From: Felis catus
Lineage: Eukaryota
Length of the DNA: 64,000 nt
Reading direction: 5' to 3'
Assembly (NCBI RefSeq): GCF_018350175.1
Contig: NC_058368.1
Location: forward strand, 88,972,001-89,036,000
Part shown: positions 1 to 64,000 of the stretch, piece after piece
Layout of the letters: each line of letters starts with the position of its first letter
How positions within the stretch are numbered: position 1 is the first letter of the stretch
Notes under the pieces: model-generated
Databases searched by the model: none
What the model was told of the DNA's origin: nothing
The model's input: only the letters and a program-made list of their open reading frames with translations
Position numbers and translations under genes: made by a program

Positions 1-1322
1 CTAAATACCCCAGAAAGCAACATGAAGACTGACGAAGACTGACTTGGTCACTGACGTGACCAAGGCCACGGTTACAGGGAGAGAAGAAGCCATATCAAAG
101 AAACTAGGAAGTGCAGAGAGGGGGTTGGGGGAGAAATATATCAAGGGTGCTGCAGGGGAGAGGGAGCCCTCATTGAGGAAAGAGGGAGAGGAAGAGAAGC
201 ACACAGAGGAGCACACAAGGTGACCCTTCCCCCAAAGACAATGAAAAGAGGCTCAACATCACTCATCATCAGGCAAATACAAATCAATACTACAATGAGA
301 TATCACCCACGTCTGTCAGAAGGGCTACATTTGACAACACAAGGAACAAGTGGTGTTGGCAAGTTTGGGGATAAAGGGAAACCCTCTGACACTGGATGGG
401 AATGCAAACTGGTGCAGCCACTCCGGAAAACAGTCCAAAGTTTTGTCGAATGTTGAGAATACGAGTGCCCTGGGGCACCTGGGTGGCACGGTCAGTGAGG
501 TGCCTGACTCTTGATATCCATTCCAATCAGGATCTCACAGTCATGGGACTAAGCCCTTGTTGGGCTCTGCACTGACAGCATGGAGTGCGCTTGGGATTCT
601 CTCTCCATCTCTCTCTGCTCCTCTCCATCTCTCACTCTCTCAATCTCTCCCTCTATAATAAATTAATTAATTGAAAGAATTGCTTACCCTTTAAAACTTA
701 GGGTTGCCCTATGATCCAGCAATTGCCTTATGAGGTATTTATCCAAGGGATACAAAAATAAGAATTTAAAGGCACACAGCCACCCCAGTGTTTTTCACAA
801 CACAATGAAAAATAGCCAATTAGGGAAAGGGCTCAAATGTCCACTGGCTGAGGAATGGATGGAGATGTGGTATATACATACAATGGAATATTACACAGCC
901 ATGAAAGAGAATGAAATTTTCCTTTGCAATGATTTGGACGCAACTCAAGAGTAGTATGCTAAGTGAAATAAGTCAGTCAGAGAAAGGCTTATACCGTATG
1001 ATTTCACTCCTATGTGGAATGTGAGAAACAAAACAAAGAAATAATCATGGTGGAAAAAAGAGACTGGCAAAACAAGAAACATGCTCTTAACTATAGAGAA
1101 CAAACTGATAGATACCAGAGAAGAGATGGGTGGGGAGATTGGGTTATACTGGAGATGGGAATGAAAGAGTATACTTTGTGATGTGCATGGAAAGTTGTGT
1201 GGATGGGTGAAACAACTGATTTCTACACCACTGAATTCTACATCAACTACACAAATTACAACTGAAATCTACACCACTGTATGTTAACTAACTGGAATTT
1301 AAATAAAAACTTATAAAAAAAA
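1..1322 (+). mobile_element. Carnivore L1, internally deleted (5'UTR-like segment joined to ORF2 3' end and 3'UTR)
   Basis: 1-240 resembles a carnivore L1 5'UTR. From ~241 it reads as the ORF2 C-terminus ([43 protein letters not shown]), then 3'UTR and an A-rich tail near 1300-1322. Confidence 0.8.
472..670 (+). mobile_element. Can-SINE (tRNA-derived) inserted in L1
   Basis: GGGGCACCTGGGTGGC head, CT-rich tract, AT-rich tail. Confidence 0.9.
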
Positions 1323-1559
1323 TTGCATATTAGCTGTAGGGAAAGGCCCAGTGCTGAAGTGCCCAAAGCGTTACTGTGCTTTAAGTGACATTCTTGTCTC
1401 TCGTAAACATATAGAGTAACACTTTGCTCACCTCTCTGTATCGACACTTGTACTTTACTGCTGAAAAGTTCCCTTTGCTGCAAGAGGGATTTAGAAAGCT
1501 TCTTGGGGATATTGAGTCATATGTATTATTAAACCCTTGTGTAGAAGCACCAAGAAATG

Positions 1560-4500
1560 CCCTAGGGTTAGGTGCCTAAAAGTAGAGTGTGACACACTGT
1601 GTCTGCCCCCTACACCAACCGAGATCCCTGGTTTGTAGGTGAGTTTCAAAGTCATTCCTGACACAATGCTCTCAGAGGCTGATATTCCATAGGAGAGCTA
1701 CCCCCAATGTCCCTGCTCTCCTGGTGCTGGGCAGGCAATAGTATCAGAGGAATGGGAGCCACTTGGACTCCCGCCCCTAATGGATGGAGCTACCATCCTT
1801 TGGAAGAACAGTCTGTGAAAATACACCATTCTCCATGATATGATCAGTGCACCAAAAGGCTTTTGAATAAATAGCACACCAAGGTTTGTTCCCACTTCAT
1901 GATCATCACATGGAAGCACATTCTTCATATCACAGAGCCACTGGTGACCCTCTCTACAAATACGATGGGCTGAAACCCACAAGAATTCAAAGTTGTGCTC
2001 TAATTCTTAGGGGACAATGTGGGGCTCTTTCTCACAGGCTCCAAAGGGTATCTTTTGGAACACTCCTGTAGCCAAAGACCCCAAAAGTTCTTTTGATTCC
2101 TGTGTGAGCCAGATTGTGAATACATGAGCTAGTCAGGTTCTTGTAAACATGAACACTGGCCCTCAGTGTTTCTAGTCTCAGAAAATTGCTTTATCACCCA
2201 TCAAGGTTCATCTTGTGGTCCATAAAAACTCCGTCTTTTTGAGTATTATAGCCAGCTGTAGATGTCCAATGGGGACCAGCCCTGGTGACTGTGTGACAGG
2301 TAGAGCCAGAGACCCTGGTCTTGTGGCTTTAGGACTACATGGACATCCAGGTCCCTATGGCACCAAAAGGGGTCCAGTCAAGAGCTGTGCATGGGGAGGC
2401 TCAGGCAGAGGTATACTCCAGAAGCTGGCTTCCTTACTGGGTTTCGAGGAAATGAAGATAAATATCTCCATTCCACACTGATCACATTCCCATTGGATGG
2501 AACTTTTGAATCCCCTTTGGTCCTGGCTGCAGCCATCTCCTCTGCCTCCCTGTGTGTCCGACTGCCTCTTGATTCGCCCTTAGCAGCCATGAGCTGACAC
2601 ACACTCAGCAGGCACCCGAGGATGGGCATCGGGCTCTTACTCCATCCCTTGCTCAGTTATAGCCATCAGCATCGAATATACCAAGGGAGAATACTCCTCC
2701 TATCCGTGAGCTTGGTGGTTGGCTGTTTGTAGCAAGGGGTTGGGGGAGAGGAGCCACACAGCTTCCTTACTCTGTCTGATTGTGCCTTCCTTCTGAAAAC
2801 CAGACAGTTCACACAAGAGCTGTAGGCTCCAGAAGCTGGTCATCAGAGAAAGAGCCTTTACAGGAAGAGGGCACCAATGTCCCTCTCCACACTCTGGAGC
2901 CACAGCTAGGGGAACCTCTCAGCTACAGCACTGTCACTGCTCACTCCATTCAATCATGAAAAAAGCAGCAAAAGCCGACCAACTCCCAGGGATCTTTAGG
3001 TCCTTCTGAAAGAAAAAAGCAGGACTGGTGATGACAGGGCTCCCAGGTGGAGTCTCTAGAGGGCATACCTGCCTAAGCCCTCTGGTGATCTTTTTACAAT
3101 CAGGTTGCTAAGAACAGGCCCTGGACACTCCCCTCCTGGTAGAATTCCTCTTCCAAGCTGTGAAGAGCTCTGGCCCTCCTTGTTCGCTTTGACATATCTT
3201 TGATCTCTTGTAGAAACATGGTTCTGCCCACAATCCATTCAGAATCGGTGTCTCAAGAGCCCTATCCTCTGCCTTCCACCTTGGAGTGTGGTCCAGTCCT
3301 TATGACTGGGGATGAGATTCATAAATGCATTTGGCTTCAGAAGTATGTGACCATTCTGAGGCTGAGGGCATTTGAAGTGGTCCAGCAGACAATGTTTGGT
3401 GTGTAGGCTGGACCAGAGATTTTGGCAGGGAGCTGGCCTCCCTGTGGGCCAAGGGCAAATGAAGCAAGACATCTGTCTAAGGGAATCCTCATTCCCACTG
3501 GAAACGTCGAGTTTTGGCCCAACTGGTGCCCATTTCCTTTCCCTTGATGTGTGTCTGAAAATGTGTGTGTGTGTGTGTGTGCGCGTGTGTGTGTGTGTGT
3601 TCCTTAGGAGCCATGGTGTCATAACTAACTCAGCTAGTATCTGTGCCTAGGCCACATTCTCCCACTCTGCTCCTGTGCTCAGTGAGAGCTAACAGGCTCT
3701 GCTCTACCAAAGGAAAGAAGACCTTTCGTCCATGTGTACTTGGTGCTTGGCTTGCTGTGCTATGGAGGGGAAAGGAGAGCCAGCTTGCCTCACTGACCTG
3801 GGTGACTGAGGTGCCTTCATTTTGAAAAGCAGACAGGTTGCACATAGGCAATATGAAGGAGGAGGGGGTCAGCATTTCATGTGCCCTTGCCAGGAATGAG
3901 GGAACCAAGTTCTTGTAGCAGATTCCTGAATAAGAGCCCTCAGAACCCCCTGGCTACAGCTCAAACACTTCTGCCTCCCACTACCGATGGGGAAAATGGC
4001 ATGGATAGACCAAACCAAAAATCACTGCCTCCTAAAGAAAGAAGGCAGGCTTCTTGCTGATAGGACTCACAGGTGTAGTCCTTCAGAGGGCCCCCTTGGT
4101 CTAAGCCCACAGGCCTTTCTGATTCTCAATATGACCTGGTTGATAAGAGACTACACTGGGTACTTCATTCTCAACTTTCTCCAAATCTCATTTGTGGTGA
4201 AGAATTCTGGCAGTGTGTGTCTCCATTTCCCCTCCTAAACTTTTTTGATGAAAGAGGGTTTGCATGGACACTATTCTAGGACAGTGTGTCAGAAAAATAT
4301 CCTCTTGTTTCAACTTGGGGGTTTGGTGGTATGCCTGTGATGGTGATAGAGGTACTGCACTGGGCCCTTTTCAGTTTGGGTTCAGAATGATGTGGCCCTC
4401 CACATACCCAGGGCCTGTGAAGGTGCCCAGGGAGAATGCTCATGGGAAGTCAAAGCCCGTGGTTGAGGGTGGATCCCAACTCCTGTGTGGGGCAAGGAGA

Positions 4501-5040
4501 AGGAAAGGTCATGGTCTCCATCTGCGGTTTCCTCCATGTGCATTTGAATGCATAGCTTTGGCTCACCTTGTAGTCATTCCTCTTCCATTGCTGCATTTCT
4601 AACTTGGTCTCAGTTCACACACGGTTACCCTACCCTGTGTCTGTCACCTACACCAACCAAGGTCCCAGTTTAGGGGTGAGATTCCAAACTTTTCCTAACC
4701 CAATACAGGGCTCTCTGAGGTGATGTCCCAAAGGACACCTGTCCCCCCTGTCCCTGAGCCTCTGATTGTAGGCAGGCTACAGTATCATGCAAATGGGTAG
4801 CCACATGGACCACTGCCCCTAATGGAAGGAGCTACCCTCAATCAAAAGAACAGTTTGTACATATGCACCATGATCCCGGACGTGGTCAGCACACAAAAAT
4901 GCTTTTGAATAGAGCACCAAGTCCTTGTCCCACAATCTGATCATCACATGGAAGCACATTCTTCATAGGTCACAGCCAGTGTTGCCCCTTTCTACTAATA
5001 TGATGGCCAGAAGCACACCAGAAGCCAAAGTTCCCCCTTT
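1560..5040 (-). repeat. Block A of ~1-kb monomer complex repeat (~1.1 copies of the 3-kb higher-order unit; strand label arbitrary, opposite to block B)
   Basis: Anchor GAACWCTGGC-like at ~2151, 3165, 4201. CACCAACC..G.TCCC recurs at ~1613 and ~4651 (~3.04 kb apart). 4141-4175 is the reverse complement of the GAGAATGAAGTACCCA motif at 17240/20257/23267. Confidence 0.88.
3562..3600. repeat. (TG)n microsatellite
   Basis: TG dinucleotide run with a short CG interruption. Confidence 0.95.
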
Positions 5041-5853
5041 ATATACTGCCAGAAGCCAAGCTATCCAACCAGCCTGATGGCAGGGCCCAGGCAGTGGATG
5101 GATCGGGGCTGCTTGTACTCCTGCTTTTATGTAATTTGGCCTTAATAAAGTACCTGGGGAATTGTCTGTTGGGGAATTTCCCTCAACAGGCCCCCTGGGA
5201 AAAGAACCATTGGAAAAGAAATAAGGTTCTGCAAGGAATTGTGCAGCCCTACATTTAGCCCTTGCCACCCCCTATAAAGACTCCTCTACCTGAAGGAAGG
5301 ATAGCCTCATACATTTGCCAGCAAAGGAGGGACAAATGGATTTGAAAGCCCCACTCCGGCAACAAAGGAGTGTATCTATGGGCACAAATTACTCCAACCC
5401 CTAGGCCCACTTGGCCCCCAGGAGGCATTCCAGGTGATGACTGAACCTAGTCAGTTAAAGTACAGAATGGTTCATTAGTTCTAGGTGCATTGTCTCTCTG
5501 AGAATATATAAGGCATGGGTTCCTAAGGCACTCTTGGCCGCCTCCTGGCCCCTGGACTGAAGCGAACACTTTTGTTCCTCAAGCCACAAATGGTTCAGGG
5601 AAACAACTAAGAGGTCATGTCCTTGTAACTGTTCCACTTGAGGTGTTGAGAGATAGATGACTTTTTGTGACAACAGCAAAGCAAATGCTTTATAGATTAT
5701 AGAGAAACATAGATACATAATGAAAATAATGTAAGAAATTAATCAACAAGCAAAGGGCAGGAGGAAACATAATGAGAAAATAACCATGTTATTCCTTAAA
5801 GTGTGATTACACATAGGAACATTTTTAGAATTAGGTAATGCTAGAAAACATAG

Positions 5854-7640
5854 ATGACGTACGCTATAAGGAAAATTGTTAACGAATATAATGGCACGTT
5901 TGCTACAACAAAGTGGCCAGTTCAACACACTGCTGTTGTCTGTGTCCATTTTTATTCTTGTTTTATTTTTTTTCACTTTTTTGCTGATGCTGTTCATCCT
6001 TTGGGAACACCTGGACCTGCTGGAGCTGGACTCTGGCAGAGTTCATGGAAGGAGCCAATCTTAACCTGCCCTTTCAAACTGAACAAGAGCATTGGCTTTA
6101 TATGCCAAGACTTCAATGGTGGCTTACTTCAGCACCTCCTTATGTGTGTTACCGGCCTCAACAACTTTTCTGCTCGTATTAAACTAAAAATCAACTGTCT
6201 TTTGCCAAGTATAGCCCCAAACCTCTACAAGGACAGACAATTTTACCTTTTTCTCAGCCACAAGCTTTGATATACCTCAAAAAACAAGCACATCTCATAC
6301 TCCTAATATTATAGCCTGCTCTAGTCTCAAATATTCAGACCCGCCCCCCCACCCCCTGGAACATTATCCCCTGGACAACCTTATGGAGAAACTGAGCATA
6401 ATCTTCACTGGGGTAATTGGACTATTACTGACAGGGGTCCTGGAGGACATCTTGAAACAAAATATTCTAATAAGACCATAACCTTTGGCCAGCTTAATAG
6501 GGAGGATATTTTTTGAGAAAACGGAGGCTTGTCTGGCCCTGTAATTTGTGCACATAAAGGGAAATTAAAAGGACCTTGGCGTGTTAATCTATGGAAGCTA
6601 CGTCTTCCCTTCCTCACTCGTACTATTAGCCATGTTGACATTTATGTGAAAGAACACGCTAATCTAACTTGGGTCTCCCTGTTCAATAACCAATTCACAT
6701 GGACCACTATTTGCATCCATTCTCCCTATGTTCTCTTTGCAACCTCCACCTTACAGATCCGACAACTAGAAAATAATTATAATGTCTCTACCTCCCAAGG
6801 TTGGCTTATGTCCTGCGTAAGTAATGATAACATCACCCAATTAAACATCTCCTCTCTCTTTAGTACTTAGAGAGCGTGTCTCAACCTGGGTTCCTGTTAA
6901 TATCTCTGAGCCCTATATGCACCCATTAAGACTAGGCGCTCTTTCCAATCTTGTTCAATACTGGTACTCTGCTGCAAGGCAGAAAAGAATTGTTGGCCTG
7001 TTAACCGTGGGCATCCTAGCAGCAGTAGGCGTTATCACCTCTGCCACTGTAGCTGGAATCAGCCTGCATCATACTATCCAGACAGCCCATGTCCTTAATA
7101 AATTTATGGTCAACACCACCAAAGAATTCATGAGCCAAACTTCCACTGATAAACAAGTCTTGGCCCACATCGAAGCTCTTGAGGCTGCAGTAGAATTTAT
7201 TGGAGAAAGACAGGAGGCCTTTTTCCTCCACTCTAAACTTCCCTGTGTCCCTAACTACCAGCCTATCTGCATGACTGGCATTCCTTAGCTTGGGATGCTG
7301 TCCAGAAACACTTCCACAGTGTCTTTTGTTCCCACCTCTCTAACAATATAGTTTTAGATATGACTTGAGCCAACAGCTACAATATGCAGAGTACCAGCTT
7401 AAAAATGAATGGGCTGGTTCTTGGGAAATGTGGCATGTCCTAAATCCTTTCTCACTTACAGCTGGCACTCATCTCACATTCTGGATAACTTTGAGAAGTG
7501 GAATGCTTTTACTGTGTCTCTGCTTATGTCTTTGCAGAATCACCTTCCAAGCCATCCAAAAGCAAAAGAATGACCAGAAGCTCATCATGATGGTCCCGGA
7601 ACATGAAGCTAAAAGAACCAAGAAAAACAAAAAGGGAGAG
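5854..7640 (+). pseudogene. env: Endogenous retrovirus env remnant, betaretrovirus-type (class II)
   Basis: ORF 6917-7288 has a furin site RQKR, a fusion peptide (IVGLLTVGILAAVGVITSATVAGISL), a heptad region (LAHIEALEAAVEFIGERQ) and a CX7C loop (CVPNYQPIC). A hydrophobic anchor lies in ORF 7365-7766. Upstream SU-like fragments are broken by stops and frameshifts. A polypurine tract ends at 7640. The 5' limit is approximate. Confidence 0.85.
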
Positions 7641-7641
7641 C

Positions 7642-7845
7642 TGTGGGGGATAAGCTTAGGAATCCCCTGGGCTTACACAAATGGGTTCATATGGCATAAA
7701 GAAATACAAAGCCATAAAGTGCTCACTCCCGAGTTTGGGCAAGCCAGATTTGCACCCCAAGACTAGAGGGGTGCAAAGATACCCCGAGAATAGGGAGGCA
7801 CAAAGGTGCCAGGAATAAGGAGGTGCAATGGGGCCTCGCCCCACA
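7642..7845 (+). mobile_element. Short 3' LTR of the ERV
   Basis: Begins TGTGGGG right after the polypurine tract AAAAACAAAAAGGGAGAG and ends CCCCACA (inverted termini). Confidence 0.7.
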
Positions 7846-8229
7846 TGTGTTACAGAATTATGTGTACATGAGGAAACCTAGCGCTTCTGAGGGGCCCAGC
7901 ATGGAAAGTTTGCCTGTAGGCAGGCCCAAAGGAGTAAGGAGAATACCAGTCCTTCTGCAAGAAGAAAACACTGAGCCATACAATACATCTTCAGTTGTAT
8001 CCCATTCTGATTTGAATTGCAGATGAAGATTTCCTCTGGACTGGGCTTCCAGGTAAACCCAGTGGTGTTTTCCCCATTCCCCAGTGTGGAGGTGCTTACA
8101 ATTATGAAGACAGCCAGCTTCAGGTAGATTATATTAGTCACTCTATTCTCTGCTTCATCCCTTTCTCATAGGAAAAGAAGTACTCTGGCCCTCCATGTGT
8201 CCATTCCCATTCTGTCACTGGGTTTCTTT

Positions 8230-8278
8230 CTTTTTTTTGAAACCTGGTTTTCAACATTTACCATTTTTGAGTGAGCAA

Positions 8279-8313
<35 letters not shown>

Positions 8314-8479
8314 CCATGAGTGGGGGTAGGAACAAAAAGAGGGAGATAGAAAATCCGAAGCAGGCAACACTCTGTGAGTACAAAGCCTGATACAGGGTTA
8401 GACCTCACAACTATGACTTTGTGACCTGAGCTGAAATCAAGAGACAGCCACATGACAGACTGAGCATCCCAGGTGCCTC
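8230..8479 (-). mobile_element. Can-SINE with (CA)n tract
   Basis: Ends GAGCATCCCAGGTGCCTC (reverse-complement SINE head); T-rich tail on the left. Confidence 0.85.
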
Positions 8480-10109
8480 GTTCTTTTTTATTTCTCTAAT
8501 TATATGTTGGTTCCCACTAGGCACAGACAGCCTGTGAGAAATGGGTGATTGGTGGAAATTTCTCACACTGCTCCCCAGCTAACAAAGCATTCAGTTTCTT
8601 ATACACAAGAGGATCCACTGACCCCTGAGACTGATGACTTGGTGCTTGAAACCCTGGAGTTGGCATGGCAATAGTTAGACAGCAGAACTCCAACCACCGG
8701 CTGCTACGGATACCTTCATCTGAACAGCAGACAGTTCATCCATTTGCAGTATTCTTCAGGACCTGCAAAATGTGCAGAAACAACCCATTCAAGGACCAGT
8801 GCAACAGAGCCACTTTCTAAATACTTGAGGGTCAGCCACCAACCAGAAACTGCTAACTGTGTGGCATGACTGCCTCAGAGGACAGGAAAAAACAAAACAA
8901 AAGAAAAAAACAAAAAAACAATATCGAATGCCAGAAATGTTCCCTCTCCTTGTGAAGGAACAATGCAGGAGTTATCCCTTTGTTCTAGCACACACAGGGT
9001 TCTTACTCCTGAGACAACCATGTTGCCAAGAGATTGTTCCAGTCACTGCAGTTTCTTGCCATAACCCATTCTTTTCTGTTAATAGACAAGTTTGTTCTTC
9101 TGTGTCTTCTCCTCCACCCTGTTGCTTTTTCAAGCTCAGATCTCCCTGTTGTCCATTGAGGCCCATTGTCTCAGATCCATTTCCTCTTCTTTTAACTAGG
9201 AAGTCTGACCAAATTCTTGTCACTCTGGGATATGCTGGGCCACAGGGACCCTAAAAAATGGCCTCCCAGTACTCTGTTGACAAAGATAAGCCCGGGACAT
9301 TTCAAGGCACCTAGCAGGAATGCTTGTGTGTATTCAGGGTCAGAGGTATCAGGAGGGAGCTATCCTCACTTCTGGGCCAAAAGAAACATGGAGCTAGACA
9401 ATTCATTCTCAGATTTATTTCCATTCTCAGCTGAAATGAAAAACTTTGGCCCTGAGTGTACCCATTCCAATTCCCTGGGTGTATGGGTCCCAGGTAAGGC
9501 GAATGAGGCTGTCCCCCACATAGCGAGTGCCCAGCCAGTCCCAAGGAGCTCTGACTCTGCTCTGTGCTAACCAAGAGCAATCAGCTGCTGATATCCCAAA
9601 GGAAAGATTGCTTTCCTGGGAGTATTGGTGTTTGTGGCTGGGTGATGAGGGAATGATGGTTAGCCATCTTCTCTCCCTCCCTGACTGTTAAAGAAGCTGT
9701 CACTCTGAAGAGCAGTGGGTTCACCTATGGGCAGTATTCTTGAGGACCTGCTTAGCACTGAAAGAGACCAATCAAGAATACTGCACCACAGACCAGCTGA
9801 AAACACTTGAGCACAAACCCACTACCCTTGAATCGCTGCTGCCTTTATCCACTGATAGGATGGGAAAGGAAACCAGTGAACTCGCAAAGCTTTCCTTGTC
9901 TCTCTCAAGTAACAATACAGGCATCTTTCCATGAGGGCTCCCACTGTAAACTGTGGAGGTTTCCCTCTGCCCTAGTCCACATGTGTTTCTTTTTGCAGAG
10001 ACAGTCAGCTGGCCAGGAGATTGTACTAGTCATTTCGTCCTCAGACTGATCACATTCTCATCTCTCATAGGAACCCTGTCCCTCTGTGTATCTATTTCCA
10101 CTCCTTTCC

Positions 10110-10598
10110 TCTCTTTGTGTTTATTTTTATTTTTGAGAGAAAGGGAGGGCACGAGAGTGAGTGTGTGTGCATGTGGTGAGGGATTGAGAGGGAGGGACAG
10201 ATGACCTCAAGCAGGCTCCTCCATGCTGACAGGAGAGAACTTGATGTGGGGGGTCCATCTTGCAACCATGAAATCACACCCTTCGTGATAAACTGATGCT
10301 TAAGCAACCGAGCCACCCAGGAGCCCCATTCTTTCTTTCTTTTACTTTTTTAAGTATTTATTTAATTTTCAGAGAGAGAGATCGAGAGACCCACGGAAAG
10401 AGAGAAAGAGAGAGAGAGAGAGAGAGAACAGAGGATGGGCTGAGAAAGAGAGAGAGAGACAGAATCTGTAGCAGACTTCAGGCCTCAAGCTGTCAGCAGA
10501 AACTGTAACACAGGACTCGAACTCACGAACTGTAAGATCATGACCTGAGCTGAAACCAAGAGTCAGAGGCTTAAGCGACTGAGTCATCCAGGTGCCCC
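10110..10598 (-). mobile_element. Two adjacent Can-SINEs (~10110-10327 and ~10345-10598)
   Basis: Two reverse SINE heads (GAGCCACCCAGGAGCCCC and GAGTCATCCAGGTGCCCC), each with a GA-rich tract and T tail. Confidence 0.88.
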
Positions 10599-13500
10599 TT
10601 TTTACTCTTCTTAAAAGTAGAATCAGCCATGGGCAAATCTGGCCCCTGGTTCAGAGCAATTCCCTCTGATTTTAATTGGTGATTCTGGATGAGTTCTTGG
10701 GACCGCAAAACAGGTTGAGCCATAGGAGCCCTGCAATATGTCTTCCAGATCTACATTGACAACATTAGATGCAGGTCAGTGGAAAGTACCTAGCACAGAA
10801 CATTTGAGTGTAGCTAGGGCCAAAAGGGTTGGGAGGCAGCTGACCTCAGTACTGGGGCAAAGGCAAATGGAGGGAGATATTTCTCTCTCAGCTTTCTTCC
10901 ATTCCCATCTAAAATGAAACTTTGGCTGTCCGTAGAGCCATTCCCATCCCATTGCTATTTGCTAAGTAGGACTTGGTTCGCAGGCTGGGTGGGCCAGTAG
11001 GGCTGTCAATCACACAGTGAGCTGCCAGGGATTGCTGGTGAGTTCTTATGCTGCTTCTCTGATAACCAAGAGTAATTAGTTTCTGACAACCCACAGGGAA
11101 GATTGCTTTGCTGTCAGAAAGCACTTAGTGCCTGGCCTCATATTCTGAAGAGCACAGGATCCACACGTGCAAGGTATGTTCCAGGACCTAGTCAGTGCAG
11201 ACAGAGGCTCTTAAAAACCTAATGTGCCACAGGAATGGTTCCAAACACCCCCTGAATCTCTGCTGCCTCTATCCCTGTAGGGAAGTACAGGAAAAACAGG
11301 CAAGGTCAGAAGCTTTCCCTCCCTTTCAGAAGGAAATATGCAGACCTCCTGCAGACTGGGCTTTCAGGAGGTTTCCCTTTAGAGGTTTCCTTTGTCTCTA
11401 GCCACAGGAGTTTCTTACTCCTTAGACAGGACCCTGTCAGGAAGTTGTCCTTGGAGACACTTCATTGTAATCTATGTCCCATTCTCATAGATATTGAAGC
11501 ACTTTGGCTTCCAGATTTCCATTGCAATGAATACTTTTTTCTGTTTGCAAATTAGTTTCTCCCTGAGTGCCATTCAGAACCAGTCTCAGAGAAATATCCT
11601 TTCTTTTAAGATGGGGAATCGGCCAAGTCCTGATGTCTCTGGCATAATTGGGACACAGGACCCTTCATTATGTGCCTTTCAGAAGTGGGTGGGCAATGGG
11701 AGACATAGGGCCCTTGAAGGTGCCCAGCAGAGTTTCCATGTACAGACAATGTGAGAGTTTGGGAGGGAGTGGCCTTACTTCTGGTCGAAGGAGAAACTAT
11801 GTTAGACATTTCATTCCTGTCTTTACCCTAATCGCCTCTAATGTAGAAGCTTGGCTCTCCTTATAGACCTTTCCATCTACTTTCTGTTTTAATAACTAGG
11901 TCATGGGTCACAACCAGGTAGAATTGGTTTGTCAGCCACACACCCAACATACAGAAAATTTGTGATGAAATACCATTCTGGTCCTGTGCTATGTGAGAGC
12001 AATCAGTGCCTTTATCCCGAAGAAGAATGACTCTCCTGCCCATGAGAGCCTGTTGCTTGACTGGCCCAATCTTTGTGATTGGTAGCCAGCTGGCCTCCCT
12101 CCCCTGCCTGATTGAATTGTCTTCATTCTCTAAGGCAGATGGACGGGGAATGTATAGTAGATTGCAGGAAATTCAGCCCAAAAAAGCCTTAAAAAGAATA
12201 CTGCATCATGACTTGGTTAAAAAACCTAAAGCACCCTCAGGAGCACTGTTACCAGGAATTAGTTCCCTGAGGTTTAGGGCATACAAAGGAGCCAAGGTCA
12301 GGATCCATCTTTCTCTTTCTGATGGAAAAGTGCAAGCCTTTTGCCAAACACCCAGGTGTAGGCAATGGATGTTTCCCTTTGCCCCTGCCCACAGGTGTTT
12401 CTTACTAGAGACAACAGCTTCTCCAAAGATTGTGCTATGCACATCCTTGTCGGCTTCATTCTGCTCTCCTTTGGAATGAAGCACTTTGACCCTCTGGCAA
12501 TTCATTTCCTTCCTTTTCCTCTTTTTTTCAAACTAGGATCATGCTGGAGTCCATTCAGAATCAGTGTCTCAGAGCAACATACTCTAATTTAAATAGGGGA
12601 CTCTGGCTGTGTCCTGGTGACTCTGGCATAGATTGACAACAGGACCTCTTGTAACTTCCCATGAGAAACTCTGTTCACAGTGAGAGGTCTAGGGCATATG
12701 AAGGCCTTGGGTATGGGTGGATGTGTGTAGGAGGTCCCAGAGGATTGTGGAGGAGCTGGCCTTACAGATGCAGCAAGGAGAAATGAAATAAAGTACATAT
12801 ACATGCCCAGCATTACCTCAGTCCCATCTGTAATGTAGATCCTGACCTCCTGTGTAGCCATTCCCACCGATTTGCTATTTTCTAAGTCTTGGGACACATT
12901 CAGGGATGACTGGGCTTTCCCTCACTTCACACACGCAGAGCCCAAAGAAATGTGCTAAACTCTCAGTCTGGTCCTGTGCTATGTGAGAGCAAACAGTAAT
13001 TTCAAATCAAAGGAAGGATGGGCTTCTTGTCCCTGAGTGCTTGGTGCTTGGCAGCTCTGGTAAGTGCAGTGAAGGGTCAACCTCCCTTCACTCTGTCTCA
13101 CAGATGGTTCCTATAGGCACATTATGCTTTGGGACCTGGTCAGCACAGAAAGGGCTCTTTAAGAACTACTGCATCAGGTCCAGGTTCCTTGACCACCCCT
13201 GACAACCAGCTGGGAGCAGGAACCCCTTGCCTCTGCATCAATGGTGCATCTATTTCCTGATGGGAAGGACAGGAAAACCCACCAAACCCAGGTTTCCCTC
13301 TGTTTCTGAAGGAAGAACACAGGCCTCCTGCAGAATTGCCCTCTCAGATGGAGCCAATGGAGATTTCCTTGGACAACAGCCCCCACCCATATCTTATTCC
13401 CCACACAGTCAGCCTGCCAGGAGATAGGAGTAGGCACTGAAATCTCACTTTAGCCCATTCTCTTCTGTAATGAGGAACTCTGGTCCTCGGGCTGCTTATT

Positions 13501-14814
13501 GGCATTGTATTGCTCTTTTTTTCAAACTAGATTCTACCTGGGAGCCATTCAGAGCAAGGTCTCAGAAGAATGTACCCTGTTTACACTTGAACTTTCTAGG
13601 ATCCATGGGTCTGTGTCAGGTATACAGCCCAGGTCCCAACATTGGTGTGGAGTTCCCAGTCAGTTCTTGAGCCAGTTGACAGCTCTCAGTGTCTGGTATC
13701 CCAAAGGAAAGAAGGACCCTCTGTCTCTGGGGGTGTGGTGCTAGAGTCATTGCAGGGATGTGTAGCCTGCTGGCATCCCTCCCCTGGCTGACAGAGGTGC
13801 CTTCATCCTGCAGAGTAGATGGTTCATGCATGTCCACTCTGCTCCAGGCCCTGGATAGTGCTCGAAGGGACTTTGAAGTGAATATTGGACCCAGGCCAGC
13901 TTCTCACCACTTGACCATCTGCTAGGAGCTCCAAACCACCACCGCTTTATCACTTCCACCTGTCCTCTAATGGGAAATGGCAAGAAACTGACCCAAACCC
14001 AGGGCTTTCCCTCTTTTTCTTAAGGACGAATGCAGACCCTTTGCAGGCAGGGCTCCCGGGTGTAGCCCGTAAAGGGCTCCCTTCACCAAAGTCCACATGT
14101 CCTGCTTATTTCTGAGAGAGCCAGCTTGCCAGGAGATGGCATTGGTCACTTCATTCTCTACATGATCCCATTCTCATTCCTAGTGAGGAACTCTGGCCAT
14201 CCATGGATCCATATTCACCCTTTTGCTCTATTTTCACACTCAGTCCTCTCTGAGGTCCATTCCATGTAGTCTCTCAGAGGAATATCATTGGTGTTCAGCT
14301 GGACACCCTCGTTTCACCCGTGTGACTGTGTGATAGGTTTGGCCACAGGACCCTGGTAAGTTGATGTCATAACCATGAAGGCATTCAGAGGCCTAGGGCA
14401 TTGGAAGGGCCCAGGTTAGGTCATTTTCATGCAGGCTGGGCCAGAGGACTGGGAAGGGAGCAAGACCCCTTTCTTTGCTGAGAGGACATGAAGTGACACA
14501 GCCCCTTTCTAAATTGTTCCCATTCCCATTGGATATTTGGAACTTTGGCCCTCCTTATGGACACTCCATTCCCATGGCTCTTTATTTCCCTGTTTAGACT
14601 TAGGACCCATAGAGCTGTCACTCACTCAACCCGTGCCCAGGGATAGATTTTCACACCAGCCTGTGCATGTTGGAGGTGCATCCCAAGCAAGGCAGCACAA
14701 CCACTACTAATGACAACACTGTACTTCGTCTTGGATTGACCTTCCATCTGGGACACAGATGGGACCACGGGTATCGTTACTGGGAGCATGTCACCAACCA
14801 GTGAGATTTCTGGG

Positions 14815-15357
14815 TTAGGTGCAAAGACATGAACAGCCCTGTGCATCAAGGCAGTGCCATAGTAGCCTCAGTGGCCCAGCAAAACCACCAGTGGTCATGG
14901 TGTGGCAACCATGGCATTGGGCTGTGCAGTGCTGTCCTCCTTCAGCATAGTCAACGGTAGCAAAAGTGATAGTTCTGGTGGGCAGGACTAGGCCCAACAC
15001 AGCTCCAAGGACCGTGGCAGAAGGCAGGGACTGCCACATAGGGTGGAATCCACTAGAGCCGCTCCTGATGTTTGCCTCCTTACCAGTTCACTTCTTCCAG
15101 CCCATGTTTGGAAGATTAAAGTGCTCTCACATGGGTGCCCTCACATGAAATGGATAAGCATGTTATGATGTGGTGAAGAAAGCCAGGGATAACCTATATG
15201 GAGGGTGATCTGAGTCAAGACGCTGGCCAGTGTGCGATATGCCTGGAAGAAATGCAGAGGGTGGTACTAGAGCAGGCTTGCCTTGTCTACTCATATATCA
15301 CTGGGGTTGCATGGGTTTGAAATAAGTACTTCTTGCCCTGAGCTTCATTCAAATAAT
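14815..15357 (+). pseudogene. ZNRF2: Processed pseudogene of the RING-H2 E3 ligase ZNRF2
   Basis: Manual translation across frameshifts gives GAK..., FSIVNGS, GRDCHIGWNPLEPLLMFASLPVHFFQPMFGRLKC, PSHEMDKHVMMW*RKPGITYMEGDLSQDAGQCAICLEEMQ, GGTRAGLPCLLIYHWGC, FEISTSCPE. These are colinear with ZNRF2 as recalled (GRDRPVGGSPGGPRLVIGSLPAHLSPHMFGGFKC...KPRITYNEDVLSKDAGECAICLEELQQGDTIARLPCLCIYHKGC...FEVNRSCPE). No introns; stops and frameshifts present. Confidence 0.88.
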
Positions 15358-15419
15358 GTAACCAAATCCCATTTTATAGGTATTCTTGTCTTTTCAAGAT
15401 GCTTCAACCCCGAGAGGCT

Positions 15420-18400
15420 CTGAGGATCTTCCTAGCCAAATAAATCCAAAACCACAGGCCTGTTTGGCCAGAAATCCGAGTTCTGTGAGACTCATGCAGA
15501 GATGAACCATCACCCAGGGAAAAGGATGCTGCTGAAGAGCCAGGGGCCCTTAGGCCAAACATCTGCCACAGTCACAATGACTGGACCAGAATCCCAGGTC
15601 AGGGCCCAGGATACGACACTAAGAATTAAAATAGTGCAAAGAGGTGACAATGGATAGAGGGAGGGCCAGAGTTCTGTATCAGGGATAATGAAGTGATGTG
15701 ACTGACACCATCTTCCCCAGCTTGCTGACTGACTCAGGATGGAGAAACACCTGTGGGCTTTGGCAAATGGTGGCATCCACAAGTTTCACCTGCAGGCGTC
15801 ATCAGCAAGAAGCCTGCCCAGATCCTTCCTTCAGGATCAGAGGGAAGATTGGCTCTGGGTATGTGTCCTGCCCTTGCCATCCGTGCATAGTGGTAGCAGT
15901 GATACAGCTGTAGGAGGGCTGTGCTGTCCAGCGATGGAAGTGTTTGGAAGCATGTCTTGTTGCAGGATTCCATGCAAAGGTGCTTTCTGTGCTGAGCAGA
16001 TCCTGGGCTATCCTGCCCACATGAAAAGCTGCTGTTCTTCAAAAGGAAGGGATCTCTATTAGTGAGGGGAGGGAGGCCAACTGGATACCCATGCTCATGC
16101 ATACACTATCCAGCTAAGCAACACCATGTGCTCAGGGAGAGAAGGGCCAGGTTTCCTCTGGGATAATGGACCCATATACCTTCAATTTCCTCAGGAACTC
16201 ACTGAGAAAGTGGCACCATTCGTACAGCCATGGCTCCCAGAACATGAACAGAGACCTAGCTAGGAAAGCAGCCTTGGGATGTGCATGAGTACAACAGTGC
16301 CAAGTTCTACATCTCCAAAGGGCTGGCATCCACTGACGAAAAAGATATCTTTCTTCATCAGCTCTGGATCCAGACAGGAGGCCAACTTGATTGCTAAAGC
16401 TTCTGGCTTAGCCTACCCACAAGCATGTTCCACTGGGCACCTCCAGATTCTCTAGGCCTGATGGTGTCCACAAATTCTGAAACCCAACCACAGGATGCCT
16501 GTGGCCAAACCTATTGCACACTCACCAGCATTGCACCAGACTCCCAGCGTAAAAGGAAAGTACATGACTCTGAGACAATGGCTCTGAAACAATTCCAGGG
16601 AGACTCTTGTTTCCAAAGAAAGGAAATTGTTTACTATACTATAGAAGACTACTAAACAACAAAAGCTCAGGGACATGAGAATCAATTGTCCTCTGGGACA
16701 TCAGACACTCAGAACCCTCCACTGGCTCTGGAACTGACTGGAAATTCACTTACAATCCTTGTAACTCAGTTGTGTATGGGAGAGTCACTTGGTCCCAGTG
16801 TGTGAAGTGAGACCAAATTAGAAAATCAGCAATGGACAGGGATGACTACAAGGTGAGTCAAAGCTATCCATTCAAATGGGCACGAGGGAAATTGAGGAAA
16901 GAGACCTCTACTTTTCCTTCCTTTTGTCCCACAAAGGGGGCGGGATCCACTACTAACCTCTGGCTTACCCTACCCACAAGCATTCTCCCTAGGTGCCTTC
17001 ACACACCTTAGGTTTGGGGAAGGCCATATCATTCTGAAACCAAATTAAGAAGGACCCAATGGAATACCTCTGTTACCATCACAAGGACACCATGAACCCC
17101 ACAAACTGAAAGAAGAGGATATTACTCTAAGACTCTGTTTGGAATAGTCTCCATGCAAACCCTCTTTCATCAAAGGGCTAAGGGGTGACAGTGGAGACAC
17201 TGCCAGAGTTGTTCATCATGCATGAGATTGGAGAATGTTGAGAATGAAGTACCCAGCATAGTCTCCTGTCAACTGGGTTGTATCCGGAATAAGAAAGACC
17301 TGTGGGTTTAGCCACGGGAGCCCCCTGAACTACTACACCTGAGATACCTGTCAGCAAGAAGTCTGCATTCCTGCTTTGGGATCCAGTGATTTCTGGATTG
17401 TTGTATCACTGCCACGTTTCCCATCATTTGAGGGAGGCAGCATGCTTGAGCTGTAGCTATAGGGTTCTGAGGGCTCTTGCTCAGGAATATGCAACAAGGA
17501 CTTGGTTCCCTAATTTCTGGCAAGGGCTCTTCCAGTGCTGACTCCCTCCTCCTCATTTATACCATCCATGTGTAAACCATTTGCTTCTCAGAACAGAGGC
17601 AAGTCAATCATCAGGTCAGTGGGGCAAGCTGGCTCCCCTTCACCTACCATAGCACAAGCCAAGCACCAAGCACCTAGGGACTAAAGACGTTCTTTTCTTT
17701 GGTAGAGCAGAGGCTGATAGCTCTCTCTGAGCACAGGAGCAGAGTGATAGTTTGCAGCCAACCCAGGGATGCCAGCTGAGTGAGTGATGGCCCCATGGCC
17801 AGAACAGGTGAAAAATAATAAATTGTCAGAAATACAGCAAGGGGGAGGAACTGGGTGCCAGATAGGTCCAACCTCGACATTTCAGAAGAGGTTTTGCTTC
17901 ATTTGCCCTTGACCCAAAAAGAAGCCAGCTCCCTCCCAAATCTCTGGCCCAGTCTACACACAAAACATTCTCTGCAGGTCCACTTCAAATGCCTTGGGCC
18001 TCTGAATGACCACATACTTTTGAAACGCAGTGAATTAATGAAGATGGAGCCCTGTGGCAAAACCTCTCCCCCAGTCACAAGTACCGGACCACAATCCGAG
18101 GAAGAAGGCAGAGGATAGGACTCTTGAGACACTGACTCAGAAGTGACCATGAGAAGAACCTTGTTTCTACAAGACAGCAAAGATGTGTCAAGGTGGATAA
18201 GAGGGCCAGAGTTCTGCAGACCTTAGATGGGGAATTCTATGGAGAAGGGAGTGCCCAGCACCAGCTCCTGGAAATCTGGTCCTAAGAAGAAGAAACACCA
18301 GAGGGCTTAGGCAAAGGTGCCCTCTAGTGTCTCTATCTGGGAGCGCTGTCAGCTACAGGCCTGCCTTCTTCTGTCAGAAGGACCTAGAGAGACCTGGGAC

Positions 18401-21400
18401 CTGGTCTGCTTTTCTTGCTTTTCCTATCATTGGATGGAATAGGCAGTGAAAGTGCTGTACCTGGGAGATTCCCGCATCTGTGGCCCCAAAGTGTGAAGAG
18501 GGGCATTGGTGCCCTCTTCCTGTGAGGGCTTTTTATGTGCTTACCAGCTTTTGGAGCCTACAGCTCCTTTGTGGATGTGTCTGCTATTCAGAAGGAAAAC
18601 ACCTCAATCAGGCAGACCAAGGAGGCAATCTGGCTCCACTCCCCCAACCCCCGACCCCTTGCAACAAATGGCCAAGCGCCAAGCTCAGGTGTAGGTGGGC
18701 TATTCTGCTTTGGGATATCCTAAGCTCATAGTTGTTACTGAGCATGGGACCCAGTGGGAAGCCAACGCCCATCCCTGGGTACCTGCTGAGTTAGTATCAG
18801 CTCCATGGCTCCTAAGGTTGAATGAAGAGGCAGTCAGAAATATAGGAATGGCTTCATCCAGGACCAAAGGGCATTCGATATTTCCATTCAATGGGAAAGC
18901 GATCAGTGTGGAATGGACATGCTTATCTTCACTTCCCCTAGGCTCAGCAAGGAGGCCAGCTCCCTCTAATACATCTGACCCATCCTCCACACAAACAGTC
19001 CTCCCCACAAACAGTCCTTGGCTGGACCCCTTCTGATGCCCAGGGCTCTGGATGTCCATGTAGTCCTAAAACCAAAAGGCCTAGGCTCCTTCGGTGCCAC
19101 CTGTCCCACAGTCATAAGGGCTGGTACCTATGGGACATCTGCAAGCTGGAGATAGTACTCTGAAAGACTGAATTTGTATGGACCCCAAGGCGAACCCTGA
19201 TGGATGATAAAGCAATGTCATGAAACTGGAAACAATGAGGGCCAGAGTTCTTCATGTTTGGAAGAAGCTGACTGGCACAATTATTCAGAAGCTGGCTTGC
19301 TCAGGACTCACAAGAGCCTTTTGTGGGCATTCGCTACAGGACTGCTTCAAAGGATGCTCATTGGAGGCCTGTGAACAAAAGGCCCGCCTTCTCCCTTAAG
19401 AAACAGAGGGGATCTTTGGCTTCTGGTGTGCTTTGCCCATTGTATCCGTCACAAGGGGCAACAGAGTTTCAGAGTTATGAAGAAGGTGCTTCCATGTGAC
19501 GATTAAGAGGTGGGAATGAGGCCTTGGTGCAGTGTGTATTCAAAAGGCTTTGTGTGCACTGATCAGTTCGTGGAGCATGCTGAACATGCAAAGACCATCT
19601 GTTTTGATGAATGAGAGTAGCTGCATCCATTAGGGTGGGGGAGTCCATGTGGCTACTGTAGCCGGCCCAGTGCCAAGTCCTCAAGGACAGGGGGCTAGCT
19701 GTCTTCTGGGATATCAGACTCCGGGAGCACTGCATTGGCTCAGGAAAGCCATGGAAACTCACCTCCATACCAGGGACCTTGGTTGTTGTAGGACACAGAC
19801 ACACGGTCTCCGTGAGTGAACTGAGATTGAGTTGGGAAAGCAGAAATGGGAGAGGAATGGCAATGGGGTGAGTCAAAGTTGTGTACTCAGACTGGATGGG
19901 GGACACCGAGGAGGGAGACCGACAACTTTACCTCCCCATGTCGCACACAGGAGGTGTGATCAAACCCCAACTTCTGGCTTAGCCTACCTGCAAGCATTCT
20001 CCTTGTGTACCTGCACAAACCCTGGTCTGGGGAGGGTCACATGATTCTGAAACCAAATTAGGAAGGGCCCAATGCAACATCTCTAGCAGCATCATAAAAA
20101 CACCACCAAACACCCAAGCTGAGAGATGAGAGGACTTTGAGACACTATCTCAGAATAGTTTCCATACAAACTGCCTTATATCAAAAGGGCTAAGGGTTGG
20201 TAATGGAGACACACACTGCCAGTGTTCTTCATCACACAAGAGATTTGAAGAAAGGTGAGAATGAAGTACCCAACGCAGTCTCCTATCAACCAGGTTGTAT
20301 CCAGAATAAGGAAGCCCTGTGGGCTTAGGCCAAAAGGGCCCTCTGAGGAACTACACCATGGAGCCCTGTCAGCAAGTACTTGCATTCTTTCTTCAGGAGC
20401 CAGGGATTTCTGGCTTGGTTATCCCCACCACTTTTCCCATCAGTTGAGGGAGGCCACGGCGCTTGAGCTGTAGCTATTGTGTTCTGAGGGCTCTTGCTCA
20501 GGAATCTTCAACAAGGACTTGCTTCCCTCATTCCTGGCAAGGACTCTTCCAATGATCACTGCCTCCTCCTTCATACTGCCCATGTGCAAACTGTCTGCTT
20601 CTCAGAATGGAGGCACGTCAATCATCCAGGTCAGAGAAGCAAGCTGGCTCCCCTTCACCATCCATAGCACAGCAGTCCAAGCACCTAGGGACTCAAGGCC
20701 TTCTTTCCTTAGGTAGAGCAGAGCCTGATAGCTCTCAATGAGCACAGGGGCAGAGTAGAGTTTGCAGTACCCAGGGGTGCAAACTGAGTGATTGATGGCT
20801 CCATGGCTCCTAAGGGACAAAAAAGAATAAATCGTCAGAAATTCAGCAAGGGGAAGGAAATGGGCACCAGGTAGGCCAAAGCTTGGCAATTCCAGTGGGA
20901 ATGGGGATCCACTTGGAAAGAATATGTCTTGCTTCAATTTCCCTTGGCCCAGAAGGAGGCCAGCTCCCAAATGTCTGGCCCAGCCTTCACATCAAACATC
21001 CACTGCTGAGTCCCTTAAAATGCCCTGGGCCTCTAAATGGCCACATATTTTGAACCCCAGTGAACTAATGAAGAAGGAGCCTTGTGGCAAAACGTCACCC
21101 CAGTCACAAGGACTGAACCAGACTTCCAGGTGGAAGTCAGAGAATAGAACTCTGAGACGCTGACTGTGATGGATTGTGGGAAGAAAATTGTTTCTACAAG
21201 AGAACGAAGATGTGCCAAGGTGAATAAGGAGAGCTGGAGTTCTGCAGAACTTGGATGGGGAAGTCTTTGGGGAAGGGAGTGCCCAGGACCTGCTCCTGGC
21301 AATCTGGCTCTCAGAAGAAACACCAGAGGGCTTGACAGTGGCGCCCTCTAGTGTCTCATCTGGGAGCCCTGTCAGCTACAGGCTTGCCTCCTTCCTTCAG

Positions 21401-24400
21401 AAGGAGCTAGAGAGCCCTGGGACTTTGCTTTGCTTTCTTTTCCCATCATGAAATGGAGTGGGCAATGACAGCGCTCCAGCTGGGAGCTTTTCCAGCTATG
21501 GCTCTAAAGTGTGGAAAGGGGCGTTGGTGCCCTCTTCGTGTATAGGGCTTTTGTGTGCTGACCAGCTTCTGGAGCTTACTGCTCCAGTGTGAACTGTCTG
21601 CTATTCAGAAAGAAAACACCTCAATCAGGCAGAACAATGAGGTGAGCCTGCTCCTCTCCCCCATTCCCCTTGATTCCAACAGCCAAGCACCAAGGTGAGG
21701 AGTAGGAGGCTTATTCTCCTTTGGAATATCAGATACTCATGGCTGGTACTGATCAGGGCACCCAGTTGGAACCCGACACCCATCACTGGATGCCTACTGA
21801 GTGAGTGCCAGCTCTATGGCTCCTAAGGGTGCATGAAAAGGCAGTCAGGAACAGGGGAATGGCCTCAGCCAGGACCAAAGGGTGTTCAATAATTCCACCC
21901 TATGGGAATGCAACCAGTGTGGAATGGACGAAGTTTATCTTTATTTCCCCTAGGCCCAGCAAGGAAGCCAGCTCCCAGGTAATACATCTGGCCCAGCCTC
22001 CCCAAATATAGCTCTCAGCTGGACTCCTTCTGAAGCCCTAGGGCTCTGGATGCCCATGCAGTTCTGAAACCAAAGAGGCTGGTCTCCTTTGTCTCCACCT
22101 TTCTCACTCTCATAAGAGCTTTCCCCTTTGGGCATCTGCAGACTGGAGATAGTACTCACAAAGACTAAATTTGTATGGACAAGATGAACTGTAATGGATG
22201 ATACAGCAATGTCATGAAACTGGATGCAACGAGGGCCAGAGTTCTTCATGTTTAGAAGACTTAGACTAGCACAATGTATTCACAAGCTGGCTTGCTCAGG
22301 AATCACAGGGACCTTTTGTGGGCTTTCACTACAGGAGTGCTCCAAAGGATGCTCGTTGGAGCCCTGTGAGGAAGAGGCCCACATTCTTGCTTAAGAAATA
22401 GACAGGAACTTTGTCTTCTGGTGTGCTTCTGCACATCGTATCCATGGAGAGGAGCAGCAGAGATTCTGAGGTATGAAGAAGTTGTTTCCATGTGATGATC
22501 AAGAGGTGGGAATGAGAGCTTGGTGAAGTATATATTCAAAAGGCTTTTTGTGTGTTGATCATGTCATGGAGCATGCTGGCCATGCACAGACGGTCTGTTC
22601 TTCCAAATGAGCGTAGGTCCATCCATTAGGGGCAGGGTCCATGTGACTACCCATTCCCATGATAGTGTTGCCTGCCAAGCACCAAGGGTTCAGGGACAGG
22701 GGGGCTTGGTGTCCTCTGGGATATCAGACCCTGCGAGCCCCTCATTGCCTCAGGAAGGGCTTGGAAACTCACCTGCACTGCAGGGACCTTGGTTGGTGTA
22801 GGGGACAGACACAGGGTCTCTGTATGTGAACTGAGACCAAGTTAGAAAAGCAGCAATTGGAGAGGAATGACAAGGAGAGCCAAAGCTGTGCATTCAAATT
22901 GGCATGGGGGAACAAAGGAAAGACACTACGACCTTGCCTTCCCCTTGTCCCACACAGGAGGCGAGATCCACCCACAACCTCTGTCTTAGCCTACCCACAA
23001 GGCATTCTCCCTGGGCACCTGCACACATCCTGGGTTTAGAGAGGGCCACATCATTCTGAAACCGTATTGAGAATTGCCCAATGCATCACCTCTATCACCA
23101 TCACTAGAACACTACCAAATCCCCAAGCTGAAAGAAGAGGATATTACTCTGAGACAGTGTCTCAGAATAGTTTCCATGCAAACTGTCTTTCATCAATAGC
23201 GCTCAGAGGTGGCAATGGAGACACACATTGCCAGCATTCTTCATCACACATGACTTGGAGAAACTAGAGAATGAAGTATCCAGCACAGTCTCCTATCAAC
23301 CAGGTTGTATCCAGAATGAGAAAGGCCTGTGGGCTTAGGATAAGGGAGGACGCTGAAGGATTACACCTGGGACCCTTGTCAGCAAGAAGCCAGCCTACTT
23401 TCTCAAGGAACCAGGGATTTCTGACATGGTCTATCCATGCCATTTTCCCCGTCAGTTGAGGGAGGCAGCAGTGTTTGAGCTGTAGCTATGGGGTTCTGAG
23501 GGCTCTTGCTCAGGAATCTGCAACAAGATTTGGTTCCCTAATTCCCAGCAAGGGCTCTTCCAGTGCTCACCCCTCCTCGTTATAGTGCCCATGTGTGAAC
23601 TGTGTCCTTCTCAGAATAAAGGCAACTCAGTCATCCAGGTCAGTGAGGAAAGCTGGCTCCCCTTCACCCTCTATAGCACAGTAGGCCAAGCACCAAGCCC
23701 CCAGGGACTCAAGGCATTCTTTCCTTTGGTAGATCAGAGCCTGAATGCTCTCACTGAGCACAAGAGCAGAGTGGGACATTGCAGCCCACCCAGTTGTGAC
23801 AGCTGAGTGAGTGATGGCTCCATGGCGCCTAAGGGAGAAAAAAAATACATTGTCAGACACACAACAAGGGAAAGGAAATGGATACCAGGTGGGCCAAAGC
23901 TCGTCTTTGATGGTGGGAATGGGGATCCACTTGGAAACATGGCTTTATTCCTTTGCCTCTGCCCAGAAGGAGGCCTGGTCTCTACCCAAATCTCTGGCCT
24001 AGCCTAAACACCAGACATCCTCCACTGGTACCCTTCAAATCCCTGAGCTCTGAATGGCTGCATACTTCTGAAACCCAGTGAATTAATGAAGAAGTAGCCC
24101 TATGGCAATATCTCTCCCACAGTCACAAGGACTGGATCAGACTCCCAGGTGGAAAACAGAGGATAGATTCTTGAAACACTGATTCTGAATGGATTACAGG
24201 AAGAGCCTTGTTTCCACAAGACAGCAAGCATGTGTCAAGGTGGATAAGGAGGGCCAGAGATCTTCAGAGCTTGGAAGGGGAACTCTATGGAGAAGGGAGT
24301 GCCCAGTACCAGCTTCTGTTAACCTGGCTGGCTGTGAGAAGAAGAGACAACAAAGGGCTTAGGCAAAAGTGCCCTCTAGAGTCTCCTTCTGGGAGCTCTG

Positions 24401-25790
24401 TCAGCAACAGGACTGCTTTCTGTCTTCTTAAGGACATATACTACCCTGGGACTTGGTTTGCTCTTGTTGCTTTTCCCATCATTGAATGGAAGGAACAGTG
24501 ACACTGTTGTAGCTTGGAGGTTCCCAGAGCTGTGCCTCCAGTGTGTGGGGAGGGGCATTGGTGCCTCTTCAGAACAAAGCTTTTTCTGTGCTGACCAGCT
24601 TCTGGAGCCTACTGCTCCTGAGTGAAATGTCTGCTTTCCAGAAGGAAGGCATCTCAATCAGGCAGATCAAGGAGGTGAGCTGGCTCCCCTCCCCCCTGCC
24701 CCTGGCTACAAACAGCCAAGCACCAAACTCTGGGATAGGAGGGCTATTCTCCTTTGCGATATCTGATGCTTATGGCTGGTAGTGAGCATGGGACTGAGTG
24801 GGAAGCCGACGCCTGTCCCTGAGTGCTTTCTTAGTAAATTCCAGCTGCAAGTCTCCTAAGAGTGAATGAAGAGGCAGTCAGAAAGACAGAAACAAAGGGA
24901 CAGGATATGACTGCAGCCAGAACGAAAAGGCATTCAATATTTCCATCAAATGTGAATGCAATCATGTGGAATGGAGATGTTTATCTTCATTTCCCCTAGG
25001 ACCACCAAAGAAGCCAGCTTCCTGCCAATATGTCTGGCCCAGTCTCCACACAAGCAGCTATCGACCTGACCCCTTCCAAAGCCCTTATGCTCTGGATGTC
25101 TATGTAGTCCTGAAACCAAAGGGCCAGGGACACTTTGGCTACACCAGTCCCAAAGTCACAAGGGCTGGACCGATTGGACATCTGCAGCTGGATATAGTAG
25201 TCTGAAAGACTGAGTTTTTATGGACCAGAAGACAAAACTTAATGGATGAGAAAGCAACATCATGAAAGTGGATGCACTGAGGGCCAGAGTTTTTCACGTT
25301 CAGAAGAGCCTGACCAGCACAATGAATTCATAATATGTCTTGGTTAGGAATCACAAGAACATTTGGATGTCCTTTGGAGCCCTGTGAGCAAGAAGCCCAC
25401 ATTCTCCCTTAAGAAATAGAGTGGGGTGGCGCCTGGGTGGCTCAGTCGGTTGGGTGACCAACTTAGGCTCAGGTCATGATCTCGCAGTTTGTGGGTTGGA
25501 GCCCCACATCAGGCTCTGCGCTAAATGCTTGCTCTGAGCCTGGAGCCTCCTTTGGATTCTGTGTCTCCTTCCTTCTCTGCCCCTCCCCCACTTGTGCTCT
25601 GTCTCACTCTCTCAAAAATAAAGAAGTGTACAAAAATTTTTTTAAAGGAAATAGAGGGGAAATTTGGCTTTTGGTGTCCATCATATTAGTAGAGAGGGGC
25701 AACACTGGCTGTGACATGTGAAGAACGTGCTTCTATGTGATAATCAGATTGTGGGAATTAGGCCTCAGTGTCTATTCAAAAGCATTGGAA
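15420..25790 (+). repeat. Block B: ~10 monomers of ~1.01 kb; 16.9-25.8 kb forms three ~3.01-kb higher-order units
   Basis: Monomer anchor GAGGGCCAGAGTTCT-like at ~15661, 17200, 18201, 19237, 20215, 21229, 22231, 23228, 24250, 25279. Higher-order anchor GAATGAAGTAYCCA at ~17242, 20259, 23269. Confidence 0.92.
25423..25646 (+). mobile_element. Can-SINE inserted in last monomer of block B
   Basis: SINE head and tail with target-site duplication GAAATAGAG. Confidence 0.92.
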
Positions 25791-25794
25791 AAGT

Positions 25795-28700
25795 TATTTT
25801 TAGCAACATGGCAGAGAAGCAGGGGGATCCATATGTCACACGTCTCTCAAACAAAGGACTTTGAACTCCAGAGCCTGGGAGGAAAAGAAGAAAGGAAGAA
25901 AATTGAAAATCTGGAAAAAAGATAGAAAGGAAGATAGAAGGAAGATAGAAAAAAGAAGAAAGGAAGAAAATTGGAAATCTGGAAAAAAGATAGGTGGGTA
26001 ACTGCGAACTGGGGGAGATAAAAAAAAAGCCCATGTGGGCAAGGAGGGGAGGGACCCCCTTCTGCAGAGAGACAAAGGGAAGAGAAAGAGCAGCTAGGGA
26101 AGTGCAGGACCTTAGCTGAACATGAGAAAGACCTTGGACTGAGCCTGAGAGGGATCTCTAACTGTGGGGCTTTCTTCGGACAGGGGCCGGCTCCCTGTTC
26201 CTGCACCTGGGGTGGAGGGGAGCCAGCCCTGGGTGCGGTGGTAAGCCAGAGGCCTAGTCTGCAGCTGGAGAAAGTGGCTCCCTCCCTGGAGGGCTGCATG
26301 ACAGCACAGAACCTGCCTGCATCCGCCACCCCAGATTGCAGTGGCCCGGCCGAGGTCTCAGTCTGCAGGAGGATAAGGCGGCTGTTTCTCTGGAGGGCTG
26401 TGGGAAAGGACAAAGCCTGCCTGCGTCCACGACCCCAGGGGCTTGCGGTGACGGAAGTGGCTCTCAGTCTGCAACAGAAGTCAGTCCTCCCTGAAGTGTG
26501 GCGGCACAGACAAAGCCAGCTGGGACCACATATCGCCGTACTGAGAGGCACTTCCCCAGCACCAGAGCGCATGGAGTGAGACTTTGAATCCTAGCCAAGC
26601 GCAGGGTCAGGGGAGTTGGTGGAGCGAGAAGTACCACCCCGTCTGCGCCCACGGCACAGTGAGGATGACTCAAATGGAATCCACTGGCTCCAGCTCCATG
26701 GAGAAGAGACTGGAAGATCACCATTCCCCCCCTCCCACCACCACCAAGGTGGGGCCTCAGGGATCACTCCCAGGCCCCATAGTGGAGGTGGGTTTAGAAT
26801 ACACCAAACCACACCCCCTTGCACTGGGTAACTGCACATCCACCTGAACAGCACAGACCCTGCAAACAGCTGTTCCCGACAAGCGATGCAACATTGCCTG
26901 GATTAACACTAAGCCAATTCTGGATACATAGATATATTCATCCCCCACCCCATTTCTCCTCCTTATCTCTTCCCTCCCCTCTGCAGGTTACTCTTTATTG
27001 GTCTGTCTAAACAGGCATATTTAATCCATTGTCTTGATACATGTTCTACACCTCCTTCTTTACACTCCTTTCTCTCTCTCTGGGATAATCAAGCCATATA
27101 GTTTCTCTGTCTGAGTAATTTTATCTTCATTTCATTTTCCCCACCTCCTTCTTTATTTTCCTTTCTATTTCTCTGGATTAAGCCTTTTAATCTCTCTGCC
27201 TAATCAACATTTATCCCCCCCAACCCCCCAGCCCCTCTCCTGTTATTTCTCTCTTTGTATGTGCTCTTACATCAGCACTGCCTCCACCCTCTTCTTTACT
27301 TGTAGTCGGTGTTTTGGGGATTTTTGTTTTTAATCTTTAGGTTTTTGTTTCTGTTTATTTGTGTTATTTGTTTGTGTGTTTTTGTCTCCTGTTTGTCTAT
27401 CTGTTTTCCTTTACAGGGCTACTCCAAGGAACAAGTCAAAGCACACCTTGTGGAGGGTACAAAATATTACTACGAGTAGGGTAATAAAATAACCAAATTC
27501 ACAACATCAGAGAGCAAGTAACAATGCCTGAAAAAACACTTCCTGAAGGACCAGGCTCTGGACAGTGTATGACCCTCCTTTAATATAGCAATGCTCACAG
27601 GTGCAGAGCACACAAGCTTTTAAAATGCATAAGGGACAGAAAACTAGGCAAAATGATGAAATGGATTAATTCTCCTCAAAAGAAACTCCAGGAAGTAGCG
27701 ACAGCTAACAAATTGACCAAAAACAATTTAAACAATATAACGGAACAAGAATTTAGATTAATAGTCATAAATCACTGGGCTTGAAAAAAGCATAGAGGAC
27801 ACCAGAGAATCTATTGCTACAGAGATCAAGGGACTAAAAAATAGTCATGATGAATTAAAAAATGCTATAAAAGAGGTGCAAAATAAAATGGAGATGGCCA
27901 TAGCATGAATTGAAGAGGCAGAGGAGAGAATAGGCGAATTGGAAGATAAAATTGTAGAAAAAGAGGAAGCTGAGAAAAAGAGAGATAAAAAAAATCCAGG
28001 TATATGAGGGGAGACTTAGAGAACTAAGTGATGCAATCAAATGGAACAATAACCATATCATAGGAATTCCAGAAGAACAGAGAGAAAGGGGCTGAAGGTG
28101 TACTTGAACAAATTATAGCTGAGAATTTCCCTGATCTGGGGGAGGAAACAGACATTGATCCAAGAGGCACAGAGAACTCCCTTCAGACATAACTTGAATC
28201 GATCTTCTGCATGACATAACATAGTGAAACTGGCAAAATACAAGGATAAAGAGAAAATTCTGAAAGCAGCTAGGGATAAACATGCTCTAATTTACAGAGG
28301 TAGACCCATAAGAGTAGTCACGGACCTATCTACTGAAAGTTGGCAGGCCAGAAAGAATGGCAGGAAATCTTTAATGTGATGAACAGAAAAAATGCAGCCA
28401 AGAATCCTTTATCCAGCAAGCCTGTCATTCAGAATGGAAGGAGAGATGCAGGTTTTCCCAAACAAACAAAAACTGAAGGGATTCATCACCACTAAACCAG
28501 CCCTACAAGAGATCCTAAGAGGTATTGTGTGAGTGAAATGTTGCAAGGACCACGAAGTAACAGAGACACCACTACAAGCATAAAACCTACAGCCATCACA
28601 ATGACTCTAAACCCATATCTTTCGATAATAACACTGAATGTAAATGGACTAAATGCTCCAACCTAAAGACATAGGGTATCAGAATGGATTAAAAAAACAA

Positions 28701-30945
28701 GACCCATCTATTTGCTGTCTACAAGAGACTCATTTTAGACCTGAGGACACCTTCAGATTAAAGTGAGGGGTTGGAGAACTATCATGCTACTGGAAGTCAC
28801 AAGAAAGCTGGAGTAGCCATACTTATATCAAAAAAACTAGACTTGAAATTAAAAGCTGTAATATGAGATGAAGAAGGGCATTATATAATAATTACAGAGT
28901 CTATCTATCAGGAAGAGCTAACAATTATCAATGTCTATGTGCTGAATACAGGAGCCCCCAAATATATAAAACAATCACAAACATAAGCAACCTTATTGAT
29001 AAGAATGTGGTAATTGCAGGGGACTTTAATACTCCACTTACAACAATGGATAGATAATCTAGACACAGGACCAATAAAGAAACAAGGGCCCTGAATGATA
29101 CATTGGATCAGATTGGCTTGACAGATATATTTAGAACTCTGCATCCTAAACCAACAGAATATACTTTCTTCTCAAGTGCACATGGAACCTTCTCCAAGAT
29201 ATATCACATACTGGGTCACAAAACAGCCTTTCATAAGTATAAAAGAATTGAGATCATACCATGCACACTTTCAGACCACGATGCTATGAAGCTTGAAATC
29301 AACCACAGGAAAGTCTGGAAAACCTCCAAAAGCATGGAGGTTAAAGAACACCCTACTAAAGAATGAATGGGTCAACCAGGCAATTAGAGAAGAAATTAAA
29401 AAATATATGGAAACAAATGAAAATGAAAATACAACAATCCAAATGCTTTGGGATGCAGCGAAGGCAGTCCTGAGAGGAAAATACATTGCAATCCAGGCCT
29501 ATCTCCAGAAACAAGAAAAATTCCAAATACAAAATCTAACAGCACACCTAAAGGAAACAGAAGCACAACAGCAAAGACACCCCAAACCCAGCAGATTAAG
29601 ATAAATAATAAAGATCAGAGCAGAAATAAACAATATAGAATCTAAAAAAAAAAACACAGTAGAGCAGATCAATGAAAGAGTTGGTTTTTTGAAAAAATAA
29701 ACAAAACTGATAAACCTCTAGCCAGGCTTCTCAAAAAGAAAAGAGAGAGGACCCAAATTCATAAAATCATGAATGAAAATGGAATTATTACAACCAATCC
29801 CTCAGAAATATAAGCAATTATCAGGGAATACTATGAAAAATTATATGCCAACAAACTGGACAACCTGGAAGAAATGAACAAATCCTAAGCACCCACACAC
29901 TTCCAAAACTCAATCAGGAGGAAATAGAAATTTGAACAGACCCATAACCAGTGAAGAAATTGAATAAGTTATCAAAAATCTCCTGAAAAATAAGAGTCCA
30001 GGACCAGATGGATTCCCGGGGAATTCTACCAGACATTTAAAGCAGAGATAATACCTATCCTTCTCAAGCTGTTCCAAAAAATAGAAAGGGAAGGAAAACT
30101 TCCAGACTCATTCTATGAAGCCAGCATTACTTTGATTCCTAAACCAGACAGAGACCCAGCAAAAAAGGCGAACTACAGGCCAATATCCTGATGAGTATGG
30201 ACGCATAATTCTCAATAAGATACTAGCAAATCGAATTCAACAGCATATAAAAAGAATTATTCACCAGGGATTCATTCCTGGGCTACAGGACTGGTTCAAT
30301 ATTCACAAATCAATGTGATACACCACATTAATAAAAGAAAAGATAAGAACCATATGATCCTGTCAATCGATGCAGAAAAAGCATTTGACAAAATTCAGCA
30401 TCCTTGCTTAATAAAAACCCTCGAGAAAGTTGGGATAGAAGGAACATACTTAAACACCATAAAAGCCATTTATGAAAAGTCCACAGCTACCATCATCCTC
30501 AATGGGGAAAAACTGAGAGCTTTCCCCCCGAGATCAGGAACATGACAGGGATGTCTACTCTCACTGCTGTTGTTTAACATGGTGTTGGAAGTTCTAGCAT
30601 CAGCAATCAGACAACAAAAAGAAATCAAAGGCATAAAAATTGGCAAAGATGAAGTCAAGCTTTCACTTTTTGCAGATGACATGATATTATACATGGAAAA
30701 CCCGACAAACTCCACCAAAGTCTGCTAGAACTGATACGTGAATTCAGCAAAGTCATAGGATACAAAATTAATGTACAGAAATCAGTTTCAGTCTTATACA
30801 CTAATAATGAAGCAACAGAAAGACAAATAAAGAAACTGATCCCATTCACAGTTGCACCAAGAATCATAAAATACCTAGGAGTAAACCTAACAAAGATGTA
30901 AAAGATCTGTATGCTGAAAACTATAGAAACCTTATGAAGGAAATT
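25795..30945 (+). mobile_element. L1 with 5'UTR, ORF1 (~27653-28530) and ORF2 (from 28601), 3'-truncated; disabled
   Basis: Endonuclease motifs (TLNVNGLN, CCLQETH, SDHDAMKLE) and RT motifs ([19 protein letters not shown] at ~30668). Many stops and frameshifts. Ends abruptly at 30945. Confidence 0.95.
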
Positions 30946-32507
30946 TTTTGGAACAGCTTCAAAAGAATAGGTGTTAACTCTTCCTTAAATATTTGGTAGA
31001 ATTCCCCTGGAAAGCCATCTGGCCCTGGACCCTTATTTTTTGGCAGATTTTTGATTACTAATTCGATTTCTTTACTGGTTATGGGTCTGTTCAAATTTTC
31101 TGTTTCTTCCTGTTTTAGTTTTGGTAGTGTATGTTTCTAGGAATTTGTCCATCACTTCCAAATTGCCCATTTTATTGGTGTATAATTGCTCATAATATTC
31201 TCTTACTATTGTTTTTATTTCTGCTGTGTTGGTTATGATTTCTCTTCTTTCATTCTTGATTTTATTTATTTGGGTCCTTTCCTTTTCCTTTTGATAAAAC
31301 TAGCTAGTGGTTTATCAATTTTAATTCCTTCCAAGAACCAGCTTCTTGTTTCATTGATCTGTTCTACTGTTTTTTTGGTTTCAGTAGCTTTAATTTCTGC
31401 TCTAATCTTTATTATTTCCTGTCTTCTGCTGGTTTGGGGTTTTGTTTACTGTTCTTTTTCCAGCTCCTTAAGGCATAAGGTTAGTTTGTGTATCTGAGAT
31501 CTTTCTTCCTTCTTTAGGAAGGCCTGGATTGCTATACACATTCCTCTTATCACCACCTTTCCTGCATCCCAGAGGTTTTGTGTTGTGGTGTTATCATTTT
31601 CATTGGCTTCCATGAACTTTTTAATTTCCTCTTTAACTTCTTGGTTAGCCCATTCATTGTTTAGTAGGATTTTCTTTAGTCTCCAAGTATTTGTTACCTT
31701 TCCAAATTTTTTCTTGTGGTTGATTTCGAGTTTCATAGCATTGTGGTCTGAAAACATGCACGGTATGATCTCAAACTTTTTGTACTTCTTGAGGGCTGTT
31801 TTGTCTCCCAGTGTGTGGTCTATTCTTGAGAACATTCCATGTTCAATGGAGAAGCATGTATATTCTGCTGCTTTAGAATGAAATGTTCTGAATGTAACTG
31901 TTAAGTCCATCTGGTCCAGTGTCATTCAAAGCCATTGTTTCCTTGTTGATTTATTGATTACATTATCTGTCCATTGCTGTGAGTGGGGTGTTGAAGTCCC
32001 CTACTATTATGGTATTACTATCAATGAGTTTCTTTATGTTTGTGATTAATTGATTTATATATTTGGGTTTGGCGCATAAATGTTTGGCGCATAAATGTTT
32101 ACAGCTGTTAGGTCTTCTTTGTGGATAGACCCCTTAATTATTATATAATGCCCCTCTTCATCTCTTGATACAGTCTTTATTTTAAAGTCTAGATTGTCTG
32201 ATATAAGTATGGCTACTCTGGCTTTCTTTTGTTGACCATTAGCATGATAGATCGTTCTCCATCCCCTTACTTTCAATCTGAAGGTCTCTTTAGTAAGTCG
32301 GTCTCTTGTAAACAGCATATAGATGGATCTTGTTTTCTTATCCATTCTGTTACCCTATGTCTTTTGATTGGAGCATTGAGTCCATTGACCTTTAGAGTGA
32401 ATACTGAAAGATATGAATTTATTGCCATTATGTTGCTTGTAGAGTTGGAGTTTCTGGTAGTGTTCTCTGGCCTTTTCTAGTCTTTGTTGCTTTTGGTCTT
32501 TATTTAC

Positions 32508-32545
<38 letters not shown>

Positions 32546-35141
32546 ATCTTTTCTCCCCTCAGAGAGTCCCCTTTAAAATTACTTGCAGGGCTGGTTTACT
32601 GGTCACAAACTCCTTTAATTTTTGTTTGTCTGTGAAACTTTTTATCTCTCCTTCTATTTTGAATGACAGCCTTACTGGATAAAGAATTCTTGGCTGCATA
32701 TTTTTCTGATTCAGCACACTGAATATATCCTGCCACTCTCTTCAGGCCTGCCAAGTTTCTGTGGATAGGTCTGCTGCAAACCTGATCTGTCTTCCCTTGC
32801 AGGTTAAGGGCTTTTTTTTCCCTTGCTGCTTTCATGATTCTCTCCTTGCCTGAATATTTTGTTAATTTGACTATGATATGCCTTGTTGATGGTCGGTTTT
32901 TGTTGAATCTAATGGCAGTCTTCTGTGCTTCCTGGATTTTGATGTCTGTGTCTTTCCCCAGGTTAGGAAAGTTTTCCACTATGGTTTGCTCACATAACCC
33001 TTCTAACCCTATTTCTCTCTCTTCCTCTTCTTGGCCCTCTATGATTCTGATGTTGTTCCTTTTTAATGAGTCATTGATTTCTCTAATTCTTAAATCATGC
33101 TTTTTTGCTTTAATCTCCCTCTTTTGTTCTGCTTCATTATTTTCCATAAGTTTGTCCTCTATATTCTGATTCTCTGTTCTGCCTCATCCATCCTTGCCAC
33201 CATGGCATCCATTTGAGATTGCAGCTCAGTTATAGCATTTTTTATTTCATCCTGATTAGTCTTTACTTCTTTTATCTCTGCATAAAGGGATTCTAATCTA
33301 TGTTTGACTCCAGCTAGTATTCTTATTATCATGATTCTAAATTCTGGTTCAGACATTTTGCTTGTATCTGTGTTGGTTAAGTCCCTGACTGTCATTTCTT
33401 CCTGCTCTTTCTTTTGGGGTTAATTCCTTCGTTTTGCCATTTTGAAGGGAGAAAAAGAACTAATGGTATAAAAAATTAAAATAAAAAAATTAATATTAAA
33501 AAATATTAAAATTAAAAAACACACACACACACACACACAATCGAATAAATGATGCTATATCCTGGGTGTAGTTTGGTTTGGGTGTTGAAAGGGGCTTGAT
33601 AGATTAGAGAAAAATGGGGAAAGAAAAAAAAGGAAATCATTTGAAAATTTGAAAAAATGAATACACTGAAGTAGACTAAATTGAAATGATGGAAGTAAAA
33701 TAGAATTTGAAAAAATGTACACAAAAGTAAAAAATATAGTAGAACAAAATTAAAGAAATTTTTTTAATAAATTGAAAATAAAATTGAATTTTTTCTCTTT
33801 CTATATTCAACAAAAAGAAATGAAAAAGAGAAAAAAGAGAAAGAAGAAAGACATTGAATAGATGGACCTGTGAACAGAGTGAAATATGACTGAAATTACT
33901 TCGTTTTCCTCTAGAAGTCAAACTATGAAGCACTTTATAGTCCATAAACTAAGCAGGTGGAGAGATTTGTGTTCCTGAAGAGTGAGGTTGGCCCAGATGG
34001 ACAGGGCTAGTGTAATGGCTCCACTCTCCACTAGGTGGCGCTGCTTAGCTTACTGTGGTGGATTGTTGTGGCGCTTGTAGGTGCGTATGCACATTCGTGA
34101 GAGCAGTGAAAATGGCATCACCCAGCTACCCAGTCTCTAGTATCAGAACTCTGTTCTCCCTGATCAGCAATGCATACCCTTCCTTTGTCTCCAGCTTCTG
34201 TCCACTCTCTGCTTTTACACAGTCCGTGAACAAGTCCCAGGCAACACCTCCCTCCTGAGTTTTGTTTCCGATGTGGCTGTTTTTCCCAACCCCTTACTTC
34301 TGAAGGACTATGGCTTTGACCCGTTCTGTCCCTCTGCCAAGGGTCTCACTGAGCAATGGCCAGGTGCCGGCCGCACCCAGGAATGTTTGCTTGTCTGTGC
34401 TGCTGCCGATGCCCAGAGACTGTGGCTGGGTGCCAGCCCACCCCAGAAAAAGTTCACAAGATAGTTAAAAGCAGCATTTCAGGAATTATGGAAAATCACA
34501 ACACACATCTGGCACCAGGCTCTACCCTCAATGACCTTGTTCCAGCACCAGTGAATGTGGTTGTTCTCCCGGGTCCACTGGTGCCTTCCCTTTGGGGTAC
34601 CCACACAGCCTCTACCAGGTGTCCTCCCAGCAGGGAAACCACCTCTCCCTATGTGGCCTGAAGAACCAAGGACTCCACTCTCCTCCTGGGGATTCGCCCT
34701 TGCCACCAGAGCACTGCCAGGTATCCAGCTGTGGAGTTTCAGTCTCTGCGCTCTCCTGTTTCTAGTCTTAATAGAATTTAAACCCTCTCACTTCTCCTTT
34801 CTCCCTCTTAATTCAGTCCCTGCAGCTGTTTCCATGTTTCCCCTTTCTCTCCAGCTGCTTTTTTTTTGGGGGGGTGCTTTTCCCATATTCTCCCCCCCCC
34901 ATCTCTGTCCTCTCTCCCATGCAAAAGCAGCTCCCTGCCCTCTGTGGCTTCTCTCCTCCCAGTTTACCTCTCCACACTGTGTACCTGCTGAATTCTGTGG
35001 TTCAGGTTGTGCAGATTGTTGTGTTAATCCTCATATCAGTTTTCTAGGTGTGCAGGATGGTTTAGTGTTAGTCTGGCTGTATTTCATGGATGGGAGACAC
35101 ACAAAAAACTTCCATGCTGTTCCACCATCTTGGCTCCCCCC
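30946..35141 (-). mobile_element. L1 with 5'UTR, ORF1 and 5' part of ORF2, 3'-truncated; disabled
   Basis: 5' end GGGGGGAGCCAAGATGG at ~35141. ORF1 peptides in 32596-33395 and endonuclease peptides in 31446-32345. Confidence 0.95.
32506..32545. repeat. (TTG)n microsatellite in L1 inter-ORF region
   Basis: Perfect TTG run. Confidence 0.95.
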
Positions 35142-36235
35142 TCTTTCCATTTCTCTTTTTTGGAACACTTTGAGAATAGTAGGTATTAGCTCTTCTTAAG
35201 TGTCCAGTAAAAAACCCCTGGGAAGCCATCTGGCCCAGGACTCTTATTTGTTGGGAGATTTTTGACAACTGATTGAATTTCTTTGCTTGTTATGGGCCTG
35301 TTCAAATTTCCTATTTCTTACCATTTGAGTTTTGATAGTTTGTGAGTGTCTAGAAATTTGTCCATTTCTTCAAGATTGTCCAATTTTTTGGTATATAATT
35401 TTTCATAGTATTTTCTTACAATTGTATTTCTGTGGTGTTGGTTGTGATCTCCCTTCTTTCATTTGTAATTTTATCTGTTTGTATCTTCCCTCTTTTCTTT
35501 TTGAGAAGTCTGGCTAGGGATTACCAAATTTGTTTATTCTTTCAAAAAACCAGCTCTTCATTTCATTGACCTCTTCTGTTCTTTTCTTGTGTGTTGGGGG
35601 GGGGGGAGGAATTCTACATCATTTATTTGTGCTCTAATCTTTATTATTTTCTTTCTTCTGCTGGCTTTGGGCTTTATTTGCTGCTACTTTCTACCTCCTT
35701 TAGGTGTAAGGTTAGGCTGTGTATTTGGGACTTTTCTTGTTTCTTGAGATAGGCCTGAATTGTAATGTATTTTCCTCTTAGGACTGCCTTTGTGCATTCA
35801 AAGGTTTTGGACTGTCTTGTTTTCATTTTCACTTGCTTCTATGTATTTTTCAATTTCTTCTTAAATTTCCTAGTTAATCCATTCATTCTTTAGTAGGATG
35901 TTCCTTAACTTCAATGTATTTGAAGGCTTTCCAAATTCTTTCTTGTGTTGATTTCAAGTTTCATAGTGTTGTCACCTGAGAATATGTATGGTTTGATCTC
36001 AATCTTTTTGTACCTGTTAAGGGCTGTTTTGTGACCCAATATGTGATCTCTTCTGAAGAATGTTCCATGTGCATTTGACAAGAGTGTGTATTCTGATGCT
36101 CTAGGATGAAATATTCGGAAGATATATTTTAAGTCCATCTGGTCCAATGTGTAATTCATAGCCATTGTTTCCTTGTTGAGTTTCTACTTATATGATCTGT
36201 CCATTTCTGTGAGTGGAATTTTAAAGTCTCTTACA

Positions 36236-36462
36236 GGGGCACCCGGGTGGCTCAGTCGGTTGAGCATCCGACTTCGGCTCAGGTCATGATCTCACAGTCC
36301 GTGAGTTCGAGCCCCACATCAGGCTCTGTGCTGATGGTTCAGAGCCTGGAGGCTGCTTTGGATTCTGTGTCTCCCTCTCTCTTTGCCCCTCCCCTGCTCA
36401 TGCTCTGTCTCTGTCTCAAAAATAAATAAAAACATTTTTAAAAATTTTAAAAATAAAAAAAT
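36236..36462 (+). mobile_element. Can-SINE in L1
   Basis: SINE head and tail with imperfect TSD AAAGTCTCTTACA / AAAGTCTTTTACA. Confidence 0.93.
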
Positions 36463-37640
36463 AAAGTCTTTTACAATTATGGTATTATTATCAATAAGTT
36501 TGCTTATGTTTGTGATTAATTGATCTATATATTTGGGTTTCCACATTGGGGGCATAAATATTTACAATTGTTAGCTCTTCCTGATCAATAGACCCCTTAA
36601 TTATGATATAATGCCCTTCTTCATCTCTTGTTACAGTCTTTGTTGTAAAAATCTAATGTGTCTGATATAAGTATGGCTACTCCATCTTTATTTTAGCTTC
36701 TATTAGCATGATAGATTGTTCTCCATCCCCTCACTTTCAATCTGCATGTGTCCTTAGGTCTAAAATGAGTCTCTTGTAGGCAGCATATAGATGGATCTTG
36801 GTTTTTTATCCGTTCTGAAACTCTATGTCTTTTGATTGGGGTATTTAGTCCATTTACAGTTAGAGTGATTATTGAAAGAGATGAATTTAATGCCATTGTG
36901 TTATCTGTAGAGTTGCTGTTTGTGGTGATGCTCTGGTCCTTTGTAATTTTTGCTGCTTTCCCCTCACAGAGTCTCCCTAGAATCTCTTTCAGGGCTGATT
37001 TAATGGTCAACAAGCTCCTTTGGTTTTTGTTTTCCTGGAGAAGTTTTTATCTCTCCTTATATTCTTTATGACAGCTTTGGTGGATAAAGGATTCTGGCTG
37101 CATATTTTTCCTATTCAGCATATTGACTATTTCTTGCCACTCTCTTCTGGCCTGTCACGTTTCAGTGAACAGGTCTGCTATTAACCTCATGAGTCTACCC
37201 TTGTATGTTAAGGACCATTTGTCCCTAGCTGCTTACAGAATCTCTCTTTATCTTTGTATTTTGCCAGTTTCACTATGATATGTCATGGTGTTCACATGTT
37301 TTTGTTGATTTTGAAGGGAATTCTCTGTGCCTCTTGGACTTCTATGCCTGCATCCTTCCCCACTTTAGGGAACTTTTCAGTTATAATTTGTTCAAATAAA
37401 CCTTCTGCCCCCTTTTCTCGCTTTTCTTTTTCTGGGACTCCTGTGATACAGATATTGTTTCATTTCATGAAGTCACTTAGTTCGCTAATTCTCCCCTCAT
37501 GATCTAGTAATTTTCTTTCCCTCTTTTTTCAGCTTCATTATTTTCCATAATTTTATCTTCTATTTCACCTATTCTCTCCTCTGCTTCTTCAGTTCTCACT
37601 GCCACTGTGTCTAGTTTATTTTCCATCTCAGGTATAACAT

Positions 37641-39214
37641 TTTTTTTTTTTTAGTGATAAAAATTCATTTTATTAAAAGATATTTTCAGAGCTAACATTT
37701 TTTTAACCTAAGCTTAAACACTTTATTTGCTAGTCATTTGTTAAAATAGGAACCATTTTACAGGATATCAAGGTAAAGCATATTTATTTTATGAACCCAA
37801 AATACATGCTGAGTTTTCTTTTGCTCTATAAAATCATTATTATGTGTAGATTATAATTCATAATTCAATTGTCATTTAATAGCATTGAATTTCTATTTTA
37901 TACTATCATGACTTCCAACATACAGCAGTTTTCTAAAATGTGCTCAAAGTGGAGTGTATTTATATAATAGATGAAATATTATAGCTGTTATGGTGATTGG
38001 AATTGAATAGATATAGTATATGTAAAAAGTAGGGGTAACAATTTACAGTTATTTGATGTTGGTAGAAGCATTTTGATTAATATTAGTACTTTTCTTTTTT
38101 TTTTCATTTAATTTTTTATTTTTTTAAATTTACATCCAAATTACTTAGCATATAGTGCAACAATGATTTCAGGAGTAGATTTCTTAGTGCCCCTTACCCA
38201 TTTACCCCCATCCCCCCTCCCACAACCCCTCCAGTAACCCTCAGTTTGTTCTCCATATTTATGAGTCTCTTCTGTTTTGTCCCCCTCCCTGTTTTTATAT
38301 TATTTTTGTTTCCCTTCCCTTATGTTCATCTGTTTTGTCTCTTAAAGTCCTCATATCCGTGAAGTCATATGATTTTTGTCTTTCTCTGACTGACTAATTT
38401 CACTTAGCATAATATCCTTTAGTTCCATCCACGTAGTTGCAAATGTCAAGATTTCAATATTTTTGATTGCCGAGTAATACTCCATTGCCTGTATATACCA
38501 CATTTTCTTTATCCATTCATCCATTGATGGACATTTGGGCTCTTTCCATACTTAGGCTATTGTTAATAGTGCTGCTATAAATATGGGGGTGCATGTGTCC
38601 CTTCGAAACAGCACACCTGTATCCCGTGGATAAATGCCTAGTAGTGCAATTGCTGGGTCATAGGGTAGTTCTATTTTTAGTTTCTTGAGAAACCTCCATA
38701 CTGTTTTCGAGAGTGGCTGCACCAGCTTGCATTCCCACCAACAATGCAAAAGAGATCCTCTTTCTCTGCATCCTCACCACATCTGTTGTTGCCTGAGTTG
38801 TTAATGTTAGCCATTCTGACAGGTGTCAGGTGATATCTCATGGTGGTTTTGATTTGTATTTCCTTGATGATGAGTCAAGTTGAGCATTTTTTCATGTGTC
38901 GGTTGGCCATCTGGATGTCTTCTTTGAAGAAGTATCTATTCATGTATTTTGCCCATTTCTTCACTGGATTATTTGTTTTTTGGGTGTTGAGTCTGATAAG
39001 TTCTTTATAGATTTTGGATACTAACCCTTTATCTGATATGTCATTTGCAAATATCTTCTTCCATTCTGTCCATTGCCTTTTAGTTTGATGATTGTTTCCT
39101 TTGCTGTGCAGAAGTTTTTTATTTTGATGAGGTCCCAGTAGTTCATTTTTGCTTTTGCTTCCCTTGCCTCGGGAGACGTATTGAGTAAGAAATTGCTGCG
39201 GCCAAGATCAAAGA
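37641..39214 (-). mobile_element. 5'-truncated L1 (~38090-39214) plus ~440-bp 3'-transduced sequence
   Basis: ORF2 C-terminus ([12 protein letters not shown]) and 3'UTR. Two polyA tracts (~38090-38105 and 37641-37652). TSD AGGTATARCATTTTT at 37630 and 39215. Confidence 0.88.
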
Positions 39215-41059
39215 AGGTATAGCATTTTTTAATTCATCCAGTGAAGTTCTTAGGTCTTTGATATCTGCAGGCAGGGGTTCTCTTGTGTTTTCTATGCTTT
39301 TTTCAAGAGCAGCTATTAGTCCTATGACCATTATACTAAATTCTTGTTGAGATATATTGTTTATATCTGTTTTGAGCAATTCTCTGGCTGTGATTTCTTC
39401 TTGACCTTTCTTTTGGGGAGAATTTCTCCAGCTTGTCATTTTGGCTGTTTCTGTCTTTTCCATGTTTTAAAAGCTTGCTATGTGTCTTGCACCTGAGAGT
39501 ACTACTATATTAAAAAGGGTTTGTACACTGTCCAGGGCCTGGAACTCCAGGAAGTGTGTCTGGTGTATGTTGCATTCATTCTGTTGTTGCATTTTGGCTG
39601 CTCTTTCTCACTGGTCAGTCCTCTGCTGAGCTCCTCCTTGCTTGTAGTGGTGGAGTGTTCAGACCTTTAACTACTTGTGCTTTGATTTGTTTGTTAAAGT
39701 AACCCTGGGGGGGAAAGGATGGAGGAAAGCCTGATTCCATAAAAAGAGAAAAAGGAAAGGGGAGAAAGGAAAACCAGAGAATCAAAAAACTATAAGACTT
39801 ATTCCAGATAAAAAGAAAGGAAAATAAAGAAGGAAGAGAAAAGATGGAAAAAGAACAAAATAAAAATATATATGTATATATATTTATATAATAAAAATTG
39901 ACAAAAAAACAAATCAGAAACTATGAGCCTGATTCCAAAAGAAAAAAAGAAGAGGGAGGGAAACAAAAGAAAAATTTTTTTTAATTTTTTTAATAATAAA
40001 AAAAAAAAACCCAGTTGTCTGTTGGTCCCTGGGGCTGGTGGCTGTGCTGGTGTGGAAGAAAGACTGGCTGAGTTTGGTCAGTCCATGTTGCTCCAGCTCG
40101 GGTAAATAAGCAGTTGCCAGGCATGGAGGGGTGGGGTTTGGTGTAAGCTTGTCCCACCTCCACTGGGGGTCACTGTGCTGCTCTCTGAAGTCTCACCCTA
40201 ATTGGCGTTGGAGGGAAAAATGGCCTCACTCCGATCTCTTATCCCTGGATTGGGGCTCTCAACCCATACCATTCAGGCAGCCCTCATAGAATAGCGAGGG
40301 TGGCCCGCTTGCCCTGCACTACAGTTATCCTGCACCTTCCACTTGGCTTTCAGCTGGGAGTCAAAACCTCATGTCTTAAAGGCCCCCACACCACACAGAC
40401 CCTGCTCTCTTTATCTTTGTATTTTTCCAGGTTCAGCCTCTCAAACCTGCTGATGAGAGGCTGGCACCTGCTGGGTCTTTTGTCTATAGAGAGGCAATAA
40501 CCACTCTTCCCAAAGTACTCTGGGAGGGGGCCTGGTCTCTCCCAGTGCACTACAGAGATCTCTACCCCAAGCTATGCACTCCAGGAAACAACTCCCTCCT
40601 CCCCAGAACAGTGTGCCAAGGTTCATCTCCGGAGAAAGTTGCACACTTTCAAACCCTCCAAGTTTCAGGTCCAAAGGATGTTTGCCAAAAAGAACTGGCA
40701 TTCTCCATACTTCTCATTCCCCAGTCTGTGGTCCAGAGAAGTTTTCCTCTTGTGCTAACTCAGTGCCACATTTTCACAACCCTTCTCTCTTTCACTCCCC
40801 TATGTCTTTCCACTCCCCTGTGTCTTTTCCCTCCCCTCTGTGGCTATGATGTTTTATCTCCCCCAATTCACATATATGCACCTTGATCCTGACAGGCTAT
40901 CTCCCTCCATTTCTGGAGATCCTTCTGCTGCTCTGCAGATTGGTTTCCTGGGTATTCCAAGTGATCTGACTGCAATACACCCATGCTTAAGGGAGAAGGA
41001 AATTCCAGGTCTCCCTACTTATCTGCGATCTTAACTCCCTCCGATCTATTTTCTTTCTA

Positions 41060-41254
41060 GGGACCTGCTCCATCTGTCCTGAAGCTATCTAGAACCCTAC
41101 TTTAAATCACCTCATTAACATAAACTCAGGTGTGATTGAATGGGGCTCATTTTGAATAACAAAAGACATTCCTATCACTCAGGAAATTCCAAGGGTTTTA
41201 GGAGATTTGTGCCTGGGGACAAAAAGACCAAATGTATTTTTGTTTTATAACACA
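41060..41254 (+). mobile_element. MER21-like LTR fragment
   Basis: CACCTCATTAACATAAACTCAGG...TCACTCAGGAAATTCCAAGGGTTTTAGGAG...TAACACA matches the MER21 end as recalled. Confidence 0.7.
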
Positions 41255-41469
41255 GAGAGTTAAGTTTCTCATCCCTCAAGGTATTGGCTCCTATTCTAAG
41301 CTTCCGTGAAGCCTCAACTGTTGCCAAATCTTACTTGAGGACTGAGCATGAAAGAATGGAGTAGAAAAGGAGGATTTCTGTACTTTTCTAGAGCATCGGG
41401 AGCTCCTTTTCTCATCCATGAGCCAGAACTAAAGGGTTTCTCTTGGAACAGGTCTGTACCCACTGTCTA

Positions 41470-42005
41470 CTTTCTTAATTGATGGCTGCTTTTAAGGTGA
41501 CTATGGTTGGTGTTTATGCTTACTCTCTAAAAAAGGTTGTATCCTAGTTCTAAAAAGGTGTACCTTTTTAGATTATATTTTAAATTTACATGAGAATTTT
41601 GAGGTTTTTAGGTAAGTTTAAAGTTGAACTAAAATTCTGTTCTGGGTAACCAGCTATCACCAGGCTCGTTAGGCTTTTCACCTCTACCTACAAATCTTCT
41701 CAATATTTTGCAACATAGATGAGTTCATCCTGTAAAGATTGTTCATAAGTAGCTCATCTGGTTTGGGGCGGGGGGCGGCTAGCTTAAGTTCTCCTTGTTA
41801 GGTTGTTCTAGCTAATTCATTACGCAAAAGGGACCATGGGTAATCTTTGCTGTGTAGGGCTTTTAATTTTCCTTTCATCTTTCCCTTATGATACTTTATA
41901 GAGCCAAGTTAAATTTCTATCTCCTATACTTTTAAGATTTAACTAAATGTTTTGATTTATTATCCTATATTAGTTGAATTTATAGTTGTTTGGGCTAGTT
42001 TTGGC
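41470..42005 (-). pseudogene. MT-RNR2: NUMT: 5' part of mitochondrial 16S rRNA
   Basis: Reverse complement contains GGTAGAGGTGAAAAGCCTAACGAGCCTGGTGATAGCTGGTT and AAAAGCAGCCATCAATTAAGAAAG. Confidence 0.95.
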
Positions 42006-42073
42006 TCAAGATGGTCAGTTTGATATGAAATCTTCTGGGTGTCAGCCAGATGCTTTATTTAAGCTACATCTTG
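42006..42073 (-). pseudogene. MT-TV: NUMT: mitochondrial tRNA-Val copy (anticodon TAC changed to GAC)
   Basis: CAAGATGTAGCTTAAATAAAGCATCTGGCTGACACCCAGAAGATTTCATATCAAACTGACCATCTTGA lies between 12S and 16S. Confidence 0.92.
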
Positions 42074-43033
42074 TTTATCCAAGCACAGTTTCCTGTATGC
42101 TTACCTTGTTACGACTTGTCTCCTCTTGTGGTTTTTATAGTTTGAATAGGTTGTCTTTGAGTTTTGTCACTTGAGGAGGGTGATGGGCAGTGTGTGTGTG
42201 CTTCATGGCCCAATTCAACTGAGATCTCTATTCTCAATTTACTACTAAATCCTCCTTTAGTTCTTAGTTTCATAAGGACTTTCGTGGAAAATATTCTAAT
42301 GTAGAAAATGTAGCCCATTACTTCCCACCTCATAAGTTACACCTTGACCTAACTTTTTTTATGTTAAGATACTTGTGCTTACTTTTCTTCCTTTTTAGGG
42401 TTTGCTGAAGATGGCGGTATATACACTGGATTAGCAAGAGGTATTGAGGTTTATTGATTATAGAACAGGCTCTTCTAGGGGGATATAAAGCACCGCCAAG
42501 TCCTTTGAGTTTTAAGCTGTTGCTAATAGTTCTCTGGCGGATAAATTTGTTTGGTTAATTATCTAAGTTTAGGGCTAAACATAGTGGGGTATCTAATCCC
42601 AGTTTGGGTCTTAGCCATCCTGTGGTCGGAGATATTAAAGTTACTTTCGTGCTGTATTTTTATGTTAGCTGTAGCTTTTTAAAGCCTAGTTAACATTTAA
42701 CTTTAGTGCGGGTTTTCTCTATAACATGCTTTACACGGTAGGTCTATTAGTTCGGGTTAATCGTATGACCGCGGTGGCTGGCACGAAATTTACCAACACT
42801 TGTTTAATATGGCTTAGTCAAACTTTCATTCTTGGCTTAATTTTTATCACTGCTGTATCCCGTGGGGGTGTGGCTAAGCAAGGTGTCATGAGCTACGGCA
42901 GTCATGTGCTTGATACCTGCTCCTTTAGATCATTAATGATTTAGAGGGCATTTTCACCAGTGTGGGAGGCTTGCATGTGTGATCCTATTAATATGGATCC
43001 TATTAATATGGAAAGGCTAGGACCAAACCTTTG
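42074..43033 (-). pseudogene. MT-RNR1: NUMT: full-length mitochondrial 12S rRNA copy
   Basis: Starts CAAAGGTTTGGTCCTAGCC and contains GTGCCAGCCACCGCGGTCATACG, AAACTGGGATTAGATACCCCACTATG and AAGTCGTAACAAGGTAAGCATAC. Confidence 0.96.
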
Positions 43034-43335
43034 TGTTTATGGAGTCTGGCGACTCATCTGGGCATTTTCAGTGCCCAGGGGGTGTTGGGTTAGTTAGTTG
43101 GTTGATGGGGTTGGTTGTGGGAGAATATTGCTCAATGGGGACGAATTAGAGCCCAAGGTTGCGTATCTATAGATAGCTGTGGATCGAGGTGTTATACTGG
43201 TATTTTATACTATGATTTTGGTGCATTTATAAGTTTTCATACTTAGGCCTTATGTTTGGATGCAGGTTTAGTCTTGTTTTTGGGGTTTGGCAGGGGTTGT
43301 AGTACATTAAAGTTGGAGGATAACAGAAGGGGGAA
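43034..43335 (-). pseudogene. NUMT: 3' part of tRNA-Phe (43034-43075) and 3' control region with CSB3
   Basis: GGCACTGAAAATGCCCAGATGAGTCGCCAGACTCCATAAACA; CSB3-type TGCCAAACCCCAAAAACAAGACTAAA at ~43267-43292. Confidence 0.88.
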
Positions 43336-44394
43336 AATAATGAACTCAAGGTTAGTTCCAAGTACACTGAACTTTGCTCTTCTTCCCTAATCTGCCTATT
43401 TACTTTTTAGTGTTTTCAAGTAGCTGGTAAATGCAATTTGTCCAGGCTTTATAATTGTGTTCAGCTCTCTTAACTCTGTCTGAAAGACAGAATAGAGGCA
43501 GCTCATTCCATGTTACCCTGAACTGGAACCACCCTTGAATTTTATATGTATATATATGATTTTTTTTCTAATAAAGTTCTTCATTATTACTATTATCCTC
43601 CCAATAGGGGCTTTAATGCACTTTAATTACCCAATAACTCCTTCCCAATCTTATTTATTCTTCTTGAATGTTAGCTTAACTCAATAAGATTATTTAAACA
43701 CATCAATTAGTAATTTTACATTAAATTTACATTACTTAAATTACCTCATTTATTAATATCTATGCTCTTTTCTTTTCATTCCATGCCTTCTTTCTGTAAT
43801 TATATTCCTTCTTGCCAGAGTACTATCCAAGATAAAGCCAGATACAAGTTAAAAGTTTTATTCAATAATAGATTTTGAAATAGGAAGGAGGGTCCTGCAT
43901 GGACTGATTTCAACTTCACCGAAAGAGAAGGCTGGAAACTATTTAAAGTTCAGGGTGTGTTATGGGAAAGGCGGGGAGAGGTAAGAAGAGCAGTTAGTCC
44001 ATGTGGCTAATCCACCTGGATTTGTCAATTGGCACTTATCCAGAGGAGAAAGAAGTTCTAGCATGTTCTAGCATGCTTGCTGACTGAGCTCAGGAACTCA
44101 CAGCTCATGGCAAATCCTACCTATTTATTCTCTAACTATTCTAATAAAAAAAATGTATCTGGTAAAAAAAAAGTACATTCTGAAAAGATCCTTATCATTT
44201 TACTAATATCAAGTATATTTGTATATAATAATGTCTATTAGTGTTTTGATGATTTAACAAAGCACTCATCTTCAATCAAATTAAGAACTTCTGTTTATAA
44301 AAATCACCACTGAGAAGGGAAGCCACAGACTAAGAATATATATGTGCAGTAGGTATAAACAACAAAGATGTTATATCCAGAATATGTTTAAAAA

Positions 44395-44607
44395 AAATTT
44401 TTAACGTTTATTTATTATTGAGAGACAGAGAGAGAGCATGAGCAGGGGAGGGGCAGAGACAGAAAGGGGGAGACACAGAATCCGTAGCAGGCTCCAGGCT
44501 CCAAGCTATCAGCACAGAGCCCGATGTGGGGCTCGAACCCACAAACCGCGAGATCATGACCTGAGCTGAAGTTGGACACTTAACTGACTGAGCCACCCAG
44601 GCACCTC
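44395..44607 (-). mobile_element. Can-SINE (feliform type)
   Basis: Reverse SINE head GAGCCACCCAGGCACC, GA tract and T tail. Confidence 0.93.
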
Positions 44608-44905
44608 CAGGATATTTTTGTTTAAACATTTATAAATCAAAAGACAAACACCCCATTTTTTAAAACAGGGCAAAGATTTGAACACTTTCCAAAAGAGGAT
44701 ATCCAAATGGCCAGTGTATGAAAAAGCTTACATGGCCTTATCCATGTCTGAGTTCTAAATGTTGCAAACACAACTCACTTTTCATGGTTTTGACCAACAA
44801 ATTTATTTTTCCATCCTAGACCTCTCCTCTGATATCTTTACCCATAGATTAGACTTACTCGGTGGATATTCACATAGGCAACTCAAAATAAAAATTGTTC
44901 AAAGG

Positions 44906-45010
44906 TGGGGAACCTGGTTGGTTCAGTTGCTGGAGCATGAGACTCTGGATCTCAGTGTTGTGGGCTCAAGTACCATGTTGGGTGTAGAGATTACTTAAAA
45001 AAATTTTTTT
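44906..45010 (+). mobile_element. Short Can-SINE variant
   Basis: GGGGAACCTGGTTGGTTCAGT...GGGTGTAGAGATTACTTAAAA. Confidence 0.8.
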
Positions 45011-46538
45011 AAATGTACAAAGGTTAATTCATTATCCTCACACAATTCATTTCTCAAATTTTCCCCATAACTCTAAATGGTACTTCCTTCTATTTACCTG
45101 CTCCTGCAAGAAATCCAAGAGTAACCTGCTGGTTCATGGTTCACCTTTTACATGCATTCTCCTCTTCATCTTTAATAATAGAGTACTACATCATGTTTTA
45201 TTTGTGTGTGAATTAGTTTATCTGTCTATAATATAATGAACACTGACACAAGAACTACATATTTCTAACAATTTACATATGTATATTGTACCCTGTCCTG
45301 AAATTCTGCACTGTCCTGTCCCCACACCAAATACCAATTTTTATCAACGAAATGTCTATAAAAATTACCTTAAAGTGGTTTTGGTTTTCCCTGATTAATA
45401 AAGTAATTAGGGATAACTTCATATATTTACAGGCTAAAAACTTTTCCTCTTTTCAGAATTACATGTGTCATGTCTTTTGCCCTTTTTCGACTGGAAAATA
45501 TGTTTGAATACTTCTGACTCTGTAAAAGTTCTTTATCCTTTGTTTTAATCCCTGACAGTAATATATATTACAATGGTTATTTTGTAGCTTGTGACTTTTT
45601 TTCACTTCTTAAAGGCATATTCAGATGACTACATTTAATTTTAATGAGGGATCTGAGACTTGTCTAGACCGGGCTCATTTTTATTTCCACAATTTTGGAA
45701 TTCAAAAAACTCTGTGTGGACTGGGTCAGGGAAGTTGCTTGGGACCCATTGAAAACTGGTATGACATTGTGGTCAGTGGCAGAGGTCAGATACTTAAGAG
45801 GGAAGTTATTTAGCAGAGGGAAGATGACAGCAGGTCCTGGTTAGCTTAAATGGAGAGCACTGTGAGAGACATCTCTTCTAGACATCACATCTTGGTTCTC
45901 TGGATGACCAAAAGAGCAGAGAGCTCAGTACTGTTACACATTCCATAGCAAGAGGTTCTGGAGACATTTGGGAAGGAGCTGTCTGAAGTAGAAAAAATGA
46001 GGCAATGAGAAGATTTTTGGCCAAAAAATCTGAGAGCAATGTAGTTGTAGTCCTATCTCTTCATTGGACTTCAGCCCGCTCTAGATTGATGCTTCCAGTT
46101 TTTGTGATCTTCAAATGTCTCCTTCCCTCTTTCACTCCACTCACCACACTCCTATCAAAGCCAAACTATCCCTTAAATTTCCCCTGCTAGAAAGAGTATG
46201 ACAGTAAACCTTGAAATTTACTTTATTCATTTACCTGTAAAATCACTTCAGTTCCTGTCTCACATGGGATGGAGGCAGACAACAAGGTAATTAAATATGA
46301 GCTCAGTGTGATGGCTATTTGGAACTTGAAAAGAAACAGGCTAAATACTGAGTTGGGAAAGAGATGGAGAGAAGTGATATTCTTTTTATAAATCTTATAG
46401 AGACCTTGTTATATAAATGTGAATACTTGAATATGCTAATATTCAATGAGACATAAGTTGGTAGATAAAAGAACAAAAAAGTGAAATGAATTTATTCCAG
46501 AGGACCCAGGAGGTGCAAAGTATAAACAAGACCTGACT

Positions 46539-46745
46539 GGGGGCACCTGGATGGCTCAGTTAAGCATGTGACTTGTGCGCAGATTATGATCTCACAGTTT
46601 GTGAGTTTGAGCCCCATGTGGGTCTCTGCGCTGACAGCTCAGAGCCTGAAGCCTGCTTGGGATTCTGTGTCTCCCCCTCTCTCTGCCCTTCCCCCACTTG
46701 TTCTCTCTTTCTCTCTCTCTCTCTCAAAAATAAACATTTTTTAAA
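46539..46745 (+). mobile_element. Can-SINE
   Basis: SINE head, CT tract, AAAATAAAC tail. Confidence 0.92.
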
Positions 46746-47839
46746 AAGCCATGATTAGAGAAAAAGGGATAAAAAGGATGAACCAAAGAAGAAACAGAAA
46801 AAGAATCTAAGAAAAAGAATCTAAGAAAATCATTAGTTTGGTCTGGGAAGACAGGTGTTTGGAACCACACATATCTGTCATCCTGGAGTGGAGAACTGCC
46901 ATCGACTGGACTGGAGCCTGTGTCCATCATTTTGGGCCTCAATTCAAGGGAGTAATATAGTCAAAACAGGCAAGTCAGACTAGGTTTTCGAGGTGAGGCC
47001 TCTCCCAAATCTTTATAAAACCCCCAGGTATGGGGCCATGGGGCTCTGTTCTGCAGTTTCAGAAACTCAACTTTCTTCATTCATCCACAAGTAAGGAGTC
47101 TGAGGAGTCAACAACTCAAACCCAGAAGAGACTATGTAAATCAAAATCCCAATACCTGACAATTCACCCAGCTGTCAGTAGAGGGCACCCCTGCCCAAGA
47201 AAGACCAAATTCGGAGAAGAAACTTGCTCAACAAACCAAGAATCAAGTTAGTTGAGTTACGGGTAAACTTCGTTTTCTTTCCTTTTTCTTTTCTTTTCTT
47301 CTCTTTTCTTTTCTTTTCTTTTTTTCTTTTCAGATCTAGAAGAGTTTATTTTGGAGGAGTGTATTATTTTCTATTTATTTTTCTATATTTTACAAGACCT
47401 ATACTATGAGTATATATTACTCATATGAACAGGAAAAAAGGTTATTTGAAAATAAAATTCATTCATCAACTTTCTGTCAACTGGTACAGAAAATTATATG
47501 TATTTGTCATATGACAAATATTAATTGTCCTATCATCTATATGAGACTTCTTGGTACTTTGTCTTTCAACTTCTCTGGGTTTGAGAATTTTCATAATAAA
47601 ACTTTGGGGAATATCTTGAATATAAAATTGAGAAGAGTTTTGGGAGAAAAAAAGATTCACATCGATTAATTCAAAGATCACTTCTATCTAAATAGTAGAA
47701 CCAGTCTCTTAGATAATGATACTCTCACTCCTAGTATTGATGAATAAATGCTTTAAAAATCTTATTGTCAAAGCATTTGTTTAAACATTCCCTTCTGATT
47801 ACATAAAATCTTCTAATATTTCAATGACAGAACACAGTA

Positions 47840-48200
47840 CCTAAGCATACTGGGTAATATTGTCACTTGACAAATTACCCCAAAACTTAGCATCATAAAA
47901 CAACCATTTGATTTTTGCTATTTGTGGGTCATCAATTCAGGAAGGGTTGACAGAGTAGTTGTCAATTTGGGTGTCCCATGTAGTTACACTCAGATGCTGG
48001 CCAGAGCTGCAGACACCTAAAGGCTCCCAGCTGGGTGTGTAAGATAGCTCACTCACATGGCTGTGCCTCTCTGGCAAGGCAGTTTCAGGGTCCATTAGAC
48101 TTCTTACATGGCAGGTCTACATAGCTTGTGGCTCCAAGCTGGAGCAGTCCAGCAAACCAGGTAGAAGCTGCGTCCCTTTTCATGATCTGACCTCACTCCT
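47840..48200 (+). mobile_element. MLT1-like (MaLR) LTR relic
   Basis: ACAAATTACCCCAAAACTTAGC...AAAACAACCATTT...GTGGGTCA and CTCACTCACATGGCTG resemble MLT1 LTRs. Confidence 0.6.
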
Positions 48201-48466
48201 GCTGCATGGCTTTATGGGGGCCCAGCTGACTGATCCAAAAGTGTGTTGCTCCTAGTATTTTCCTCTGGGAAGGCATTGAGGGCTTGAGTGAGGCCTGATC
48301 ACCACTCACCTACTCCATTTGTGGCTGAGGGGCTTCTCTTTTTTTCTAAATAGAAACTTTGAAAAATAAGCAAGCACTATCTTCAAGAAGGGGTGTTTGA
48401 CAGGTTTTGCTGTATTGCTTGTGCCCAGAGAAGGCTGACCCATCTTACATGGTAAGAGAAGTTTTA

Positions 48467-48592
48467 GGGGTGCCTGGGTGGCTCAGTCAGATAAGCGTCT
48501 GATTCTTGGTTTCAGCTCAGATCATGATCTCATAGTTCATGGGATCATGCCCTGCATTGGGCTCTGTGTTGACAGCACAGAGCTTGCTTGGG

Positions 48593-48634
<42 letters not shown>

Positions 48635-48665
48635 CCCCACCCCCACCCCTCTCCTACTTGCACTC

Positions 48666-48703
<38 letters not shown>
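48467..48703 (+). mobile_element. Can-SINE with (TC)n and (TAAA)n tail
   Basis: SINE head; TSD AAGTTTTAG. Confidence 0.92.
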
Positions 48704-48704
<1 letters not shown>

Positions 48705-51264
48705 GTTTTAGCTGAACATACGGCTGCCACTCTGTTTCCTTAGTCTCTCCTGAAATTTGGGGAACAAGAGCAAGTTCTTGTGAGTGGGAGATGAGGGAAG
48801 GTCTTATACACAGATTCTGGGTTTCATTCTAAAAAAAAAAAAAAAAAGGAGGCTTGTCTTCTTCTCTTTTCCTCCTTCCTGACTGGAGCCAGAGCACCAT
48901 CTTTGGGAGCTGGGAATCACGTGTTGAAGATAGTAGGATGACAAATGAAAGCCAGTCTCTGGTGGGTGCGGACATGCTGTAGTAGCCCAGAAACACCACT
49001 TGGATTTTTGAGCAGGTAAGAAATAGACCATCTTATTTAGGCCATGATCATGTTGGGTCTTTTTCCAGCTGCCAGACTAATACCCTATCAGATAAAGGTC
49101 CTCTACTTTTAATACAGGTGTACAGTGCATCTCTGGAGACACACAGATCCTTGAGTACATGGCCTAGGCAATGGTCACAAGAATGTAAATCCCTTCTCCT
49201 TCCCTTAGAAAGAAAGAGCGATAGGAATAATAACAGAGAATGGGGATCAGTCAGAAGGTACCAGGCCCCTTTTCCTGGAGGGTCTCCCACAACAGTGCAA
49301 CCAGCAGGCAAAGGGTCCAGGAAGGATGTGAGGTATACACTCTCAAAACACTAAAGAAAATATCTGCTCCTTTGTCATTAAGCATTTCTGGCGTGAAGTG
49401 GCCTTTAAGAATTTCAGATGTCATGTGTGACCCTGGGAAAGCCTAGTCCCCTTAAGCACATTGGCCATGCTTCTCACAGAATCCACTAGGATTAGGGCCC
49501 TAGGAGTCTTAAACTCTGCTCCTCTCTGGGTCAAGGCTCCTAATGCACTCCTCAAAACCTCGCCATCATCCTGCCCTCTGAAATCCTCTCTGTCGCTGTC
49601 ACAAGTTCATTCTTCCAGGCCTAGGGTGTGCCAGAAGCCCTGAAATTTCCCACAGAGTCACTGCCTTTATCCTTAGAGGAATTATAATTTGATTCTGCTG
49701 AATAGTTACTTTTTCCAGCAGACTGGTATGTCTGTGTGATCCAGTTCTGCCAGGGAGTTGTAATCAGGCTGTTGCTGACTTCCAGGAACACTGCAACAAG
49801 AATCCACCTTTCGCCCTTCTTCTTTTCTCTTTCTTCCTGCCTAAAATGTAAGCATGATGGCCAGAGCTCCTGCAGTCAGAGTAACACCTAGGAGGGAAGC
49901 ATCATGCTAAGGAGTGAGACAGAGAGACAGAAGACACGGAAACTACCTTGCAGCCTTATACCACCTAGCTCTCACTTACATAAGGTACTGTGGTTAGACT
50001 TTTCTGCTGTAAGTAGCTAAATCAAGTTCAATATACTGTCTTATCATTTTCGAATAAAGAGCCAGATTTCAAATGAGCTGAAGGGACAGTGGAAGGGAGT
50101 AACAGCCTCAGGACCACCGAGGGCCCTTTGTCTCAACAGCTATGCCTGTATCACTCTGCTTCCTCCAGATGCACACAAAGGGGAACATAAGGTAGGATCA
50201 AAGATGAAACTGGGTAAAAGAGAGCACCAGAGATGGAGATTTCTCTAGGACTTGAACTGTTGCTTTCACACATATTAATCTTCACAATCAACCCAAAGGG
50301 AGGCACTACTGTCCTCACAGGAAGAGGCTCTGGCAGGACAGATGGCTGATCCAGAGTCCAACGTACAGGCAGTGAGCCAGAGCTGGGTCCAGCTTACATC
50401 CTTCACATGATAGGACCAAACCACCAAGCCACATCTTCCTGCCTCAAAACAAAAGATGTGGCACTCCTCTCCTCGCCTCTGCTCCAAGTATAAATTCTTT
50501 GTGACTTGCCCAGGTTGGACAGAGGGTAGATAGGAGGACAGATGGAGGTTCAAGGGCCCCACTGGAGGCAAACCACTGATCTCTACAGAAATCCTGCCAG
50601 GAACCCTGAAATCCATCATTTATAAAGATAATTAAGAAAAAGGGGAAATTATTAAAATAATGGTGAAGGTAAATATTTGACATGGCTATGATATATAGGG
50701 TATATATGTGTTTAACTCATATAAAGCTAAATCAATATTTCTGTATTTCTATGGGTTTTATTGATCAATAAATGTTTTATTTATTTATTTATTTATTTAT
50801 TTATTCACTTACTTATGCAAGAAAGAAACCTGGTATGTATAATGTATAAACAGAGGTGAGGGGGAATGTGGAAGTGTGAATGTTTTTATTATCTGCTTTC
50901 TGATTTTTCTGAAATGAACATGTATTGTTTTTGTAATTAGAAAAAAAGTAAACTATACCTTTCATTTTAAAAGGGCATTGTATCTGACATTAAATACAGA
51001 CCCTTCCAACCCAGCCAGGGCCCCAGCCTCAGACCCTGCTCCCTCTCCTAAGTCCTCTACTGTGCCCTGGTCCCCATGTACCACCTCTAGCCTTTGCCCC
51101 TCAGCTCTGGCAGGATTCTGAACACACCTGCGTGGGTCAATTGAAAGCTCAGGTAGAGCATGGTCAGAGACCATCCATTTGTCCACACTGAAGGTGACTC
51201 ACCCCACAACTGATGACCCAGATGACCCAGGATGACCCAGGATGACCCAGAAAAGAGAGAAGGC

Positions 51265-51636
51265 TGTTAAAAGTAAACAATAGATCCCAAATGGAGTCAG
51301 TTGTGCTAATCCCATTACACCAAAGAAGGCTTAATACCAAACCTAACTGCAGTTTCAATCTTCCCCAGGAATGTAATCTTAACCAGTATGGAATTTCCTG
51401 ATCAGCACTGATGAGGTAATCTAATAAGATCCTTTTGTTCCCCAAAGTGAGGTGACTTTGCCCCCCCCCCAATTTTTTTTTTGGTTTATGACTTCCTTGT
51501 CCTGCCTTTAAAAACCTTCCCTTTCTATAGCCCTTTAAGAACTTTCTACTTGCTAGACAGGATGCTGCCTGATCATGAATCATTCAATAAGGCCAATTAG
51601 ATCTTTATAATTTTCTTGAATATCTGTTATTTAACA
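51265..51636 (+). mobile_element. Solo ERV1-type LTR (~372 bp)
   Basis: Inverted termini TGTTAAA...TTTAACA, CCAAATGGAGTCA near the 5' end, TATA-like TTTAAAAA at ~51507 and polyA-like AATAAG at ~51586. TSD imperfect. Confidence 0.75.
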
Positions 51637-52079
51637 AGAGCAAAGTCCAAGAGACTGATGGAGGGGAGACTCATGGAGAGAAGGCAGAAATAGCGGTTCT
51701 TGGTACCAGGAGCAGGAGGATGGCATGAAATGGAGGAAGGACTATGGGTCACAGGCAGAGGCAGAAGTGCCAAGGCTAAGGCCAGTGGTGGCCTGGCCCA
51801 AGCAGCTGCTGGGCCCACATGCACACCGCATCCCTGTAAGGCCTTCTGTAAGCAGCTGAGACCCCAGATGCCACTCGGGCAGACCCTCCACCTGCACAGC
51901 CTGCATTGGCCATACCAGTAGGTCACTGGCTGTTTCAGGGAGGGCCTACCTGGCAGGGGAGCTGCAGTGAGCTAGGTGAACTTTTTGGAATTACCTTTAA
52001 ATCTCTGAACTCAAGGTTAATCCTGAAACATTTAATACATGGTACTTTTGTATTTGGTAACATCCCCAGGAAGATCATG

Positions 52080-52286
52080 GTTCTTTTTTTTTTTAAGTGT
52101 ATTTATTTATTTTGAGAAAGAGAAAGTAGGAGTAGGGGAGGAGCAGAGAGAGGGAGAGAGAGAGAATCCCAAGCAGACTTTTCGAGGTCAGTGCAGAGCT
52201 GGATGTGAGGCTCAAACTCATGAACTGTGAGATCATGACCTAAGCCGAACTCAGACGCTTAACAAGCTGAGCCACCCAGGTGCTCC
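52080..52286 (-). mobile_element. Can-SINE
   Basis: Reverse SINE head; TSD ATCATRGTTCTT at ~52074 and ~52290. Confidence 0.9.
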
Positions 52287-52639
52287 AGAATCATAGTTCT
52301 TAATGGATAGCAGCCCTGCACACATGAACCACACCTGAAGATGACCAGAAGAGGAACAGGACCAGGGATCCCTGAAAGTTCTCCTTGCTTCAGGAGAAAC
52401 CTGAGAAATCAGTCTGTATCTTTAAGACTGGCATCTCCTCTGCAATCTCTCCCAGAGGGCTGCCACTGCTCATGCTACCAGCCCAGGCAGATTGTGTGCT
52501 GCTTGCCAGGACGTCCAGTACCATCCACCACTCTGGGGCCTGAGGGAGGAGGCCAGAGTACAAAGGAACCTGAGAAGACATTCTTGGAGGAAGGCAGTAA
52601 AGGATATAAAAGGAACAGTCTAGTATTAGGTGATAGTTA

Positions 52640-52830
52640 ACAGCACAGGCCCCAGTCAAACCCACCACTCCATCCTGACCAGGTGGGTGATTTGGGGCAA
52701 GGGAATCTCTATGTGCCCATTTCGTCACCTCTAAAACAGGAGCAGTTCTTACCACCCACAATTGCTTTGAGGATTAAATGAGTTGATATTAATCACAGAG
52801 TGCTCAGAACAAGCCACCTGGTGAATAACT
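52640..52830 (+). mobile_element. MIR relic
   Basis: TTTCGTCACCTCTAAAACAGG...TGAGGATTAAATGAGTTGATA...AGTGCTCAGAACA resembles the MIR core. Confidence 0.65.
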
Positions 52831-53821
52831 GTGTAATACATTTAGTGCTAAGAACATGGAGTTTGGCAGCCAATGCATTGTGTCAGAAAGGATCCGGTGC
52901 TGCACTCTTTTCCTATCTGCAAATCACGGATAATGAGCATCTCCCTCCCAAAACAGAGTTAAGTAATCCATCTAGGAGCACATGGGAAGACAAAACTAGT
53001 TCTACAAACATCTGAAAGTTTAAAATGAATGTCTGACCCTGGTTCCCATAGCACACTCCACATTCCTAAGCCCAGGAAAAAGGAGGCCAGAGTTGCTTCC
53101 TTTGTGCCCAGGTGACCCCATTCACTCCACAGCTCACATGTGTAAAACTCCAGAATGGTATCTGTCAGCAAAGTCACCTACTCAGGGTTTTAAATCCACT
53201 AATGAATCATTAAAAAAAGTAAAAATAGTGAAGAACAGAAACTCTCAATGTATTACACATAAGTTTTAGGAAATGTTTATCAGTTACATGTATGTTGTAG
53301 GTGGCAGTAAAAGGCATTCTCACTGGGATCATGGTCAGGACTCTGAGTGCCACTGCCAGAGCTTACCTGGTTATCAGCTCTGCATCCAGAGCTCAGGGCC
53401 AGGGCCAGGAGGATGCCCAGGAAATGCATGACCACCAGGGGGCACCCAGCACACAGCACCCACTCTGTCAGGGACTGCCAGGGTTCTCAGGCCAGGCTTT
53501 CAGGCTGACAGCAAGCTCAAACCCACCAAAGGTTCACAGCCCAACTCCAGAGATTAGCAGCAAGGGAACTGTAGCCTCAGACCCTCTCCACCTCCATGCC
53601 TGGCCTTTCTTTCACACCCGACCCTCCCAGCTGTCATCTTCCGGTCATCTGCTTTCCTTCCTTTAGCTGATCCATTTCCTCTTGCCCAACCAGCCCTTTC
53701 CCTCAGTCCCTATTCTCCCTTCTTTTTCCTCCTTCCTTTTTCCCTTCTTTTTCCTCCTTCCTCTAGCCATCACCTCTCCACCCCCTCCTCCTGTGCTAGG
53801 ACACAAACACATACACACAGT

Positions 53822-53845
53822 TTTTCGGACAATTTAGCCTTTATT
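53822..53845 (-). terminator. MGAT1: MGAT1 polyadenylation signal and probable cleavage region
   Basis: AATAAA on the minus strand at 53845-53840, with a GT-rich downstream element at ~53800-53820. Confidence 0.75.
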
Positions 53846-54976
53846 TTTGAAAATAATTCTGTAGCTTCAACTTTCTTCCATGAACCGAGGTCAGGCCAGA
53901 AGCAAAAACACACACATTGCTCTCCAACTTGCCATCCTCATCCTAATCTGAGCAGATAAGGATATGCCCCGGAGAGCGGAGGGAGGCAGGAGCCATCCTG
54001 TCTTGGCTGTTCTACCTCACCCTGGGAAGGCCACCAGAAACCACAATCTTTAGGGAGGAGCCTGTGCACCAAACCCCAGGGGAAAAGGGACACAAGGAGC
54101 TAATCTCTCTTCCACAAAGCCAGCATGAAACCTCCTAGAGCAAAAGGGAAGGGATCAATTTTTAGAAAGGTCAGGATCCAGGAACAGAGTCTATTTCTTT
54201 GAGGCAGGATGAGGGAGGTATGTCCCAGCACACCAAGGCTTTCCCCCTACCACCTTTCCCCCAACTTCTGCAGACAAACTGAGGAGACGTCTTGCTTTCC
54301 CCCTTCAACTTCTCATCTTAGAATCACAAATTGTTAAGCTGCAAGGAAAGAAGAGCAGAAAGGAGGTCAGGGATAAGGAGAAGAGTAGAAGAGAAATAAG
54401 AGTAGGTGGCAGTAAACCCTGAAAGCCTAACAGCTCCACCCAGACTCTGATGATGAAACCCCTTTGGTTAGTTTCATTTTGGCCACAGATAAGTCCCCTT
54501 TTCAAATAACCCAGCAACCCCTCAAATTGGGGGAAGGTAGGGGTGGGGAGCAGGTATAGGAGGTGAGCTCACACCCTGGCTCGAAGAGCCGGGACAGGGG
54601 AAAGAGAGCTGGTCAAGAGAACTAAAGTTGCTCACCTCTCCGCAGATGCTCTAGGAGAAAACCTGGAACATGGAAGTCTATGGCTCCAACATGCCCAAGT
54701 CTCTCCCCTACCACACAGTGGTTTCTTGCTTAATACTGCTCAACATATCCCAGGAAGTTTCCCCTGATGTGACCCCCCCCCTTGAGAATGGGAGAATAAC
54801 CCTCACCTTATCCTCTGTGCTTCTGAATGCCACTCGAAAAAAGAAGAAAAAAAGAAAAAAAAAGATAAATGTACCCAAGAGAGACACACAGAGAGGGCGA
54901 TGCAGCCCAAGGACACGGTCCCATCTCATCCCATGATATGGCAAGGAAGGAGCCCAGGAGGAACAGACAGGCACCG

Positions 54977-56320
54977 CTAATTCCAGCTAGGATCATAGCC
55001 ATCCCAGGTCTGTGGGGGAGCCAGGTGGACACGGCGGCCCCGGAATAGGAAGCTGACAATGCCCCGGTAGCCGGCCCTGGGAACACCAGACTTGAGGTCA
55101 TCCATGACGCCCAGGGCTTTGGCAAAGGCCTTGAAGCTGTCCCTGCCTGTGTACTGCACCCGCACCTCCCCCAGCTCGTTCTGCTCACTGGTCCTCACTT
55201 TCTCCACCTGCAGCAGGGGAGCCCCATAGACACGGGCAAGGAAATCTCGGTCATAGGTCTCCTGTCGCAGATATGAGAGATCCAGCTGGGTGAAGGGCAC
55301 GAAGTGCTGGTTCAGCTTGATGAACTTGAGGTGCTGGTCAAAGAACTGCCCGTGGCTTACACCCTTGCGGCCAAAGGTCATCGTTCTGGAGATTTCAGGT
55401 CGCACACAGGCCCGGCCCTGCCGCTGCTCAGGCCTGCGCATCCAATCATCCCAGAAGGCCCTGGGCCACTTGGGCTCCAGCTCAGCCCAGAGCTCAGCCA
55501 ACAGCAGCCAGCCCAGGCCAGGAAAGAAGTCTGTGCGGTAGAGCAGCTCTGGCTTGCTCGAGTCCACCATCTGCTCCTTGCCATTGTCATTCCAGGCAGA
55601 CACACACCAAAGGGAGGGGTCGGCCTTCAGCAGCGGGTAGGTGGCCTGGAAGTACTCGAAGAAGTCTGGCGCCACCTCCAGGTCATCCTCCACCACCACA
55701 GCTGCTGAGAACTTGAACCTATGGAAGACCTGGCCCAGTGCCCAGCGGTAGTGCCGTGCAATCTTATAGTAGCCCTGGAACTTGCGGTGGTCTGGGGGCA
55801 CCGCAATGTTGCTCAGGTCCGGCTGCCGGATATGCGTGACAGCACTGCCATAGGAGGCGATGACCTGGGCGGTCTCCTCGTGCCCGCAGTCCTGGCTGAC
55901 GATTATGGGGAAGTGCTCAGCCGAGGGCCGGTAGTGCAGCAGCTTGTCCAGGCAGCGCCGGACAGTGCTGCGGTCACAGGCAATGACCAAGATGGGGATC
56001 ACGGCTGGTGGTGAGGACACAGGCACACGCGGTGGGATGGGTGGGGCAGCAGTGGGCACCCTCCACCTCTGGCTCCACCGAGCATGATGCTCCCTGATCT
56101 GCTGCAGCAGCCCCCTCTGCCTTTCCAACTCCACCTGCGCGTCCTCGGCCAGGCGGATCACCTCGCGGGTGAGGCTGGCGGGATCATCATCCAGAGAACT
56201 GTCAGAGGGCAGCCTGCCAGGCGCTGGGCGTGTCCAGAAGAAAAGCAGCAGCAGGGCATTCCAGGCCACAAAGAGGATGGCGCCCCACAGCACAAGCCCT
56301 GCAGACTGCTTCTTCAGCAT
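54977..56320 (-). CDS. MGAT1: Alpha-1,3-mannosyl-glycoprotein 2-beta-N-acetylglucosaminyltransferase (GnT-I), 447 aa, intact, single coding exon
   Basis: MLKKQSAGLVLWGAILFVAWNALLLLFFW type II membrane anchor; IPILVIACDR, SQDCG, YYKIARHYRWAL, VVEDDLE (DxD-type motif), FFPGLGW; C-terminus WDGYDPSWN. ATG at 56320 (the ORF track starts 27 nt earlier at a CTG). Confidence 0.99.
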   Translation of the reverse strand: MLKKQSAGLVLWGAILFVAWNALLLLFFWTRPAPGRLPSDSSLDDDPASLTREVIRLAEDAQVELERQRGLLQQIREHHARWSQRWRVPTAAPPIPPRVPVSSPPAVIPILVIACDRSTVRRCLDKLLHYRPSAEHFPIIVSQDCGHEETAQVIASYGSAVTHIRQPDLSNIAVPPDHRKFQGYYKIARHYRWALGQVFHRFKFSAAVVVEDDLEVAPDFFEYFQATYPLLKADPSLWCVSAWNDNGKEQMVDSSKPELLYRTDFFPGLGWLLLAELWAELEPKWPRAFWDDWMRRPEQRQGRACVRPEISRTMTFGRKGVSHGQFFDQHLKFIKLNQHFVPFTQLDLSYLRQETYDRDFLARVYGAPLLQVEKVRTSEQNELGEVRVQYTGRDSFKAFAKALGVMDDLKSGVPRAGYRGIVSFLFRGRRVHLAPPQTWDGYDPSWN

Positions 56321-56443
56321 CCTGGCCCCCGAGGGGGTGGCAGGCAAGGGTGGGGCTCAAGGCTGCCCTTGGCTTGCCTAGTTCACTTCCACAGCTCTAG
56401 GGATGCTTTCTCTGGACCTCAGGATTAGGAAGCAGCCATGCAC

Positions 56444-56460
56444 CTGAGAAGACAGAGAAA
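56444..56460 (-). promoter_or_regulatory. MGAT1: Splice acceptor of the MGAT1 coding exon (exon starts at 56443)
   Basis: TTTCTCTGTCTTCTCAG|GTG, 123 nt upstream of the ATG. The upstream non-coding exon was not identified in this window. Confidence 0.8.
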
Positions 56461-57523
56461 ACCAATCTTCATCACAAAAGCATGGGGCTGTCCTAGGGGG
56501 AGGAATGCAGGATGGGAGAGGAGGGAGCCCAGGAGGTGGACTCCAGAGCTCTCTTAGAAAAGAACAGCCCATCTCCTAATCTGGGATGAATGGGGCAGGA
56601 CAACATACTCTCCTCACTCCAAAAGGAGTCCATGTGTCCTCAGAAAAGCAATGTGGTTTGAAGGGAAAGTAGAAAGTGATGTTGTAAAGGAGGAAGCAAG
56701 GGAACCCCACTCTCCCTTCCATACCTGACAGATTTCATTTCCATCTTCCATCCAGAGTTTAGGGGCAGGGGTGGAGGGGAGACCATCTGACTCTCATTCC
56801 TCAAATCAAACTGCTCAAAGATTATTGATTTAAAAACTCTAATATCACACCTCTGGGCTAAAATCAACACCCTACCTAAAAAGGAAGCACTAGAGACATT
56901 CCTACAAAGGTCAGGGGCAAACTAAGCTGCCCACCATGTATATGACTAACATTCTGCTAGAGGGATCAGCCAATGTGAATGGGCTACAGAAGAAAAAAGC
57001 AGAAGTGGAAAAAGAAACATGACTATCTCTATTTATTGATACTGTAAGAATATGCCTGGAAAACTGTAGAGAATTAATGATAAAACCACCCCAAACAACT
57101 GAAGAACTGAGCAAAGTAGCAGGATATAAACATTAACATGTAAAAATAGGCTTCAGATAAACAAAAAATAACTCATTAGAAGAAACAATGGATGAGAAAA
57201 TCCTATTTACCCTAGCCATGAAAATGATAAATTAAGAATAAACTTAAGAAATATTCAAAACCTACATGAACAAGATGATAGGTCCTGAAAGACACAAGAG
57301 GACTTAATATCCCTTGTTCTTAGTTATGACACCTCAACATCATCAAAATCTGAATAAAAATCAATTTTCTGGGAGCTAGACAAAATGACACTAAAGTCCA
57401 TGTGAAAAAAATAAACATACAAGATCTAGAAAAATAATGAAAATGAGGCGTGAAAGAGGGACTAGCCCTACCAGTCATTAAAATACTACATATTACACAG
57501 CTTCTATAATTAAAACTATGTGA

Positions 57524-58925
57524 AAAATAAACTCAAAATGGATAAATGACCTGAATGTGAGACAGGAAACCATCAAAACCCTAGAGGAGAAAACAGGAAA
57601 AGACCTCTCTGACCTCAGCCGTACCATCCCCAAAGGCAAGAAAATTAAAAGCAAAAATGAACTGTTGGGACCTCATGAAGATAAAAACCTTCTGCACAGC
57701 AAAGGAAACAATCAGCAAAACTAAAAGGCAACCAACGGAATGGGAAAAGATATTTGCAAACGACATATCGGACAAAGGGCTAGTATCCAAAATCTATAAA
57801 GAGCTCACCAAACTCCACACCCAAAAAACAAATAACCCAGTGAAGAAATGGGCAGAAAACATGAATAGACACTTCTCTAAAGAAGACATTCGGAAGGCCA
57901 ACAGGCACATGAAAAGATGCTCAACGTCGCTCCTCATCAGGGAAATACAAATCAAAACCACACTCAGATATCACCTCACGCCCGTCAGAGTGGCCAAAAT
58001 TAACAAATCAGGAGACTATAGATGCTGGCAAGGATGTGGAGAAACAGGAACCCTCTTGCACTGTTGGTGGGAATGCAAACTGGTGCAGCCACTCTGGAAA
58101 ACAGTGTGGAGGTTCCTCAAAAAATTAAAAATAGACCTACCCTATGACCCAGCAGTAGCACTGCTAGGAATTTACCCAAGGGATACAGGAGTACTGATGC
58201 ATAGGGGCACTTGTACCCCAATGTTTATAGCAGCACTCTCAACAATAGCCAAATTATGGAAAGAGCCTAAATGTTCATCAACTGATGGATAAAGAAATTG
58301 TGGTTTATATACACAATGGAGTACTATGTGGCAATGAGAAAGAATGAAATATGGCCCTTTGTAGCAACGTGGACGGAACTGGACAGTTTGATGCTAAGTG
58401 AAATAAGCCATACAGAGAAAGAGAGATACCATATGTTTTCACTCTTATGTGGATCCTGAGAAACTTAACAGGAACCCATAGGGGAGGGGAAGAAAAAAAA
58501 AAAAAAGAGAGAGAGAGAGAGGTTAGAGTGGGAGACAGCCAAAGCATAAGAGACTCTTAAAAACTGAGAACAGGGGCGCCTGGGTGGCTCAGTCGGTTAA
58601 GCGGCCGACTTCGGCTCAGGTCATGATCTCACAGTCTGTGAGTTCGAGCCCTGCGTCGGGCTCTGTGCTGCCAGCTCAGAGCCTGGAGCCTGTTTTGGAT
58701 TCTGTGTCTCCCTCTCTCTGACCCTCCCCCATTCATGCTCTGTCTCTCTCTGTCTCAAAAATAAATAAACGTTAAAAAAAATAAACTGAGGGCTGATGGA
58801 GGGTGGGAGGAAGGGGAGGGTGGGTGATGGGTATTGAAGAGGACATCTTTTGGGATGAGCACTGGGTGTTGTATGGAAACCAATTTGACAATAAATTTCA
58901 TATATTTAAAAATAAATAAATAAAT
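57524..58925 (+). mobile_element. Young 5'-truncated felid L1 3' end
   Basis: 211-aa ORF2 C-terminal ORF (57657-58292), 3'UTR, (AAAT)n tail and perfect TSD AAAACTATGTGA at 57512 and 58926. Confidence 0.95.
58573..58782 (+). mobile_element. Felid Can-SINE inside L1 3'UTR
   Basis: GGGGCGCCTGGGTGGCTCAGTCGGTTAAGC head with intact CpGs and a typical tail. Confidence 0.95.
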
Positions 58926-59597
58926 AAAACTATGTGATACTAGTAGGTTAATAGATCATCCAAAGGAATACAATTTAAATTACAGAAATAGACCCCAAAA
59001 CATGTAGAAACCTAATATATGATACAGGTGATATTTAAAATTACTAGGGTAAAAAAATATCTTATTAAGAGTGTTATAACAACTATATAGCTATTTGGAA
59101 AAATAAAATTACATCTGTGCAAAAGAATAACTTCCAAGTGGATTAGAGATCTAAATATAAAAAATATAACTATACAAGTGCTAGAAGAAAATACGGGTCA
59201 ATTCCTCTATAAACTGGGTAGGGAGAAAGGTTTTCTAACTATGATTCAAAATCTAGATGCAGTAATAAATAAAACATTTTTGCATGATAAAAACACCATT
59301 AGCCAAGTCAAAAGACAAACTGGGGAAGAATATTTGCAATATACACACAAATATACAAATATCCAAATAAAAAGCCAATACCCTAAGAGACAAAGAACTT
59401 TTACACTGAGGAGGTAAAAAGCCAAAACTCTGTCTTTAGACAAGGGCAACTCACAAAAAGATACTGAAATGGTCCTTACACATATGAAAAGATATTCAAG
59501 CTCACTTATAACAGAAAAATGCAAATTAAACCATATTAAGAATTTCTCACCTATCAGACACAAAAATTCAAACCCTTGTCCTTTTATTAAGACTGTC

Positions 59598-59816
59598 GGG
59601 GCGCCTGGGTGGCACAGTCGGTTAAGCGTCCGACTTCAGCCAGGTCACGATCTCAGGGTCTGTGAGTTCGAGCCCCGCGTCAGGCTCTGGGCTGATGGCT
59701 CGGAGCCTGGAGCCTGTTTCCGATTCTGCGTCTCCCTCTCTCTCTGCCCCTCCCCCATTCATGCTCTGTCTCTCTCTGTCCCAAAAATAAATAAAAACGT
59801 TGGAAAAAAAAAAAAA
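59598..59816 (+). mobile_element. Young SINEC_Fc-type SINE
   Basis: CTTCAGCCAGGTCACGATCTC variant, CpG-rich, TSD AAGACTGTC. Confidence 0.95.
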
Positions 59817-60576
59817 AGACTGTCAACTGAAAGACACAAGTTCTTAATTTTAATGATAATCAGTTATCAGGGGTTTTTATCTTTTATGGATCATGCCATT
59901 GGCATTGTATCTAAGAAATCTTTGCCCAAATCACAAATATCTTTCCTTGTTTTCTTTTTTAGGTTTTATAGTTTTAGGTTTTACATTTAGGTTCATTTTG
60001 AGTTAATTTTTGTATATAGTATGAGGTATGGAACTAATGTCCTTTCAGAGCATTCTGGCAGTTTGTTAAAATGCTAAACAGAAGATAACCATACCACCAA
60101 GTCCACTCTTAGATATATAGTCAAGAGAAATAAAAACACGTGTCCATACAAAAATTATCTGGAATGTTTATGCAGCTTTATTCATAATCGCCAAAAACTG
60201 GGAGAAACACAAAGGCACATCAACAGAGGAATATGGATAAACAAATTGTGGTTTACCTGCAAAATGGAATAATATATAGTAATAAAAAGGAATAAACTAC
60301 TGATACACACAACACATGGATTAATCTCAAAATAACTGTGATATGTGAATGGCCAAAAAAGAGCACATACACTGATTCCACTTATATAAATCTCCAGAAA
60401 ATATAAAATAATCTATAGTAGCAAAAAGCCGATCGATGGTTGCCTAGGCATGGAGACTATGAGGACAGTGAGCGGAGGTATCACAAAGGAACAAGAGGAA
60501 ACTTTGCGGGTATGGATGCAATTTATTCTATGTCAATTATACCTCAATAAAACTTTTTCTTTAAAAAAAAAAGGCA

Positions 60577-60800
60577 GGGGCGCCTGGGTGGCGCAGTCGG
60601 TTAAGCGTCCGACTTCAGCCAGGTCACGATCTCGCGGTCTGTGAGTTCGAGCCCCGCGTCAGGCTCTGGGCTGATGGCTCAGAGCCTGGAGCCTGTTTCC
60701 GATTCTGTGTCTCCCTCTCTCTCTGCCCCTCCCCCGTTAATGCTCTGTCTCTCTCTGTCCCAAAAAAAATAAATAAACATTGAAAAAAAAAATTTTTTTA
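60577..60800 (+). mobile_element. Young SINEC_Fc-type SINE
   Basis: Near-identical to 59598-59816; TSD AAAAAGGCA. Confidence 0.95.
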
Positions 60801-60992
60801 AAAAGGCAATATTGGGTTAAATGACAAAATTGGAATATAGACAATTAAAGTATCAGTGTTGATCAACTGAGAGCCATACTGTGGTTATGGAAAATAATAT
60901 CCCAATTCTTAGGTAAATTAGACTGAAGTAATTAGGAGAGGCAAGAAAGCAACTTCTCAAATGGTTCAGAACACAAATATCATGTATACAGA

Positions 60993-61028
<36 letters not shown>

Positions 61029-62859
61029 TCAAATGCATCAAAATGCTAATAGGTGAATCTGAGTAAAGGGATTAAAAGTGCCCTTATACCATTTTAATTA
61101 TTGCACCTTTTTTGTAAGTTTGAATTTATTTCCAAATAAAGTTTCTTAAAATCGATATGGGGACATGGCCCAAAGTTCTGACTAGCTTTGTCCAATATAG
61201 CCCAAGTTAGGCACATCAGTAGGGGCAACTAAAACAATCCCTTTGTCCTGAACTCCCTAATCATTCAATGACATGCATCACACACCTGCTGTCTGCCAGG
61301 CTCTGGGAAGGGACTGGGACACACATCTTACAAGAAAAAGGCATGGTCCTACCAACCCTCTCACTCTATCAGAACCCACTATTTGGAAGAATCTACCACA
61401 CCCTCCAATTCCCAGGTAGCTGCCATAACAATCCACACAACTCTGTCCCTGGCCTTCCCACTTCTGGTCTATACCCTTCACATCCTAAAGCTTCAGGTAT
61501 GTTCCCTCTTGTGACCTGCTGCTCTGCCAGCTACCCCTTGCCTCACAGCCACCAAAAAATCTGGGCTTCTCTGCTAGTTACCCTTTGCCTCACAGCCACC
61601 AAAATCTCAGATTCCAGATCTCATCTCTGTACTTCTGGGCTCTTGAGCAGGCAGATCCAGTGTTAAAGGACCAAAGTATTGATCCTGAAGGGTCTCTAAA
61701 GGAACCTAGATTCTGTCTCCCTTCTGGGGGGACTACCCCAGTCCCTGCCAGCACCACCACCACATGTTGTCCTCTGAGAAACCATCTACCCCACAACTCC
61801 ATAGCACCAGTCTCCCCAGAAAACTCAGGTCCATTTCTGTTTTACTGTATCATTAAATTCCCATGTTGTCAGTGCTCATATACAAATCAAGGTTTCCTAG
61901 AAGAAGAGAGAGACAACAGATTTCCAGTTTCTTCCTTGCTGCCACAATGTGGTCCATGTTGGAACTTTCCCTCCAATCTTACGGCCAGGATTCCCTATCC
62001 CCCAAATAGGGAGGTATTTCTCCTGCCTCCTAACTGACTGGGCAGGAAAAGTCTTTAGATAAAGGGATGGAGGAAAGAAAAGAGACTGAATTCTATCATC
62101 CGAAATGTTACCTCAAGGCTGGAGGAGCAGAACCATCTCTGACTTATCCATGAGCCACCTCAGACCAGCAAGCTCTCAGACTGGTGGCAAAACCTCAAGG
62201 GACACCATCCTCACAACCCTGCAGATGACAAGTAAAAGCCTTCACTCTTCTCCAGACATTGGGAATTAGGTGGCCCACATCCACTTCCAGAGGCCTCTGC
62301 TCACCTATCCTTCTAAGCCATGCAGATCAAAGCAATTTTCTCAGTCCCTCAGAGGACTGGATTCTTAGCAAATCTGTAAACATTAAGAGTGGCTGGATAG
62401 CCCACAGGAAACCACTGTTCCAGTCCAGTCCAGGCCTCTACCTTAGCCCTCAGGACTTAGTTCGCCAGACTATGACCATTTTTTCTAAATTGTAAAACAG
62501 AACTTGTTCCTCTTTCCATAAGAGAACACAATACCCCTATTCCCAGGCTCCACTGCTTCTCTACACAAACTTACCCAGAGTCCCAGAGCAGTTTCCTACT
62601 GCTTCTCCACATACTCTCCAGGACAGGATCCTCTGCTCTATATGGAAGTTAATGAATGGTGTGTGCATACACAAGCACATGCACTCCCCAGCAGCTGGCT
62701 GTGACTGAGGGGTGATAAAGCACCAAGGGCCAGCCCAGCCTGTAGCCAGCAAGCCCACACACTCATCCAGAAAGTGCTGCTCTCAGTCCTACCATCAGGA
62801 GTAACAAGGGCAAGCCAAACAGCTCATGGCAATGTGTGGTACCACCCCATGTTTTTTCA

Positions 62860-63010
62860 CATCTCTAAAACTCAATCTTCTCACCTCTAATATGGAAATA
62901 ATAATAATAATAAGATAGAAATCAATCACTGGGTTGCCGTAAGGATTGGGTGAGATAATCTGCATCAAGTATTTAGAACAGTGCCCAGTTGTGATATAAA
63001 TGCTAACCAC
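62860..63010 (+). mobile_element. MIR relic
   Basis: CTCAATCTTCTCACCTCTAATATGG...GGGTTGCCGTAAGGATTGGGTGAGATAAT...TAGAACAGTGCC. Confidence 0.65.
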
Positions 63011-63369
63011 TTATTCCTCTGTTCCCTCTCTAGCTGGCTGGCTCTCTTTGCTCCACTCTACTACATCCTTCTGGGCTACAAACACATAAGCCTGCCTCAG
63101 GGCCTTTGCACGTACCTGTATGACTGGTCTGATCTTCCCTCTCTCCTTCACTTGGTGTACTCTGACTCATGTCTCTGCCAGGGAAGGTATCAGACAATAC
63201 GAAGTCTATCTCCCCTTCACAAACACTGACATCAGTGCAATCTCTTGCTCAAGATCTATAAAGTTCCCTCAGCTACAAGCTATTCAGGATGGGACCAGCT
63301 CCCCCACTGCAGCCAAGCAGCTGTGCTAGGATCTTGGACCATCAAGAGATTTGCCGATGACCTAAAAAG

Positions 63370-63690
63370 TGACTTCTGTGTGGATGTCACTCACCCACAA
63401 TTCCTTAACTGCCATTCCCAAGCCCAAAAAGCACCAAAAAATTGAGTTTTCTACACTCATTTGGCAGTAAAACCTTTGGTGAAATCTGATGTGATCTAAT
63501 GTAAGACTATTTATAGCATTTATTTATCTCATTTAGTGAGACTATTTATACATTTTGCCACAGAAACCAAAATGTTGGATTATGGTGTGCTGTTCCACAT
63601 TTTATACTACATCATAAACGTACTAGATCATCTTTTTAAAATCCAAAAAAATCCTGAATTCTGAAACATATCCAGACCAAGCATTTTAGA
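63370..63690 (+). mobile_element. Old DNA transposon relic (MER46/Tigger-like)
   Basis: AAATCCAAAAAAATCCTGAATTCTGAAACATATC..CCAAGCATTT resembles a MER46-type end as recalled. Confidence 0.45.
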
Positions 63691-64000
63691 ATTATGAAAA
63701 TGTAAGAGACAGCTACTCATTCACTGCCATAGTTCCATTTCAAGCCCACAAACCTTTAAATTGAACCCTCTTTCCTTATGAAATACTGCTTTAAGCCTGA
63801 ACTCTTGATATAGTTTCTCAGATAGTTTACCTATCGCTAATCTCACGTCCCTCTAAGCAACCTTCCCAAAAGCAACAGAGCATCCTTCTTAAAGTGCGCA
63901 CCTCGTCACAACACTAACCTGCCTTAAAAACCATCAGAAGCTACCACTGCCCACAGAATAAAACTCAAATTCATTATGACACGCAAGGCCTTCACAGAAA

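Follow-up and report, generated by a model that had tools for sequence, protein, structure and literature searches.

A repeat array in the cat genome, at positions 1598–25770 of the window (the whole 64,000-bp stretch analyzed here), is probably the fossil of a macrosatellite whose higher-order repeat (HOR) consists of three monomers, and part of an old duplicon carried by many chromosomes. A search with a profile built from nine block-B monomers placed 28 pieces of a 1-kb monomer in this interval, covering 18,740 bp, i.e., about 19 monomer equivalents. They fall into three blocks, with monomers on the minus strand in blocks A and C and on the plus strand in block B; the switch lies at 14650–15535. 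An earlier note on this DNA had described about 20 copies in three blocks; that count stands, but the picture of a single local array does not, as the family extends over multiple chromosomes. Just left of the window start, further monomers and a 113-bp satellite are found.

The higher-order structure resides in block B (15536–25435, plus strand), delimited by the profile, the tree clades, the identity matrix and the 3-kb period. This block opens with a scrap (15536–15623), a monomer of type c0 (15666–16625) and a partial copy (16652–17174), all from the profile. It continues in trimers whose plus-strand monomers start at 17203 (a1), 18206 (b1), 19242 (c1), 20219 (a2), 21237 (b2), 22236 (c2), 23231 (a3) and 24254 (b3), followed by the start of c3 (25284–25435, profile positions 1–201). 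The nine near-full monomers stand head to tail at a spacing of 0.96–1.04 kb, each profile start falling within about 8 bp of the ~1.01-kb anchors listed in the earlier note, and the a-b-c order is repeated 2.7 times. Self-BLAST revealed the 3-kb period in block B (16687–22402 against 19700–25420, 76.7% identity over 5.8 kb) and matches of block A (1591–5036) to block B in reverse complement only, at 73.5–75.9%. Among 9-mer offsets within 16601–25500, counted in 20-bp bins, the bin at 3000 held 418 matches against a median of 1 per bin; those at 1000, 2000 and 4020 held 42, 44 and 39, and those at 6020 and 6040 held 146 and 141. In the identity matrix, window monomers of the same type are 75.1–81.3% identical (mean 78.5%, 13 pairs), whereas monomers of different types are 46.7–58.7% identical (mean 54.1%, 32 pairs), which bears out the claim that every third monomer is much more alike. 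The motif GAATGAAGTAYCCA, previously noted at 17242, 20259 and 23269, was recovered there on the plus strand and also at 4157 on the minus strand (four matches, 0.10 expected). A tandem repeat finder, operating on periods up to 500, reported no repeat in the region. A difficulty for the history proposed below is that the a, b and c types are 46% apart, which exceeds the simple neutral decay expected since a tandem duplication at mammalian rates.

Block A (1598–5036, minus strand) is a piece of a mirrored HOR module, as indicated by profile hits and by the tree clades of the monomers at 2186 and 3201. It comprises a partial c-type copy (1598–2151, profile positions 12–597), a b-type monomer (2186–3173) and an a-type monomer (3201–4210), both assigned by profile and tree clade, and a second partial c-type copy (4240–5036, profile positions 184–993), all on the minus strand. 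Its nearest relatives are found at C2:60.93 Mb and C1:0.05 Mb (84–86%; contigs are designated C1, C2 and so on). The additional trimer reported for this block is thus present as b-a with partial c copies, but it belongs to the mirrored sister module. Between blocks A and C lies an interruption (5037–8544), characterized by BLAST against other loci, the profile and Pfam. Its segment 5047–6039 is common to other duplicon copies, whereas ~6040–7830, compared by BLAST with the remaining loci, is specific to the window copy. The interruption also holds a retroviral envelope (TM) fragment (6845–7285, plus strand; Pfam GP41, E = 1.1e-09), monomer scraps detected by the profile (7819–8188, minus strand) and, near 8280–8450, a SINE accompanied by an (AC)n run, the only place in the interruption where RNA reads pile up.

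Block C (8545–14649, minus strand) consists, by profile hits, of older monomers without HOR structure. Near-full copies occupy 9123–10042, 11540–12485 and 12517–13483, and partial ones 8545–9056, 10650–11138, 11141–11506, 13510–13586, 13596–14196 and 14223–14649; an old SINE (10409–10598) is common to C47 and C16. The near-full trio are 57–60% alike, each is 79% like its C47 counterpart, and they fall into separate tree clades with members from C16, C37, C47 and C2. The monomer strand then changes from minus to plus across a spacer of about 0.9 kb (14650–15535). This junction, truncated monomers included (1–607 and 558–996 on one side, 857–946 and 1–996 on the other), recurs at C11, C37 (twice), C13 and C47. 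The spacer matches C37, C47 and C11 at 75–79%, and the switch region 13865–16445 is 90% identical to C11. The spacer belongs to the ancestral duplicon.

At the right end, a tRNA-derived carnivore SINE (25426–25645, plus strand) sits inside c3, recognized by reading the sequence and by its resemblance to other SINE copies in the window. Its target-site duplication measures ~15 bp (GAAATAGAG..GGGG), and a sister copy at 36242–36326 was classified as tRNA-like by ARAGORN. The insertion recurs in unchanged orientation, at monomer position ~176–208, in the arrays of C11, C1:0.05 Mb and C2:60.93 Mb, and C16 retains a fragment of it. A younger SINE occupies this monomer position in the opposite orientation at C2:60.14/60.21 Mb, which counts against the history proposed below. 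The array ends with the remainder of c3 (25648–25770, plus strand, profile positions 176–309). Monomer positions 184–309 also mark the inner boundary of block A, where they are 83.6% identical to this remainder. Beyond it lies the right copy of a 1.7-kb inverted repeat (25961–27647, minus strand; BLAST, 83.2% over 1721 bp, opposite strands), whose left partner is C1:88,967,518–88,969,222, 2.8–4.5 kb left of the window start; the two bracket the whole complex. We read blocks C and B as one module, and block A plus the 113-bp satellite upstream of it as the outer part of a mirrored sister module. The two modules and the inverted repeats around both point to the remnant of an old palindrome, each arm of which lacks a different part.

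A midpoint-rooted tree was computed from 92 near-full monomers of 10 regions, out of 216 profile hits. It resolved clades a (23–26 monomers), b (26–29), c (12) and c0 (6), and placed 18 block C monomers in clades of their own. Three-phase clustering, which had been set as a test beforehand, was recovered, the a, b and c clades having SH-like support of 0.97–1.0. Block C had been called monomeric and more diverged, and its copies were expected to be basal. The separate clades and the lack of HOR structure suit the former description, but the block is not clearly basal, since in the midpoint-rooted tree it groups with type c. Every clade mixes monomers of several chromosomes, and positional sister pairs are well supported, e.g., window a1 with monomer C11_17123 (support 1.0). 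All 14 near-full window monomers have their best match elsewhere, at 79–90%, versus 58–81% inside the window. Since each is nearest to the matching array position on another chromosome, the finished trimer array would have arrived or left within a large duplicated segment; the triplet array would therefore be older than the dispersal and would not have been homogenized since. The three-phase clades, together with same-type copies far more alike than adjacent monomers, indicate that amplification in a-b-c trimers acted on an older array of monomers. This part of the earlier proposal is upheld by tree and identities, but the positional relatives elsewhere argue against amplification at this locus.

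To define the family, the genome was searched with the 3-kb unit, which gave at least 45 matches on C1, C2, C11, C16, C37 and C47 (12 of 153 candidates scored). Monomer a added C8, C10, C13, C17, C18, C39 and C42, with at least 40 matches (40 of 234 candidates scored). The arrays thus occur on at least 12 chromosome-size contigs and one unplaced contig, including X as well as autosomes, with about one main cluster per chromosome among the scored matches; these all lie within array clusters, and no solo or dispersed copies are found among them. Flanks beyond the arrays are homologous among loci (75–84% over 2–6 kb), landmark truncations recur (461–996 after c0; the 1–607/558–996 pair at the strand switch), and the 113-bp satellite beside the arrays, with a period of 108–114 bp (mostly 110–113), is likewise multi-locus. 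Identity between loci is mostly 75–88%, below the usual 90% threshold for segmental duplications, and reaches at least 90% only in the switch region against C11. Young palindrome arms were nevertheless seen on C2 (~100%) and on C47 (identical or near-identical profile scores). On C37, two of the stretches sampled, separated by 29,132 bp, share 2,132 bp at 100% identity. All eight further loci checked were arrays as well; this, and the lack of any transposon domain among Pfam matches in the arrays or shared flanks, makes a transposable element less likely as the identity of the repeat.

We propose the following order of events. A much older array of ~1.0-kb monomers would have been the starting point, and unequal exchange would have amplified an a-b-c trimer out of it. 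SINE insertions may have followed; insertions at the same position at several loci support their timing before dispersal. An inverted duplication, with dispersal of array, flanks and 113-bp satellite to at least 12 chromosomes, would have come next, and finally all copies would have drifted without homogenization, while certain loci underwent local deletions, received an ERV insertion and formed young palindromes. HOR copies are ~21% apart and counterparts at other loci 10–21%, compared with 21% for alignable cat–dog DNA; in supplement Table S3 of PMC4138527, cat–dog reciprocal best matches have a mean identity of 78.9%. On such a rough clock, combined with SINE sharing, the amplification may be dated near the cat–dog split and the dispersal later, within carnivores.

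Main clusters lie at fractional positions 0.36–0.37 on C1, C2 and C10 (with a second C2 locus at 0.42), 0.19–0.24 on C11, C13 and C16, 0.49 on C17, 0.39–0.40 on C37 and C39, 0.14 on C42 and 0.41 on C47, presumably in agreement with the cat karyotype groups. Two loci, at the C1 start and the C18 end, are no more than 160 kb from the end of the contig. Less in favor of centromere proximity are the X cluster, 1.3–1.8 Mb beyond SPIN4, and the lack of any large satellite in samples taken near the C37 and C47 clusters. Considering that the positions seem to fit centromeres, the setting is probably pericentromeric or subtelomeric. The unit had been called euchromatic; its kilobase size is correct, but the label is doubtful next to a 113-bp satellite and at positions that seem to fit centromeres. 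A bolder reading, which we regard as rather doubtful, is that the 1-kb a-b-c arrays and the 113-bp satellite represent what an early feliform or carnivoran ancestor used as its centromeric satellite: a repeat of kilobase monomers, three to a higher-order unit, which spread to most chromosomes when active and was then abandoned and decayed. Were this true, the clusters would mark past centromere positions, chromosome by chromosome, and repositioning or fusion events would be recorded by the two chromosome-end copies and by the copy that lies, on the largest chromosome, 6 Mb from a relic of telomere repeats.

Alternatively, the array could be a working element like DXZ4 or FIRRE, acting in chromatin through architectural-protein binding in each unit or as a structural RNA. 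The kilobase tandem units, the 3-kb period (also that of DXZ4) and the copies on X and autosomes are in its favor, as is the presence of half of the sampled words in two metatranscriptome runs. However, contigs of these runs cover everything evenly, as carried-over host DNA would, and poly-A and single-cell RNA (two libraries, no positive control) gave a depth of 0–0.5 over the arrays, with peaks only at SINEs. In the X24 RNA run, 4004 of 4069 placed reads lay only partly on the stretch. A CTCF core sequence had no match in any monomer; its two window matches (34028 and 53432) are outside the arrays. The conservation profile is flat over both the 3-kb unit and the monomer, with no block standing out, and the 75–81% identity of the copies argues against homogenization. 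CpG is depleted (observed/expected 0.11–0.12) to the same degree as in a control stretch. We consider a working element improbable and a neutral relic likely.

An origin as the internal repeats of some very large mobile element, such as a giant transposon or an integrated large virus with many insertion sites, would account for a complex internal layout and inverted arms common to copies on several chromosomes, and for the 1.7-kb inverted repeats bracketing the complex in the window. Yet the extent and order of the shared segments vary between loci, a pattern typical of mosaic segmental duplications, and each chromosome has about one main cluster, without solo or dispersed copies among the scored matches. 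No transposase, polymerase or capsid domain was detected by Pfam in 214 window ORFs of at least 75 aa and 108 flank ORFs of at least 100 aa, which matched only L1/ERV fragments, MGAT1 and a few weak sub-threshold hits. This origin is therefore very unlikely. The coding evidence bears equally on a decayed tandem gene or repeated-exon array, now pseudogenes, which we find slightly less credible still, even though the fixed triplets of kilobase units are reminiscent of exon-triplet arrays, e.g., the Olduvai triplets of NBPF. Among ORFs of at least 75 aa at 4–25718, one of 97 had a Pfam hit, the ERV envelope fragment in the A–C gap, and none in the arrays did; stop-free runs in the monomer consensus do not exceed 116 aa, the consensus lacks an internal period, and conservation is uniform, without exon-like peaks. 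The absence of a conserved reading frame, already reported, thus holds for ORFs, Pfam domains and consensus. Finally, an assembly artefact by mis-joining or false expansion, for which one might cite the error-prone nature of repeat-rich regions and the identical C37 stretches, can practically be dismissed, since monomers 19–53% different could not be mistakenly collapsed or expanded, 14 DNA-type runs from several studies contain 0.77–0.80 of the sampled words, and contigs of independent runs align to the stretch with few differences.

Old HOR satellites and multi-chromosome duplicons are both well known, and the fossil repeat itself is ordinary. Its history can be read stepwise, as the counterparts of each monomer can still be identified on other chromosomes. 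The family provides a landmark cluster on most cat chromosomes and, if pericentromeric, could help to follow the history of centromeres and fusions in carnivores. Standard tandem-repeat finders miss so diverged a monomer, which may thus be absent from cat repeat catalogues.

By description, the cat array can be likened to the Martes macrosatellites as another carnivore macrosatellite. In martens, repeat fractions are reported to lie in pericentromeric regions of most chromosomes, FISH revealed abundant heterochromatin blocks, and the four probes tried on domestic cat gave no signal (PMC9957230). Supplement Table S13 of the cat tandem-repeat catalogue contains no ~1 kb family (PMC4138527). The 113-bp satellite beside the arrays resembles cat TR-113A-FC and cheetah Ajub113A by period length alone (PMC4138527, PMC4676127), the latter with a predicted pericentromeric location (PMC4676127). 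This likeness concerns the neighboring satellite, not the 1-kb monomer.

The comparison with alpha-satellite HORs of primate centromeres, drawn in the earlier note, holds for diverged head-to-tail monomer types in a fixed order, for HOR copies more alike (78.5%) than adjacent monomers (54.1%), and for an older monomeric block, C, alongside. It fails for homogenization: the cat HOR copies are ~21% apart (75–81% identical) versus 0–5%, without concerted evolution, and the monomer measures ~1,000 bp versus 171 bp, with just 3–4 trimers per array. With the macrosatellites DXZ4 and D4Z4, the array shares tandem units of at least 1 kb and a 3-kb period. DXZ4 has one CTCF site per unit and D4Z4/DUX4 one open reading frame per unit; the cat units, in contrast, have neither a CTCF-like core nor an open frame, their copies are old and diverged, and the family is spread over many chromosomes, embedded in duplicated flanks. 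The cat family resembles the pericentromeric and subtelomeric interchromosomal duplicons of primates in its large mosaic segments, which recur on many chromosomes and frequently form inverted pairs or young palindromes, and in having about one cluster per chromosome plus some chromosome ends. Unlike them, most of its copies are 75–90% alike, mostly below the 90% threshold, which points to an ancient duplication wave.

Profile search with a model built from nine block-B monomers recovered 28 pieces of the ~1.0-kb unit in the window, totaling 18,740 bp between 1598 and 25770. They form three blocks, A (1598–5036, minus strand), C (8545–14649, minus strand) and B (15536–25435 plus 25648–25770, plus strand), and the two monomer orientations meet at a 0.9-kb spacer (14650–15535). 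The order in block B is c0, then a half monomer, two a-b-c trimers, a-b and the initial 200 bp of another c, the 3-kb a-b-c trimer being the higher-order unit; a tRNA-derived carnivore SINE, flanked by a target-site duplication of about 15 bp, splits the final c monomer. Self-BLAST aligned 16687–22402 with 19700–25420 at 76.7% over 5.8 kb, and 1591–5036 with block B in reverse complement only (73.5–75.9%). Offsets between 9-mers within 16601–25500 formed two main peaks, one near 3000 (top bin 418) and the other near 6030 (bins of 146 and 141), with minor peaks at 1000, 2000, 4020 and 5000 (42, 44, 39 and 18, respectively; median bin, 1). Tandem Repeats Finder, limited to periods of 500 bp or less, reported no array in the window; all other tests detected the repeat. 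The block-B anchors of the earlier note coincide with profile monomer starts to within about 8 bp, and the 14-base motif it described was recovered at all three of its sites, with an extra minus-strand match at 4157.

Same-type pairs of window monomers are 75.1–81.3% identical (mean 78.5, 13 pairs), and different-type pairs 46.7–58.7% (mean 54.1, 32 pairs). Ten fetched regions gave 216 profile hits, of which the 92 near-full monomers (those spanning at least 850 profile positions) were used for a maximum-likelihood tree. The a, b and c clades that had been predicted are present (23–26, 26–29 and 12 members), alongside a sister group c0 (6 members) and the block-C types (18 members), which split into three to four subclades; SH-like support for the clades is 0.97–1.0. 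The companion prediction of a basal block C was not supported on the midpoint-rooted tree, which places block C with c and c0. The monomer was also considered as a decayed 9-mer of the neighboring 111–113-bp satellite (9 × 111 = 999). This idea was rejected, because the satellite profile at full sensitivity matched nothing within the arrays and detected solely the true satellite to the left of the window, and no internal period was seen in the monomer consensus.

As a query, the 3-kb unit gave 45 matches (71–84%), with arrays on contigs C1 (the window's contig, also at 0.05–0.16 Mb), C2, C11, C16, C37 and C47 (12 of 153 candidates scored); a single a monomer added C8, C10, C13, C17, C18, C39 and C42 (40 of 234 candidates scored). 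All eight further places fetched were tandem arrays with the same landmarks, and no solo copy was found among them. The arrays have odd truncated monomers in common, such as the 1–607/558–996 pair where the strand switches and the 461–996 half monomer following c0. Beyond the arrays, the flanks are homologous between loci for 2–6 kb at 75–84%, and a worn 111–113-bp satellite (inter-unit matches of about 63%) is always found alongside the 1-kb arrays. This satellite occupies C1:88,969,351–88,970,493, 1.5–2.6 kb left of the window, and C37:24,866,000–24,880,600, where two inverted halves form a 14.6-kb palindrome center. The shared truncations, homologous flanks and accompanying satellite therefore show that the copied unit was a composite of 45 kb or more. 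The satellite may belong to the published TR-113A-FC/Ajub113A family, with which it was matched on period alone, and a 33-bp repeat at C37 makes up only a minor portion of the duplicon. The window sequence is real, 14 DNA-type runs containing 0.77–0.80 of its sampled words.

The array on C8, an unplaced contig of 149,549 bp, has profile scores near-identical to those of the C2:70.68 Mb locus and probably represents the same place assembled twice or in alternative form. On C37, the sampled stretches 24,770,869–24,773,000 and 24,800,001–24,802,132, offset by 29,132 bp, match at 100% across 2,132 bp; the cause is a duplication of very recent date or an error of assembly.

All 14 near-full window monomers have a closer relative at another locus (79–90%) than in the window (58–81%), and the tree pairs monomers across chromosomes by array position, e.g., window a1 with C11_17123 (support 1.0). 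The trimer array, individual copies included, therefore predates its dispersal and has undergone no homogenization since. C11, C1:0.05 Mb and C2:60.93 Mb carry the SINE of the last c monomer with identical monomer position and orientation, C16 has a fragment of it, and a block-C SINE is common to C47 and C16; dispersal thus came after these insertions. SINEs of this kind are carnivore-specific, so that dispersal would fall within carnivores. Higher-order copies diverge by about 21% and positional counterparts by 10–21%; cat–dog reciprocal best matches have a mean identity of 78.9% (PMC4138527, supplement Table S3). On this rough sequence clock, the trimer amplification would be about as old as the cat–dog split, and the dispersal younger. 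The 46% difference among the a, b and c types suggests that their early history was much older or more rapid. At C2:60,144,084–60,144,287 and its mirror copy, within the mirror-image array copies at C2:60.14 and 60.21 Mb, a younger SINE lies in opposite orientation at the monomer position of the old four-locus SINE. It matches the probe at 86%, compared with 75–79% for the SINEs of other loci, and may represent re-use of the site or replacement.

At C2:60.93 Mb and C1:0.05 Mb, the SINE-bearing c monomer continues straight into the counterparts of block A, followed by a 3-kb flank and the 113-bp satellite. In the window, the counterpart of this continuation is inverted and lies 20 kb leftward. 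A copy of monomer positions 184–309 stands both where B ends and at the inner edge of A (83.6% identity), and 25961–27647, right of the array, is an inverted copy (83.2%) of the stretch left of the 113-bp satellite; the two values agree. The simplest reading of the three blocks is that the entire module was duplicated in inverted orientation long ago, each arm then losing a different part by deletion. The middle of the gap between blocks A and C (about 6040–7830), which contains a retroviral envelope fragment and is unmatched at the other loci, is a later insertion. Young palindromes are built over the old duplicon on C2 (60,139,381–60,147,504, plus strand, and 60,207,029–60,215,153, minus strand; spacer about 60 kb) and on C47 (52,004,894–52,008,294, minus strand, and 52,038,628–52,042,028, plus strand; spacer about 30 kb). 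Paired arm monomers of the former have tree branch lengths of 0.000–0.001, and the arms of the latter have identical or nearly identical profile scores.

At the C1 start and the C18 end, a locus is found no more than 160 kb from the contig end. Otherwise, the chromosome-size contigs carry one cluster each, with C2 having an additional locus at 70.68 Mb (fractional position 0.42). The clusters lie at fractional positions 0.36–0.37 on C1, C2 and C10, 0.19–0.24 on C11, C13 and C16, 0.49 on C17, 0.39–0.40 on C37 and C39, 0.14 on C42 and 0.41 on C47, consistent with the grouping of cat chromosomes by size and shape. The X-contig cluster is located 1.3–1.8 Mb past a SPIN4-like gene. Twenty samples around the C37 cluster and another 20 from the interval separating the SPIN genes from the X cluster contained no large satellite, and no numerical cat centromere positions were found in the literature. 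A 113-bp family of cheetah is predicted to be pericentromeric (PMC4676127); the satellite of the cat arrays was matched to it by period length only. The setting of the 1-kb array family is likely pericentromeric or subtelomeric.

In the window, MGAT1 lies on one side of the array complex, as an intact single-exon gene (54980–56356, minus strand; 459-codon open frame, GNT-I family E=1.4e-211), which anchors the window to a region that in human lies close to the terminus of chromosome 5q. Nested L1 fragments occupy 27649–39557, with inverted pairs 70–81% identical and remnants of ORF1, endonuclease and RT domains. A nuclear mitochondrial DNA insert at 42006–43013 (minus strand) matches Rfam small-subunit rRNA (141 bits) and an adjacent tRNA, with a weak Pfam match to the MOTS-c peptide at the same place. 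An NDUFA12-like match at 49624–49875 (minus strand; E=0.004, under the Pfam cut-off) is possibly a processed pseudogene fragment.

No sign of function was found in the arrays. Hidden coding, a possibility that the earlier note had left for checking, found no support in Pfam scans: among 97 ORFs of at least 75 aa at 4–25718 the sole match was an ERV fragment, and 214 window ORFs of at least 75 aa with 108 flank ORFs of at least 100 aa gave only L1, ERV and MGAT1, plus a few weak sub-threshold matches outside the arrays. The longest stop-free run of the monomer consensus is at most 116 aa. Conservation is flat over the 3-kb unit and over the monomer, without a conserved-motif footprint, and CpG depletion (0.11–0.12) equals that of control DNA. 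No array monomer carries a CTCF-like core, and Rfam found only the mitochondrial 12S/tRNA insert in the window, outside the arrays. As weak negative evidence, one poly-A and one single-cell RNA library gave a depth of 0–0.5 across the arrays with peaks at SINEs only, which reflect cross-mapping. Gut and 'mammal' metatranscriptome runs (X16–X19) contain this apparently non-transcribed locus at even, low depth, and two metatranscriptome runs have even coverage throughout, as expected of host DNA. These runs evidently carry host genomic DNA and call for caution as expression evidence.

One published cat tandem-repeat catalogue contains no ~1-kb family (PMC4138527, supplement Table S13), and no described cat repeat of ~1 kb was found in the literature; judged against this one catalogue, the monomer family is provisionally new. 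Its form is that of a higher-order satellite repeat built of kilobase monomers, and its behavior is that of a dead higher-order repeat inside an ancient interchromosomal duplicon. Living higher-order repeats are homogenized, whereas the cat array is not, and it lacks the CTCF and open-reading-frame features of DXZ4 and D4Z4.
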